This document shows, in pieces, positions 1 through 55,187 of a stretch of DNA of 55,187 nucleotides. How positions within the stretch are numbered: position 1 is the first letter of the stretch; each line of letters opens with the position of its first letter. Source of the stretch: a virus (lineage: Duplodnaviria; Caudoviricetes); the IMG/VR virus record IMGVR_UViG_3300037846_000003, positions 1-55,187 of that record; one strand, 5' to 3'. The position numbers and the translations under genes were made by a program. Under the pieces are notes generated by a model, which had not been told where the DNA came from, made no database searches, and saw nothing but the letters and a program-made list of their open reading frames with translations.

Positions 1-638
1 TTGAACTTCTTAGTGCGCTTGGTGCCACCATTACGATAGGTTGCCACTTCATCGGCACAAACACAATCAATGTCTTTACGACCCATCAATTCATCCAATA
101 GAACTTGAACACCATCATGGTTGATAATGTATACGTCAACGTTTTTCGCCAACTTCTTTAGACGTTGGTTTCTTGTGCCATGGAGGATTTCAAACTTGAG
201 CCATGGGAACTCCTCGATTAGCTCTTTCCCCCACGTGCGATGAACGGCAGACAAGGGACAAATGGCTAGCAGCTTATTAACAAATCCAATTGACCTAAGA
301 TAATCAAATGCCCACAATACACATCGTGTCTTGCCAGTACCTAGCCCATTCAGCACGTAGCCCCGCGCTTCCATCGTCAGCATAGCGGAAGTCCACTTCT
401 GGACTTGGAATGCTGGCTTGGTCAGATCGCTAACCGGGAACTTGTACTGTGACAAGATTGGAGCGGGAACGTCATACCCCTCGGCACGAAGAAGCTTGGT
501 TGATTTGTAGTCATGGATAATGTTTAACTGCTTGCAGTTAACGCTAATAGCTTCCGCCCCTAACTTCTTAGTTAGGCGACCGATTAGCCCTGCATCCATG
601 CAGTCAATACTGATGATATGATTTTGCTGCTGTATCAT
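1..638 (-). CDS. SNF2/SF2-family helicase, N-terminal part (runs off window; start 638 or 599)
   Basis: Manual translation: ...VLNGLGTGKTRCVLWA (Walker A), AICPLS (motif Ia), IINHDG, CADEVA (Walker B). Confidence 0.85.
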   Translation of the reverse strand, partial: MIQQQNHIISIDCMDAGLIGRLTKKLGAEAISVNCKQLNIIHDYKSTKLLRAEGYDVPAPILSQYKFPVSDLTKPAFQVQKWTSAMLTMEARGYVLNGLGTGKTRCVLWAFDYLRSIGFVNKLLAICPLSAVHRTWGKELIEEFPWLKFEILHGTRNQRLKKLAKNVDVYIINHDGVQVLLDELMGRKDIDCVCADEVATYRNGGTKRTKKF

Positions 639-951
639 TCTCTGCCTTGCATACGTTCGATAACCATCTATCTAATAAGTTAAGACCATATGATCCGTCT
701 ATTTTGAATACATTGGCCTTGTATTTTCGTCTTAACTCGGTAGCCAAGTCATTTTGTATCTCTGTTAATTCTTCTCCCGGCTCCTTGGCTTCAATAAAGA
801 ATGCTAGTGGTAGACCTCCTATCTCGACCATACAGTGATAATCTAGCCCACGTTTCCCCATGCCGAACTGTACCGGTTTGAATACGTAGACTGGATATCT
901 CTCAAGGATCGCATTTATTTTTACCTTTACTTGGCCTTCTGGTGTCGTCAT
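604..951 (-). CDS. VRR-NUC-type PD-(D/E)XK nuclease
   Basis: N-terminal TPEGQVK, GLD...FFIEAKEPGEELTEIQ motif; adjacent to helicase as is typical in phages. Confidence 0.75.
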   Translation of the reverse strand: MTTPEGQVKVKINAILERYPVYVFKPVQFGMGKRGLDYHCMVEIGGLPLAFFIEAKEPGEELTEIQNDLATELRRKYKANVFKIDGSYGLNLLDRWLSNVCKAENDTAAKSYHQY

Positions 952-1253
952 GCCTTACCCACCGGTACGCTTTCACGCTTCTCTTGGATGATCTCTTCGA
1001 TTGATCCAGCGGGAATGGCTTCGACAGAGACTATATCGCCTCCCGGCTGTACCTCCATGCTGGTACATCTTTGACAAATGATTTTCATATTTGGATATTT
1101 CGCTAACGCTCGCTGCCCGGTCGGATATACGCCCACCGTATGCTGGCACTTAGAGCATAATTCCCACGATTGATCGGGATGCATTACGTGCATGTCACTT
1201 AAGCGCATGCACACTAGCGCCATAGGTTCGTCACTCATCTTCCAACTCCACAA
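948..1253 (-). CDS. Hypothetical protein with two CxxC pairs
   Basis: 101 aa ORF, CSKC and CQRC, overlaps neighbours in operon fashion. Confidence 0.55.
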   Translation of the reverse strand: MWSWKMSDEPMALVCMRLSDMHVMHPDQSWELCSKCQHTVGVYPTGQRALAKYPNMKIICQRCTSMEVQPGGDIVSVEAIPAGSIEEIIQEKRESVPVGKA

Positions 1254-1981
1254 TGTTCACAAGTATCCACGGAGCAATACTCTCTGCACAGTTTACCCGG
1301 CTTGGCCGGGAAGTCGTTATCTGCGTGAGCTTGCGCCAGCTTGTCGATCCTCGGTATGAGTGTACCCCAGATATCCATGATGTTGCTGCGCGTGAAGACA
1401 ATGGACCGCGTGTCGTTATACTTAGTCCATAGAAATTCGCTCTTGATGCCGACAACATCCTTGAAACAACTGAACGTCAGCATGGCGTTTACCGCTAACT
1501 GCGCATCGTCGTCCTGTAGCTTACCGGTCTTGTAGTCCACAATGTGAGCAAAGCTCTGTTTCTCATTCTTGGGAACAATCTTAATGTAATCGATCATACA
1601 CCGCGCCCATACACCTCTCTCGAAGAACCCCGTCGCTTGATAATCCTTATTGATTGCCAGTTTCAATTCACAATTGACTATTTGGAGCGTATGCGTAACC
1701 TTGGCTAGGTTCTCCGCATGTTTCTCCATGTAGTAGAACTCGCGTGGTAAAGCAACATCCGACATAATGCGTTTAGCCATTGCCTTGTGCAATCGTTGCC
1801 CTTCATCCAATTGGTCCGTTTCGTCTTGCTTGAACTCCTTGTTGACGTCAATCGCTTCGTATCGACGAGGACATGTCTCGTAATTCTTGATACGGGAATA
1901 GGACCAAGCAAATGGCTTGACCTTGTTTACGGTCAATGTTTGGTTTGGGTTTGGGGCGGCACGAAACATCATTAGCTCCAC
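1235..1981 (-). CDS. Cas4/RecB-like PD-(D/E)XK exonuclease
   Basis: WSYSRIKNYETCPRRY, GQRLH, IDY...VDYKTGK, QL motif and C-terminal Cys cluster (CREYC..C..C). Confidence 0.8.
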   Translation of the reverse strand: MELMMFRAAPNPNQTLTVNKVKPFAWSYSRIKNYETCPRRYEAIDVNKEFKQDETDQLDEGQRLHKAMAKRIMSDVALPREFYYMEKHAENLAKVTHTLQIVNCELKLAINKDYQATGFFERGVWARCMIDYIKIVPKNEKQSFAHIVDYKTGKLQDDDAQLAVNAMLTFSCFKDVVGIKSEFLWTKYNDTRSIVFTRSNIMDIWGTLIPRIDKLAQAHADNDFPAKPGKLCREYCSVDTCEHCGVGR

Positions 1982-2448
1982 AGCAACCGTATTTGAGTGA
2001 TCAGCTTATCGGATGGGAAGATGGCAGCATCATCCTCTAAATGCCCAGCCCTACTCTCATGGATGAAGAATATAAACACTTTATCGCTGGTAACAATAGG
2101 AAGCATAAAATCATCTTTCTTCATTTCAAATGTACCGGAGATACCATGCAATCGGCCGAATAACATAGATGCTGCTTTCTGAGATTTGTTAACTGGAAAT
2201 GGACCGTTCATGGCAATAGAATGAGAATGACCGGGGTCTGAAACCTGATGGGCCAAAGCACTATAAAAATCTTCTGGGCGAAAGTTTTGTGCTTGCGCCA
2301 TTTGGGCTTGTATTACCCCATCCACAACATTATTCACCCGCGCAGCATACTCATCTGGTGCATTGGTATAGTATTTGAGCGCATCGATTTGATGCTGTAG
2401 CTCGGACTGCTTAGGCTGTTGACCCAAAAAGCTCAGTTTACCAACCAT
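1972..2448 (-). CDS. Hypothetical protein
   Basis: 158 aa ORF in operon; ATG directly follows palindrome copy 2451. Confidence 0.6.
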   Translation of the reverse strand: MVGKLSFLGQQPKQSELQHQIDALKYYTNAPDEYAARVNNVVDGVIQAQMAQAQNFRPEDFYSALAHQVSDPGHSHSIAMNGPFPVNKSQKAASMLFGRLHGISGTFEMKKDDFMLPIVTSDKVFIFFIHESRAGHLEDDAAIFPSDKLITQIRLLWS

Positions 2449-2463
2449 CTTAACTGCTCGCAG

Positions 2464-2748
2464 TTAGAAGGAGAACATTCGCTCTAGAAGGAGACGAGAC
2501 TGAATGGGTATACCATAATGGCCCGCACTCATATTGACAATTGCGATGTTGTGCTTCGCTAGTTTTGGCCGCATGTTGTAGATGTGTTGACGAGTAGCAC
2601 GCACTGGAGGATATTGCCTAATTCCTTTATTGCCGTTTAGCCACATCTGCTTGAGGATGGATGCTTCAGTGAAGGTGATATTAAGTCGATACATCAAAGT
2701 GATTTCATCGACTTCAGGCTTAGGCAGTAGGTTTACTAGTGTCATCAT
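2464..2748 (-). CDS. Small winged-helix DNA-binding protein (OmpR C-terminal-like)
   Basis: RQHIYNMRPKLAKHNIAIVNMSAGHYGI resembles recognition helix plus wing; RBS GGAG and own promoter upstream. Confidence 0.5.
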   Translation of the reverse strand: MMTLVNLLPKPEVDEITLMYRLNITFTEASILKQMWLNGNKGIRQYPPVRATRQHIYNMRPKLAKHNIAIVNMSAGHYGIPIQSRLLLERMFSF

Positions 2749-2765
2749 ACTACTCCGAAGTTAAC

Positions 2766-2794
2766 ACCATACCAGAAACGTCAGTTCCTGTCAA
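2766..2794 (-). promoter_or_regulatory. Sigma70-type promoter (TTGACA-N5-TGACG family)
   Basis: Minus strand TTGACA-17bp-TATGGT upstream of the 2748 gene. Confidence 0.7.
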
Positions 2795-2832
2795 GTATGT
2801 TTTTCCGAAAAAACAGTTCGGATTTCGGTTTT

Positions 2833-4734
2833 TTAGCACTTCTCTAGGCCCCCATAGCTTTGCCCATACTTAGCTTCCGCTGCTAGCGGAATATCAGGAG
2901 CCCATTTAGGTGATCGGCACATCTCTTCTAGCGCAATTTCCTTTACTAACTGCAAGCAGTCAAGCGGCACCACGTAAGCATTGGCGTCGTGTACTTGCAG
3001 TGCTAATCTAATATCCAAACCTTGACGAGCGCATCGATCCTCGATACGCATGTTCGCCTCAATGACATGTATCCAATCTAAAGCTTGCACGATGTTCTCA
3101 GTTAGCTTCGCGCCGTATATATAACGCCTTATACTGCCATACAAATAAGTTGTATTCCCTTCAACAGTTTGCAAGTCATTGTAATACAAGCGCAGTCCAC
3201 TTGGCAACAAGATAGTTTGTCCTTCTGTCACACATGGTCCAATAGGATCTTGTTCTGGCCACGTTGGGTCCATCATGGCTTCCAGTATCCAGCCGCAACG
3301 CTTCCATAGATAAGGTATCCATGGGAAGAGGGTACGATAAGCATCTACCCATGCTTGGCATTGTTCTATCGTATACACGGTGTTGATGCCAGCTTCGAGC
3401 GCATCGAAAGTAAGCTTAACCAATAGTTTTGCTGCCGACATGCCGAAGCCAAGCCCTAGCACAATCGTCTTGGAGTTAAACCGCTCAATCGGATGGGTTT
3501 TCTTGGTAATGGGGTAGCCGTAGATTTGTGAACCAAACCATGCATACACGTCATTAAGTGGATCACTAAACTGTTCAAGTAAATTCTGCTGCCCTGCTAG
3601 CCATGCGACTAGTCGTGCCTCGATCTGTGATGCATCTACGTCGAGGATAACACATCCATGGGGCGCTCGGATAGCGGAACGCAACACGTTCGTCTTACGT
3701 GTCGATAGGTTCTGCATATTCAGCTTCCAATCGCCGCTCAGACGATGGGTGTGTGCGCCACTATATTTGAGTGGGACCGGCATCCATGTAGTGCCGTAAC
3801 TGCTAGCAGTTAACTCAGCCATGTGGATAAAGCGCTCAGTGCGTGTCTCTTCAATAGTAGACTTAAGCCCTAACCGTGCAGCGACAAGCGCTTGCACTTC
3901 CTCATCAGGATGCTCTTGCAATTTAAGGAAGTCTTCATCAGTCCTAGCGAATGCATAGGTCATCTTATGTGTTCTTGCTGACATTTTCATTGGTGGATCG
4001 ACACCGCGTTGTCGCAATAGATCAGCAAATTGGTCATTGCTCATATACTTGGCACGATCATAGCCCAATACATCTAATAGTTTTCTCTTAGCTCTCATAA
4101 TATCACCGTAGTATATTCTAAGATTTAGTTCATCCAGCAGTAATTGTGGCATAGTGGTCATGCGAATGACGCGATCCATTACTCGCAACTCTGAAGCAGG
4201 GAAGTTATCAATCAATAGATTGTATATCTCCCGACAACCGCGCACGTCGCGCAATGTATAGGTGACAAACATCATTAACAAATCTCGATTACTAGTAAGC
4301 ATTTGGAAGTTAACCCCCTCCATATCTTTAATAGTAGTAAGTTTGGCTTCTAGGCCAAAATACTCAAGCACTTTCTCTAATGATACGCGGGATTGTTTGG
4401 TAACGTGCCCAATAAGAGCGCGGCTCATGCTCATAGTATCAACCATGAGCGGAGGATGGATACCATAGCGCCACGCAAGGATGGTCATATCGAATAAAGC
4501 ATTGTGACTTATTGCTGCGTATGGCTCAGTAATGTTTTCCAAATAGCTAATAACTTTCTCCTGCGGCAGGAAAAAGGGTGGCGCATTATCTTCCGCCACC
4601 CCACATCCTAGCATCTCGAAACGTTTATCAAGTATATACTGTAACGGTGTCACCGTTCTTAGCGTATACGTCTTAGAGTAGAACGTTTCAAAATCTAGGA
4701 AGATCCTTCGCACTTTACTCTCCTTCGTCTTCAC
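2833..4734 (-). CDS. polA: Family A DNA polymerase with 3'-5' exonuclease domain
   Basis: FLDFET (ExoI), HNALFD (ExoII), THRLSG...NMQN, DVDASQIEARL (motif A), RFNSKTIVLGLGFG (motif B), QVHD (motif C). Confidence 0.95.
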   Translation of the reverse strand: MKTKESKVRRIFLDFETFYSKTYTLRTVTPLQYILDKRFEMLGCGVAEDNAPPFFLPQEKVISYLENITEPYAAISHNALFDMTILAWRYGIHPPLMVDTMSMSRALIGHVTKQSRVSLEKVLEYFGLEAKLTTIKDMEGVNFQMLTSNRDLLMMFVTYTLRDVRGCREIYNLLIDNFPASELRVMDRVIRMTTMPQLLLDELNLRIYYGDIMRAKRKLLDVLGYDRAKYMSNDQFADLLRQRGVDPPMKMSARTHKMTYAFARTDEDFLKLQEHPDEEVQALVAARLGLKSTIEETRTERFIHMAELTASSYGTTWMPVPLKYSGAHTHRLSGDWKLNMQNLSTRKTNVLRSAIRAPHGCVILDVDASQIEARLVAWLAGQQNLLEQFSDPLNDVYAWFGSQIYGYPITKKTHPIERFNSKTIVLGLGFGMSAAKLLVKLTFDALEAGINTVYTIEQCQAWVDAYRTLFPWIPYLWKRCGWILEAMMDPTWPEQDPIGPCVTEGQTILLPSGLRLYYNDLQTVEGNTTYLYGSIRRYIYGAKLTENIVQALDWIHVIEANMRIEDRCARQGLDIRLALQVHDANAYVVPLDCLQLVKEIALEEMCRSPKWAPDIPLAAEAKYGQSYGGLEKC

Positions 4735-4912
4735 TGTCAGCAGTTAACTCATATCCTCTAAGTGCATTGTAAAGCGATAGCGCACCATTAGAAACTTTTA
4801 GTAACTTCACCCTCGCTACTTCTTCGTTGCCATATCTTAACTGTTGCAACGCCTCCACGGCATCATCAATAATGTCCGCTAGATCGCCAAGGTGTGTATA
4901 AAAACCATTCAT
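4715..4912 (-). CDS. Hypothetical protein
   Basis: 65 aa ORF overlapping both neighbours. Confidence 0.5.
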   Translation of the reverse strand: MNGFYTHLGDLADIIDDAVEALQQLRYGNEEVARVKLLKVSNGALSLYNALRGYELTADSEDEGE

Positions 4913-5097
4913 TTGCCAAGCCCTCGCAAGTTTGTCAACGTATGCTGGTGGTAATCTTCAAGCTTCTCCATGCCGTAGGCTAGCCCAGCCTTATAGCCGC
5001 GCACATAGCCGATGTGATAGGTGACGTAAGTAATTACGAACCCAATCCATACACCAGCTATGATCCAGTTAATCATTTTTCTTCTTCCACGCTTCAC
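4909..5097 (-). CDS. Small membrane protein
   Basis: Hydrophobic N-terminal helix followed by GYVRGYKAG repeat. Confidence 0.5.
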   Translation of the reverse strand: MKRGRRKMINWIIAGVWIGFVITYVTYHIGYVRGYKAGLAYGMEKLEDYHQHTLTNLRGLGK

Positions 5098-5359
5098 GTA
5101 GAGCGCTTATTGCTCCGAGTTCTAAACCGTTAACGTAGCTCTCAATCATTTCTGGATCAGTGGGCGCATCTGACCGTATCGACAGCACGTAGGCATAACA
5201 GGCGTCACGCAATGATGGTGGGCGAAGAGAAGAGGCTTCTCCCCATTGTTGGTTTTTCATCATCTGGTCACGCAGCCGAAACCAAATATCAACTATGTTA
5301 ATTTCTTCCATTGGATTAGCTCCACATATCCACTGCGCTCCCATACTGTATCTCGCCAC
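5069..5359 (-). CDS. Hypothetical protein
   Basis: ORF in operon; true start may be the internal MEEINI. Confidence 0.45.
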   Translation of the reverse strand: MARYSMGAQWICGANPMEEINIVDIWFRLRDQMMKNQQWGEASSLRPPSLRDACYAYVLSIRSDAPTDPEMIESYVNGLELGAISALREAWKKKND

Positions 5360-5420
5360 CCTATCGGCTCGATACAGAAGCGCCAGCTTTGATCAGTCTC
5401 CACGATAAATGTGATGATCT

Positions 5421-5894
5421 CTATTTTTCTCCACCCCCGGTCGTGTCGGTTGGGGGCAAGAAGCGGTCTATCAGTTTCCATGTACCACTGCCCATGTGCT
5501 TTACAACGCCATGTTTACGCAACTCTTCTATACGTGAACTTACCGAACTATCTGAGTAACCTTGAGCTTTAACCATTGGCCTAAGTTCTTGCGCTTTATG
5601 CGTTTTGCCGTCGCGCAAAAGATTAATGATAATCGCGTTAATCCCCCTAGTCAAATCCGGTCCCGGTGATAGGCGTTTTTGCTTAGGCTTCTTCTTAGCG
5701 GCAGCAAGAATTTTCATTGCGCCGGAGGGTATTGGTTTAAGATCAAATTTCTTATCGAAGCGTATTGCTGGATCTGGTCGCGGTTGCTCGATCATCTCTT
5801 CCACGATAAGGTTTTCGATTGGTAGAAACTTAGACATCATGGCAAACAATGTTTGTCCATCAATCGTAAACCCAACCCTAAACTTCACAGTCAT
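5421..5894 (-). CDS. Winged-helix DNA-binding protein
   Basis: C-terminal KAQELRPMVKAQGYSDSSVSSRIEELRKHGVVKHMGSGTWKL wHTH pattern with basic linker; RBS GGAG. Confidence 0.6.
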   Translation of the reverse strand: MTVKFRVGFTIDGQTLFAMMSKFLPIENLIVEEMIEQPRPDPAIRFDKKFDLKPIPSGAMKILAAAKKKPKQKRLSPGPDLTRGINAIIINLLRDGKTHKAQELRPMVKAQGYSDSSVSSRIEELRKHGVVKHMGSGTWKLIDRFLPPTDTTGGGEK

Positions 5895-5909
5895 TGCCTT
5901 TACTCCGTG

Positions 5910-6215
5910 TTAACCTGTACGCGGCAGCTTGTACACCTTAGCCGCCTTAAGGTAGGTCGGCTTGATTTCCGACTGATAACCGATAATGGTTATCTCCAGC
6001 TTGTAACCAAGCGCCCGCAATACGGCATTCACAGATGCCGCCCTGGGCTGCTTAGTCTCCCCATACAACCATTTGGAGATAGTGTGCGCACCGACGCCAC
6101 TATCCTCCGAAATTTTCTTTAATGTCTCCCCACTCTCCTGAACAATAGTCCGCACGGTGTCGATCATGGGGTCTTTATCGGCAAAGCTATACGACTTGTA
6201 GATGAAACCTGTCAC
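5910..6215 (-). CDS. XRE/Cro-like HTH transcriptional regulator
   Basis: LKKISEDSGVGAHTISKWLYGETKQPRAASVNAVLRALG; RBS AAGGAG before GTG. Confidence 0.8.
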   Translation of the reverse strand: MTGFIYKSYSFADKDPMIDTVRTIVQESGETLKKISEDSGVGAHTISKWLYGETKQPRAASVNAVLRALGYKLEITIIGYQSEIKPTYLKAAKVYKLPRTG

Positions 6216-6239
6216 TGGCTACTCCTTCACTGCTAGCAG

Positions 6240-7019
6240 TTAATCCCAAGCGTTCTGGAACCTCAGAGTATTCTGAAAGTCCTTCATTTCCTCAACAGCA
6301 TCTTTGATATGCTGCGGCACATAATCATCACTTAGTTTTGTTTCTACTCTGATCATACCTTCCATTACGTTTCTAATAGGGCGATCCTTGAGCAAGCGGA
6401 ACTGAGTATACAGCTTATTGCCCAACGCTATAGCTTCTCTTGCCACGGTCGGCACAACAGGAATATTCTTTGGCGGTAGCGTGAGTGCTATCATGCACGA
6501 ATGGAATTTCCTTTTATCCTCTGACTGTCTAATCGAATACTTGGCATGAAAGTTACGGTTCTTTGCATCCTTTTCATAGTTGTATTCTTCTTCGCGAACA
6601 ACATCAGGAAGCCAAGGGAATACCCCTGCGACCGCCGTTCGCGATACATATTGTATAACTTCCGAGGTGATGTAATGCAGGATCGACCATTCTTGAGTGA
6701 ATTTAAAAGTAGGGGCGAGTTCACTGCCAGCAGTTATGTATCCATACTGGCGTGGTAGGGGCGCTTTGATCTCAACTGGCACCTCGCGAATAGTGCCGAA
6801 ACCCCTTAACTGCACCTTATAAGTGTTGTGGTGCCGATACCATGCACGTTCATCCGCTTTGAGTAGCGTTTCTTTATCATCTGGAGATACCCCAAATGCA
6901 TCATATAATGCGTCGAGGCTGATAACAGGAGCTACCTTGCGGATAACATCCGTTGCATCTAGCTCAATTCTGTCTTGTATAAACCTACGGAAGTGGTAGG
7001 AAACTGGGGAAGTTCTCAT
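6240..7019 (-). CDS. Hypothetical protein
   Basis: 259 aa ORF; its TAA stop is the edge of palindrome copy 6227. Confidence 0.7.
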   Translation of the reverse strand: MRTSPVSYHFRRFIQDRIELDATDVIRKVAPVISLDALYDAFGVSPDDKETLLKADERAWYRHHNTYKVQLRGFGTIREVPVEIKAPLPRQYGYITAGSELAPTFKFTQEWSILHYITSEVIQYVSRTAVAGVFPWLPDVVREEEYNYEKDAKNRNFHAKYSIRQSEDKRKFHSCMIALTLPPKNIPVVPTVAREAIALGNKLYTQFRLLKDRPIRNVMEGMIRVETKLSDDYVPQHIKDAVEEMKDFQNTLRFQNAWD

Positions 7020-7049
7020 TGCCTTGTCTCACTGGTTAGAGGAAAGAAA

Positions 7050-7195
7050 TACGATGGTTTGTTTAGTTTCACGGGTAGACAAATGGCTACCTGCCGATAG
7101 ACCCGAACTAAACCTTGAAGGCTCCACGTTACTCAACGATTACCTATCCCGATGCCATCGTTCCGGCTGACGAGTAGACATCCTACCGGCAGGAA
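7050..7195 (-). ncRNA. Candidate structured (pseudoknotted) leader RNA
   Basis: Complementary pairs 7183-7193/7090-7100, 7061-7076/7101-7113, 7155-7161/7051-7057, 7172-7176/7130-7134; G-U wobbles favour the minus strand. Confidence 0.45.
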
Positions 7196-7326
7196 CTGGT
7201 TGTGTCTATTCCATAAGATATGAACCCGGATGTTCGCCAGAACCGAGGATAGTTCAAGTATAGGTAATACTTACCAACTTGAAACCCCCATGACGTTGCG
7301 CCATGTTGTGCAAATATAAATGTCAT
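7183..7326 (-). CDS. 47-aa small ORF (not in ORF track)
   Basis: ATGA overlap with VWA gene stop; MTFIFAQHGATSWGFQVGKYYLYLNYPRFWRTSGFISYGIDTTSSCR. Confidence 0.5.
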   Translation of the reverse strand: MTFIFAQHGATSWGFQVGKYYLYLNYPRFWRTSGFISYGIDTTSSCR

Positions 7327-8693
7327 AGCGTTTCCGGGTCTTCCTTGAGCGGTGGCACATAGATCGTTGTGCCATATGGCGCAGAGACTTCAGGGATGAT
7401 ACATGCCCAAATGACTGGATAGCCGGGATCATCTGGGAAAGCTCCCCAACATTCGAGATCGGTAAAGTAGATTAAAATTTCAGGCGTTAAACCTTCCTCC
7501 TCCACTTTTTGGAATGGCGGATGAAAGCTTGTACCGCCTCCACCGCGCACTTTGCTCTCCAAGTCATAGACGTTATCTAACAGCCCCCAATTATAGATTT
7601 GGGTGTCGCAATCGCAGAACCATAGTTCTTTAGGATGAACTTGGCTCAAGATGACTGCAATGTTCGACATGAACATATTCATGGTCTGTTGATTGATCGA
7701 GCCGCTTGTATCGGCAACCACGACTGCACAATTGCATCCATGGCGTACTCGACTAGGAAAGCCAATGCCGCGAATAGCGAACTCGCCATCCAAATGCGCC
7801 CACGAATGACCCTCGCGCCCAATACCTTGAGACACGCTGATCATCATCAAATCTTGCCAAGGTGTCGGCACCTCCATGTTAAGCTTAAAGATACGCTCCA
7901 TGTTACCGGGGAGCCTACCAGCAGCACGCGCCGATTGCATGGCAGACATAACAGCATCATCCCATTCTTGCGGATTACGCTCTGCTTCTGCTTGTGCTGG
8001 CGATAGACCGCGCCCTTGACCCGGCTCTAGATGGATATCGAAGCTCTTACCCGTTTCATCAGACGGGATAAGAATAATCTCCATGCCATCGCTGCCCTCT
8101 TTGTCGTCGTCAGATTTGCAAGGGCGCTTACCGGGCTGTTTCCATCGCTTGTAGAGAATACGATACGCCTCCAATGCGTTCATATTCCCATCGATAATCT
8201 CTGGCAGATACCACGCACTATCAGGTTTACCGCCAACATCAGCATCGACCAACATAGCATTGATCAAGCAATCCATGGCGATATTCATCAGCTTGTGGAT
8301 ATACGGCAATACGTCGCCGTCACTATACCTGACCTTGCCCTCTTTACCAAGAGCATACATCAGACCGCAGTGATTGAAGATGCAATGAAGCACTTCATGG
8401 GCGCAAATAAACACCCTTTCTTCGAGTGGATGCCCAAAGAGAAAGACTGGATTGATATACATATACTTGTCATCTGTGGCCGCAGTCTCGATCTTATCGG
8501 TAAACCATGCGGTTTCCCCGTTCCTATCGACCATCATCGCATACCACACGTCAGTGATATATGGTAGCGCCCACAATGCCGCCGCTCGCGTTTCTTCCCA
8601 CGGTTTAGCGTGAGCGGTCGTAAGCTTTATCTTAGGCCAGATATCCCCGGCAACAGGAGAAAAATCCTTATACATTATCCTTTTCCCCCGCAA
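7323..8693 (-). CDS. HExxH metallopeptidase-like plus VWA domain protein (DUF2201-like)
   Basis: TAATD, FICAHEVLHC, NIAMDCLIN, then VVADTSGSI (MIDAS), GGGGTSF, YFTD. Confidence 0.85.
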   Translation of the reverse strand: MRGKRIMYKDFSPVAGDIWPKIKLTTAHAKPWEETRAAALWALPYITDVWYAMMVDRNGETAWFTDKIETAATDDKYMYINPVFLFGHPLEERVFICAHEVLHCIFNHCGLMYALGKEGKVRYSDGDVLPYIHKLMNIAMDCLINAMLVDADVGGKPDSAWYLPEIIDGNMNALEAYRILYKRWKQPGKRPCKSDDDKEGSDGMEIILIPSDETGKSFDIHLEPGQGRGLSPAQAEAERNPQEWDDAVMSAMQSARAAGRLPGNMERIFKLNMEVPTPWQDLMMISVSQGIGREGHSWAHLDGEFAIRGIGFPSRVRHGCNCAVVVADTSGSINQQTMNMFMSNIAVILSQVHPKELWFCDCDTQIYNWGLLDNVYDLESKVRGGGGTSFHPPFQKVEEEGLTPEILIYFTDLECWGAFPDDPGYPVIWACIIPEVSAPYGTTIYVPPLKEDPETL

Positions 8694-9072
8694 AGATGTT
8701 AATGGTTTTTATACCACTGGTATCAGATACCGTCACCTTCATATTGGGTGACACATGCTGCGATAGCAGAACAGCTTTTGTGTGCAACTGCTTTGCAGCT
8801 TCTGACATCAACCTTACGAATACTTCGCGCTGCTTGAGATCGTAGCTGTCTATCTCAGCCTTAATCTCCAGATCGAATACAACTCGCATTTTATTGCCTT
8901 TCGTCTTCATGTTGAGCATCTCTTGCGAGAATGCAATAGTGAGGCGCGTTCCCGTACCACGCGCCATCCACATATCCCCGCCCCATTGGGTACTGCTGCC
9001 AGTAGTCGGGAGGAAGAAGGTCATGCTTAACTGCCGACAGTTAGTGTTTGCTAGCGTTCTTGTACCGCTCAA
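8668..9072 (-). CDS. Hypothetical protein (start uncertain)
   Basis: ORF between ATPase and VWA gene; plausible starts at 9024 (after palindrome) or at MRVVFD. Confidence 0.5.
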   Translation of the reverse strand: MSGTRTLANTNCRQLSMTFFLPTTGSSTQWGGDMWMARGTGTRLTIAFSQEMLNMKTKGNKMRVVFDLEIKAEIDSYDLKQREVFVRLMSEAAKQLHTKAVLLSQHVSPNMKVTVSDTSGIKTINIFAGEKDNV

Positions 9073-10153
9073 TCAGAGCGATCAAGTGCGCTTTCTTATC
9101 ACACCACTCCCCAAACGCGGGATCAAACACGAACTCATAGTCCTTGTGGATTGCCATACGGGCGAATATGGCTTGAAACTCATCACCATATCGATCCATA
9201 TAGTCCATAGCACCTTTAACATCAGGCTTCGTCAGTCTATCCGCAATCCGATACGCCATCAACCGCCGTCCATCAGGCTTTACTGGCACTGGTGCGCTCT
9301 TAGGAGCAGCCATAACCTGCTCATAGGTGGGCAAGTCCTGACCTTCGCGGATATGACGGATAAGATCTTTAGCAGCACCCGGCCCAATGCCGCCGCCCAG
9401 TTCCTCTTGCACGGTAGGATCGGTGGGCAGCTTGTTGTCGTTATATGCTCGCATCAGAGCTTTTAGATGAATTTCAGCTTGATGCAATGTGCGTGGTGTA
9501 CACCACGGAGCTAAATCCTTTGGCATCTCTTGGAACAACCATTGCGAATAGGCTTCGCCGAATGTGATCACTTCCGGCAACAAATGAGCGCGTTCTGCCC
9601 ATGTTTTCCAGCTTTCCGTATCATCGCGAATGGCGATTTCTCTTTGCCGGTTAATCAGATGGCTGAATTGCTTGTTGGAGCCAGCCTTATCCTGTACGCG
9701 ATTACCGGCGAACCATACCGCCCAACCCGGCGATAGCTTGTGTGTCATCCACACCTTGTCATATGCTGCTTCACCCGCAGTCTTGCTTTCATCTGGCGGC
9801 ATTTTATCCGCTTCATCGACGAAGAGGATACCTCCGTCGTAGTCCTCCATCATTTTGCCTTCTTTGGTCCACCACCAATGCGGCAGAGAGAACAAAGATG
9901 TGGGCTTACCCTTGACCAATGGGCCGAACTGGAGATATCCACCCATGGTACCGATATTGAGGCACGCTCCGTTCAATACGATCAACCCATAGCTCCCTCC
10001 TGGGTCAATCTGTTTCATAATATTGGGGAACTGTTTGATGACCGAGGTCTTACCTCGACCGGGAGGGCTGGTAATGTATGGCACTGCGCCATTGTCTTCG
10101 CATGATGCGAAATAGAGTGCCGGTAGTCTTTCTTCCAACTGTGAGAGTATCAT
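9041..10153 (-). CDS. MoxR-like AAA+ ATPase
   Basis: SPPGRGKT (Walker A), ILFVDE (Walker B), FAGNR, HLINR, TPRT; paired with VWA protein. Confidence 0.85.
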   Translation of the reverse strand: MILSQLEERLPALYFASCEDNGAVPYITSPPGRGKTSVIKQFPNIMKQIDPGGSYGLIVLNGACLNIGTMGGYLQFGPLVKGKPTSLFSLPHWWWTKEGKMMEDYDGGILFVDEADKMPPDESKTAGEAAYDKVWMTHKLSPGWAVWFAGNRVQDKAGSNKQFSHLINRQREIAIRDDTESWKTWAERAHLLPEVITFGEAYSQWLFQEMPKDLAPWCTPRTLHQAEIHLKALMRAYNDNKLPTDPTVQEELGGGIGPGAAKDLIRHIREGQDLPTYEQVMAAPKSAPVPVKPDGRRLMAYRIADRLTKPDVKGAMDYMDRYGDEFQAIFARMAIHKDYEFVFDPAFGEWCDKKAHLIALIERYKNASKH

Positions 10154-10299
10154 TGCCTTTTGCCTTTCAGTTTAGAGGGATGTTGTTTTTGTTTTGCATG
10201 TTTGGATACATGGATAAGCGAAGGATTATCATTGTGCTTACCCAATTTTACTAATCGCTTCTTGAACCTACCCTGCCTTCCTCTGTTTATTCCTTTCAT
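10150..10299 (-). CDS. Small basic protein
   Basis: MKGINRGRQGRFKKRLVK..., RBS-like AAGGG right after palindrome copy 10310. Confidence 0.4.
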   Translation of the reverse strand: MKGINRGRQGRFKKRLVKLGKHNDNPSLIHVSKHAKQKQHPSKLKGKRQ

Positions 10300-10432
10300 T
10301 TGTTGCCCTTCACTGCTTGCAGTTAGACGAGCGGGGTGGAGTAGTACGCGATTACCTCCCATCTGCTCCACCCCGACGCCCTCATGGCTATGGTCATCTC
10401 CCCCATGCGCCATGAAGCTCTATTGAACTAAT

Positions 10433-10462
10433 AGGTTAGCACGTATCGTCACGGCCTGTCAA
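10433..10462 (-). promoter_or_regulatory. Sigma70-type promoter (TTGACA-N5-TGACG family)
   Basis: TTGACA GGCCG TGACG ... TGcTAACCT (extended -10, 18-bp spacer). Confidence 0.6.
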
Positions 10463-10710
10463 GCCGTTTTTTCCGAAGGCTTGCTGTGCTTTTCGGTTTC
10501 ACCGAAGCTGTATATAGCCTTATCGTAATCTTGTATGCGCAACCATGCTTCCGAGTATTGCGCCTCCCACTGTTCGCGAGGGAAGAGATGGAATATCCTT
10601 GTGCCACATTCAGGACAATAGTTGGGACGACGAGGGTTAACCCAACATATCAGAATATGACAGCATGGCATGTGAATTAGTCTGAACTGTATATATTCGT
10701 TCGTTGCCAT
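10459..10710 (-). CDS. Zinc-ribbon protein
   Basis: PCCH...PNYCPECG. Confidence 0.6.
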   Translation of the reverse strand: MATNEYIQFRLIHMPCCHILICWVNPRRPNYCPECGTRIFHLFPREQWEAQYSEAWLRIQDYDKAIYSFGETEKHSKPSEKTA

Positions 10711-10997
10711 TAGTGTATTGTCTCCCCATCTGTTTCATCTTCTTCATTCTGTTCTGTGAAGCCGGGGAGCATTTCACCCGCCATCATTATATTCCAGATA
10801 AGTTCTCTGAGGTAATCTTTCCTTTGCTTCTCATGAATTTGCTTTACTGCGGTCCCGCAGATAAAGCCTAGTAACTCTAAGCGGCAATTAGGGCATAAAG
10901 GTGAGATAATGCTCATAACACCTTGCATGAACTCTTCACCTTTATCAGGTAGATCTGAAAGATGTTTTGCTTTCTTAGTCGGCATAGCTCTCTCCAA
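10710..10997 (-). CDS. Hypothetical protein
   Basis: 95 aa ORF with CPNC, acidic tail; TAATG overlap. Confidence 0.55.
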   Translation of the reverse strand: MERAMPTKKAKHLSDLPDKGEEFMQGVMSIISPLCPNCRLELLGFICGTAVKQIHEKQRKDYLRELIWNIMMAGEMLPGFTEQNEEDETDGETIH

Positions 10998-11289
10998 AAT
11001 CGTATCTCTCTACCCACGGGTATAGGTGTTTGATCTTGCGCTTTGCTTGCCGGTTGTCTCTGGCCCGAACATACTCTGTGCCGTAGTAGCGCCTACTCTT
11101 GGCGAAGTATAAGTCGAACTCATATACCGGCATACCGGGAGCATACCATGATTTGGTACGCTTCCAGTTGCCTTCGTCGTCTAGTTTTAACTCCCATCCA
11201 CGCTTATCCAGCTTTACTGGGCGGAAGTTCTTTATGATCATCGCCATCTGATCTGGGCGAGATTTGTTTCGCACGGTGAAAGCGATCAT
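10975..11289 (-). CDS. Hypothetical protein
   Basis: 104 aa ORF in early cluster. Confidence 0.5.
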   Translation of the reverse strand: MIAFTVRNKSRPDQMAMIIKNFRPVKLDKRGWELKLDDEGNWKRTKSWYAPGMPVYEFDLYFAKSRRYYGTEYVRARDNRQAKRKIKHLYPWVERYDFGESYAD

Positions 11290-11548
11290 AGTATGCCTTT
11301 TGTATTGCTTCGTGCGGACCTACTGCGATCATTTGCTCCGGTATTCCAGTACCGAACCTTGTATAGTTCCCCGTTGGAGTGGGAGGGGTTTCGAGCAATT
11401 TGATGAACGCTAAGTCACTCTCCATGTTCTCATGGCAACGAGTAGCTCTTACCGTATTCCCTTCAGCAAGAGCCCTTTTCTCCTCTTCACCCCAGTTAAC
11501 TGCTAGCAGTTTAAGCTGGGCAATCTGCTTATCTTTTACTGTTGTCAT
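11204..11548 (-). CDS. Hypothetical protein
   Basis: 114 aa ORF with RBS GAGG. Confidence 0.5.
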   Translation of the reverse strand: MTTVKDKQIAQLKLLAVNWGEEEKRALAEGNTVRATRCHENMESDLAFIKLLETPPTPTGNYTRFGTGIPEQMIAVGPHEAIQKAYYDRFHRAKQISPRSDGDDHKELPPSKAG

Positions 11549-11996
11549 GCTTCTTCCTCTTGAAATCAGTGCCAGCTACAATGGCTACATCGCTGGTATC
11601 AGCTAGCAACCCTCTGACCAACGTATTGGTGGCGAGAGGATATGATCGATCAACATACCCCGGTATCTTTGGAGGTGTTGTGTATTTGTCCTCCAGCGCT
11701 TCAACACGCGCCTCTAACTGCTTTACGCTAACACGTAGATCCTCAATAGATTGATCACGTTGTTTATTGAAGAAACGAGACGGCTCTAGCAACAAGTTTA
11801 ATTCTTGCCGCATTCCACGCACATGCCCTGCATTGATATTGGGTATGGTGGGCTTGAACAAATCAGCTACATGCTGATCTGTTTTGGCTACGCTATCCCA
11901 CGTAGCGTATTGATCATCAGGCGGTCGAGAACAGTGAGTTTCTATGTATTGCATCACTGTATATTTTTCTTTTATTGATAAGGTTTTCTTTGGCAC
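11529..11996 (-). CDS. Hypothetical protein with coiled coil
   Basis: 155 aa ORF, RBS GGAG, LRVSVKQLEARVEALE. Confidence 0.6.
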   Translation of the reverse strand: MPKKTLSIKEKYTVMQYIETHCSRPPDDQYATWDSVAKTDQHVADLFKPTIPNINAGHVRGMRQELNLLLEPSRFFNKQRDQSIEDLRVSVKQLEARVEALEDKYTTPPKIPGYVDRSYPLATNTLVRGLLADTSDVAIVAGTDFKRKKHDNSKR

Positions 11997-12050
11997 GGCC
12001 CACGCTCCTACGCTTAATTACCAAATGCCCGGTATAACCGGGCTGTTATA

Positions 12051-12257
12051 TTAATCGCTATCGATTGGTTCGTCGCACTCATATCGATCCATAATGTCAG
12101 ACCGATAGCCGGAAAGCTTTTTCTTCTCGCACTTCTCACATGCATAAGTGAGAAAGATACCATGCCCATCGTAGAGTGCGTACTTGGGCAGCTTACTGCC
12201 GCAAGAACACCAACGATACTTGATCATGTCCATATAATCTTGATCGATCACGGCCAT
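12051..12257 (-). CDS. Small Cys-containing phage protein
   Basis: CSCGS...YALYDGHGIFLTYACEKC. Confidence 0.6.
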   Translation of the reverse strand: MAVIDQDYMDMIKYRWCSCGSKLPKYALYDGHGIFLTYACEKCEKKKLSGYRSDIMDRYECDEPIDSD

Positions 12258-12556
12258 TTCTCTTCTGCTCCTCCTAGATAAGCTTCGTCAATAGCAGCGT
12301 TATCCGCCGCCCATTGCGCAGCAGCTTCAGCGAGGGATACGATCTGCTCCCGTGAAGGAAGCAAACCATGCCTTGTATCACTCTCGCTATTGACATAGCA
12401 TTTAGGATTACCATGTTCTCCACATTCCGGGCATTCAGGACAGATGCAATCATCTGACCATTTGCCACACATTGCGCATGGTTCATCAGTCTGATTGTAT
12501 GGTGCGTTAGGATCGCCCGCCGCACCGGGAGGATAAGACCACCCAAATATACCCAT
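12248..12556 (-). CDS. Cys-rich phage protein
   Basis: GWSYPPG...CAMCG...CICPECPECG. Confidence 0.6.
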   Translation of the reverse strand: MGIFGWSYPPGAAGDPNAPYNQTDEPCAMCGKWSDDCICPECPECGEHGNPKCYVNSESDTRHGLLPSREQIVSLAEAAAQWAADNAAIDEAYLGGAEEKWP

Positions 12557-12580
12557 TGCCTTGACATCCTTTTTCTGTTT

Positions 12581-12609
12581 AGGCTACCACCCTTGTCTAC
12601 GACTGTCAA
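12581..12609 (-). promoter_or_regulatory. Sigma70-type promoter
   Basis: TTGACA-17bp-TAGCCT upstream of the 12556 gene. Confidence 0.6.
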
Positions 12610-12618
12610 TCCCTAAAA

Positions 12619-12936
12619 TTAGGAAGTTGTGATAGTCGTCTTCCGATTTTCGCAAGCCACATAAGCGTCATATATACGCAATGCAGTATTGATCAGATTG
12701 TAATGATCGCTGAGAGCTTTAAGGTCAAGCCCGGCATCAAACTCAGCTTTCTCAATATCCCGATAGAACTCCACCTCCATGCAGAGATAATCATGGCCCT
12801 CATCTGATTTGCGAATGATCATGGAGGGTTTCTCATGCAGGTTGCGATAAGTATAGACATCGACCTTCAACTCTTCGCTCGATCCTGCATAGTGGCAGCA
12901 ATGCGGGTTGAAGCAATCATGGCGATAGTACGGCAT
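12619..12936 (-). CDS. Hypothetical protein
   Basis: 105 aa ORF, RBS AAGGA. Confidence 0.6.
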   Translation of the reverse strand: MPYYRHDCFNPHCCHYAGSSEELKVDVYTYRNLHEKPSMIIRKSDEGHDYLCMEVEFYRDIEKAEFDAGLDLKALSDHYNLINTALRIYDAYVACENRKTTITTS

Positions 12937-12976
12937 CAGAATATTTCCTTCTACTGGTTGGGTTAACTGCTAGCAG

Positions 12977-13228
12977 TTAGTCGCGTGGATCGTTGATATA
13001 GATATTGCGCTCATCGCTGGGTTCATTCAGCAATATGGTCATCAACTCATCCATTATCTCGCGCAACAACTCAAGATCACGCAAGGGACGTGCGCAATCC
13101 CTTAACGTTTGGCGTAAAACGACGATACGTTTGATCTGGCTCTCTTTCATATGTTGCCTACTTAGGTTGAGGTGGTAGTTTGATACAGCTAATGTTGTTA
13201 TTAGCTGGTGGAAGAGGCGCAGTACCAA
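12977..13228 (-). CDS. Hypothetical protein
   Basis: Stop is the edge of palindrome copy 12964; real start probably MKESQI. Confidence 0.45.
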   Translation of the reverse strand: MVLRLFHQLITTLAVSNYHLNLSRQHMKESQIKRIVVLRQTLRDCARPLRDLELLREIMDELMTILLNEPSDERNIYINDPRD

Positions 13229-13297
13229 GCTTTATGCGGAGCTTATGGTTAGGCCACAAACCATGCTTTTTTGCCCACTTCTTGAACTCATTCTGTT

Positions 13298-13528
13298 TCA
13301 TTTCTTTGCATCCACTAGCTGGAGAAACATAGCAGCATCACCACTGACTGCGCCACAATGCTGGAAGAACGTAGAACGGTTAAAGGATTGTGGATTGTCT
13401 TCTTGCAGCATAATGGCAAAGGCTTTCACCGTATTCAGCCAATTGTGGTGATACTCCACGCTATCGCGCTTTGGCACGCGATGCTGATAGAGGATTTTAG
13501 CGATCCTTTGGTAATCCTGTCTTGTCAT
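13298..13528 (-). CDS. Conserved-looking small phage protein
   Basis: MTRQDYQRIA...DNPQSFNRSTFFQHCG pattern. Confidence 0.55.
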   Translation of the reverse strand: MTRQDYQRIAKILYQHRVPKRDSVEYHHNWLNTVKAFAIMLQEDNPQSFNRSTFFQHCGAVSGDAAMFLQLVDAKK

Positions 13529-13694
13529 TTCTTATCCTTATGAACCTATCCTCCGTCTCCCATCCATTGAGCCATGCTGCGCGATATTTGCGCTGCTCTG
13601 CGGTATCTGTGCCAAAAGGGTTAGAAGTCATCGCCAATTCAGCACGCCGTGCGCTTAGTCCAGCGCTGAATGCAAGATACATCTTACCTTTCAT
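13497..13694 (-). CDS. Rmf/CrpP-fold-like small protein
   Basis: AFSAGLSA...SNPF...RAAWLNGWE resembles ribosome modulation factor signature. Confidence 0.5.
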   Translation of the reverse strand: MKGKMYLAFSAGLSARRAELAMTSNPFGTDTAEQRKYRAAWLNGWETEDRFIRIRNDKTGLPKDR

Positions 13695-14032
13695 TCTCCT
13701 TTCTCCTTAAGCTTGGTATGAATTAACTTAATGTGATCCTTTGTCCATTGTGCCATTCTATCATAGAAGATGATATGAGGATTGTTTTTGATTGCTTCTG
13801 CTGCTAAAGCGTATCCCTCATCAAATGGCAACGCCTCGATCTTATCCATTAGCGCATCCATTGCAACATAACCCATAGTATTATGAATAACATGCAAGCG
13901 CTCAATAATAAAACCCATGGACTTCGATACACTTTTGGTATCGTCCACCTCCAGCGCTTCAATTGCAATATGCACATTGACCTTGATATCCATCAGCGAA
14001 TTATGGATAGTATCTTTGTGTTTGTTGTCCAT
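13691..14032 (-). CDS. Hypothetical protein
   Basis: 113 aa ORF. Confidence 0.6.
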   Translation of the reverse strand: MDNKHKDTIHNSLMDIKVNVHIAIEALEVDDTKSVSKSMGFIIERLHVIHNTMGYVAMDALMDKIEALPFDEGYALAAEAIKNNPHIIFYDRMAQWTKDHIKLIHTKLKEKGE

Positions 14033-14061
14033 TGTATGCCTTTATACTGGTTTGAGGATAC

Positions 14062-14092
14062 AAAAACGCCGTGGAGTGATTAGCTCCACGGC
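14062..14092 (-). terminator. Rho-independent terminator after 368-aa gene
   Basis: GCCGTGGAG-loop-CTCCACGGC followed by GTTTTT on minus strand. Confidence 0.75.
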
Positions 14093-14153
14093 TTGTTAAC
14101 TGCTAGCAGTTAACTCACACAAGCTTGCGCAGTGTGAGCAACTGAAGAGTTAA

Positions 14154-15260
14154 TCATTCTTGGTCGCCCATCTGTTGAGCTTCCACCTCTTCATCGGATA
14201 CCGTCTGATCATCCGCGCCATTACCCGGTGTTGCGGTAGGCGCCTTGATCACGCGCCGAGTGCGCTTCTGCTTGGCAGTTGCCGCCTTGAAGCGGTTAGC
14301 GTTGCCGGGATCGAGATCATTGAACGCATAGTCTTGCAGCGTCTGGATGATATCCACAAGCTGCTGATCCTTGATACCGACGAACCCACCCTTGCCGCTT
14401 TTAGACGGCGTTTTGCCGTCACGCGCCAAGTTGAGCTTCTTGTAGGCTTCAACTAACGCCGTAATGGCGTCGTCATTGAACACCTTGTCCTTCTTGAGCA
14501 AGGACTTGAAGATCTCATCCTCGTCCATAAGAGGCGCAGACCCGCCACCCTTGCCGTCCCGATCCAATTGCTCGCGCACAACATCGGCAAGAAACTCAAA
14601 CGTGCCGCGAAGGTTCTTCATCGACTTCTTAATATCGGGAGAAGCGGTTTTCTCCTCGATAACGTCAATCACCTCCCCGAACCACTGTTGTGCATCACTC
14701 TTGTGGTTCATGCCGAGGAAGATGATATTGCGATACTTCGCGACGTTCGAGTTGAAGTCGGTCGAAGAGACGTCGATTGGCTTGCTGTCCTTATTGGGCA
14801 TACGGAACAGCTTGTACATTTCGAGCGCATCATCCTGCTTCATGCCATTGGGCAATTCAGCGTAGGCAAATGCGTCGATCACAGTCCCTTCGAGTAGCTT
14901 TTCAGCCAATCCAAGGGTAGAAACCGCAGCCCCTTGGTAAGCGCGACCAAGCTTGCGAATTTCGTTGATGTAGAACTTGCGCTTATCCGCGATGGATGAG
15001 CGCTGATTGACGCCAGTACCGGCACCAACCAAGTCCTCATCCACTTCCACCTCTCCATTGGGGATTGGAGCATCGGGAAGAGGCATCACGTTTTCTGTAG
15101 TATAAGTTTGTTCAGCCATAGGTGGAGTGCTTTCTTGAGTTGTATCTGCGCCCTCTTGCGCCAGACCTGCAAGCACCTCGCTCGCAGATGTATTTTCAAC
15201 AGGAGTGGGAGCAACATTGTTCCCATTACCCAGATTAACCTTACGCTTGCCTTGTGCCAT
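14154..15260 (-). CDS. Unknown 368-aa early protein, probably highly expressed
   Basis: Long ORF with own promoter and terminator, acidic disordered termini, basic patch KQKRTRRVIK. Confidence 0.8.
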   Translation of the reverse strand: MAQGKRKVNLGNGNNVAPTPVENTSASEVLAGLAQEGADTTQESTPPMAEQTYTTENVMPLPDAPIPNGEVEVDEDLVGAGTGVNQRSSIADKRKFYINEIRKLGRAYQGAAVSTLGLAEKLLEGTVIDAFAYAELPNGMKQDDALEMYKLFRMPNKDSKPIDVSSTDFNSNVAKYRNIIFLGMNHKSDAQQWFGEVIDVIEEKTASPDIKKSMKNLRGTFEFLADVVREQLDRDGKGGGSAPLMDEDEIFKSLLKKDKVFNDDAITALVEAYKKLNLARDGKTPSKSGKGGFVGIKDQQLVDIIQTLQDYAFNDLDPGNANRFKAATAKQKRTRRVIKAPTATPGNGADDQTVSDEEVEAQQMGDQE

Positions 15261-15283
15261 AGTTGTTTGCCTTCATATGTGAA

Positions 15284-15557
15284 GATAGCGATATCGAGCT
15301 TGACGAGATACGCTATCGATAATGCCAGATAGCGGGTGCGTCACCACCTGTCAAGTTAATTTGTAATATACTATCCTGCACCAGCCCATATCTTAACTGC
15401 TGGCAGTGAGCAAGTCAACTAACCAGCGGTTGCAAAATCGTTCGGCTGACCCGAAATTTCGCACGCGGCGGTTGCACGGTTCGCGTGAAAAACCGAAAAA
15501 TAGTATGAGCTAAAAGATAACGATATTGAGCTTGACGAAAATACGTTATCGATAATG
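15284..15557. repeat. Two imperfect ~41-bp direct repeats, each an internal inverted repeat
   Basis: 15284-15324 and 15516-15557 share loop GAGCTTGACGA and have compensatory stem changes. Confidence 0.85.
15326..15354 (-). promoter_or_regulatory. Sigma70-type promoter (TTGACA-N5-TGACG family)
   Basis: TTGACA GGTGG TGACG CACCCGC TATCTG. Confidence 0.6.
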
Positions 15558-15564
15558 TTTAGAG

Positions 15565-15813
15565 CTATAACCTCTTCCCTATCCCGCAATTGACGGATTG
15601 AATGATAATACCAGCCCGTGCGATTTCTATTGGATCTTTACTGTGCAATAATAGGTCCACCTCCTTGTCACAGAGCAACACTTCCGCTCGATCTTGAGTT
15701 AAAACTGGTAGTGCTGGTGTGGGTATGCTAATTGATACGGTGTGGTGTGATAAATACAACCACACAACCACCCCGGCACTAAGAACCAACAGCGCAAACG
15801 TTCCCGGTTTCAT
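15565..15813 (-). CDS. Small protein with N-terminal membrane anchor
   Basis: Hydrophobic N-terminus; RBS AGGAGG. Confidence 0.6.
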   Translation of the reverse strand: MKPGTFALLVLSAGVVVWLYLSHHTVSISIPTPALPVLTQDRAEVLLCDKEVDLLLHSKDPIEIARAGIIIQSVNCGIGKRL

Positions 15814-15832
15814 GTTCCCCTCCTATACGCCA

Positions 15833-16246
15833 TTAACTGCTGGCAGTTACCGTCAAAAGCTGCTTATACCAGTCTTTATCCAAGCATTCGTAAGTTTCAC
15901 CAAATCGTTGTTTATCTGGTGGTAGCAATCGAATGAAGCTATCGGTGAATTTAGTCCACGCATGATTGCGTAAAGTTTCATCATAGTTATCTCTAGAGAA
16001 TACAAGGAATTTATTGTAATAGTCAGCGCAAATCTTGAAATATGAATTACGTTCTGGATGATCAGCGTTCTCTGGTATCGGATAAAAAGTGTTCATAAGC
16101 TGAATTGCGGCAACAGAAAGAAATTTGGCTATCTCTTTCTGCCGATCTGTTTTACATTGATATGTAATTCGTTTAATCTCGTCGTTAAGACGTTCGCAGA
16201 TTTTAAGTGGATCTGCATGTTTACGAAGATATTCACCTTGAGGCAT
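15833..16246 (-). CDS. Hypothetical protein
   Basis: 137 aa AT-rich ORF with RBS GGAG, ends within palindrome copy 15834. Confidence 0.6.
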   Translation of the reverse strand: MPQGEYLRKHADPLKICERLNDEIKRITYQCKTDRQKEIAKFLSVAAIQLMNTFYPIPENADHPERNSYFKICADYYNKFLVFSRDNYDETLRNHAWTKFTDSFIRLLPPDKQRFGETYECLDKDWYKQLLTVTASS

Positions 16247-16369
16247 AAGTTAACTCCAATGTTGGTGTCTGTTTTGACATTGACATTGTTAATCACGATA
16301 ATGTTGAAATTAAGACGGGATTGTGACAAGATTGAGGCACGCCGCCCTTAACTGCTGGCAGTTACCGTT

Positions 16370-16715
16370 TCGACAAGCGCCGCCCGCGAGGTATTAGTTC
16401 TTCGAGGTGTAGTTGAACGATTAATACTAAACCATTGAAATCATTGAGAAAACTAATAAAAAACAGGGTATTAGTTATTAGCGGCGGTCGGAATAAGCAC
16501 TAAAGTCAGTACATGTAAATTTGACATCTGGGTTCTGCCATGCTCCCGATACTCAAAATCTAATCCTATTAAATTGAAAAACTAATAACTAATACCAATT
16601 CTATTCTATTCTATATACGTTAACATTATCATAAATATAACTTTCCCTGCCATGTATCTCCCCGCCGCTTGCCAGCGCGGCCAGCGAGCCGCAGCCCTCT
16701 AACCTAGTAGAGAAA
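16370..16715. other. AT-rich non-coding divergence region (candidate origin or genome end)
   Basis: No ORF; AACTAATA in both orientations at 16392, 16451, 16469, 16580, 16587; TTCTA tandem; strand switch point. Confidence 0.4.
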
Positions 16716-16719
16716 TCAA

Positions 16720-16926
16720 ATGGAAGACTATGTGAGCAAGAACGTCGAGTATCGTGGTTATTTCATTCTGTACGCTGACCACGTAATTGGTTCATTTACT
16801 CGCGGTGAAGCTTACTGCTACGCTGCAAATATACTCGATTTGGATACAAACCAATACAGGGTTATATCCGATAGGGTTGCGCAGCAAGAGTATATACACC
16901 TCCCGTTTATCTCGGCAACGCACTAA
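16720..16926 (+). CDS. Hypothetical protein
   Basis: 68 aa ORF, stop is first triplet of palindrome copy 16924. Confidence 0.55.
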   Translation: MEDYVSKNVEYRGYFILYADHVIGSFTRGEAYCYAANILDLDTNQYRVISDRVAQQEYIHLPFISATH

Positions 16927-17017
16927 CTGCTAGCAGTTAACCCATACCAAGCGGCGGCCAAAATTCCCCGCCGCTTGGCTGGCAGGACCGATGGCGGTCC
17001 ACAACGGAGTAGATCAC

Positions 17018-17311
17018 ATGGCATATGCGAACAAGGTTGCTAAGGGCGATTGGACGGAAGTTGATACTACGACGCTTCCGGCGCAATTGTCGAAGCCCTA
17101 CAGCGAGTATCTGGCCGCACGGAAGCTTGCAGCCGACAAACGCGAAGCGTTTGAGGCGGTGTTCAAGACGGCCCTAAAGGGCCGTGTTCAAGCCGGTTCC
17201 AAGGCGGTGTTCGGATACAACTTCGGCAAGTTGTCCATGGCTATCGTCCCCGATGACGACAAGCCGAAGGCTTCCGCCAAAGCGGTATCGTTCAACGCTC
17301 TTACGAAGTAA
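17018..17311 (+). CDS. Hypothetical basic protein
   Basis: RBS GGAG before MAYANK; FGYNFGKLS motif; followed by hairpins. Confidence 0.7.
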   Translation: MAYANKVAKGDWTEVDTTTLPAQLSKPYSEYLAARKLAADKREAFEAVFKTALKGRVQAGSKAVFGYNFGKLSMAIVPDDDKPKASAKAVSFNALTK

Positions 17312-17354
17312 GAGCGACGCACTAGGTCCAGAGCCCCACCATGGGCTCTGGACC
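17296..17354 (+). terminator. Tandem hairpins after the 17311 gene
   Basis: CGCTCTTAC/GTAAGAGCG and GGTCCAGAGCCC/GGGCTCTGGACC; weak U-tract. Confidence 0.5.
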
Positions 17355-17459
17355 ATTCAATGTACCAGCGCGGGCGGCGCTTAGGTAGTCGTGCCATATA
17401 TCTTGGACCCAAAACCCCTCTTACAAAAACTCCCAGTAGTTTGTCATACGAACATCAGT

Positions 17460-17485
17460 GAACAGCCCGTGTACGAATCAGGAAC
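17460..17485. promoter_or_regulatory. Candidate alphaproteobacterial LexA (SOS) boxes
   Basis: GAAC-N7-GTAC-N7-GAAC, just downstream of a leftward TTGACA at 17508-17503. Confidence 0.35.
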
Positions 17486-17556
17486 ATTTCGGACTATCCG
17501 AATGTCAACCCCCCTTTCCAGAATTTTTGGGGGTGAATTTTTCTGAAAAAACATAC

Positions 17557-17586
17557 TTGACATACCCCATCAGATATAGTAAATAT
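17557..17586 (+). promoter_or_regulatory. Rightward sigma70-type promoter
   Basis: AAAAACATACTTGACA identical to the upstream part of the 2794 promoter; AT-rich -10 region. Confidence 0.5.
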
Positions 17587-17623
17587 GGGATACGGGGTCA
17601 CGGCCCACGTAAACCTCGTTTTT

Positions 17624-17663
17624 AGCCCTCCCCGTTTCATTGCCTTGGCGGGGAGGGCTTTTT
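17624..17663 (+). terminator. Rho-independent terminator
   Basis: AGCCCTCCCCG/CGGGGAGGGCT 11-bp stem followed by TTTT. Confidence 0.7.
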
Positions 17664-17686
17664 CTTAACTGCTGGCAGTTAACGAA

Positions 17687-17776
17687 ATGAGGTTCGATCC
17701 GCTGATTATCCTAGCAATTGCATTCTCGATTGCTTATGGTGGTCAGATTATCATCTATTTATTTGGGCTGCATTAG
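17687..17776 (+). CDS. 29-aa hydrophobic peptide (not in ORF track)
   Basis: MRFDPLIILAIAFSIAYGGQIIIYLFGLH, starts just after palindrome copy 17666; weak RBS. Confidence 0.3.
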   Translation: MRFDPLIILAIAFSIAYGGQIIIYLFGLH

Positions 17777-17865
17777 TTCTTTTCTGTTGCCGTGCGTAGC
17801 GTGTGTGCGTTCTAAGTGTAGCATGTTTGCGTACGCTTACATGCTAGAGAGTTACAAGGCAACGC

Positions 17866-19338
17866 ATGCAATCGAACACGCCCGTCCAACGCGGCTGGAC
17901 ATACTATGCACCTCCCACAATATCCAGATTCTTGGAGAGCGATGCTTTTGGGCGGCTCTTATGTGGACCTGTCGGATCGGGCAAGACAACTGCATGCTTG
18001 GTTGAGATCGCCAGACGTATGGGAGAACAAGCTCCCGCCTCTGACGGTAGACGTTATTCTCGCTGGGCTATTATCCGACAATCACTCAAGGACGCCAAGG
18101 CCACAGTCCTAAAAGATGCGAGAGGTTGGTTCGGTGCGCTTGCGGATTGGCGAGTGTCTGAAAGCACGATGTATGTAGATTATGGAGATATCTATTCAGA
18201 GTGGATGTATATCCCTCTAGAGAACCCTGAAGATATAAAACGTCTACTCTCTACACAGTTAACTGGGGCCTACATAAACGAAGCTTCTGAGATCGATATA
18301 GGTCTTTTATCTCATATTGCCGGACGATGTGGCCGGTTTCCCAATGAAGAGTTTGGCGCACCAACATGGCGAGGGATCATAGCCGATACCAATATGCCAA
18401 TCGTGAATACGCCGTGGTGCGATTTTATTTTAAATGCGCCTCCTTTGTGGCAGGTGTTTCGTCAGCCTAGCGGTCTGAGCTTTGAAGCTGAGAACTTAGA
18501 TCACCTCGATCAGACTGCCGATACGTTAATGTTACCAGAGGGGCATCCCGCACGTATAGCGCAGGGGCGAGGGTATTACAATAGATTGGCGACGTTAGGC
18601 ACTGAGGATTATATTAGACGTTATGTTATGGCTGAGTTTGGCAGGGACGTTTCAGGTTCCGCTGTATACCAAGAAAGCTTCCGTTATGAGTTCCACGTCC
18701 GAGAAACCCTATCGCCTGTTCCCGCGCGGCTACTTGTTGTGGGTCAAGACTTTGGACGAAACCCTTGGTCACTTATCACTCAACTCGATCACCGAGGAAG
18801 GCTCCAGTGCTTGGAGGAAGTCGCAGGAGTTGATATCGGCCTTGAACAGCACGTCAAGCAAAATCTTATTCCGGCATTGCTCACGGAGCGTTACGCTGGA
18901 CTGCCGATTGTTGTTGTTGGAGATCCCAGTGGAGAGTACAAAGACAGTCTCTTTGAGCTTAACCATTTCGATCTTCTTACCTCGCTTGGCCTTCCCGCCG
19001 AGCGCGCTCCGACAAACGACATTGACCCGCGTATCCGAGGCGTTGAGGCTATGCTGCTTCGACAAATCGATGGAGGAGGGGCTGTCTTATTTGACCGAGC
19101 TAAATGTCCTACTCTAGTTCAGGCGATGAACGGGGGGTATCGGTATACGAAAGATCGATACGATCAATCCCGCTCTATACCTGATAAGAACAACTTCTCG
19201 CATGTCTCTGATGCGCTGCAATATGTTTGTTTGATTGCCGGGTCGATGAGCGCTTATTCATGGTTGCTGGGGCGAGTGGTTAACAGAAGAAAGATTATTC
19301 GTCCTAGACCAAGGGTAAGCGCGCTAGCGTGGACTTAA
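17866..19338 (+). CDS. terL: Terminase large subunit
   Basis: GPVGSGKT Walker A, AYINEASE Walker B, DTNMP coupling motif, GQDFGR and SHVSDALQY RNase H-like nuclease motifs. Confidence 0.93.
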   Translation: MQSNTPVQRGWTYYAPPTISRFLESDAFGRLLCGPVGSGKTTACLVEIARRMGEQAPASDGRRYSRWAIIRQSLKDAKATVLKDARGWFGALADWRVSESTMYVDYGDIYSEWMYIPLENPEDIKRLLSTQLTGAYINEASEIDIGLLSHIAGRCGRFPNEEFGAPTWRGIIADTNMPIVNTPWCDFILNAPPLWQVFRQPSGLSFEAENLDHLDQTADTLMLPEGHPARIAQGRGYYNRLATLGTEDYIRRYVMAEFGRDVSGSAVYQESFRYEFHVRETLSPVPARLLVVGQDFGRNPWSLITQLDHRGRLQCLEEVAGVDIGLEQHVKQNLIPALLTERYAGLPIVVVGDPSGEYKDSLFELNHFDLLTSLGLPAERAPTNDIDPRIRGVEAMLLRQIDGGGAVLFDRAKCPTLVQAMNGGYRYTKDRYDQSRSIPDKNNFSHVSDALQYVCLIAGSMSAYSWLLGRVVNRRKIIRPRPRVSALAWT

Positions 19339-19556
19339 AGAATAAATTATTAATTGATGGAATTATATTGCTCAAGCGGCTTGAGTTTGACTATGAGCGA
19401 AGGTATGATACGGGTGCTCCTGATGTTAAAGAAGTGTGGATACCGGCTATCATAACCGCTATACAAGACAATCAGTTTACTGTGCAGATACTGAAGACCG
19501 ATCAGATGACAGTGGTCGAAAAGAACCAATATGGGCATACATGGAAGTTCAGATAA
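19329..19556 (+). CDS. Hypothetical protein
   Basis: 75 aa ORF overlapping terL stop. Confidence 0.45.
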   Translation: MDLKNKLLIDGIILLKRLEFDYERRYDTGAPDVKEVWIPAIITAIQDNQFTVQILKTDQMTVVEKNQYGHTWKFR

Positions 19557-19663
19557 TATGTTATGGATCGTTCTTATAGTAGGTTTGTGGTTATTCTCTT
19601 TATCGTGGTATGTGCATTGGTTACATGTACGGATTATGGGTATGGAAGAGGCGTTGGATTATC

Positions 19664-19927
19664 TTATGAGGAAAGAGGCGGGGTTGGAGGATTAGGTTTA
19701 CCTCTCGCTTTCATAACCTCTTGCTTCCATAACGCGATGAAATCATCAATGATATGGTCGGGCCAATTCGCCATCATGCGCGCTGCAATCATAAGCAGGG
19801 CGTTGGCAACATAAGCTTTTTGTATGTGTGTAGGGTTAGGATAAATCCTGTCGAGTAATTTTGTTACTCGTTCAAGAATCATTATGCTCTCTGGTTTATT
19901 CAATGAGCTTTTGGGTCGCTGATCCAT
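19664..19927 (-). CDS. Hypothetical protein
   Basis: 87 aa ORF in short leftward operon. Confidence 0.5.
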   Translation of the reverse strand: MDQRPKSSLNKPESIMILERVTKLLDRIYPNPTHIQKAYVANALLMIAARMMANWPDHIIDDFIALWKQEVMKARGKPNPPTPPLSS

Positions 19928-20351
19928 TCTCTATCCCCTTCACACGCTCATATTCCCATGCCTCGCACACTTCTTGCGCTTCGTATACGTTCATAAACAT
20001 ATCACCCAATATGATTGCATCTGGTTTACCATCGTTTTTCACACTTGCTATCCAGTAGCAACTAAACTTACCGTTTCTGCGATTGACAACATAAGAACAA
20101 CCCTCTGGCTCGGCATAATAGTAATTTATTGTCATCTGCTTCCATCGCATGGCGAGGACCGGCAGATAGGAGTAACCACCTCCCCCAGATTTCCTTTCTG
20201 CGCTTTCTTTAGAACTCGTCAAACGGTTCGTCTGCGGCGAGAGTGCTTTCGTTAAGTCTTTCACCAATTGCTTCGCTAGCTTCTTGCCCTTCTTGATCAT
20301 CCACGGCCTCCATTGGTATACCATACCCAAGCGTATCCCCAAACGTATCAC
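19896..20351 (-). CDS. Hypothetical protein (real start probably near 20150)
   Basis: ORF overlaps putative TerS C-terminus; C-terminal half looks protein-like. Confidence 0.4.
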   Translation of the reverse strand: MIRLGIRLGMVYQWRPWMIKKGKKLAKQLVKDLTKALSPQTNRLTSSKESAERKSGGGGYSYLPVLAMRWKQMTINYYYAEPEGCSYVVNRRNGKFSCYWIASVKNDGKPDAIILGDMFMNVYEAQEVCEAWEYERVKGIENGSATQKLIE

Positions 20352-20904
20352 TGCTGGCAGTTAAGGGCTGTCCATCAATAACAATCGGGTCTTTGCGCCC
20401 TTGCAGATGGATTTCCAGTTTAAAGAATTGGTGATTGCCACCACCCGGTGGTAGCGGTTCTGGGTTGCCCAAACCCCCTATCTTAGATAAGGTCTGGAGC
20501 AAGCTTACGCGAGCCGTTAAGCTTTCTTTGCGTTCCGCTATATCGGCATAGAACATGGGCAACACTTCTTCTGTCATTGCCGCAGCTTTGAGCTTAACCC
20601 GCTTGGGTGTATTGCTCGCTGCATTCCATTCACCCAACGCTAGATTATACATATTCTTAAATGCGCGTGTATCTTTGATAACGTTGTAATCATCCTCGCT
20701 TAAGCCGAGATGTTTGAGAATAGCGTTTGGTTCATGGATATCGCGGGCGAGTTCCACCGCTAACTGCCGCAACCTATCTTCATCCAAATAGCCTGTTTTC
20801 GCTATTTCAGAAGATGAAGATTTATTTACCATTTTCCGAAACCCACTTGACAACTGGCCTATTATATGCATAATGGCCCGTTTTAGGTGTGTTTTAAGTA
20901 ACAC
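20209..20904 (-). CDS. Putative terminase small subunit (likely start 20832)
   Basis: HTH-like ILKHLGLSEDDY, helical core, beta-strand FKLEIHL and acidic tail; located between terL and portal. Confidence 0.5.
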   Translation of the reverse strand: MLLKTHLKRAIMHIIGQLSSGFRKMVNKSSSSEIAKTGYLDEDRLRQLAVELARDIHEPNAILKHLGLSEDDYNVIKDTRAFKNMYNLALGEWNAASNTPKRVKLKAAAMTEEVLPMFYADIAERKESLTARVSLLQTLSKIGGLGNPEPLPPGGGNHQFFKLEIHLQGRKDPIVIDGQPLTASSDTFGDTLGYGIPMEAVDDQEGQEASEAIGERLNESTLAADEPFDEF

Positions 20905-20923
20905 ACTTAAGGGGGCTTGTCAA
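20847..20923. promoter_or_regulatory. Face-to-face sigma70-type promoter pair
   Basis: Plus TTGACA(20847)-16bp-CATAAT toward portal; minus TTGACA(20923)-17bp-TACTTA toward putative terS. Confidence 0.55.
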
Positions 20924-20999
20924 GGGTTTCAAGCGTATAGTGTGCGTAAAGCGTAGCTTGCGTTAACTGCTAACAGTTAAGAGCAGACGTAAAAATGCT

Positions 21000-23378
21000 A
21001 TGGCTTTACCGGGGAACTTGCGCGTCGTAAGTCGCGATGCGACACAGGCACAGTTTCAACTGAATGACAGTACGCGGTCGGCCCAAGCTGCACCGCCCCC
21101 CGATATGTACCGCCTCACCCAAGGGATGATTGGGTTAGCGGGCTTCATCACAGATCAATTCATTATGATGCGGCGTCATCGCGACGACACAGCCTCCGGC
21201 TGGTCTGCTCGCTTGATGCGCGCCCTACGCGCCTTCAATGGCGTGTACGAGCCAGAGATCATTGAGGAGATCAAGCGCTTTGGTGGATCATCTGTTTATG
21301 CGCGCATTATCGCTCAGAAGTGCCGCGGTACGTCGAGCCTTCTCCGAGACGTGTATCTTGGTGCCGACAGGCCGTGGTCACTTGAAGCGCCGACTGATCC
21401 TGATATTCCCCCACCCATCCTTGACGCCATCAACCAACTCATCCAAGAGGAAGTTAGTAAAGCGGTACAAGCGCACTTGGCAGGCATACATGCGAACCGA
21501 GCGCACTTGGCAGGGGTTATGGAAGCGCATCGTGCTGGTGCGGCACAAGGTCAGCCACCGTGGATGGTGGACGCGAGTATTCCCTCTCATACATCGGGTC
21601 CACCCCTACCAACGGGCGACCCTATGCAAGCGGGTATACCGCCGCCTATGCCACCCGCTCCACCCCCACCCATGCCTCAAGCCAATGAAATCCGCGACAG
21701 ATATCGCGGGTTGGTCGAAGATGCGAGGGACCAAGCCAAGCGTATTGCGGTCGAACAGGCTAAGATAGCGGAAGACAAATTAGAAGAGATATTAGCAGAA
21801 GGAAATTTCTATCAAGCCTTTGGCGAATTTTTAGTCGATTTACCTTTATTCCCCTATGCCGTTATTAAAGGCCCCACCGTTAGAATTAAGACCGAAGTAC
21901 GGTGGAACCAGCAAGCTCAACAATCATTCGGGAAGGGTCGCGCCACAGTCGTGGATGTTCCCAAGCTGACTTGGGAGCGGGTTAGTCCATTCGATATCTA
22001 TTGGACACCGGGTGCAACAAGGATCGAAGATGCAAACATCATCGAGCGAACCCGTCTTACCCGTCGTGAAATTAACGATATGCTGGACTTGCCCGGTTAC
22101 AATGTTGCCGAAGTTCGTGCCGTTCTCGACGAATATGGCCGAGGAGGGTTGGTCGATAACTGGGATCAGACTGACTCGGAAAGAGCAATCTTGGAAAGCC
22201 GTGAAAATCCTCGATTCAACCAATCAGGGATGATCGCATGTTTGGAGTATCAGGGTAATGCGCAAGGAAGATATCTCCTTGAATTGGGGATGGACCCCCG
22301 TACCATCCCTGATCCCTTACGAGACTATTTCGTTAATGCGTGGCTCATTGGTCGGCACGTCGTCAAAGTGCAACAATCTCCTTCGCCACGCAAGCGGCAT
22401 CAATATTATGTCACGTCGTTTGAGAAGATACCTGGCACTCCGGTCGGCAATGGGCTTCCCGATCTGCTTGCAGATATCCAAACGGTGTCGAATGCGGCGC
22501 TACGGGCGCTTGTCAATAACCTTTCCATCGCGTCGGGTCCGCAGGTCGTTATCAATGACGACCGTCTAAGCGACGGTGAGAATGCCGAGGACATGTACCC
22601 GTGGAAGCGATGGCATGTTAAATCCGATCCGTTTGGAAATAATCAGCAGGAACCTATTATATTTTTTCAACCTCAATCTAACTCTGGTGATCTGCTTAAC
22701 GTATATACCCAGTTTTCAAGCTTGGCTGATGAAGCATCAGCTATCCCTCGCTTTCTCACAGGTGTTCCTCCTACTGGTGGTTTGGGCCGTACAGCTAGCG
22801 GCCTGTCTATGCTTATTCAAAACTCCTCGAAAATCCTTCAAACAGTCGCCTCCAACATAGACCGCGATATTATGCAGGGTGTGTTGGACAACCTGATGGA
22901 TATGGTGTTGCTCACCGATCAATCAGGGCTTCTCAGTGGTGAAGAGAAGGTGCGCGTGCTAGGCGTGAACGTCGCTGTACAGCGCGATACGCAACGCGCT
23001 CGTCAAGAACAGTTCCTACAAATGACCATGAACCCGATAGACAATGCGATCATTGGGCCAATGGGTCGTGCGCAAATCCTTCGTTCCGTTGCAGATGGTC
23101 TGGGTCTACCGGGAGAAGATATCGTTCCTTCCGAAGACAAGATGAAGAAGATGCAAGAGCAAGCGCAGGAGACAGCAGCGCAGCAAGGGCAAGTCGGCCA
23201 CGCCATGGGACAACCGCAGCCGGGTGGGGCTGGGGGTGGGCCATCTGCACCGCCTCAAGCAGCGGGACCAACAGGCGCACCCGGTATGCAGGGGCCACAG
23301 GCTCCTCCCGCTGGTGGGCCACGGACAGCTACGCAAGGTCAGACTGGGCCGAGTGGAGGTCAGACGACGCAGGGATAG
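21000..23378 (+). CDS. Portal protein
   Basis: 792 aa, first gene of head operon; RVSPFDIY, GNGLPDLL, NNLSIASGPQV, GRTASGLSML; Q/P/G-rich tail. Confidence 0.85.
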   Translation: MALPGNLRVVSRDATQAQFQLNDSTRSAQAAPPPDMYRLTQGMIGLAGFITDQFIMMRRHRDDTASGWSARLMRALRAFNGVYEPEIIEEIKRFGGSSVYARIIAQKCRGTSSLLRDVYLGADRPWSLEAPTDPDIPPPILDAINQLIQEEVSKAVQAHLAGIHANRAHLAGVMEAHRAGAAQGQPPWMVDASIPSHTSGPPLPTGDPMQAGIPPPMPPAPPPPMPQANEIRDRYRGLVEDARDQAKRIAVEQAKIAEDKLEEILAEGNFYQAFGEFLVDLPLFPYAVIKGPTVRIKTEVRWNQQAQQSFGKGRATVVDVPKLTWERVSPFDIYWTPGATRIEDANIIERTRLTRREINDMLDLPGYNVAEVRAVLDEYGRGGLVDNWDQTDSERAILESRENPRFNQSGMIACLEYQGNAQGRYLLELGMDPRTIPDPLRDYFVNAWLIGRHVVKVQQSPSPRKRHQYYVTSFEKIPGTPVGNGLPDLLADIQTVSNAALRALVNNLSIASGPQVVINDDRLSDGENAEDMYPWKRWHVKSDPFGNNQQEPIIFFQPQSNSGDLLNVYTQFSSLADEASAIPRFLTGVPPTGGLGRTASGLSMLIQNSSKILQTVASNIDRDIMQGVLDNLMDMVLLTDQSGLLSGEEKVRVLGVNVAVQRDTQRARQEQFLQMTMNPIDNAIIGPMGRAQILRSVADGLGLPGEDIVPSEDKMKKMQEQAQETAAQQGQVGHAMGQPQPGGAGGGPSAPPQAAGPTGAPGMQGPQAPPAGGPRTATQGQTGPSGGQTTQG

Positions 23379-23387
23379 GAGAATATT

Positions 23388-23822
23388 ATGGCGCGCAAAA
23401 AAGGCATGATGGGACCGGGTAGTAAGGCAATGGGTGGAGCAGGTATCAAGCCCTCCCCCTCACCCACGCCGATGGCGGGTCGTCCTCCCATGGGCGCACC
23501 CGGTGGGATGCCCGGTGGTGGGCTTGGCGCTGGCCCGCCTCGCCCGCCTATGGGTATGCCTTCGCCCGGTGGGCAGCGCGTAGCCCCTTCCCCTGCGGGC
23601 GGGATGGGTGGCGCGGCTGGCTTCAAGCATGGTGGTGAAGCGGAGAAGAAGCGCGACCGGCATGAGAAACTAGCTCATGGCGGTGAGGTCGGAGAACCAA
23701 AAGAACGCATGGATGAAGACCGAAACGAGCGGAAAGCGTTCAACAAGGGTGGCGCGGTTGGTGGCGGTGACGCCAAGGGACGGGTTGGCCGCGATAGGGG
23801 TGGTGCGGGCAAAGCCTGTTAA
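23388..23822 (+). CDS. Gly/Pro/Met-rich low-complexity late protein
   Basis: RBS AGGAG; FKHGGE, LAHGGEV, FNKGGAV motifs. Confidence 0.7.
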   Translation: MARKKGMMGPGSKAMGGAGIKPSPSPTPMAGRPPMGAPGGMPGGGLGAGPPRPPMGMPSPGGQRVAPSPAGGMGGAAGFKHGGEAEKKRDRHEKLAHGGEVGEPKERMDEDRNERKAFNKGGAVGGGDAKGRVGRDRGGAGKAC

Positions 23823-23889
23823 CTGCGTGCAGTTAAGCCGCTGCGATGGTTATGAACAGTTAGAACTGTTCCCGTTAGGAGAGATTACG

Positions 23890-24177
23890 ATGGGTAAAAT
23901 CGAAAGCCGATCAGAGAAGCCAGAGATGTTCGCCAAGGGTGGTAAAGATAAGATGTTTGAGCGTGGCACCGCCCATTCCGCCGTTTCCGATGTATCGGGC
24001 AAGCCCAAGCAGGGTGGCGAGGAGGGGAACGAGCGCGCCAAGGATCGCAAGGGCGAACTATCGACAGGGAAGGATTTCACTTTCCAGAAGGGCGGCGGTT
24101 CCGGCAGAATGTTCGGTAAGGGCCACGCGGGCAAGAAAACCGCCGGTACCAGCGGGAAAGAATCGCAAGAAGGCTGA
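23890..24177 (+). CDS. Small basic low-complexity late protein
   Basis: RBS AGGAG before MGKIES; FAKGG and FQKGG motifs. Confidence 0.65.
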   Translation: MGKIESRSEKPEMFAKGGKDKMFERGTAHSAVSDVSGKPKQGGEEGNERAKDRKGELSTGKDFTFQKGGGSGRMFGKGHAGKKTAGTSGKESQEG

Positions 24178-24198
24178 CGCCTTCTGGGAGATGTAAAG

Positions 24199-24750
24199 AT
24201 GGCGCTCCAGATCCCCTACGATATCGACTACGGCACCCGTAACGCTGTATTGTCGGCATTAGCCCTAGAGGTTGAAGCAGCGGGTGGGACCGTGGCCGGT
24301 ATCTCTCCTCTTGCCGGGGAGACGCATCCGAATTGGGTGATGTTTATCAATCGCCTCAATGTGGCTGTGAATGCGTTAGGAGCGTCACCACCTTTGCCAA
24401 CATATCGATGGTTGGACTACAGCGCGTTCGGTTCAGTGGTGAGTGCGATACAGGATGCGATTGAACCGATTTTGAATCCGCCGCCAGTTGTCAATCCGGC
24501 GAATTTCGATATTACTCTTCCAGCGAATAACTTACAGACTGTTGGTACGGTTACAGCTACCAATGGTGGGGCTAACTTCGCTATTACGAGTGGGAATGGG
24601 GCTGGATATTTTGCGATATCTGCTGGTGGACAATTGCTCACCAGTGCAACGGGGGCCAATATGGTTGGTGGGGTCTATGCGTTAGGTGTTACAGCCCGTA
24701 ATGCGGGCGGCACAAGCGCTCCGGGTGCTGTTACGGTGACTGCGGCATGA
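24199..24750 (+). CDS. Putative virion decoration protein with cadherin/Ig-like C-terminal domain
   Basis: VGTVTAT...FAITSGNGAGYFAISAGGQL...YALGVTARN. Confidence 0.55.
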   Translation: MALQIPYDIDYGTRNAVLSALALEVEAAGGTVAGISPLAGETHPNWVMFINRLNVAVNALGASPPLPTYRWLDYSAFGSVVSAIQDAIEPILNPPPVVNPANFDITLPANNLQTVGTVTATNGGANFAITSGNGAGYFAISAGGQLLTSATGANMVGGVYALGVTARNAGGTSAPGAVTVTAA

Positions 24751-25085
24751 CAGACGCTTTTACATCCGATGGTAAAGCTCGCTCGAATATAGCGGCGTTC
24801 GCTATTACCTTACCGCCGATCCCCAATGATATTGGGTTGTCGGCGCGTGTTAGTGTTCTCAGTGATCTTGGTACGGTCATCAATGACAATGGTGGCAATA
24901 TCAAGGTGCTTTCTCGTAGTGCGGCTTACGATCAATCGTCGGTTACGCAGCGTATCAACGATATCTCTGCTGCGTTGAACACGATGGGGGCATCTCCCCC
25001 TTGTCCGATCTATACCAGTACCGACTACAATTCTTTTAGTTCGATTATCAAGATCATCGTTGCAGCTATGGCGGCGCTACCATGA
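24747..25085 (+). CDS. Paralog of N-terminal domain of preceding gene
   Basis: Shared IP.DI...R..VLS.L...GG, and GASPP.P.Y...DY..F. Confidence 0.6.
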   Translation: MTDAFTSDGKARSNIAAFAITLPPIPNDIGLSARVSVLSDLGTVINDNGGNIKVLSRSAAYDQSSVTQRINDISAALNTMGASPPCPIYTSTDYNSFSSIIKIIVAAMAALP

Positions 25086-25309
25086 TGGACTTGGATGAAC
25101 AAGTGTGCGCGATTATCCGCGCCAATGTAGAGGCAAACAGGCGATTGGAGAGCTTTTATGCGCCCGATCCGCCGAAAGAATTGGTTATGTCGCTCGATAC
25201 TGTGAAGGAGCAACATCGAAAGGTCAATGAGATTGCTTCTCGTATGCGAGCGCGGCATTTTGCGTCTATGAATGTGTTAGGTAGTGCGGTGAGTGAGGCG
25301 TTGCCATGA
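25082..25309 (+). CDS. Hypothetical protein
   Basis: 75 aa ORF with ATGA overlaps. Confidence 0.5.
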   Translation: MMDLDEQVCAIIRANVEANRRLESFYAPDPPKELVMSLDTVKEQHRKVNEIASRMRARHFASMNVLGSAVSEALP

Positions 25310-25533
25310 GAACAATTGGTTGGGCAGTTAAGGAGATGCAAGACGGTGCCCGTGTGCGTCGAGAGGGTTGGAATGGTAAGGGCATGTGGCTCGCAATTGA
25401 GCATCCGCGCCCCATCTTGGGACAACTCAATATGACGACGCCATATGTTTATTTGTCAACCGCGCAAGGCGCTATTGTGCCATGGACCTGTTCGCAAAGC
25501 GATTTACTGGCGACAGATTGGGAGGGTGCATGA
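25306..25533 (+). CDS. tad2: DUF2829 / Tad2-like anti-defence sponge protein
   Basis: AVKEMQDGARVRREGWNGKGMWL...PYVY...VPWTCSQSDLLATDW is the DUF2829 signature. Confidence 0.75.
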   Translation: MRTIGWAVKEMQDGARVRREGWNGKGMWLAIEHPRPILGQLNMTTPYVYLSTAQGAIVPWTCSQSDLLATDWEGA

Positions 25534-25703
25534 TGGAGAAACTACCCCCGGTCGTCTATGGCGATCCAGTCATCGACAAGATGAACGCCTACTTGTGGAG
25601 CCTTGAAGTTCCGAAACACAGTGATGAAATTCAACGACTGCAATTGGAAGTGGTCGAGTTGGAAAGGAAGCATTGGAATGGACAAGGCAAGCGAAAGAAA
25701 TAA
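25530..25703 (+). CDS. Hypothetical protein
   Basis: ATGA overlap, RBS GGAGG. Confidence 0.45.
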   Translation: MMEKLPPVVYGDPVIDKMNAYLWSLEVPKHSDEIQRLQLEVVELERKHWNGQGKRKK

Positions 25704-25959
25704 AGACGCCAAAGAGTGTGGCGACACCGATATCGGTATCCACGACTACAAGGCTGGCGGTAAGCGTCAGCAATTGAATGGTCTATGGAATGTCGTCAGC
25801 GAAGACGTGGTGGGTTTGCCGCCGACACGGTTGGCAACCAACTGCTATAAGAAGGATGACGACAAGAAGAAGGGTGGTTTGCTCGATATCCTAGTCGAGG
25901 AAAACGATACGAGAGGTCCGCCGCTTCTCAATACCAGCAAACCGGCGCGGGTGTTCTAG
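25678..25959 (+). CDS. Hypothetical protein
   Basis: RBS AAGGA before MDKASE. Confidence 0.5.
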   Translation: MDKASERNKDAKECGDTDIGIHDYKAGGKRQQLNGLWNVVSEDVVGLPPTRLATNCYKKDDDKKKGGLLDILVEENDTRGPPLLNTSKPARVF

Positions 25960-26207
25960 TGAATGAAGCACGTGAAGCACGCGATGAATATATCAAGGCG
26001 ATGTATAGGCTGGCGAAATCAGCGCCCGGTCCATGGTTGGAGTTCGTGGCGCGGTTTGATGCGTATACGCAAGCAGAATTGGAGCAGGGGATCGGCACCT
26101 CAAATGCCGATATGGCGGTATCTTTGGGCATGGGGAGGCGGATGGTAAACCTCCGTAACGATTTTCGTGATGTTGACAAGATTGCAGATAAGGTGAAGGT
26201 GGCGTAA
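25959..26207 (+). CDS. Hypothetical head-region protein
   Basis: 82 aa helical ORF immediately upstream of scaffold. Confidence 0.6.
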   Translation: MNEAREARDEYIKAMYRLAKSAPGPWLEFVARFDAYTQAELEQGIGTSNADMAVSLGMGRRMVNLRNDFRDVDKIADKVKVA

Positions 26208-26208
26208 G

Positions 26209-27432
26209 ATGGGTGTCGAAGGCGCAGCACTGAGCACAAAACAGCCTGATCTAAACGTACAGGTTCCAGCGGCAGTAAGACAGGCTGCGGAACGCAGTAA
26301 CGAATTGGTTAGGCAAGCAGCAGAGGCGAAGAAGAACGCACCGCCGAATGCAGATGCGCCGGTTGTTGTGGCGTTAACACCCTCACCCGCTAATCCGGGT
26401 GTGACAATGGCCCGGTTTGATCCTAACAATCCCCAGCCACCGATGGAACCACAGCGACCACAACAGCAACCACGACAACAGCAACCACAACCACAATCGC
26501 CACAACCCCAAGCACAACCTCAACCCCAAGCACAACCTCAACCCCAACAACAGCAAGAAACCGGCGATTGGGAACATCAATTTAAGTCACTTAAAGGTCG
26601 CTATGATCGCACCGAGCAGGACAACAAACGCTTGGCTGGGCAGATTGGCGACATGCAGCGGCTTATTGCCGCCATCAGTGCCCCTCCCACTCCGCAGCAA
26701 CCACAGCCCCAGCCCCAGCAAGAGGGTAGTGGGGTGCGGTTTAGTGGTCCAATTACTGGCCGTCCCAAGCGTGTAACCGAGAAAGAGATATCAGACTATG
26801 GGTCTGATCTGATCGATGTCATGGGTCGGCGCGCAATGGAAGTGCAAGATAGCACCCTATTGCCAGAACTGTATGCCCTGCGTAACGAACTTAACTTCGT
26901 TAAGCAGCAAGTCGGTGGGGTGCGTCAAACAGTCGAGTATGACGCACAATCCCGCATGTACAACCAACTCGACAGGGAGTTGCCAAGCTGGAAACAAGTT
27001 AACGGTTCACCCGAATTTGTAAACTGGCTGCAAATGCCTGACCCTCTCAGCGGGCAAATCAGGCATAATTTGTTGGCGGAAGCCTATAACAGCCAGCAAG
27101 GAAATCGGGTTATGGAGTTCTTTCGTCGGTTTTTGACCGATCAGGCATCCTATGGCCCTGCAAACGGAGGTCCACAACCGGGCAACGGAGCGTTAACTGC
27201 TGGCAGTTACGCAACCACCCCGCAGGTCGATCTTTTGTCTTTAGCAGCGCCGGGACGAGCGAAGGTAGGGCAAACGCAAGTCACCCCTGATAAGCCGACT
27301 TTCACCGTAGCGGAGATTAAGCAGTTCTACACTGACAGCGCGAACGGAAAGTATGCTGGGCGTGAACAGGAATACAATAACATCCAGCAAGAAATTTTCG
27401 CTGCCGGTCGTGAGGGTCGCGTAGCTCGTTGA
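26209..27432 (+). CDS. Capsid scaffolding protein
   Basis: Position before capsid; Q/P-rich, coiled coil WEHQFKSLKGRYD, C-terminal IFAAGREGRV. Confidence 0.75.
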   Translation: MGVEGAALSTKQPDLNVQVPAAVRQAAERSNELVRQAAEAKKNAPPNADAPVVVALTPSPANPGVTMARFDPNNPQPPMEPQRPQQQPRQQQPQPQSPQPQAQPQPQAQPQPQQQQETGDWEHQFKSLKGRYDRTEQDNKRLAGQIGDMQRLIAAISAPPTPQQPQPQPQQEGSGVRFSGPITGRPKRVTEKEISDYGSDLIDVMGRRAMEVQDSTLLPELYALRNELNFVKQQVGGVRQTVEYDAQSRMYNQLDRELPSWKQVNGSPEFVNWLQMPDPLSGQIRHNLLAEAYNSQQGNRVMEFFRRFLTDQASYGPANGGPQPGNGALTAGSYATTPQVDLLSLAAPGRAKVGQTQVTPDKPTFTVAEIKQFYTDSANGKYAGREQEYNNIQQEIFAAGREGRVAR

Positions 27433-27491
27433 TCTGATCTGAACTGACGTCTCCGTAGTGTTCACCTCAAGAGCGCTCACGGAGGAAAATC

Positions 27492-28547
27492 ATGGCTCTT
27501 GGTCTTGCGGGTGCAGCAACAGTCCCGCCTATATACCCATCTGGCAGTACATCGACTGACTACGTTGCGTCTGGTTTTATTCCCGAGATTTGGTCGGGCA
27601 AGCTGATCGAGAAGTTCTACGCCGCCACGGTTCTGGCGGCAATCAGCAATACCGACTATGAAGGGGAAATCAAAAGCTACGGCGACCGGGTTAAAATCCG
27701 CACGAAGCCAACGCTGTTGATTAACCAATATCTGGTTAACGGCGATCTGGCTCTCCAGCGTCCTACCGGAAGCTTCGTTGAACTTACCATCGATCAAGGT
27801 CTATACTTTGCTGCCATCCTTGACGATGTGATCGAGAAGCAATCGGATATCAACAACCTCTCTATTTGGGCCGACGATGCATCGGAACAGATGAAGATCG
27901 CGGTCGATACCGACGTTCTCGGCTTCTTGATGAACAACATCATGACACCAGCCGCTCCCCCGCCGGGAGGCTCTGCGGCTGTACCACCGCTTGGACCGGC
28001 TGGCGCACCAGCGAACTGGGGCGCAACAGCGGGTGCAATCTCAGGCAATATCAACCTCGGCACGTCAGCGAATCCAGTTGCTACCGTGGGACGTAACCCC
28101 ACCACTGGACAAGTGGAAATCATCGACATCATTCTTCGCATCGGGCAGTGCCTCGATGAGTTGAATATCCCCGAAACGGGGCGATGGATCGTTATGCCCA
28201 CATGGGCTACGTTCCAACTCAAGCGTTCTGAACTGCGTGAAGTCTTTGTGTCTGGTGACGCTGTGTCCATCCTTCGTAACGGAAGGTTTGGACAGGTGGA
28301 TCGGTTCGTTATTTACGCCTCCAACCTCTTGCCCAACGGTACACCCGCTGGCTTGGGCGCGGGCGTATATCCGATCCTCGGTGGTCATGCACATGGTTTG
28401 ACCTTTGCATCGCAACTGACGAATGTGGAAACCATTCGTTCGGAGCGGACGTTCGGTCAGATCTTGCGTGGTCTGCAAGTCTATGGTCGTCAGATCTTGG
28501 ATTTCAAGGCATTGGCAATGGCGCTGGTGGTTCAAGGCGGACCTTGA
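27492..28547 (+). CDS. Major capsid protein
   Basis: 351 aa; FIPEIWSGKL...SNTDYEGEI..GDRVKI, RGLQVYG; strong RBS GGAGG; hairpin downstream. Confidence 0.9.
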   Translation: MALGLAGAATVPPIYPSGSTSTDYVASGFIPEIWSGKLIEKFYAATVLAAISNTDYEGEIKSYGDRVKIRTKPTLLINQYLVNGDLALQRPTGSFVELTIDQGLYFAAILDDVIEKQSDINNLSIWADDASEQMKIAVDTDVLGFLMNNIMTPAAPPPGGSAAVPPLGPAGAPANWGATAGAISGNINLGTSANPVATVGRNPTTGQVEIIDIILRIGQCLDELNIPETGRWIVMPTWATFQLKRSELREVFVSGDAVSILRNGRFGQVDRFVIYASNLLPNGTPAGLGAGVYPILGGHAHGLTFASQLTNVETIRSERTFGQILRGLQVYGRQILDFKALAMALVVQGGP

Positions 28548-28561
28548 TCTGACGCGCTCGG

Positions 28562-28601
28562 CCCCCGGTCGGAAGCCCAAGCCCCCCTAGGCGACCGGGG
28601 G
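28562..28601 (+). terminator. GC-rich hairpin after capsid gene
   Basis: CCCCGGTCG/CGACCGGGG stem, weak U-tract, followed by palindrome copy 28606. Confidence 0.5.
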
Positions 28602-28625
28602 TCGTTAACTGTAGGCAGTTAAGGA

Positions 28626-29021
28626 ATGCAGTCTTATTTGCCTATCCAAGCTTACATTGACCAAACACGGTCAAGCTTGCAGGATTTGATTGTTCCGTAT
28701 CGTTACGCCGATACGGATATTTTTGATGCATTGAATTTTGTGATGTTAGAAACTTCGCGTATCCGCCCAGATATGTATCTCGATATGAAGTATCAGCAAC
28801 CTTTGCGTGCCGGTGATATTAATGATTGGACACCGGCTCCATATCCCAGCAATGTAAACACGAACAGAATTGTGCCGATACCGGGTAAGTATTTTCAACC
28901 CATGGTTTGGTTTATGTCTGGATACTTGCAGACATATGATGTTGCCGATACGGCAGATCAGCGTGCGCAAGCATTCATGGCGAAGTTTCAGCAACATCTG
29001 ATGACTGTGAGTGCCGGATGA
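28626..29021 (+). CDS. Head-tail adaptor-like protein
   Basis: Position after capsid; LQD...RY.D...LN...RIRPD pattern. Confidence 0.6.
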   Translation: MQSYLPIQAYIDQTRSSLQDLIVPYRYADTDIFDALNFVMLETSRIRPDMYLDMKYQQPLRAGDINDWTPAPYPSNVNTNRIVPIPGKYFQPMVWFMSGYLQTYDVADTADQRAQAFMAKFQQHLMTVSAG

Positions 29022-29812
29022 TTAGTGAAAGCATTATTCGTTTAAATGATATGGTGCGGATAAACACACCCGGCTCACTGGATGGTGTTGTTCGTCTAGA
29101 ATTGTTTAATGTTTTGCGTGAGTTCTTTCAACGTAGCGATAGCTGGTTACTAGAAATTCCAATCTTTGTCGTTCAATGGTCTAACGATTATGTTATTGAG
29201 ACAGGACAGAATGCCGTCGTAAACCGTTTGTTAGGTCTTGAACGACCGCGCTCACCCCCACCTCCCGGCATGTGGACGCCTGAGTATGTGCCAACTTGTC
29301 CTCCCCAATATCTGGCCGTAACAGCGCGGGACCAATCGGCAGAAGATATGCCGATCCAATACCCGTCCACATATAATGTTTCCAGCGCAACGGAAGCACA
29401 GAACCCACTGTTTAGGGTGCGGAGGTCGGGGGTTCTTTTAAATGCTGGCGTAAAATGTCCGGTATTGCGTATTGCGATGAACCCGTCTGCCGATGAGACG
29501 TGGGTCGCTACTCTATCGATGAACGTAAGTGATCCAGTTGATAGCGATGGATTTACTTGTCCACCCGATTGGTTGATGAGTAAGTACATGGATTACATTG
29601 CGAGTGGGGCTATTTGCCGGTTAATGCTGCAACCGGGGAAGCCTTACTCCAGTGTTCAAGGCGCACAGTATCACGGGCGTAGGTTTAATGAAGGCGTTGG
29701 TATTGCGCGTACCGAAGTTCGTCGTATGCTGACTTATGGTGCGCAACGATGGAACTTCCCGCAGGGATGGAATAGCGCTCGGCCACGCCTACCGTCAGGA
29801 CAATTGCCATGA
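29018..29812 (+). CDS. Tail adaptor/connector-like protein
   Basis: 264 aa; IASGAICRLMLQPGKPYS pattern; position. Confidence 0.5.
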   Translation: MISESIIRLNDMVRINTPGSLDGVVRLELFNVLREFFQRSDSWLLEIPIFVVQWSNDYVIETGQNAVVNRLLGLERPRSPPPPGMWTPEYVPTCPPQYLAVTARDQSAEDMPIQYPSTYNVSSATEAQNPLFRVRRSGVLLNAGVKCPVLRIAMNPSADETWVATLSMNVSDPVDSDGFTCPPDWLMSKYMDYIASGAICRLMLQPGKPYSSVQGAQYHGRRFNEGVGIARTEVRRMLTYGAQRWNFPQGWNSARPRLPSGQLP

Positions 29813-30567
29813 ATTACCCCGCATCTGTTCCGATTAACTATAGCAATAATGCTTATTTCTATCCTGACGATACTGGGGTGCTTGGCTCATTCACCAAGGC
29901 ACCCGACGCAAAGACATTGGTGTCACTCGATTACACCAGTATACTTAGCGAACTCAATATGAACCTTCAGAGTATTTCTTATGTACTCAACTATGGTTCG
30001 GCCCCACAGTTACTTGTGTCTGGCACAACCATCGAAGCAAATAACAACATCGTTAGTTTTATTGTGAGCGGTGGTTTGAATGGACTGAAGTATGTTCTTC
30101 AGGTTAATGCGTTGATGAGTGACGGTCAGACGGTCAATGTTCAATACTTGGAGGTTGTCGTGTCTGCACCCGGTACTCGTAGTGGCAATTGCGATCCAGC
30201 CGTTTATGGATCGACCGGCGTTGGTGGACCACCGATATCGACAATCTATCAACAAGCATCGATCTTGAATGGGGATAACACAAAATTTGGTTCAACATTT
30301 ATCGTATTCTGGGTCAGCGATACAGCACCGACGACAGCAAATATTCTTGATCGCTGGTATAACACCAGTGATGGTTTGATTTATGATCGAGCGACGGATG
30401 GCAATAGCGTATTCTGGGTATCATCCGCGCAGCGTCCTACGCAATATACGACAGGGGCAAATGCGCCTACAGGGCCACAGATCGGTGATATGTGGTTCAA
30501 TACGGGTACAAACGTGCTGAGTATATGGATGAATACAGGTTCAGGGTTGAACTGGTTCGTGATCTAA
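29809..30567 (+). CDS. Tail-associated structural protein
   Basis: FTKAPD...LDY...VSGGLNG.KY N-terminal domain; C-terminal P.GPQIGDMWFNT module shared with fibres. Confidence 0.55.
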   Translation: MNYPASVPINYSNNAYFYPDDTGVLGSFTKAPDAKTLVSLDYTSILSELNMNLQSISYVLNYGSAPQLLVSGTTIEANNNIVSFIVSGGLNGLKYVLQVNALMSDGQTVNVQYLEVVVSAPGTRSGNCDPAVYGSTGVGGPPISTIYQQASILNGDNTKFGSTFIVFWVSDTAPTTANILDRWYNTSDGLIYDRATDGNSVFWVSSAQRPTQYTTGANAPTGPQIGDMWFNTGTNVLSIWMNTGSGLNWFVI

Positions 30568-30584
30568 CTGCGAGCAGTTAAGCG

Positions 30585-33362
30585 ATGGGCTTTCAATATC
30601 CAGTTAACCCGGTACATGGTCAGCGGGTTACGACGCCCGGTGGGATTACGTTTGTATGGGCGGAACCGCCCGGTGGATGGGTGTCCGTATTTTCTGATGC
30701 GAGTTGGCCTCCAGACTATATGGCTGGTTCGTATGTTTCGTTCCCAGAAAACCCGGCAGTTGGAGATACGTTTACCACTCCGGCTGGATTAGAGTTTGTT
30801 TATACTGCGGAGAACGCTTGGCGCGTTATTGGCACAGCCGCGCTACCAAGTCCTTATTTTCTTGCCGGTGTTGGCCCTCCACCGAATATTGTGGGGTATG
30901 AGGGCAATTATTATTTGGATGTTTCAACAGGTGAGCTTTATGGACCCTATGATGGGGCGCAATGGCCTCCCCCTGTTTCATTTATTCCAGCCACTGGTCC
31001 AACCGGTCCTCAAGGTATACCGGGTCCAGCGGGTCCAGTAGGTCCAATAGGCGCTACAGGAGTATCTGGCGCTCAAGGACAGCAAGGTACACAAGGTCCG
31101 CTTGGTCCGCAAGGTCTGGAAGGAATACAAGGACCGCCGGGTCCAATGGGGCAAGCTGGTCAGTTTGTCCGTATTGTTGGATACTTTTCTAATAAAACGC
31201 CAGCACAATTGCCGCCCAATGGCAACTTTCCGATTAATTGGGATAGTCTTGGCAATCCATCTCAAGCCTACGTAATGCCCTATAACGGCGGTTTGGTTTA
31301 TACAGTTGATCAACATGTTTGGATCTTTGTTAGCCCTCAATTTAATCCCGCTGGATGGGTTGATCTTGGGGCAATGAATAGTATGCCGGGTGTAGAAGGG
31401 CCGCAAGGTCCACCCGGTATTCAGGGTATTCAAGGCGATCCCGGCCCTCAAGGTCCGCAAGGTGTTGCGGGTCCGCAAGGCTTGCAAGGTGTACCCGGTA
31501 CAGATGGTCAAGAGGGCGCGCAAGGTCCAGAAGGCCCAGAAGGTCCACCGGGTCAAACGGCGATTCTTGTTGGATCGTTTTCCAACCAACCGATTTCTGC
31601 ACTACCACCTGATGGATTTTTTCCCGCCGATTGGGATAGCCCCGATAATCCGCCTAACCCTTATCAAATGTCGCTTGGACAAGGGTTGGTCGATACACGG
31701 ACGGAGGATATTTGGACTTTCGTTGGTACAACGATTAATGCTTCAGGATGGGTCGGTATAGGGGATGTACAAGGTCCACCCGGTCCTCAAGGTATACAAG
31801 GCGTACCCGGTGTAGCTGGACCAGAAGGCCCGCCCGGTGCGCAAGGCATGCAGGGTATTCAAGGCCCAGTAGGACCAACTGGCCCTCAAGGCGTACAAGG
31901 TCCAGCCGGTATAGATGGCCCACCGGGTAACGATGGTGCGGCTACAATTATTGTTGGATCGTTTACGAATAACGATCCTTCTACGTTACCGCCCAATGGT
32001 TTTATTCCAGCGAATTGGGACGCTCCCAATAGTCCTCCAAATGCTATTCAGATGGTTATGGGGCAGTCGATGCTCTATACCCCTGATAATCACATCTATG
32101 TTTGGATTAGTACGCTTAATGATCCTACTGGATGGATAAACATTGGATTTGCTCAAGGGCCAACAGGACCGCAAGGTCCACAGGGAACACCGGGTCCGCA
32201 AGGCCCACAGGGACCACAGGGTCCAGCCGGTCAAGGTTTCGTTGATGCGCCGTTAGATGGTAACATTTACGGACGGCAAAATGGTGGGTGGGAGGAAGTA
32301 TCCGCCGCAGTATCAGTTGGCAGTACACCCCCCGCTAGCCCCTCAGTGGGCCAATTGTGGTGGGATGATGTCGGAGGGCAACTCTACGTTTGGTATGATG
32401 ATGGCAATACACAACAATGGGTGATTACGGTCAATCAGACGTTTACCCTTCCAACCAATTTGGTTAGAGAAGCGCCGACTGACGGTGCAGCTTATGGTCG
32501 AGCAAGCGCAACATGGACACCCGTTTTAAAGCTTGCTGGCGGGGTGATGACCGGTGGGCTTACTCTAAACGGTAATCCAATTGCAGCTTTACAAGCTGCA
32601 CCTAAGCAATACGTCGATACAGGCGTAAATAATGCTATGGCCGCAGCTATAGATGCGGCTGCACCGATTGGAGGGATAATGATGTGGTCGGGGCAAAATC
32701 CCCCGACGAATTGGTTATTATGTGATGGTACGGTCTATTTAAACTCAGCGATCCCATTACTTGCGCCTATTCTTAATAATCAATATAATGCTGGTACATC
32801 CGCCGTTGGCGGTACATCATCTGCTGTACCTTATATGATACAAAAATTCCCGCGTGGGGCAACTTCTACTTCCGCTGGCGCAACAGGTGGTGAAGCGGCT
32901 CATACCCTCGTTACTGCGGAAATGCCTTCACACGTGCATCCCGTTGGCGATCCCGGTCACGCACATGGGTTTAGTGATCCCGGTCACGCTCATAGCCTTT
33001 ATGATCCTACCCACGTTCATGGTGTCGGTGATCCCGGCCATGCCCATAGTATAGCCGATCCCGGCCATGCGCATACGTATACAGGGTGGACCTCTCCAGC
33101 AGTCAATATAGCGGCTGGTTCTGGAGGGAGTATGGTTGGGCAAGCAACTGGTGGATCAGGTACCGGTATTGGCATTTACGCTGCGGGTACAGGTGTCTAC
33201 CTTGGCTATGCTGCAACTAGTATGGGTGTCTATGCTGCGGGAACGGGTGCATGGATTGATGGGGCATATACTGGGGTTTATCTTGGAGCAACAGGTGGGG
33301 ATCAACCACACAATAATCTGCCTCCATACATCGATATCCCATTCATAATTAAATACCAATGA
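30585..33362 (+). CDS. Collagen-like long tail fibre with collar domain and His-rich tip
   Basis: Gly-X-Y tracts, PIGGIMMWSG..PTNWLLCDG collar, repeated HxH, HNNLPPY..FIIK end. Confidence 0.85.
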   Translation: MGFQYPVNPVHGQRVTTPGGITFVWAEPPGGWVSVFSDASWPPDYMAGSYVSFPENPAVGDTFTTPAGLEFVYTAENAWRVIGTAALPSPYFLAGVGPPPNIVGYEGNYYLDVSTGELYGPYDGAQWPPPVSFIPATGPTGPQGIPGPAGPVGPIGATGVSGAQGQQGTQGPLGPQGLEGIQGPPGPMGQAGQFVRIVGYFSNKTPAQLPPNGNFPINWDSLGNPSQAYVMPYNGGLVYTVDQHVWIFVSPQFNPAGWVDLGAMNSMPGVEGPQGPPGIQGIQGDPGPQGPQGVAGPQGLQGVPGTDGQEGAQGPEGPEGPPGQTAILVGSFSNQPISALPPDGFFPADWDSPDNPPNPYQMSLGQGLVDTRTEDIWTFVGTTINASGWVGIGDVQGPPGPQGIQGVPGVAGPEGPPGAQGMQGIQGPVGPTGPQGVQGPAGIDGPPGNDGAATIIVGSFTNNDPSTLPPNGFIPANWDAPNSPPNAIQMVMGQSMLYTPDNHIYVWISTLNDPTGWINIGFAQGPTGPQGPQGTPGPQGPQGPQGPAGQGFVDAPLDGNIYGRQNGGWEEVSAAVSVGSTPPASPSVGQLWWDDVGGQLYVWYDDGNTQQWVITVNQTFTLPTNLVREAPTDGAAYGRASATWTPVLKLAGGVMTGGLTLNGNPIAALQAAPKQYVDTGVNNAMAAAIDAAAPIGGIMMWSGQNPPTNWLLCDGTVYLNSAIPLLAPILNNQYNAGTSAVGGTSSAVPYMIQKFPRGATSTSAGATGGEAAHTLVTAEMPSHVHPVGDPGHAHGFSDPGHAHSLYDPTHVHGVGDPGHAHSIADPGHAHTYTGWTSPAVNIAAGSGGSMVGQATGGSGTGIGIYAAGTGVYLGYAATSMGVYAAGTGAWIDGAYTGVYLGATGGDQPHNNLPPYIDIPFIIKYQ

Positions 33363-33390
33363 ACGTTAACTGCTAGCAGTTAGGAGTGCG

Positions 33391-33636
33391 TTGATGAGTG
33401 GTCCAAAGACTTATAGCTACAGTCGCAACAATAATGGTATTCTTATCCGCAACGAAGATAATGCTTTGGTGCCGGAAGATGATCCAGACAATGCTGCGTA
33501 TCTGTTATATCAAAAATGGATACAGGCAGGGAATACGCCGATCCCTGGATTTCCACAGCCACCTCATCCTCATGTCCCGGTCCCACCACCGGAACCCGGT
33601 TTACCCCTTCCGCCTGACGAGGAAGAAACTCGGTGA
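33391..33636 (+). CDS. Putative tail fibre assembly protein
   Basis: IRNEDNALVPEDDPDNAAYLLYQKWIQAGNTP; follows fibre. Confidence 0.6.
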   Translation: MMSGPKTYSYSRNNNGILIRNEDNALVPEDDPDNAAYLLYQKWIQAGNTPIPGFPQPPHPHVPVPPPEPGLPLPPDEEETR

Positions 33637-35063
33637 TTGATTTCCCTGCTAACCCAACCAATGGGCAACAGTTTACTGTAGGCAATACCACTTGGGTGTG
33701 GGATGGAACCAAGTGGACTACGGTAAGCGGTGTTGCGCCGGTAGTGACTGAATATCTACCATTAGTTGGTGGTACGTTAACGGGGCCATTAATTCTCGCT
33801 GCTGATCCAACGATACCGTTAGGAGCATCAACGAAAGAATATGTTGATGTTAATACGGGTGCGGTTTTACTAAGCGCTACACCACCTTTGGATGCGAAGG
33901 TGGGTGCGCTATGGTGGGATACCGTTGGCGGCAATCTTTATGTTTGGTTTGATGATGGCACCAGCCAACAATGGGTAGCTGCATCGAATGGATTTATGTC
34001 CTTACCGGGATGGTTGCCATTAGGGGGTGGAACATTAACCGGTACGTTAAACGCTGTAGATGCTAATTTTTCTGGTCCAGTAACGATTAACGGTGCTGCT
34101 TTCGATGGTGTACCGCTTACCATTTCAATTACAGGCGCTCCAGCCAATACAAATTTCCCGACCATTGATGCGCCACTTAATAGTTGGCGTTCGATTATGG
34201 GTACAACTTCCGGTGTGGATCGTTGGCATTTGTCGCTTGGTAATGGCACTGAAGAGACTGGGGCTAATGCCGGATGTGATTTCGCTCTTTATAGTTACGA
34301 CGATAATGGCGATTACCTTGACGCACCGTTGCAAATTAATCGTCAAACTAGTGAAGCGACGTTTTCCGGCTACGTCACATGCGCATCCGGCCTTTTCTAC
34401 ACCCAGCAACCCACCTCCGAAGATAATTGCCATTATTGGTTCCTCGACTACACAGGCGCGTCAAAGGGCATCCTCTATTGGGAGCACTCCGCCGACAGCA
34501 TGATCCTGTCGCATTCGGACAGCGGCCAATCAATCTCCATCGACAGCGGTGGCAACTGCTGGCTGCCGCTCGATGTCCATGCCGGCTATGGCTACGCATG
34601 TCGCCAAGGCATGACCGGCGGCTACGGTGCTAATCGGTTCAACTTTTTTTACAATAGCGATGGCACGGTTCAGGGATGGATCGATGCTACGTATATGGGG
34701 TATATTTCTTTTGTCTCTGATTATCGAATTAAGAAAAGCATCACTCCGTTACCATCAACGTGGGAGCGGGTGAAGGCACTCAAGCCAATCCGTTATAGCC
34801 ATAAAGATTATACGCCACAAAATCCAGCCCCTACTAAAGATGGTAGCTCTCCACCTCCATTGGTTAAAGCAGATAATATTGAACGCTGGGGGTTTGTCGC
34901 TCATGAACTTCAGGAGACGTTAGTTGAGAGTGCGGCGAGCGGAGTTAAGGATCAAGCTGATACAATTCAATCGCCTAATCCGTGGACGGTGATTGCAAGC
35001 TTAACCAAAGCGCTTCAAGAAGCAATGGAACGTATTGAAGCATTGGAGGCGGCACGTGCTTGA
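33633..35063 (+). CDS. Tail fibre/spike with C-terminal intramolecular chaperone (peptidase S74-like)
   Basis: SDYRIKKSI...LKPIRY...WGFVAHELQE...LTKALQEAMERIEALE. Confidence 0.85.
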   Translation: MIDFPANPTNGQQFTVGNTTWVWDGTKWTTVSGVAPVVTEYLPLVGGTLTGPLILAADPTIPLGASTKEYVDVNTGAVLLSATPPLDAKVGALWWDTVGGNLYVWFDDGTSQQWVAASNGFMSLPGWLPLGGGTLTGTLNAVDANFSGPVTINGAAFDGVPLTISITGAPANTNFPTIDAPLNSWRSIMGTTSGVDRWHLSLGNGTEETGANAGCDFALYSYDDNGDYLDAPLQINRQTSEATFSGYVTCASGLFYTQQPTSEDNCHYWFLDYTGASKGILYWEHSADSMILSHSDSGQSISIDSGGNCWLPLDVHAGYGYACRQGMTGGYGANRFNFFYNSDGTVQGWIDATYMGYISFVSDYRIKKSITPLPSTWERVKALKPIRYSHKDYTPQNPAPTKDGSSPPPLVKADNIERWGFVAHELQETLVESAASGVKDQADTIQSPNPWTVIASLTKALQEAMERIEALEAARA

Positions 35064-36120
35064 TTTCCCTTCTACGCCCGCTCTTGGCGATACTTATACT
35101 TCGGGTGAAGTTGCTTGGACTTGGGATGGGTCCAAATGGATTTCCAGTGGTTTATTGAACTCTTATTTGCCAATATCTGGTGGAACGTTAACCGGCCCGT
35201 TAGTTGGTACAGATGCGACCTTTTCTGGCGATTTGAGTGTGGATGGCACAGCAACGGCTGGAACGCTAGCTGTTGGTATGATTGTTCCGACTTCGCCCCC
35301 ATTGAACTATGATCAAGCTTTTCTCCAAGAAATAACACTCCCCGGCGGTAACGCAATCCGGTTCAACCTTTACGTCACCCCAGCTGGCCCCGCCAACGTT
35401 GCTTACGGCGATGGACCGGGCGCTATTATTTATGCTGATGCTGGTGGTTTGGAATTTAATGTCGGGGCAAGTGCATCGGCTGGAGACGTGGTGTCATCGT
35501 TTGGCGTGATGACGCTTGATTATAACGGTAATCTGACCCCTGGCGGTGGCCTCTACCCTAAAGGACAATCGGTTTTCCCCTCGGTTGGTGGTCTAGGTCA
35601 AAGCGGTTTTGGTCAATTTGTTATGTCTGCCCAACCGGGCAATGATGCTTTTATGACTTTTATCGTTAATGATTATTTTGCTTGCCAATTCGGCCTAAGC
35701 AGTAATGGGTATTATTATACTGGTGGTTGGTCGTTTGGTTCCGGTGTTGTCTATCAATTCTGGACTTCGAGAGACTTCGCTAATCCGGCTTGCGACTATC
35801 GGATTAAGACGAACATTAAACCGTTAGGTTCGACTTGGGAGCTTGTCAAAGAGCTTCGACCGATCAGTTATCAACAGAAGGAATTTTCGTATAGGAATGC
35901 GCCAAAAGATACGAGGCCGGTTCTTGAAGCAGATGATCGTGAACGCTGGGGTTTTGTTGCGCACGAACTGCAAGATGCATTGGGCGAAACCGCGGCGCAT
36001 TGTCCCAAGGATGATCCAAACCATTTGCAAGCCCCAAACATGATAATGTTGGTGGCGACGTTGACCAAGACGATACAGGAGATGCAAACACGTATTGAAG
36101 CGCTAGAGGCAAGACTCTAA
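35056..36120 (+). CDS. Second tail fibre/spike with S74-like chaperone domain
   Basis: GTG start after GGAGG; CDYRIKTNI...WGFVAHELQD...LTKTIQEMQTRIEALE. Confidence 0.85.
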   Translation: MLDFPSTPALGDTYTSGEVAWTWDGSKWISSGLLNSYLPISGGTLTGPLVGTDATFSGDLSVDGTATAGTLAVGMIVPTSPPLNYDQAFLQEITLPGGNAIRFNLYVTPAGPANVAYGDGPGAIIYADAGGLEFNVGASASAGDVVSSFGVMTLDYNGNLTPGGGLYPKGQSVFPSVGGLGQSGFGQFVMSAQPGNDAFMTFIVNDYFACQFGLSSNGYYYTGGWSFGSGVVYQFWTSRDFANPACDYRIKTNIKPLGSTWELVKELRPISYQQKEFSYRNAPKDTRPVLEADDRERWGFVAHELQDALGETAAHCPKDDPNHLQAPNMIMLVATLTKTIQEMQTRIEALEARL

Positions 36121-36137
36121 CTGCGAGCAGTTAACAA

Positions 36138-36476
36138 ATGCGAGGAATGTTACCATCCCCAATCACACCGGCTAGGCCGACGCCTACGCAGCCGTTCGCT
36201 GGCTATGCGTTGCGCCGCACACAAGATATTTGTGCTGCCGGTCCTTATGTGTTGATGCAAGGTGACTTAGTGCTTGATGGCGCTCCACCGATCTCATCAA
36301 CATTACCAGTGGCAAAACTAGGAGGAAAGAATGGCACTACCGGAAGCACCCCAACCCCAGAAGCAACCGTCACAGGGAGCATCACAAGGGGGTATGTTAG
36401 TCACCACCCCGATGGGACCACAAAGTCAGCGAAGTACACAACAACGGCCACAGCTTTCCGACGCGACCCTCGCTGA
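36138..36476 (+). CDS. Hypothetical protein
   Basis: ATG just after palindrome copy 36118; overlaps next ORF by 146 nt. Confidence 0.4.
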   Translation: MRGMLPSPITPARPTPTQPFAGYALRRTQDICAAGPYVLMQGDLVLDGAPPISSTLPVAKLGGKNGTTGSTPTPEATVTGSITRGYVSHHPDGTTKSAKYTTTATAFRRDPR

Positions 36477-36609
36477 ACAGAAGGCAGGTAAAGAGGCCAG
36501 TACAAAAGCGAACACTCGCACTGCGGACGAACAGGAGGCAGGGCGGAAAATCGCAGAACGATTGGCGGCTGGAGGCCCACAACAGCTTCGACCGCAGCGA
36601 CAACAATAG
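36331..36609 (+). CDS. Q-rich hypothetical protein
   Basis: Strong RBS AGGAGG; repeated EQ.AG[KR] motif. Confidence 0.55.
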   Translation: MALPEAPQPQKQPSQGASQGGMLVTTPMGPQSQRSTQQRPQLSDATLAEQKAGKEASTKANTRTADEQEAGRKIAERLAAGGPQQLRPQRQQ

Positions 36610-36630
36610 GAGGATAAAGTCGCTACTGTT

Positions 36631-38424
36631 ATGATAGCGGATTTTAGCGGCATGTTGCCGCTCCGCGATCCTATTCTCTTGCCGGATGTTAACGCGCAGT
36701 TTGCTGAGAATACATGGTTGTATGAAGGCGCGGTGCGTGGCTTCCGGCAGGAGAGTTCAGTCTATACGATTTTATATGCGGATACACAATTGGTGTATCG
36801 CATTCCAATAACTGCGGCCAACCCGCCTGATTTTTCGGCAACCGGTTCGATATGGATGGAATTTCCCGATCCTTACATGGCAGCGATCCGCAACCCAACG
36901 GTAGGCGATCAATGGGATCGGTATTACTTCTTTCCTTCTGACCAGTATAATTCAACTGGAGCTAATCCAGAGTGGCCGACGTCAAGTCCCGGCCCTGTCT
37001 ATAATACATTAGCTAATATTCAATCGGGCACTCCAATGATGCCATTGGGTGTGCCTGTACCAGTAACTGCGCCAACGGTTACGCCTTCAATCGGTGGTAG
37101 CGTACAAGAGAGCCGAGCCTACGTCTATACGATGGTAACTGCTTACAGTGAAGAGGGTTGCCCTTCACCACCAACGGTAGCCAATGGCTTTACTGATGCT
37201 GGGGCTTGGATTATTGATATACCACCCCCACCCGCTGGCACTGGTACCAACGTTGATGACTACCGGCTCTATCGCACGGTTACAGATTCTAGCGGCAATG
37301 CGACTTATTATCAGGTGCAGCAAGTTGCGATTAATTGGGCAGGTTACACGCAGGTCGTTGATGGTGCGGCTGATGCGAGCATTACCGCTAACCAACAATT
37401 GCAATCTATTAACTATCTTCCACCGCCTCCCGGCTTACAGGGTGTGGTGCTGATGGCGAATGGTATTGCTGCTGGATATACCAACTCGCGTGAGATATGG
37501 TTCAGTGAACCTTATCTCCCCCATGCGTGGCCCGCAGTCTATGCTCTGACGGTTGATTATCCAGTAGTGGGGCTAACCGCCAATGGTACCTCACTCAATA
37601 TTATGACCGAGGGTTCGCCCTTCATCGCGACCGGTGTTACGCCGGATACGATGACGATAGGTAAGATCGTTGCCAATGAACCATGCATTGGGCGCGGCTC
37701 CATTGTTGCGGGCGGTGAGGGTGCTTACTATGCTTCCCCCAATGGGTATATTTTGCTCAATACGGGTGGCACCAGTAATGTAACTGATCAGATTTTCGAG
37801 AAAGAGTTTTGGTACCAGATACAGCCTTGGAACTTAGTATCGGGTCGTTATTCTTTATCGATGGCATGCTTTATTAAAGGGATGGGTGCGCCGTCGATTG
37901 ACCCCAATGCAGGGGATTACATTAACGGCAGTGTAATTGATTTCACCGATACCAATGTGCCGTTTACATATCTTAAGACCTTTACACCCATCGTTAACGC
38001 ACTGACAGATGAGTTGTCTGGGCAAATATTCTACATTACCGATAATCAAGTCTATCAGTGGAACCCACCTAATGGTGGGGTCTTATGGCCGTGGATATAC
38101 AAGACAAAGAAGTTTCGCTTTACTTTCCCCCAACAGTTTAAAGCGTTCATGGTGTTGTTCGATATCCCGCCTGAAGTTACTTTCCTGCCGGGGATACGCA
38201 ATACCGATCAAACTCAAGAATATGATCCAACAACACAGTATTTGATCTGTCGAGTATTTGGAGATGGTGAGCAATTGGTGGTGCGAGAAGTACAACAATC
38301 AGGCGAAGTCTTGCTTATTCCTCATGGTGCTAAGTGGACACAGTGGGAGTTTCAATTTGAAGGTGTCATACGTATGAAATTCTTCAAGGCGGCAACGTCG
38401 GTGAAGGAGCTTAAGGTTGCCTAA
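36631..38424 (+). CDS. Tail nozzle / stabilisation protein (P22 gp10-like role)
   Basis: 597 aa beta-rich; RAYVYTMVTAYSEEG, WFSEPYLPHAWP, YASPNG. Confidence 0.65.
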   Translation: MIADFSGMLPLRDPILLPDVNAQFAENTWLYEGAVRGFRQESSVYTILYADTQLVYRIPITAANPPDFSATGSIWMEFPDPYMAAIRNPTVGDQWDRYYFFPSDQYNSTGANPEWPTSSPGPVYNTLANIQSGTPMMPLGVPVPVTAPTVTPSIGGSVQESRAYVYTMVTAYSEEGCPSPPTVANGFTDAGAWIIDIPPPPAGTGTNVDDYRLYRTVTDSSGNATYYQVQQVAINWAGYTQVVDGAADASITANQQLQSINYLPPPPGLQGVVLMANGIAAGYTNSREIWFSEPYLPHAWPAVYALTVDYPVVGLTANGTSLNIMTEGSPFIATGVTPDTMTIGKIVANEPCIGRGSIVAGGEGAYYASPNGYILLNTGGTSNVTDQIFEKEFWYQIQPWNLVSGRYSLSMACFIKGMGAPSIDPNAGDYINGSVIDFTDTNVPFTYLKTFTPIVNALTDELSGQIFYITDNQVYQWNPPNGGVLWPWIYKTKKFRFTFPQQFKAFMVLFDIPPEVTFLPGIRNTDQTQEYDPTTQYLICRVFGDGEQLVVREVQQSGEVLLIPHGAKWTQWEFQFEGVIRMKFFKAATSVKELKVA

Positions 38425-38974
38425 TAGAACGATATATCCGTCGATCCCCGATCCCGGTAATACACTGGCGACAATCGTTCCTTGCCTGTTGGCAATCAAG
38501 CAAACGTTACAGATGATTATCATTAATGCACAAAGCCCGAACCCTAACTATACACCTTCTTCTGCTGCTCAGATATTTGTAACCCGTGATGATCTTCAGG
38601 GGGGTGGTGTAGTTGGCGCGCAAGGTCCAGCCGGTCCACAGGGTCCACCCGGTGAGGGTATAGTGGAAGCACCGGTTGATGTGAATACTTATGGGCGACA
38701 TGATCTTGCATGGACCAAAGTTTTCCCGTTGGATTGTTCGCAAAATTTGCAACCTGCATCGGGTAATCAATTTACTATTCAGGTTTTTTCAGGTACTTTT
38801 GCTGGCATAGTAGCTAAAGATCCTACTTATCAAGGATGGGCGATTGCTTTAGGCACTATCGATACACCCCCAACTCAACAATTTGCTATTTTAAATCCAA
38901 GCGGTAGGCCAGTATTGTGGATTGATTCGAGTGGTGTTGTTCACGTTACTGCGCCGATTGTGGTAGGACCATGA
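38417..38974 (+). CDS. Tail-associated protein with short collagen segment
   Basis: GAQGPAGPQGPPG and EAP.D..TYGR module shared with the long fibre. Confidence 0.55.
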   Translation: MPNRTIYPSIPDPGNTLATIVPCLLAIKQTLQMIIINAQSPNPNYTPSSAAQIFVTRDDLQGGGVVGAQGPAGPQGPPGEGIVEAPVDVNTYGRHDLAWTKVFPLDCSQNLQPASGNQFTIQVFSGTFAGIVAKDPTYQGWAIALGTIDTPPTQQFAILNPSGRPVLWIDSSGVVHVTAPIVVGP

Positions 38975-39462
38975 TTAGGATCAACGATGCCCACGCTATT
39001 CGTTTGGTTGCTGATTGTGCTGGGGTTAATCTTGGTGCGAAGGTTTATTGTATTGCTGACTATGATAGCAATGATCGGTTAACTGGAGGAGTGTTAATTC
39101 TTCATGACAATGGATGGAGTTGTGAAATACATTCAGCTTCTTTTAGACCAAATTGGGCCACACGTGAACTCGTGTGGGCAGTGTTCAACTACGTATTCAG
39201 AGTTAGAGGCATTAAGAAGTTATTTGGTCGGGTACCAGAAAGCAACGCGAGAGCGAGGCGGTTTAACCGCAACCTTGGTTTCACCGAAGAAGCGATCATC
39301 GAAGATGTTTTCTTCGGAGGAGAAGGATTAGTTGTTATGAGTATGTATGCGGATGATTGCCGATTTCTTAAAATGAAACTGCCAGCAGTTAAGTTTGCCC
39401 CATTGGATAAAGCACATATTGTCGAGGTCCACGAATATTCTCAGGAACATATAGGAGGATAA
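38971..39462 (+). CDS. GNAT-fold acetyltransferase-like virion assembly protein
   Basis: FNYVF...KLFGRVPESNARARRFNRNLGFTEE; position before ejection genes. Confidence 0.75.
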   Translation: MIRINDAHAIRLVADCAGVNLGAKVYCIADYDSNDRLTGGVLILHDNGWSCEIHSASFRPNWATRELVWAVFNYVFRVRGIKKLFGRVPESNARARRFNRNLGFTEEAIIEDVFFGGEGLVVMSMYADDCRFLKMKLPAVKFAPLDKAHIVEVHEYSQEHIGG

Positions 39463-39463
39463 G

Positions 39464-40834
39464 GTGGGCGGTGATAAAGGCGGATCGGCAAACGCAAGTG
39501 GTATGTATGAGGCTATGGCGAGCGTGCAAGCCGCCAATATGGCCTACAGCCTCGGTGAGCAACAACTGCAATGGGCGCAGAATGTTTGGAACCAAGAGCA
39601 ACCGCTTGTCGATCAGTCAGAGCAAATATCTATCCAACTCGCCAATCAGGAACTCGCTAGCTCAGAACAGATGCAAGCGTTCTCCAAAGAACAGGAGGAC
39701 TTGTGGAACCAATACTATGAACCGCTACAGATAGCTTATGTTCAGCAAGCAGAGAATTGGGCTTCACCCGGTAACATCGACTTGGTTACGGGTCAGGCGC
39801 AAGCCAACGTAGCAGAACAAGCGCAAGCCGGATTGAATACCGCCAATGAACAGTTGATGTCTTACGGTGTTAACCCCGGCTCGCCACGGTTTGCTGGCCT
39901 ACAGGTTGGCGCGAATGTCATGTCTGGTGCCGGTCAAGCAGCGGCAGGGACAACGGCAGCGCAAAACCTCAAGCTCCAGCAATTGGCATTGGAGCAAGGC
40001 GCTATCAATACCGGGCAGGGGGTGGCGAATACCGCTGGACAGTTGACTAATGCGGCAACTGGCGCGAGCCAAGCCGGGACAGGAGCTTCAACCGGCGCAG
40101 CCAGTACGGCCCAATCCAATCTTTCTACAGGATCATCTGCTCTAACCGCGCCAACTAATTGGTTCAATACCGGCGCGAATAACATGGCAGTCTACACAAA
40201 CGCCGTTAATGCTTACAATACGGCTCAGTTAGGTTATGCCCAATTGTCTGCGGAGCAATCGCAAGGCATAGGCAGCATGGTCGGCAATATCGTTGGTAAG
40301 TTTCTTAATAAAGGTGGTCCAGTTGCTTTTAGAGTGGGTGGTCCGGTTTGGAAGTTTCAAGGGGCTGGCGTGGTGCCGGATGGAAGTCAGCCGCAACAAG
40401 CTATTCCCGTTCCTACTGGCGGTACGCCGGGAGGGTTTGTCCCGTCCCATGTCTCCCCCAGCGGTGGAGAAGCTGAAGACGACGTAGACGCTAAACTCAC
40501 TGCGGGTGAATTTGTAATGCCTAAGGATGTGTCCCAGTGGGTGGGGCAGAAAACAATGGTGACACAGATTGATAAAGCACGTCAAGAGATGGCGATGTTT
40601 GGACAACGCAATGATATCGGTGGTGAACCGGTACAGGGTATTCCATCGCAACAGCCCACGTTTGTATCTCGTCCCGGTCAGCAACAATCAGTAGGTCCGC
40701 CTCCACAACCGCAACAACAAAATCAACCACAAGGTCAGCCACAAGCACCACCAACGCAAGTGGCTATGCCCCAGAGAGCAATACCGTCGCCTAGTGGTTA
40801 TAATCAGGCGTCAGGAATACCGATGCCCGCTTAA
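39464..40834 (+). CDS. Internal virion/ejection protein 1
   Basis: Ala/Gln/Gly-rich; SPSGG..DDVDAKLTAGEFVMP motif; RBS AGGAGG. Confidence 0.7.
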   Translation: MGGDKGGSANASGMYEAMASVQAANMAYSLGEQQLQWAQNVWNQEQPLVDQSEQISIQLANQELASSEQMQAFSKEQEDLWNQYYEPLQIAYVQQAENWASPGNIDLVTGQAQANVAEQAQAGLNTANEQLMSYGVNPGSPRFAGLQVGANVMSGAGQAAAGTTAAQNLKLQQLALEQGAINTGQGVANTAGQLTNAATGASQAGTGASTGAASTAQSNLSTGSSALTAPTNWFNTGANNMAVYTNAVNAYNTAQLGYAQLSAEQSQGIGSMVGNIVGKFLNKGGPVAFRVGGPVWKFQGAGVVPDGSQPQQAIPVPTGGTPGGFVPSHVSPSGGEAEDDVDAKLTAGEFVMPKDVSQWVGQKTMVTQIDKARQEMAMFGQRNDIGGEPVQGIPSQQPTFVSRPGQQQSVGPPPQPQQQNQPQGQPQAPPTQVAMPQRAIPSPSGYNQASGIPMPA

Positions 40835-40849
40835 CTGTGAGCAGTTAAC

Positions 40850-43800
40850 ATGGTCGCGTATTTAGGTTCTTTTGGTGCCGGGTTCGTTAATTCGTACCTT
40901 GCCGCTCGCCGTCAGCGAATGATGGAGGAGTGGTACCATGAGATGATTGAATACTATCGCAGTCTTCGTAACCAAACCCCTCCCGGTGCGGGCGCATATG
41001 CTGGTGGGTATGGTGGTGCGGGGCAGATTGGGGAAGGTGGTGGCGGTGGTCATGTTACTGTTAACGATAAAACTATTGGAGAGATGAAGGATTATCTTGT
41101 CAATAAACTAGGGTACTCTCAAAGTGGTGCGGCGGCTATTCTAGGTAATGGCGCACAGGAGAGCGGACTTAATCCGAATACGAAGCCCGGTGATGGTGGA
41201 ACTTCGTTCGGTATGTTTCAATGGCATAACGAGCGTGGTACTGCGTTTAAGCAGTGGGTTGCAGATAATAAGCGAGACATGGGGGATTGGCATACGCATC
41301 TCGACTATCTCGATTATGAGATGGCACATGACCCCAAGATGTCTAAGCTGCGGGATTATTTGAGATCAACTAACGATACCGCTGAAGATGCAGCACAAAA
41401 GTTTTTCAGCGGTTTTGAAAGAGGTGATCCATCAAAAGCGAATATGGGGTATCGCATTTCGGTAGCCAATAGAGTAGTATCTGGTGGTCGGCATGAAGAC
41501 CCGATAGCAACATCAACGCGGGCTACCGATCTTCCATCGACCGTTACTAGAGCTAAGGCTCCTGCTGATACGACTAAGCCACGGGTAGTGCCAGTTAAGG
41601 CGGATGAGAAGGATATTAAACCGGATTGGGAGAAGATAGTCAACCCCAAGACGAGTGGCGAGGATTTACAAGCAGAGCAGTATAAGCACGACCATCCTGA
41701 TTGGATGAAGCATTACAATGCGGGTGATAAACCCGAACCTATTCCAGCTAAGGAGGATGATAAACCTGCTCCCACAAAAACACCTGATGATCGGGCAGAA
41801 GCTCAACCGTTTGAACCTTACCATGTTGCAGGACCGTGGGAGGGTCCACCTCAACGCGCATCGGGACCGGAAGACCCAAGCATTCGCAGACATGCGCAAG
41901 AGGCGTCTACCCGTTATGGTCCAGACGAACCCATTGTTACGCCTGATCGAAGCGATGTGTTCCCAATTGATCAGACGACCCGTCGAGAGGGACGATACCC
42001 GGCACCCGGTGATCAGCCCGATCCGCAGACGATGGGATTTGGCCCTACTGCGACTACGGCTGAACAACAAGAGATGTTGCGACGGCAGCGGACCCGGTGG
42101 AGTGAAGCTGACCAACCCGCTTTCCCTCCAGTTCAGGATCGTGAACTTGGGCCGGAAAATGTAGGCAGGACCACTGGACGGGATTGGAGTGAAGCTGACC
42201 AGCCTGTTCTACCTCCTGTGCCGGGATCAGGACCAATTGATCCTAGCATTATAGCTCGACAGAGGATGCCGCAGCAACCTCCGCAGATGGGGCCGGAAGG
42301 ACCGGGGCGGACAGCGTTACCGCCCTCATACGAGCATGAACCTTGGCCGCGAAATGAAAAGGGCGAAACTGCGCCGGGTAGCTTAACTGCTAGCAGTGAT
42401 AAGAAAACTGGCAAAGAAGCCGACAAGCCAACAGCGAAAGCAAAAGAAGTTGCGGCTCAAAAGAAAGCCCCGCCGCCAACAAAGGGTATTCCTGCGCCGG
42501 AAGAAGGCCCGTATGCGCTAGGCGGACAGCATCAAGCTATCGGTTCAGCGCGTTCACCTTTAAATCGTGATCCGTTCTGGCGTCCCAATCAGCCATTGAA
42601 CACGGTGCAACGTCAACAGCAAGATGCGAAAACACCGCCACCAGCAACGACAACACCTACACCTCCAACTACGCTAACACAGCAACAACATAATCTTGGT
42701 ATTGGCGCATCGCTTAAACAAGCGGCAGATCAAATTAGGAAAGCTATTCACGGCGATACAACTCCTACTACCCCCGCAACTGGAGGAGGGGGAGGAGGAA
42801 CTGGCACGCAGACGGCTTCCGCTGCTGGACCACCGCCTAAGCCACCGCCGGAAGAACCTGAAGAACCGCAGCGAGGGCCATCTGTTCAGGTGCCGGATGT
42901 ACCGCCAGCCCGTACCGATATCCCTGTGCAAGATCCATTTGCTGGTCAGAATACAACTGGGATACCGATGCAGCCTGGTCAGGTAGCGCAAGCGCGACCT
43001 GTTGCTGCACCCTATAAACAACAAGATCAAGGGTTCGATGAAGGAGACGATGTATCCCCAGCCGGTGCATTAGCATCACGCAAAGGTGGACCCATTCAAC
43101 GGTTTGCAAAAGGTGGTATTCCGACTAAGCCGGTGGTGAAGCTTCAGGCTGGTGGCAATCCTGCCTCTTCACAATACCCATCTTATACGCCAGTACCCCC
43201 TAAGCCAACGACTGCGTTGACAGGGAATGTATTGGCAGCGGATCAATATATGACTGGTCTACCCGGCATGACGCCGGTTGATCTAACTCAACAGAGCCCA
43301 TTCTATTATACATCTTATGGGCCGGGACAAGGTGGGATTGGTGGGCAGGAATTAGGCACTGATTTTAACCAGATGACCCCTGACCAAGTGTCACAGTATA
43401 ACGCGATGATTGCTGGTACATGGCAACCTCCTGCCCCTACACCGGCTGCTGCACCGGCTGCTGCACCGGCTCCTGCACCGGCTCCTGCACCTGCACCGGC
43501 TCCTGCACCTGCACCGGCTCCTGCACCCCCACCTGTAGCAACTCCGGTAACAGGTACGCCATTAACTTGGGCACAGGGACAATCAGGACCAATTACGCCG
43601 CCAAGTACGACGCCGGGAGTGGCATCGTTTGGCGGTGGTAGTACTCCTTCGACGGACTATAGTAATCCGCAAGTAGCAGCGACAACTACACCACCCTCGT
43701 CAAATACAACGGGGCAACCCAACTCGCAAAATCAAGGTGTAGCTGGGTCGATAATGACGCGCCCACGTACATCGAATGCACCATTCCAATATGAAGCGGG

Positions 43801-46501
43801 TGGTGTAGTCGGTTATGATGATGGCGGTGATGTATCCCCGGCTGCTCTCGGTATGCCACCGGGTCTAGGTGGGCAAGGTCAACCCATTCCACCGGTTTAC
43901 TATAATACAGCTACATTCTCTCCCTATGGGGCGGGCGTAGGACGAGGTGTGTCCTATGCGTCCGCGCCATCACTTGTTGCTCAAGGCGTACCCACTTTCG
44001 CCAGAGGTGGTGAGGTGATGGGTTACGACGATGGCGGTGATGTAAGTGATGGCACTCAAGTTGCTTCTGCTGATTATACGGGGGATCAAGGTCAGGGTGG
44101 TTATACTCCGACACCAGAAGATGCATCCTATAGGATAGCTGGTATTCCCATGGGTGGCATGGGTGGTATGGGTGGAAGCCGTATGGGTGGCATGGGTATG
44201 CGCGGACCCGGTATGCGTATGCCCCGTCCGTCTGCGCGGTCAGCCGGTGGAATGCAGGGTGGCTTTGCCGATCCAGAAGGTACGCCTCTCTATACGCCGG
44301 ATGGGCAACCTCTGAATAGACCGCCAAATGTTCCATCTGATTTCCCGCAAATCAACGATGGTTATGGTAATCCATCCTATGGCTTAACTGCGGCAGTTAG
44401 CAGTGTGCTTCATTTCTTTGGTAGCGCGCTTGGGTTAGGTCCACAGCAACAAGGTGGGCCATTGCCGAATGATCCAATGATCCAAACCAATAGGCGCGAC
44501 TTCGCTAATAAGGTTCCAGCGGCGGGAGTAGCCGGTCCAGCCGAACAGTTGTTCAACGATGTTGATCCCACTGGGCATCTCAATCGCGAACTGCGAGTGA
44601 TAGGCGGGCTAGAGAGTGTTTACAAGTGGCACTTGGCTAACGGCGATCCAGAGGGAGCAGTCCGTTCTGCCGCTTCAATTGTTATGTATCTTAATTCTGT
44701 TACGGCTGAGTATGGCGGTAAAGCCGTACAGTCTTATCAGAATGGTGATCTCCAAGGAGCTATTGATAACATTCATGCGGCTAGTGAGAACACGCCTAAC
44801 GGTATTACAATTGAAGGTAAAATTAACCCTGATACGGGCAATACTATCCTTGCTAAACAAATGGATTTGAATGGCAAGACTAAGTGGCAGGGAGAAATTA
44901 GCGCGCCGATGTTGCTTGCAATAGCAACCAAGATCAAAGATGGCAGCATGTACTATAACCAACTTGAAGAGATGTCTTCAAGGTATGATCCCCAAACTGC
45001 CGCCATGATAAAAGAGAAGCAGAAGGAGCAGCGAGAGAACGCTTCCGCTGAAGCTGAGAACCAACAGCTTATGCAGATGTTCCCCCAGCATAGGAGGCAA
45101 CAAGGACCACTACCGGATCAACCGGGTCAGCCGAAGATACAGCCTATAGCTGCCCCTGCGGGTGGGGGTGGTGGAGGCGGTGATGCGCAAACAGCAGCAG
45201 CACCGACGCCAGCCCCCGTAACTGCTAGCAGTGAAGGCCCACAGCCAACGGCTAGCCCGATACCTACAGAACAACCCGCACCTACACAACCGGGAGCGAC
45301 AACCGCCGCACCGATAACTGGTGAGCATCCATCCGCGCCTACTGCCGATGCATCCGGTTCAGCGACACCACGCACTATGCCAACGTTGCGGGCGCGGGGC
45401 ACTCAATCGCCTATTGATCAAGTTGGAGCAGCACCACCGGCTGAGTTACCTATTAATCGTGCCGGTATAGAGCAAGAAGTCAGGTCCAAGTATTACGACA
45501 AGGACAATGAACTTCTACCGACAGATGATGAACCACAGCAACCTGATATAAGCAATCCAAACCTTACGCCGCAAGGGCGTAACAGGTTGATCACGACTTA
45601 CATTAACCAGCATAAGGATTGGGAGAATAGACAGAAGGATGCCTTTAAGAGTGATCTCTCTGCTAGGTTGGGAGATGAGACTGAAGGTGCGCGAGCAAAG
45701 GCTGCAAATCTAACTAAGATCTGGGAAGCGACTAAGCTAGGAGCAGCAGAGAAGGCTAGGGAGCTTGCCGCTAATCGAACACAGCAACGCGAGATCGATG
45801 GGAAACTATTGCAGGATAGCTTGAACCGTGGACATGAGGATCGTGTACGGCAAGAGACGGCTACGGTCGCCGCTGAGAAACCTATCGCGTGGACTGACGC
45901 ATACAAAGAGGATATAGCGAGCGGTACTAAACAATCGGTTCGAGAAGCAGCGAAGGACGTTGTATTTGGGACTAAGAACAAGGCAGGTGTTGAAGTCACA
46001 CCGAGTATTGTCGAGGATGATCCCGGTAGGGCTGCAAACAACGGTAAACTTTGGGTGCCAAAAGGAGATCAAGGAACTATTGCTCAAGCGGTGGGCGATA
46101 TCTATCGCTTCTCGCAAGGTAAAATTGATATGCCCGACGCCGCTCGTATGGCGCAGACGATGCTATCGTCGTCTTACTACGCACAACCATTTACCGCGAC
46201 CTATGATTCCACAGACAAACGTGTGCATGTCTCGATAACGGATGGACGCAATGTCCATACGTTTGTTATGTCCGATGGCACGTATCGGGATATGGACAAG
46301 CTAGCGCATGATATCCGTGAGGCGGATATGTCGCGCCAAGTCCAGAAGCTTCATGGTGAAGCAGAAAGTATACGTGGTAGGGAAGCCGGTCAGAGATATT
46401 TCCGTAAGCAAGTTGAGAAAGCAGATCGACCCCCAGCACCGACTACTGGGATACCTATGCCGGGAGATTGGGATGGTGATACAACAGGATTAGAGCCGTA
46501 A
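40850..46501 (+). CDS. Large ejection protein with phage tail lysozyme-like domain
   Basis: GYSQSGAAAILGNGAQESGLNP...SFGMFQW..ER...LDY..YE; long Pro-rich disordered regions. Confidence 0.8.
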   Translation: MVAYLGSFGAGFVNSYLAARRQRMMEEWYHEMIEYYRSLRNQTPPGAGAYAGGYGGAGQIGEGGGGGHVTVNDKTIGEMKDYLVNKLGYSQSGAAAILGNGAQESGLNPNTKPGDGGTSFGMFQWHNERGTAFKQWVADNKRDMGDWHTHLDYLDYEMAHDPKMSKLRDYLRSTNDTAEDAAQKFFSGFERGDPSKANMGYRISVANRVVSGGRHEDPIATSTRATDLPSTVTRAKAPADTTKPRVVPVKADEKDIKPDWEKIVNPKTSGEDLQAEQYKHDHPDWMKHYNAGDKPEPIPAKEDDKPAPTKTPDDRAEAQPFEPYHVAGPWEGPPQRASGPEDPSIRRHAQEASTRYGPDEPIVTPDRSDVFPIDQTTRREGRYPAPGDQPDPQTMGFGPTATTAEQQEMLRRQRTRWSEADQPAFPPVQDRELGPENVGRTTGRDWSEADQPVLPPVPGSGPIDPSIIARQRMPQQPPQMGPEGPGRTALPPSYEHEPWPRNEKGETAPGSLTASSDKKTGKEADKPTAKAKEVAAQKKAPPPTKGIPAPEEGPYALGGQHQAIGSARSPLNRDPFWRPNQPLNTVQRQQQDAKTPPPATTTPTPPTTLTQQQHNLGIGASLKQAADQIRKAIHGDTTPTTPATGGGGGGTGTQTASAAGPPPKPPPEEPEEPQRGPSVQVPDVPPARTDIPVQDPFAGQNTTGIPMQPGQVAQARPVAAPYKQQDQGFDEGDDVSPAGALASRKGGPIQRFAKGGIPTKPVVKLQAGGNPASSQYPSYTPVPPKPTTALTGNVLAADQYMTGLPGMTPVDLTQQSPFYYTSYGPGQGGIGGQELGTDFNQMTPDQVSQYNAMIAGTWQPPAPTPAAAPAAAPAPAPAPAPAPAPAPAPAPAPPPVATPVTGTPLTWAQGQSGPITPPSTTPGVASFGGGSTPSTDYSNPQVAATTTPPSSNTTGQPNSQNQGVAGSIMTRPRTSNAPFQYEAGGVVGYDDGGDVSPAALGMPPGLGGQGQPIPPVYYNTATFSPYGAGVGRGVSYASAPSLVAQGVPTFARGGEVMGYDDGGDVSDGTQVASADYTGDQGQGGYTPTPEDASYRIAGIPMGGMGGMGGSRMGGMGMRGPGMRMPRPSARSAGGMQGGFADPEGTPLYTPDGQPLNRPPNVPSDFPQINDGYGNPSYGLTAAVSSVLHFFGSALGLGPQQQGGPLPNDPMIQTNRRDFANKVPAAGVAGPAEQLFNDVDPTGHLNRELRVIGGLESVYKWHLANGDPEGAVRSAASIVMYLNSVTAEYGGKAVQSYQNGDLQGAIDNIHAASENTPNGITIEGKINPDTGNTILAKQMDLNGKTKWQGEISAPMLLAIATKIKDGSMYYNQLEEMSSRYDPQTAAMIKEKQKEQRENASAEAENQQLMQMFPQHRRQQGPLPDQPGQPKIQPIAAPAGGGGGGGDAQTAAAPTPAPVTASSEGPQPTASPIPTEQPAPTQPGATTAAPITGEHPSAPTADASGSATPRTMPTLRARGTQSPIDQVGAAPPAELPINRAGIEQEVRSKYYDKDNELLPTDDEPQQPDISNPNLTPQGRNRLITTYINQHKDWENRQKDAFKSDLSARLGDETEGARAKAANLTKIWEATKLGAAEKARELAANRTQQREIDGKLLQDSLNRGHEDRVRQETATVAAEKPIAWTDAYKEDIASGTKQSVREAAKDVVFGTKNKAGVEVTPSIVEDDPGRAANNGKLWVPKGDQGTIAQAVGDIYRFSQGKIDMPDAARMAQTMLSSSYYAQPFTATYDSTDKRVHVSITDGRNVHTFVMSDGTYRDMDKLAHDIREADMSRQVQKLHGEAESIRGREAGQRYFRKQVEKADRPPAPTTGIPMPGDWDGDTTGLEP
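43441..43530 (+). repeat. Pro-Ala linker tandem repeat
   Basis: Repeated GCACCGGCT(C/G)CT units encoding PAAAPAAAPAPAPAP. Confidence 0.8.
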
Positions 46502-46503
46502 CA

Positions 46504-49500
46504 ATGACTGACTATCCCGGCTATGACATAGCACCTAGCGATATCTACCATCGTGGTGGGGGTAGCGACGTTTATGGCTTACGTAACTCTAATGCTGATC
46601 CCAGTTACAAGCTCACTGATCCATCTATAGAGCCGACCCCTGATCAAGCGCCAACGCTTAACGATCATCTGCTTAACCTGTATGGCGCTAGCCTGAATAC
46701 ATTGGCGGGTGTGCGCCGTGGTATGGCGCAACTCCAATCCGATCCCGACTCCCGTAAGTCCTATGATGCTTTAGCTGACGAAGCCAATCAATCAGCCCGT
46801 GATACGTTTAGCCAAATGACGCCCGCAGGGCAGGACACTGCAACCAAATGGAATAAGCATTGGATACACGGCGCTCTTATGGGAGCCGAACAACAGATAC
46901 CAATGCTTGTACCCGCTGGCGCGGCAGAAGCAGTAGGTGGTCCCGCCGCAGCCGCTGCGGTCTATGGTGGGCTATCGGCTGGACAGGCCGCAGATAGTTT
47001 CTTTCATGCCGTAGCTGAAGCCCCAAGTTGGCAGTTGGAGCGTAATCCCGAATATAAGGCTCTAGTTGATGGAGGTATGTCAGAGGCTGATGCACGACAA
47101 ACTTTTGCTCACAATCATGTGAACGATGCTGAACAGTTGCTTGTTGCTGGCGTTACCGGGGCAGGAGTAGGCTATCTAGGACCGGCAGCAAAATTCTTTG
47201 GTCGAGGCTTACTTGGCGGCACAGGACAGAGCGCGCTTAAGAGTATAGCGGCTGGATCGGCAGAAGCCGGTACCGCTATGGGACTACAAACTGGGTTTAT
47301 GGATGCGGCGCAAGCGCATGCATTAGGCGGGATAGGGTTAGACGCAGACAGTGATGAAGATATATTAACGCATGCTGGCGAGGCTGCACTAACTGGCGCA
47401 GCTATTGGCGCAGTGGGTGGTGGTGTAAGTCGTATCTTCCATCGCGAACCGCCGCCTGAGAAGACTTATCCATACACCCCCTACAGTGATTTAACAAAAA
47501 GACCTACAACTGATGCGGCGGGAGCGCGAGCCGAAGGTCCGCCATCTGATGAATCTATGGCTGATGCTTTAAAACTTGGGGGTTATCAGTTTAGAGGACG
47601 ATCCGCTGACTTCCCTCCCAGTTCTGATTATACTGGGATGGACAATGAAGCCAAGCGTACAGCGGCTAACGAACGACATGAAGATCCAGTAGCAGGGCGT
47701 AACGCAAGTATCGAGGGAACTGGACGGGCTGGGTTAAAGCCAGAGGCGGAAACAGCAACCAAAACCACCACAAAGAAGACAACCAGTACCCCATCAAGTC
47801 CAGTTGGCGACGAACAGAATGCGGCGCTCGATGATACGCTCGCGCCACAGTGGATGTTTCAACGCCACTCGATGATCCGCGATCTGCGAGCATCGGACCC
47901 ATCTTTGGTATACAGCGATCTTCTCAAGATGAACCGGGAGACGCTAACCGCCGCTCACGATAAACTGCAAGCAGTTAAGGAACCGCAAGCTCAACCAGAA
48001 CAACCAGCACCACAACAAGCAGCGGCGCAAGCTCCTCAAGCTCCACCTAAACCAGACGTTACGGCTGGCCTACCGCTAGGCGGTAAACCCACATCAGCGG
48101 GCGACTTTGCGGATGTTCCCGAAGGCGGTGCGCCCTCTCCACCTCCTCGCGTCGAACCGCCACGGGAAGTGCAATCGGATGAACCGGGATACGATGAGTG
48201 GGCGGAACAGGTTAAGCAAGCCGAGCAGGGCAAGGCTGCGCCAACCCCAGCACGGGAAGCGGAAGCGCCAGCGCCCGCACCCAAAGCGCCGCTCAAAGCT
48301 GCCGCCGAACCTAAACTGCAAGCAGTTAAGCCGACGACGGTGATGGGCGAAGCGCTCAAGCCGTTGCTGGAAAAACTGCAAACGACCAAAGCGCCAAAGG
48401 AAGTTAAGCCCCTCGAAGAACGGAAAGGGAAGAACCTAACCAAGCCAGAGAAAGCTGCCTTTATATCGAACAACCGCCGTGCTGACCAGATTGTACAAGA
48501 ACATCCTGCGACGGCGAAAGATTGGCTGGCATGGCAACCAGAGAAGTCCGGTGGTACAGGGGCGACAACAGGACTAGTCAATCGTTTGAAAGCGATGGTG
48601 GCTGCGGCTGACGATCCCAAGACTGGGATAAAGACACCCCAGTTATTTATTCGTGCCGCCAAGGACACTCTTACTCATTCGCCTAGCGTGTTAGTCATTG
48701 ACGAAGCCAAGCGTTTACTGGCTAGATTTGACAAAGAAAAGGGCAGATTTCATACTGAAGATATCCAACGGTACATTGAGCGTGAGCAACGATTAACTCA
48801 CCCCGATATGGATCACGCTAAAGAATACAATAAGATATTAGAGGAACGTTCCAAAGAAGCCGAGCGTATGATGGCGAAGACGGGCAAAGGCCCGCAAGCT
48901 GGCGTGCGTCAGTTCAAGGAAGGTGAGGAAGGTCAAGTTGCAGAGGGGGAACAACTACGCGGTGAGCATGAAGAGATACCAGAAGAGGAAGAAGTCAAGC
49001 ATAAGTTCTCTGAACCACTACCCGAACCTCCATCGATAGAGGCTAGTCCTAAAGAATGGGCGGCTTGGAAAGATGAGTTCCGTGATCACCCATTAGTAAA
49101 GGCATCGGTTAACCTTCCGGCACTGAGGCATCTTCGACCGGAGGATATGAGCAATAATCAATTGGTTGGTTTGTATCATGATCTGAGTAAAGTTAAAGCT
49201 GAAATCGACGCCAAGATGGCTGGCAAGCAGAAAGGAACGCTAGCCGAAGCCGTAACGTCAGCCGAAGAACTTAAGGCCAAGCATGCCGAAGAAGCCGCAG
49301 AACCTACAGTCCCTATTGGCAAGGCAGCAAAGGCGATTGCAACATCCAAGGCGAGAGAAGAAGCTAAAGCAGCGAAGAAAGCTGAAAAAGCAGAGCAAGC
49401 ACTGCAAGCTGGAAAAGCTGTACCCTTTGGCGAGTTAATGGGTAAACTGCCAGCAGTTAAGGAAGGTCTTGATCTCAATCGTATCGAGAAGGCATTCAGT

Positions 49501-52500
49501 GAAGACAAGCCGACTACCAAGGTAGGATCGAAGGCTGTATCGTTCGATGAACTACTAGGTAAGACCAAGGATGGTGAAGTCCCGGCGCATATGGCTGACG
49601 GTACAGAAGGAACCGTTACCTCCCATAGGACAACGACAGTAAGAGACGCTTTGGGTAAGGTTAACCCATCCATCTTCCCACCTGTGTTTAGGGGGATGGC
49701 GCGGATAATGATGTCAAAGATAATCGATAAGGTTGGCGATACACCGGTTCATTTGCTTAACGATTCCGAGATGAGCAAGCTCGGTCCCGCAGGGAACGTC
49801 TATGGCAAGTATGACACCAAGTTAGATCGCATCTATCTCAATACAGACCTTGACCCCAAGGGCGAGCGCGCCTCAATCTTCCATGAAGCTTTCCATGCCG
49901 CTACGATCAAAGGTATATTTGAAACGAAAGGTTTGGGTGTTCTGGTAGCTCGGCTGTGGCGTGAGGCCGACCCCGTTAGCGCTAAAGATGTTACCAAGGG
50001 TGAGGATATCCTTAGACACTCGATAGAGTGGCTGACTTACTTTATGACTAACAAAGATGTGATGGAGGGCTTTAAGAGCGCTAAGATATCGCCTGAGCTT
50101 GCCAAAGACATAGGCATACCGGTATGGCGGAAGAAGACAATCTTCGAGGGTGTGCTAGCGGGTATCAGGAAAGCTCTAGGGTTTGGACCGCGAGAGACAG
50201 GCGCGGTTGAAGCTGCACTGGCTCTAAGTGAGCGTGCTATCGCCCATCGTGAGGATGCAGTTATAGATGCACAAGCAAAGAAACCGCCAACAGCTTTCTA
50301 CGATGAGGAGGTGCCCACCCGTCTAACCAAAGAATATAATGGCATACAGGGTAGGATAAGTAAGATCGTTGATGAACAGGTTACACCTCGCGGCACGGGG
50401 GCTATGCTACGCATCAAGCAACTGTTTAACTCTCCACGCGAATGGATGGTTGAGATGGAGAAGAATGGGCATTTTGGTGGCGCGATACGTCAAGTGTTTG
50501 AGCATATGTCAGCGCAAGGGATTGAGCGCGAGAATATCCTTAAGTTATCGAACCCGGTTATGAAGTCGGTCGCCACACTATGGAATAAAAGGCCAGAGGA
50601 ATATCATAAGCTGGTTGACTTGTTGATATCGTCTACAGTGAACGGCGCGCATCCAGACTATGAACTGGGTGAAGGCAAGAACAAATTCATCCGTGAGAGG
50701 GAGAACCCTGAAGAGTCGAACATGGATCATTGGGAGGCGATCAATGGTGGACACGCCAAGGATCGAGCCGCTTATAAAGATTTGGAAGAACCTACGCAAG
50801 AGATATATCGTAAGGTGCGGAATGAGTTTGAACGTATAAACGAAGACGATATCAAGGCGGCGCGAACTACTTTGGGTGCCGCAGTTCAGTCTCATATGGC
50901 TAGGATGGATTACGATGTGGGATTGAAGGATGCAACTCAGAAGGTTATCGATGGCAAGAAGTTAACCAAAGACGAGCAAGAAAAATACGGCGACGATCCA
51001 AACATCGAGCATCTGCAAGTTTATGACAAGATGCTCAAAGACGCGACGGAGCGTGGGCCGTACTTCCCACTCAAGCGCACGTCCGGTCGCTATGCGATCA
51101 TCGGTCAATACAAATATGAAATTCCTAAGAACGCTACCCGCCATCCAGATGAAGAAAATCGTATCATCTTCCCTGACCGTAAGTCGGCTTACAACTTTAC
51201 CGGTGAAGTCGGGCTACCTTCTTATCGGGACACTAGACATTTCTGGCCACAACAAGATGGCACGAAGAAATACACCACGCATGATAACATAAGCAGCGAG
51301 CCAGATTGGCGTGGCGAGACGGAGCCAGCACAAGAGTTCCATGTGGTGGTAAACCCACACCATGTCGAGTTTGCCGATAGCATGGTCGAGGGTGAGAAAA
51401 TCCGTAGGGCTATGCTTCAAGCTGGGGTCGATCCCGCTTCACTGTCAGCAGTTATCCCGGCTGAGAATATCCCACTACAAAAGTACGGACTATTTGGCCC
51501 GCAAGTTAAGCAGATGGTCAACCGTCTGGACAAGCTACCCTATCTCACTCCTGATGAACGCAAGGGAGCAGCGGAAGCTATCGAGCATGTGGCGATAGCG
51601 AACATGGTGGGCAACCGTATATCGCAGAGTATGCTGCGCCGTAACCGTACAGCCGGGGCGAGTGAAGATATTCTGAAGACAATGGATACGCGGAGACGAT
51701 CATCGGCTGGTTTCCAAGCTATGGCGAAGCATCGTGGCGCGATTGATGATAACATTAATCAGATGAAAGACTACGCCAAGGCTAACCGTAACGATCCTAA
51801 TATACAAGCCGCCTTGAATATGTTCGTGGATCGCACAACGAACTTCCAACAAGACGCCCTTAGCGACATGAATATGTCTAAGATGTGGGGCCATATCTCT
51901 CAGATGGCAACATTGAAATACCTCGTCTCGCCAGCGTTCCTTGCTTACCATCAGCTTCACATGCCATTGGTCGTGATCCCAAGGCTAGCGCGAGATATCG
52001 GTTGGTTCCCAGCCTTTCGCGTTGCCTTGAATACCTATAAGCAAATGTCTGGCGGTATGCCCATTATCGGTCGAGGATTTAAGAGCGCATTCCAGCGGGC
52101 GTGGGATTATGACAAAGACCCGATTGATTTTATTGATGCACTTAAGAATGAACTCCAGAAGCATGGCGGTACAGACGACGAGTTAAAGGCGATCCAATGG
52201 GCAGAAGACCACGATTTATTACATCACACTGGTATCAGCTTCTCCGCCTCGTATCGAGGTATGGGGATGATGGATCGGCTCGAACAGCGTAGCCGCAACA
52301 TCTCGCAAGAGATTATTGGTAGCGCCGACGCCATCAACCGGTTTAATTCCATCTTGATGTTTTATCGTACAGCGCGGGATCGGTTTGGCCTAAGAGGCGA
52401 AGAGGCTTACCGTTGGGCGACAGATAGGGTAGCGGAGACGCAAGGACAGTTCTCAGCCTTTAATCGTATCGAGGCTTTCCGTAACCCCAATGTTCGCGCC

Positions 52501-53439
52501 GTGGCACAATTCAAGTCGTTCCCTCTGATCCTGATGAAGACCGTAACCAAAGCGCTTTACAACTCATTGCGCTGGGGTGCAACGGGAGAAGAACGATGGC
52601 AAGCCCTAAGTACCCTTGGCGGGTTGATGGGCGCGTCGATGGCGCTATCGGGTGTGCAAGGCGCAGTGCCGGAACCGATAGAAGATATCAACAACATTAT
52701 GAGTATATTTGGGTTAACCAATACTTGGGATACTTACGAAGACAAGCTTCGCACGATGGCGGCAGACAATACAAGTCCAGAAGTCGCCAACCTTCTGATG
52801 AGCGGACTAGGTGGCGCACTCGGTGTTGATCTGACCCACCGTGGTGGTATCAGTGATCTAACTGGACTGACACAACTGCACGCAGCCAAACCGCAAGACA
52901 TGAATGAGACATGGCTTAAGTTTGTCTCTGGTGTACCCGGTGCTATCATGGGGGATGGGTTAGAGGGGATCGGTGATCTACAAGCTGGCAATATGACAGA
53001 AGCGTTGAAGTTGTTGGTGCCAAGAGCGATCACTGATCCTATCAAAGCCTATCAGCTATATAATCAAGGTGTCACCACTAGAGCAGGGCATGTGCTTACT
53101 GAGCCAGTGGGTGTGCCAGATGCGCTCAGAAGGGCGCTTGGCTTTACTACCCAGACAGAAGCCCATGCCCGTGAAGCACGGCATATGACCTATCTAGATC
53201 GCCAGCAACTATCGGGTGAGCGCGCCAACATAACAGAGATGTGGACGCAAGGCGACCGGGCTGGCGCTATACAAGCGATGCGCGACTATAATGAGAGCAA
53301 CCCTGATTCTCGGATGAGTGTAACCCAGCTACAGTCAGCCGCTAAACGTGCGGCACGACCAACCATATTCGGCTATCCAGACACCCCTCAATCGCGAGGC
53401 GAGCTAGAACATAGGGCAAGCGTATACGGTTTACGTTAA
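46504..53439 (+). CDS. Giant 2311-aa ejection / polyvalent protein with zincin motif and PLxRFG-like region
   Basis: GKYD...IYLN...IFHEAFHAAT (HExxH) followed by IEWL; YFPLKRTSGRY; helical C-terminus. Confidence 0.7.
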   Translation: MTDYPGYDIAPSDIYHRGGGSDVYGLRNSNADPSYKLTDPSIEPTPDQAPTLNDHLLNLYGASLNTLAGVRRGMAQLQSDPDSRKSYDALADEANQSARDTFSQMTPAGQDTATKWNKHWIHGALMGAEQQIPMLVPAGAAEAVGGPAAAAAVYGGLSAGQAADSFFHAVAEAPSWQLERNPEYKALVDGGMSEADARQTFAHNHVNDAEQLLVAGVTGAGVGYLGPAAKFFGRGLLGGTGQSALKSIAAGSAEAGTAMGLQTGFMDAAQAHALGGIGLDADSDEDILTHAGEAALTGAAIGAVGGGVSRIFHREPPPEKTYPYTPYSDLTKRPTTDAAGARAEGPPSDESMADALKLGGYQFRGRSADFPPSSDYTGMDNEAKRTAANERHEDPVAGRNASIEGTGRAGLKPEAETATKTTTKKTTSTPSSPVGDEQNAALDDTLAPQWMFQRHSMIRDLRASDPSLVYSDLLKMNRETLTAAHDKLQAVKEPQAQPEQPAPQQAAAQAPQAPPKPDVTAGLPLGGKPTSAGDFADVPEGGAPSPPPRVEPPREVQSDEPGYDEWAEQVKQAEQGKAAPTPAREAEAPAPAPKAPLKAAAEPKLQAVKPTTVMGEALKPLLEKLQTTKAPKEVKPLEERKGKNLTKPEKAAFISNNRRADQIVQEHPATAKDWLAWQPEKSGGTGATTGLVNRLKAMVAAADDPKTGIKTPQLFIRAAKDTLTHSPSVLVIDEAKRLLARFDKEKGRFHTEDIQRYIEREQRLTHPDMDHAKEYNKILEERSKEAERMMAKTGKGPQAGVRQFKEGEEGQVAEGEQLRGEHEEIPEEEEVKHKFSEPLPEPPSIEASPKEWAAWKDEFRDHPLVKASVNLPALRHLRPEDMSNNQLVGLYHDLSKVKAEIDAKMAGKQKGTLAEAVTSAEELKAKHAEEAAEPTVPIGKAAKAIATSKAREEAKAAKKAEKAEQALQAGKAVPFGELMGKLPAVKEGLDLNRIEKAFSEDKPTTKVGSKAVSFDELLGKTKDGEVPAHMADGTEGTVTSHRTTTVRDALGKVNPSIFPPVFRGMARIMMSKIIDKVGDTPVHLLNDSEMSKLGPAGNVYGKYDTKLDRIYLNTDLDPKGERASIFHEAFHAATIKGIFETKGLGVLVARLWREADPVSAKDVTKGEDILRHSIEWLTYFMTNKDVMEGFKSAKISPELAKDIGIPVWRKKTIFEGVLAGIRKALGFGPRETGAVEAALALSERAIAHREDAVIDAQAKKPPTAFYDEEVPTRLTKEYNGIQGRISKIVDEQVTPRGTGAMLRIKQLFNSPREWMVEMEKNGHFGGAIRQVFEHMSAQGIERENILKLSNPVMKSVATLWNKRPEEYHKLVDLLISSTVNGAHPDYELGEGKNKFIRERENPEESNMDHWEAINGGHAKDRAAYKDLEEPTQEIYRKVRNEFERINEDDIKAARTTLGAAVQSHMARMDYDVGLKDATQKVIDGKKLTKDEQEKYGDDPNIEHLQVYDKMLKDATERGPYFPLKRTSGRYAIIGQYKYEIPKNATRHPDEENRIIFPDRKSAYNFTGEVGLPSYRDTRHFWPQQDGTKKYTTHDNISSEPDWRGETEPAQEFHVVVNPHHVEFADSMVEGEKIRRAMLQAGVDPASLSAVIPAENIPLQKYGLFGPQVKQMVNRLDKLPYLTPDERKGAAEAIEHVAIANMVGNRISQSMLRRNRTAGASEDILKTMDTRRRSSAGFQAMAKHRGAIDDNINQMKDYAKANRNDPNIQAALNMFVDRTTNFQQDALSDMNMSKMWGHISQMATLKYLVSPAFLAYHQLHMPLVVIPRLARDIGWFPAFRVALNTYKQMSGGMPIIGRGFKSAFQRAWDYDKDPIDFIDALKNELQKHGGTDDELKAIQWAEDHDLLHHTGISFSASYRGMGMMDRLEQRSRNISQEIIGSADAINRFNSILMFYRTARDRFGLRGEEAYRWATDRVAETQGQFSAFNRIEAFRNPNVRAVAQFKSFPLILMKTVTKALYNSLRWGATGEERWQALSTLGGLMGASMALSGVQGAVPEPIEDINNIMSIFGLTNTWDTYEDKLRTMAADNTSPEVANLLMSGLGGALGVDLTHRGGISDLTGLTQLHAAKPQDMNETWLKFVSGVPGAIMGDGLEGIGDLQAGNMTEALKLLVPRAITDPIKAYQLYNQGVTTRAGHVLTEPVGVPDALRRALGFTTQTEAHAREARHMTYLDRQQLSGERANITEMWTQGDRAGAIQAMRDYNESNPDSRMSVTQLQSAAKRAARPTIFGYPDTPQSRGELEHRASVYGLR

Positions 53440-53463
53440 CTGCTGACAGTTAAGGAGGTAACG

Positions 53464-53649
53464 ATGAGCACGATTGGTTTAATTTTAGTGATCCTCCTCG
53501 TCGTCATTCTCCTTGGCGGCGTGGGTGGATCTTATCTTCGTGCGCCGTGGGGCTACGGTTACGGCTATGGTCATGGCGGTATTGGTTTGCTGGGGGTACT
53601 CTTGATCATCCTGATCATACTAATGTTATCAGGAAGGATGCCATACTGA
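53464..53649 (+). CDS. DUF3309-like small membrane protein
   Basis: Two hydrophobic helices around PWGYGYGYGHGGIG; RBS AGGAGG. Confidence 0.7.
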   Translation: MSTIGLILVILLVVILLGGVGGSYLRAPWGYGYGYGHGGIGLLGVLLIILIILMLSGRMPY

Positions 53650-53765
53650 TGCCTAGAAGCCCCTACCGAGGCGTTCGTGTTTCTTCAGTTATTCTCCACT
53701 CTTTTGATCGGCGTCTCTACGCACGTCGCGCTCGGCCGAGGTACCGCCAGCTATAGGAGAGATAC

Positions 53766-53981
53766 ATGCGATGTGAATGGTGCAACGGTAGGAACTTCAT
53801 CGATAACATGCCATGCACGCATTGCTTCGGCATGGGAATTAGTTGTTGCGGTGATATAGGAGATTGCGATGCCTTCAGACGAAGTGATGCACAATTGGAA
53901 GGCGGGGAAACTACACAGCGGCTCAAAGACGGGGCCAGTGGTGAAGGATCAGGACCAAGCGGTGGCTATCATGATGAGTGA
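53766..53981 (+). CDS. Small Cys-rich protein
   Basis: CEWCNG...CTHCFGMG; RBS AGGAG; overlaps next ORF. Confidence 0.4.
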   Translation: MRCEWCNGRNFIDNMPCTHCFGMGISCCGDIGDCDAFRRSDAQLEGGETTQRLKDGASGEGSGPSGGYHDE

Positions 53982-54186
53982 GAAGCGCGAAGAAGCCAAG
54001 CATGGCGGCAAGTATCCAGAGAAGAAGGGATACAAGAAAGGCGGCGAGGTTACTTCCTCTCATGCCGCCCACACACAGAACCTTGTGGAGACTGTAGCAA
54101 ACCCCACCGGGCATATTAAGCTTAAGAAGGGTGGACAAGTAGAGCCAGCATCGCGAACTGGCTGGAAACGTTGGGGTGCGCGCTAA
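53869..54186 (+). CDS. DUF6496-like protein
   Basis: VMHNWKAGKLHSGSKTGPVVKDQDQAVAIMMSE; RBS AGGAG. Confidence 0.65.
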   Translation: MPSDEVMHNWKAGKLHSGSKTGPVVKDQDQAVAIMMSEKREEAKHGGKYPEKKGYKKGGEVTSSHAAHTQNLVETVANPTGHIKLKKGGQVEPASRTGWKRWGAR

Positions 54187-54398
54187 CTGCCCGCAGTTAA
54201 GAACTACGATGATGGAATGTACTAATCAACATTGGGCTTTATTTAAAGGCTCGTCTAGGGCTGTCTTCCCTGTTTGGCTACTACCCTACCGGCTCCCCTA
54301 TAAAACCCGCCCACGGTGCCAATCCGCCTCACCTACGCGCCTTCTGGAGGGTGATCCTCGGCCTTCCGCTCGATCCCCCTCCTTCGATTTATGCACCC

Positions 54399-54427
54399 AT
54401 TATACGCTAGCTCTTTGGAAAAGTCAA
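54399..54427 (-). promoter_or_regulatory. Near-consensus leftward sigma70 promoter with no downstream ORF
   Basis: TTGACT-17bp-TATAAT on minus strand. Confidence 0.7.
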
Positions 54428-54514
54428 ATGCTTTTATTAGGTGTACTTATACAATTATTAGATAGGGCATATATGACCGTTTTATTATTGTTATTAGGAA
54501 ATTCCGAATGGGGC

Positions 54515-54543
54515 TTGACATTATTTGACGTTTCGCGTATAGT
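54515..54543 (+). promoter_or_regulatory. Endolysin promoter (TTGACA-N5-TGACG family)
   Basis: TTGACA TTATT TGACG TTTCGCG TATAGT, 17-bp spacer. Confidence 0.7.
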
Positions 54544-54578
54544 GCGTTACACTTCTCCCGTAACTGTGAGCAGTTAAG

Positions 54579-55187
54579 ATGGCGTATCGCATAGCGAAAT
54601 CGCTCGACAAGATGCGGGCACAATTTAACCAGCATTCACCGGGTCGTAATAAGGCATCGGATGGTTGGATTGGCGATGCTGCACATGCGTCTACTACGAG
54701 TGACCATAACCCATGGGTGAAAGATGGCTCTATGGGAGTTGTTACGGCTCTTGATATTACACACGATCCTAAGAATAGGGTGGATACTTGGGCCATTGCG
54801 GAGCATCTACGACAAAAACGTGACCCCCGAGTTAAATACGTTATCTCTAATAAACGTATATTCAGTTCGACAACTTCTCCATGGACGTGGCGCACTTATA
54901 CGGGGAGCAATCCCCATTCATCGCACATTCACGTAAGTGTCCACCAGCACAAACATCACTACGATGACGAGAAGGCATGGGACTTAATCCCCGGTGGGAC
55001 GGCACAACCAAGCCCTGAAGCACCATCAACGTCGCGCCCCATACTACGAAGTGGGTCGCGGGGTGAAGACGTTAAGACTGTACAGCGCATACTTGATCTG
55101 GCCCTTGTGGATGGTATCTTTGGCCCGATCACTGAGAACGCTGTAAAGGGTTTACAACGTACTGAGAAACTTGTCGTTGATGGTATT
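54579..55187 (+). CDS. Endolysin: Zn-peptidase-like domain plus peptidoglycan-binding domain (runs off window)
   Basis: Manual translation: SDGWIGDAAH..SDHNP...ALDIT...NPHSSHIHVS, then LRSGSRGEDVKTVQRIL...DGIFGPITENAVK. Confidence 0.85.
   Translation, partial: MAYRIAKSLDKMRAQFNQHSPGRNKASDGWIGDAAHASTTSDHNPWVKDGSMGVVTALDITHDPKNRVDTWAIAEHLRQKRDPRVKYVISNKRIFSSTTSPWTWRTYTGSNPHSSHIHVSVHQHKHHYDDEKAWDLIPGGTAQPSPEAPSTSRPILRSGSRGEDVKTVQRILDLALVDGIFGPITENAVKGLQRTEKLVVDGI

What the first reader, a model, noticed from the sequence alone, without database searches (positions are those of the whole stretch)
525..54576. Genome-wide 16-bp palindrome TAACTGYNNRCAGTTA (38 copies): a candidate uncharacterised DNA-binding-site system
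Seen: 37 full copies plus one 15-bp variant (starts 525, 2451, 2947, 3797, 4731, 6227, 6721, 9028, 10310, 11497, 12964, 14097, 15394, 15834, 16349, 16924, 17666, 20348, 20964, 23820, 27194, 28606, 30565, 33367, 36118, 37136, 39376, 40832, 42384, 44385, 45219, 47962, 48313, 49444, 51439, 53437, 54184, 54561) across both early and late arms. The core ACTGY-NN-RCAGT is expected about 0.2 times by chance in 55 kb at equal base frequencies. The two central bases are free and the Y/R positions vary independently (C..A mismatches on the transcribed strand at 20964, 37136, 53437), which fits two half-sites read by a dimeric protein on dsDNA better than an RNA hairpin. Inference: a phage (or host) protein coats the whole genome at these sites. 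Possible roles are genome-wide silencing like mycobacteriophage L5 stoperators (which differ in being asymmetric and oriented), parS-like loading/organising sites, protection from host nucleases, or stepwise ejection/packaging. It does not match parS, CtrA or LexA consensus sequences as I know them.
Basis: partly seen in the sequence, partly recalled or inferred. Interest (0 to 1): 0.93.

Follow-up and report, generated by a model that had tools for sequence, protein, structure and literature searches.

The report
Evenly spaced palindrome array in phage
A soil phage writes one 16-letter DNA palindrome about every 1.5 kb along its chromosome, even inside genes, and its relatives keep the same array in their own spelling, which points to an unidentified protein that docks all along the phage DNA.

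Summary
All 38 listed places carry the element. Of these, 37 match the core ACTGYNNRCAGT against 0.13 expected. Only 21 match the full 16-mer of the title.

- **Spacing and coding.** The sites are spaced more evenly than chance (CV 0.57 against 0.98, P about 1e-4). Twenty-one lie inside coding sequence, against 0.64 in synonymous-codon shuffles.
- **Relatives.** The window is a 94%-complete podovirus-like genome related to Rhizobium phage RHph_TM3_14A. Relatives carry the same architecture with lineage-specific half-sites, roughly T-N-A-C-Y-N, often at homologous positions in conserved genes.
- **Duplex, not hairpin.** The two arms degenerate independently, with no excess of compensatory changes and no sense-strand G·U bias, and the hairpins are weak. 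This favours two half-sites read on duplex DNA.
- **Reader and role.** Both remain unknown. The XRE and winged-helix candidates do not fit, and no ParB was found.

The closest thing in print is the unexplained Cluster O mycobacteriophage repeat (PMC4351075). This scan noted similar arrays in at least eight other phage genomes.

The parts
525..540 (.). site TAACTGCTTGCAGTTA, inside the SNF2-like helicase ORF 3-638(-)
2451..2466 (.). junction site; holds stop of 2464-2748(-), start of 1972-2448(-) 3 nt on
2947..2962 (.). site inside DNA polymerase gene (outer base variant CAGTCA)
3797..3812 (.). site inside DNA polymerase gene; homologous position carries the own motif of G004, RHph and G009
4731..4746 (.). 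site over the start of the DNA polymerase gene (TCACTG variant)
6227..6242 (.). junction site; holds stop of 6240-7019(-), 12 nt before XRE-like gene 5910-6215(-)
6721..6736 (.). site inside ORF 6240-7019(-)
8990..9005 (.). weak extra copy GTACTG-CTGC-CAGTAG
9028..9043 (.). junction site; holds stop of ATPase gene 9041-10153(-)
10310..10325 (.). site inside ORF 10150-10413(-)
11497..11512 (.). site inside ORF 11204-11548(-) (CAGTTT variant)
12964..12979 (.). junction site; holds stop of 12977-13228(-)
14097..14112 (.). non-coding site next to a terminator-like hairpin (14068-14092, minus strand)
15394..15409 (.). non-coding site lying in the spacer of a promoter-like match (15418-15390, minus strand) upstream of the 368-aa gene
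15834..15849 (.). junction site, 21 nt before start of 15565-15813(-)
16349..16364 (.). non-coding site in the divergent control region, about 47 nt after promoter-like TTGACA-17-GATAAT (16274-16302)
16924..16939 (.). site holding stop of ORF 16720-16926(+)
17666..17681 (.). non-coding site directly after a terminator-like hairpin (17642-17658)
20348..20363 (.). site inside the TerS-like gene 20209-20904(-)
20964..20979 (.). site 21 nt before the portal gene start
23820..23835 (.). site holding stop of 23388-23822(+)
27194..27209 (.). site inside scaffold-like gene 26209-27432(+)
28606..28621 (.). junction site after the major capsid gene, 5 nt before 28626-29021(+)
30565..30580 (.). junction site; TAA = stop of 29809-30567(+), next ATG 5 nt on
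33367..33382 (.). junction site after tail-fibre gene, 9 nt before 33391-33636(+)
36118..36133 (.). junction site; TAA = stop of 35035-36120(+), next ATG 5 nt on
37136..37151 (.). site inside internal-virion-protein gene 36631-38424(+)
39376..39391 (.). site inside 38971-39462(+), in-frame AAA in place of TAA
40832..40847 (.). junction site; TAA = stop of 39464-40834(+), 1883-aa gene starts 3 nt on
42384..42399 (.). site inside the 1883-aa gene
44385..44399 (.). 15-bp variant (3-nt centre) inside the 1883-aa gene
45219..45234 (.). site inside the 1883-aa gene
47962..47977 (.). site inside the 2311-aa gene (AAACTG)
48313..48328 (.). site inside the 2311-aa gene (AAACTG)
49444..49459 (.). site inside the 2311-aa gene (AAACTG)
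51439..51454 (.). site inside the 2311-aa gene (TCACTG)
53096..53110 (.). weak extra copy TTACTG-AGC-CAGTGG inside the 2311-aa gene
53437..53452 (.). junction site; TAA = stop of the 2311-aa gene, Shine-Dalgarno-like AGGAGG follows
54184..54199 (.). junction site; TAA = stop of 53869-54186(+)
54561..54576 (.). junction site, 3 nt before 54579-55187(+)

Best explanation
The palindromes are an array of recognition sites on double-stranded phage DNA. Each site is two inverted 6-bp half-sites (TAACTG in this phage) around a free centre of 3-4 bp.

**Who reads them (inferred).** The half-sites are read largely independently by a symmetric or multi-domain sequence-specific protein. That protein is most likely encoded by the phage itself.

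**What is shown.** The array is an inherited trait of the whole RHph_TM3_14A-like podovirus group. Each lineage keeps the T-N-A-C-Y core of the half-site but spells the innermost base its own way. Sites are held at intervals of about 1-3 kb. Cheap places are used first: gene junctions, where the element supplies the TAA stop and abuts the next start. Coding sequence is rewritten where genes are long.

**What this implies (inferred).** The even spacing, the indifference to transcription direction and the mostly non-promoter positions point to a chromosome-wide process with a limited reach per site, not to promoter-by-promoter regulation.

**My preferred reading.** The sites are loading or re-loading points for the phage replication machinery, read by the C-terminal domain of its AEP primase-polymerase/SF3 helicase, a P4-alpha-like enzyme. 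I give this about one chance in four. A spreading or sliding DNA-binding protein, or a self-marking code, is nearly as likely.

**Status of each step.**
- Shown: the array, its spacing, its maintenance at the DNA level, the lineage-specific spelling, the independence of the arms.
- Inferred: that a protein binds, that it is phage-encoded, and what it does.
For: 1. **Non-chance and DNA-level.**
   - 37 core matches against 0.13 expected.
   - 21 inside coding sequence against 0.64 in 300 synonymous-codon shuffles.
   - Isolated half-sites are barely enriched: TAACTG occurs 90 times on both strands, of which I reckon about 58 (my own count, from no call) lie in the palindromes, against about 24 expected.
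2. **Even spacing.**
   - Window CV 0.57 against 0.98, P about 1e-4.
   - P < 0.01 in 8 of 12 genomes examined.
3. **Family trait with lineage-specific spelling.**
   - ACTG-N4 x38 in the window.
   - ACTC-N4 x46, x30 and x37 in G001, G003 and G006.
   - ACCC-N3 x33 in both G002 and G010.
   - ACTA-N4 x38 and x29 in G005 and G004.
   - TACC-N6 x71 in G009 and x29 in the first 50 kb of RHph_TM3_14A.
   - Only loci with a 100%-identical capsid share the window's spelling.
4. **Homologous positions.** Homologous places in the exonuclease and DNA polymerase genes carry each genome's own spelling; in RHph and G009 one site sits in a 6-aa insertion.
5. **Duplex half-site reading.**
   - Pooled over 11 genomes: both arms consensus 436; one arm variant 238 (206.8 expected under independence); both arms complementary variant 18 (33.6 expected).
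   - 338 one-arm mismatches against 23 compensated.
   - The arms are invariant while the centre letters are free.
   - Predicted hairpins are weak: DNA -2.4 to -3.9 kcal/mol, RNA -3.3 to -6.5 kcal/mol.
6. **Not a host repeat, as far as searched.**
   - TTACC-N6-GGTAA occurs 0-8 times per genome in 151 genomes of the order Rhizobiales. The control pattern occurs 0-14 times.
7. **Replication link.**
   - The group has an AEP prim-pol + DUF927/SF3 helicase. It is also present in the window's own lineage.
   - Distant relatives with classical primase/helicase genes (phiM6, HTVC115P) lack any such palindrome.
   - G008, which has lost most sites, keeps 12 of its 14 in the early/replication arm.
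Against: - **Variable centre.** The distance between arms varies by 1 nt within a genome: G002 N3 x33 and N4 x13; G007 x17 and x8; G009 N6 x71 and N5 x14. A rigid dimer would not tolerate this. It needs a flexible reader, or a stem-loop after all.
- **No reader identified.**
  - The XRE-like protein's recognition helix is nearly identical in genomes with three different spellings, and differs among genomes with one spelling.
  - The winged-helix protein was not found in RHph, G009, G008, G007 or G003 (that call had no positive control).
  - The TerS-like gene varies with phylogeny only.
  - The C-terminal domain of the prim-pol/helicase matched nothing solved, and I could not fold it.
- **G008.** It keeps every core replication gene but only 14 sites with random spacing. 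This argues against an essential replication role.
- **Phylogeny confound.** Motif class follows phylogeny in my sample, so covariation with any protein is confounded.
- **Limits of the host tests.** The host of the window is unknown.
Confidence: 0.6

Rival explanations
1. Genome-wide operator or roadblock array of a phage repressor, stoperator-like. A small HTH repressor, such as the XRE-like protein 5910-6215 or the winged-helix protein 5421-5894, binds all sites and silences or times transcription of both arms.
For: - The XRE-like and wHTH-like genes lie in the early arm.
- The site at 15394 lies in the spacer of a promoter-like match upstream of the 368-aa gene.
- Duplex half-site reading fits HTH dimers.
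- Stoperators are a precedent for dozens of repressor sites across a phage genome (PMC9283540 and PMC6550527; search listing and abstract starts only).
Against: - Most sites are not at promoter-like matches. 20 of the 38 lie inside ORF calls.
- The sites are symmetric and indifferent to transcription direction.
- The XRE helix does not follow motif class.
- The wHTH family and the XRE gene (tblastn) are not found in RHph and G009, which have the densest arrays.
- I saw no integrase. RHph's 'integrase' is a prim-pol/helicase.
- The capsid gene was found in only 2 of 401 alphaproteobacterial genomes, at 38% identity on small contigs.
Confidence: 0.13
2. Self-marking code. The sites mark phage DNA as 'self' for a DNA-tracking machine, such as a nuclease-helicase, a packaging enzyme or a translocase, in the way Chi or DNA-uptake sequences do. 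Relatives diverge in spelling because of competition between phages.
For: - Even spacing with a maximum gap near 3 kb.
- Maintenance inside genes.
- Lineage-specific 'dialects'.
- Near absence from genomes of the order Rhizobiales, which holds RHph's host, for RHph's spelling.
- RecB-family exonuclease, VRR-NUC and SNF2 genes occur in the group.
- The TerS-like protein has a helix-turn-helix-like N-terminal part.
Against: - Chi and uptake sequences are asymmetric words. Here isolated half-sites are hardly enriched, so the inverted pair is the unit.
- No link to any of these enzymes was shown.
- G008 does without most sites.
Confidence: 0.1
3. Single-stranded DNA stem-loops. These would be exposed on the lagging-strand template and recognised as priming or loading signals, like plasmid ssi signals or the phage G4 origin hairpin (both recalled, from no call).
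For: - The centre length varies between 3 and 4 nt within genomes, and the centre letters are free.
- The spacing is of Okazaki-fragment size. The spacing is; the fragment size is from my own knowledge.
- A palindrome gives the same stem on both strands.
- The group has an AEP prim-pol/helicase.
Against: - No pairing constraint: compensated variants are fewer than expected under independence, 18 against 33.6.
- Many sites carry an unpaired mismatch near the loop. G010 has 30 hybrid ACCC/GAGT sites.
- Stems are weak as DNA, -2.4 to -3.9 kcal/mol.
Confidence: 0.07
4. RNA hairpins in the mRNAs. These would act in translational coupling at junctions, as processing sites or stability barriers, or as antiterminator loading sites.
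For: - 11 of 38 sites hold an upstream stop codon, and several lie 3-5 nt before the next start.
- In G001, G003 and G006 the commonest centres are AGGA, TGGA or TCCT. With the 3' arm these give a Shine-Dalgarno-like AGGAG.
- RNA stems are somewhat stronger, up to -6.5 kcal/mol.
Against: - 20 of the 38 sites lie inside ORF calls, in more than one reading frame.
- No sense-strand preference for G·U over A·C: 83 against 88.
- No compensatory excess.
- The stem letters are fixed and the loop is free, the reverse of the usual protein-RNA hairpin logic (my own knowledge).
- Sites also lie in non-coding DNA next to terminator-like hairpins.
Confidence: 0.05
5. Sites for a host protein that the phage exploits, for example a host nucleoid protein, topoisomerase or replication factor. 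The spelling would then change with the host.
For: - Relatives range from 43% to 61% G+C, which suggests different hosts.
- No universal phage-encoded reader was found.
Against: - RHph's spelling is not enriched in 151 genomes of the order Rhizobiales, which holds its host.
- The window's spelling appears only as single scattered sites in the 80 printed of the 120 listed stretches.
- The conserved T-N-A-C-Y core across such different G+C contents fits one inherited reader better than many unrelated host factors.
Confidence: 0.05

Closest known systems
17-bp dyad repeats of Cluster O mycobacteriophages (Corndog and relatives; Cresawn et al. 2015, PMC4351075; passages read)
   Same: - 7-bp inverted arms around a free 3-bp centre, with invariant arms.
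- More than 30 copies per genome.
- About a third to a half lie inside coding regions.
- No orientation with respect to transcription.
- The authors suggested dimeric regulator sites, and the function is unknown.
   Different: - Unrelated phages (siphoviruses of Mycobacterium) and a different sequence.
- Copies there are denser towards one genome end.
- In the passages I read I saw nothing on even spacing, lineage-specific spellings at homologous positions, or independence of the arms.
Stoperators of Cluster A mycobacteriophages (L5 gp71-type repressors; PMC9283540, PMC6550527; search listing and abstract starts only; further details recalled)
   Same: Dozens of sites for one phage-encoded protein spread over the whole genome. 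The spelling differs between related phages.
   Different: - Stoperators are asymmetric, oriented with transcription and bound by a monomeric immunity repressor of temperate phages.
- Here the sites are symmetric, orientation-free, half of them in coding sequence, and no lysogeny module or prophage copy was found.
KorB and its OB operators on plasmid RK2 (PMC11790492; abstract read)
   Same: Palindromic loading sites dispersed over a roughly 60-kb replicon. The protein acts at a distance limited to about 1.5 kb. This gives a rationale for sites every 1-3 kb.
   Different: KorB is a ParB-family CTPase clamp. No ParB_N domain was found in the window or in 5 relatives, while the same search matched 11 of 14 control genomes.
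Origin repeats bound by the phage P4 alpha primase-helicase, and palindromic origins of SF3-helicase initiators (recalled from my own knowledge; no paper read)
   Same: A primase plus SF3-helicase protein carries its own sequence-specific DNA-binding domain and assembles on short repeated or inverted words. This phage group encodes such an enzyme.
   Different: Known origins are one or two local clusters, not 40-85 sites spread evenly over the genome. Binding here is untested.
DNA uptake sequences (DUS/USS) of Neisseria and Pasteurellaceae (recalled from my own knowledge)
   Same: Short words kept about once per kb, inside genes as well, spaced more evenly than chance, with lineage 'dialects' that co-evolve with a protein reader.
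   Different: Those are asymmetric words in bacterial chromosomes, read by the uptake machinery. Here the unit is an inverted pair in a phage.

Membership tests
Cluster A stoperators | Asymmetric site, oriented with the direction of transcription | tested here: not met
   The sites are palindromic. The centres show no orientation with gene direction in the window.
Cluster A stoperators | Bound by the immunity repressor of a temperate phage | tested here: inconclusive
   No integrase was recognised; RHph's 'integrase' is a prim-pol/helicase. The capsid gene was found in 2 of 401 alphaproteobacterial genomes only, on small contigs. Binding is not testable here.
ParB/KorB with parS/OB sites | A ParB_N (CTPase) domain protein encoded by the replicon | tested here: not met
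   PF02195 was not found in the window or in G001, G005, G006, G009 and G010. The control search matched 11 of 14 genomes.
ParB/KorB with parS/OB sites | Palindromic sites of 13-16 bp dispersed on the replicon | tested here: met
   38 sites of 16 bp.
Structured RNA or DNA hairpin element (terminator, processing site, ssi-type signal) | Base pairing kept through compensatory changes | tested here: not met
   Complementary both-arm variants number 18 against 33.6 expected under independence. One-arm variants number 238.
Structured RNA or DNA hairpin element (terminator, processing site, ssi-type signal) | Stable stem relative to shuffled sequence | tested here: inconclusive
   DNA -2.4 to -3.9 kcal/mol and RNA -3.3 to -6.5 kcal/mol. 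z-scores range from -0.95 to -3.0 for 5 sites.
Structured RNA or DNA hairpin element (terminator, processing site, ssi-type signal) | For RNA: G·U tolerated on the transcribed sense strand | tested here: not met
   In sense orientation G·T 83 against A·C 88.
Cluster O-type dyad repeats (descriptive class) | Invariant short inverted arms, free centre, more than 30 copies, both between and inside genes | tested here: met
   compared with passages of PMC4351075. This is a resemblance in form; the phages are unrelated.
Host chromosomal repeat (REP-, Chi- or USS-like) | Comparable density in the host chromosome | tested here: not met
   RHph's spelling occurs 0-8 times per genome in 151 genomes of the order Rhizobiales, no more than the control pattern. 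The window's spelling occurs only singly in the 80 printed of the 120 listed stretches.
P4-alpha-type origin repeats | Primase plus SF3 helicase with its own DNA-binding domain encoded by the phage | tested here: inconclusive
   The enzyme is present in relatives and in the window's lineage. Its C-terminal ~100-aa domain matched no solved structure by sequence and was not folded.
P4-alpha-type origin repeats | Repeats clustered at one or two origins | tested here: not met
   The sites are spread evenly over the genome.

The most novel reading that the evidence does not exclude
Each lineage of this phage group has a private 'address code': a two-half-site word written every 1-3 kb on both arms and inside genes. 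The phage's own primase-helicase, or another core replication or organisation protein, is loaded onto the chromosome at these words. Replication priming or chromosome handling would then be sequence-programmed at some 40-85 defined points instead of one origin. The code and its reader have drifted together, so that close relatives can no longer read each other's DNA.
Probability: 0.2. Interest if true: 0.85.

Novelty: new variant of a known kind. Interest (0 to 1): 0.7.

Why it matters
Dispersed palindromes of unknown role have been in print for one phage cluster since 2015 (PMC4351075). This scan keeps finding similar arrays in unrelated phages. That suggests a widespread piece of phage chromosome biology that has not been worked out.

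This case helps for three reasons:
- It has a cultured relative, Rhizobium phage RHph_TM3_14A, with at least 40 sites in its first 50 kb, so the question can be taken to the bench.
- The statistics separate duplex half-site reading from hairpin models.

It would also matter for recoding and engineering phage genomes, because synonymous changes at these places would not be neutral.

Tried and rejected
- **Close DNA relatives.** A megablast of 20 kb of the window against 50,697 deposited phage records found nothing. Relatives were reached through the portal and capsid proteins.
- **RNA evidence.**
  - Four soil metatranscriptome runs hold small parts of the window.
  - Laid on 20500-40499, they gave a few low-depth contigs, mostly over 26.5-29.8 kb.
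  - One contig bridges site 27194. Contigs cannot show RNA ends, so nothing follows for or against RNA processing.
- **XRE-like protein 5910-6215 as reader: rejected.** Its helix is nearly the same in genomes with three different spellings (window, G005, G002). It differs among genomes with one spelling.
- **Winged-helix protein 5421-5894 as universal reader: not supported.** Its profile finds nothing in 5 of 5 further records. That search had no positive control.
- **TerS-like protein 20209-20904.** The model has mean pLDDT 58, and Foldseek gave no hit at E <= 0.001. Sf6 small terminase appears only at E about 1. Its helix region across 47 loci varies with phylogeny only.
- **400-aa zinc protein next to the prim-pol (relatives only).** The model has pLDDT 55 and only weak gp32- or SSB-like hits at E > 0.09. 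It is probably an SSB and not a candidate reader.
- **Profile searches of solved structures.** Searches with the TerS-like, zinc-protein and prim-pol C-terminal alignments gave nothing.
- **ParB/KorB.** No ParB_N was found.
- **Gene loss as an explanation for G008's loss of sites.**
  - No core gene is missing.
  - The genes shared only by RHph and G009 include a two-HTH protein (gp045), a zinc-ribbon protein (gp047) and a paralogous small-protein family. None has a detectable counterpart in the window's clade.
- **Literature.** Searches found no paper on this phage group's palindrome. RHph_TM3_14A is named in no paper of the library. Supplementary files were not consulted.

Full report
**The window.** It is one IMG/VR virus record of 55,187 bp, rated 94% complete and linear.
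- Genes run leftward from about 17 kb to the left end. They include a family-A DNA polymerase, a RecB-type exonuclease, an ATPase, a DUF2201 VWA/metallopeptidase protein and the start of an SNF2-like helicase.
- Genes run rightward from about 17.7 kb. They include the large terminase, portal, scaffold-like protein, major capsid protein, tail fibres, internal virion proteins and two giant genes of 1883 and 2311 aa.
- It has no close DNA relative among deposited phages.
- By portal protein its nearest cultured relatives are Rhizobium phages RHph_TM3_14A, TM27A/B and TM29, at 53% identity.
- Near-identical DNA occurs in 16 soil metagenome runs.

**The observation.**
- All 38 listed starts carry the element.
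- The 12-nt core ACTGYNNRCAGT occurs 37 times, against 0.13 expected from dinucleotide-preserving shuffles.
- The full 16-mer of the title occurs 21 times.
- The other 16 copies deviate at one of the two outermost bases of one arm. One copy has a 3-nt centre.
- Two weaker extra copies lie at 8990 and 53096.
- 11 sites hold the TAA stop of the upstream gene. Several lie 3-5 nt before the next start codon. Four lie in non-coding DNA outside my ORF calls, three of them between 15.3 and 17.7 kb. 20 lie inside ORF calls, including seven in the two giant genes and two in the DNA polymerase gene.
- Synonymous-codon shuffles of all genes give 0.64 +/- 0.83 internal core matches, against 21 observed. 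The internal copies are therefore kept at the nucleotide level.
- Gaps between sites have a mean of 1460 bp, a maximum of 3374 and a CV of 0.57. Random placement gives a CV of 0.98, and only 1 in 10,000 random placements is as even.

**A family trait with private spellings.**
- The capsid protein finds 451 related stretches in IMG/VR, of which 80 were fetched.
- Only the four loci with a 100%-identical capsid share the window's word.
- The others carry a different inverted repeat of the same design.
- I fetched ten relatives whole or as far as they go, plus 50 kb of RHph_TM3_14A.
- Counting 4+4 inverted cores gives the table below.

| Genome | Core and centre | Copies |
|---|---|---|
| window | ACTG-N4 | 38 |
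| G001 | ACTC-N4 | 46 |
| G003 | ACTC-N4 / N3 | 30 / 8 |
| G006 | ACTC-N4 | 37 |
| G007 | ACTC-N3 / N4 | 17 / 8 |
| G002 | ACCC-N3 / N4 | 33 / 13 |
| G010 | ACCC-N3 / N4 | 33 / 10 |
| G005 | ACTA-N4 | 38 |
| G004 (31 kb) | ACTA-N4 | 29 |
| G009 | TACC-N6 / N5 | 71 / 14 |
| RHph (first 50 kb) | TACC-N6 / N5 | 29 / 11 |
| G008 | TACC-N6 / N5 | 9 / 5 |

- Aligned by their outer edge, the half-sites read T-N-A-C-Y-N. The innermost base is G, C, A or T according to lineage.
- Spacing is more even than random at P < 0.01 in 8 of 12 genomes. In two of the four others (G006, G010) the 4-letter core misses many sites that carry C on one arm and T on the other.
- Of 47 loci of at least 10 kb with a TerS-like gene, I count 29 in the listing with five or more copies of one AC-initial inverted repeat.
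- Two distant relatives with classical primase/helicase genes, phiM6 and HTVC115P, have no such repeat.

**Sites are old and the spelling changes in place.** In alignments of conserved proteins, sites of different genomes fall in the same columns.
- *Exonuclease.* Around a conserved L-x-P-R-V peptide, G001 and G006 carry TTACTC-CCGC-GAGTGA. G010 carries TTACCC-CAC-GGGTAA. RHph carries TTACC-CCAAA-GGTAA. G002, G005 and G007 carry decayed versions.
- *DNA polymerase, first place.* The window (TAACTG-CTAG-CAGTTA), G004 (CAACTAT-AA-ATAGTTG), RHph and G009 have sites at one homologous position. In RHph and G009 the 5' arm lies in a 6-aa insertion, and the 3' arm is made from the neighbouring G-N codons.
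- *DNA polymerase, second place.* G001 and G002 have their own spellings, and G006 and G010 have hybrids.
- The array therefore predates the split of these lineages. Dozens of sites have changed spelling in concert, which calls for a trans-acting reader whose preference moved.

**Duplex half-sites or a stem-loop?** Four tests bear on this.
1. *Pairing.* For each genome and arm position I took sites that are consensus everywhere else. I then tabulated consensus against the commonest variant on the two arms. Pooled, 436 sites are consensus on both arms. 238 have the variant on one arm, where independence predicts 206.8. 18 have the complementary variant on both arms, where independence predicts 33.6. 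Compensation is thus rarer than under independence. This is what one expects if total binding energy over two separately read half-sites is under selection, and it is the opposite of a pairing constraint. G010 alone has 30 sites with ACCC on one arm and GAGT on the other.
2. *Sense-strand wobble.* Among 338 one-arm mismatches, A·C (88) and G·T (83) are equally common when read on the coding strand.
3. *Stability.* Five window sites fold at -2.4 to -3.9 kcal/mol as DNA and -3.3 to -6.5 kcal/mol as RNA, with z-scores of -0.95 to -3.0.
4. *Where the information lies.* The arms are fixed and the centre is free. That is the usual logic of operators, not of protein-bound hairpins (my own knowledge).

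Against a rigid dimer stands the 1-nt variation of the centre within genomes.

At junctions the free centre is sometimes used for the next gene's ribosome-binding site: AGGA or TGGA followed by GAG in G001, G003 and G006. I read this as economy of space.

**Host or phage reader?**
- RHph's word TTACC-N6-GGTAA occurs 0-8 times per genome in 151 genomes sampled from the order Rhizobiales, which holds its host. The control pattern occurs 0-14 times. The phage has at least 40 in 50 kb.
- The window's word was found only as single scattered sites in the 80 printed of the 120 listed stretches of the species-genome collection.
- The capsid gene was found in 2 of 401 alphaproteobacterial genomes, at 38% identity on small contigs, so I see no sign of prophages.
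- A phage-encoded reader is the simpler reading, though a host protein with few chromosomal sites is not excluded.

**Who reads it?** I could not tell.
- *XRE-like protein (5910-6215).* It is 49-75% identical across six genomes. Its predicted recognition helix is nearly the same in the window, G005 and G002, which have three different innermost bases. It differs among the genomes with C. It is not found by tblastn in RHph, G008 or G009.
- *157-aa winged-helix protein (5421-5894).* It is confined to the same clade.
- *No ParB_N domain* is present.
- *Core proteins shared by all motif-bearing genomes* include the following:
  - a TerS-like protein with an HTH-like part;
  - SNF2, exonuclease and VRR-NUC;
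  - a probable zinc SSB;
  - a ~1000-aa AEP primase-polymerase fused to a DUF927/SF3 helicase. This is annotated 'integrase' in RHph.
- The window's contig ends before the prim-pol/helicase gene. A near-identical contig carries its C-terminal 597 aa.
- That enzyme has a ~100-aa C-terminal domain of unknown fold. It is the most diverged of the replication proteins: 28-29% identity between subclades, against 39-41% for the polymerase.
- From my own knowledge, the phage P4 alpha protein has the same layout and binds origin repeats through a C-terminal winged helix. This is a lead, not a test.
- G008 keeps all these genes but only 14 sites, 12 of them in the early/replication arm. This fits a replication link but speaks against the full array being essential.

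**What it most likely is.** It is an evenly spaced array of duplex recognition sites for a flexible, symmetric, phage-encoded DNA-binding protein. It acts on the chromosome as a whole with a reach of a few kb per site.
- I give 0.6 to that general statement.
- Within it I give about 0.25 to loading or priming by the primase-helicase.
- The rest is split between a spreading or sliding organiser and a self-marking code.
- Repressor roadblocks, single-strand hairpins, RNA hairpins and host-factor sites are less likely, for the reasons given under the rivals.

**Relation to what is known.**
- In form it matches the Cluster O mycobacteriophage 17-bp repeats, whose function is unknown (PMC4351075; passages read).
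- It differs from Cluster A stoperators in symmetry and orientation (listing and abstract starts).
- It resembles the KorB/OB system in having dispersed palindromes and a distance-limited action (abstract), but it lacks the defining protein.
- Earlier notes of this scan report evenly spaced, lineage-specific palindromes in at least eight other phage genomes. One of them, AACTAAC-N1-2-GTTAGTT, may belong to this same group. I did not check those notes.
- My literature searches found no description of this group's array.

Noticed in passing
L085 (RHph_TM3_14A) 21647-25023, 33741-34598, 37489-37722; G009 29547-33175: A paralogous family of small early proteins of about 70-95 aa, with a conserved core around 'ARAMLLG ... 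Y ... H ... DADTLEP'. It has 15 members in RHph's first 50 kb and 8 in G009, and none detected in the other ten genomes.
   Followed up: partly
L085 42239-45322 and 26780-26793: The RHph gene annotated 'putative integrase' is an AEP primase-polymerase fused to a DUF927/SF3 helicase. The record also annotates an 'attL' inside the ATPase gene, which looks like an automatic call.
   Followed up: partly
G008 34806-45691 and 56601 (contig coordinates): An asymmetric 10-11-letter word occurs 9 times, always in one orientation, in the early region of the relative that has lost most palindromes. It may be an early promoter element.
   Followed up: no
L085 around 32560-32600; G009 DNA polymerase gene: A 6-aa insertion in the DNA polymerase of RHph and G009 carries the 5' arm of a palindrome copy. 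The 3' arm is made from the neighbouring codons.
   Followed up: yes
relatives: L086 16609-17781, L116 6860-8062 and orthologues: A ~400-aa protein upstream of the prim-pol/helicase. It has four invariant cysteines, a Pro/Ala-rich linker and a conserved C-terminal tail. Weak fold hits point to gp32-type single-strand-binding proteins. It is probably the phage SSB.
   Followed up: partly
window 14068-14092 (-) and 17642-17658 (+): Two G+C-rich terminator-like hairpins with T runs sit directly beside palindrome copies at 14097 and 17666. They lie at the ends of the 368-aa gene unit and of the small rightward ORFs.
   Followed up: no
window 16274-16302 and 20847-20874: Two near-consensus sigma-70-like promoters, TTGACA-17-GATAAT and TTGACA-16-CATAAT. 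Each lies upstream of a palindrome copy by about 47 nt and about 90 nt respectively.
   Followed up: no
window 26500-29800: Contigs of four soil metatranscriptome runs cover mainly the scaffold and capsid genes at low depth. This is consistent with expression of this phage in soil, but contamination of those libraries by DNA was not excluded.
   Followed up: partly
window 22462-22475: A symmetric double variant of the element, ATCTGCTTGCAGAT, lies inside the portal gene, in one of the longest gaps between regular sites.
   Followed up: no
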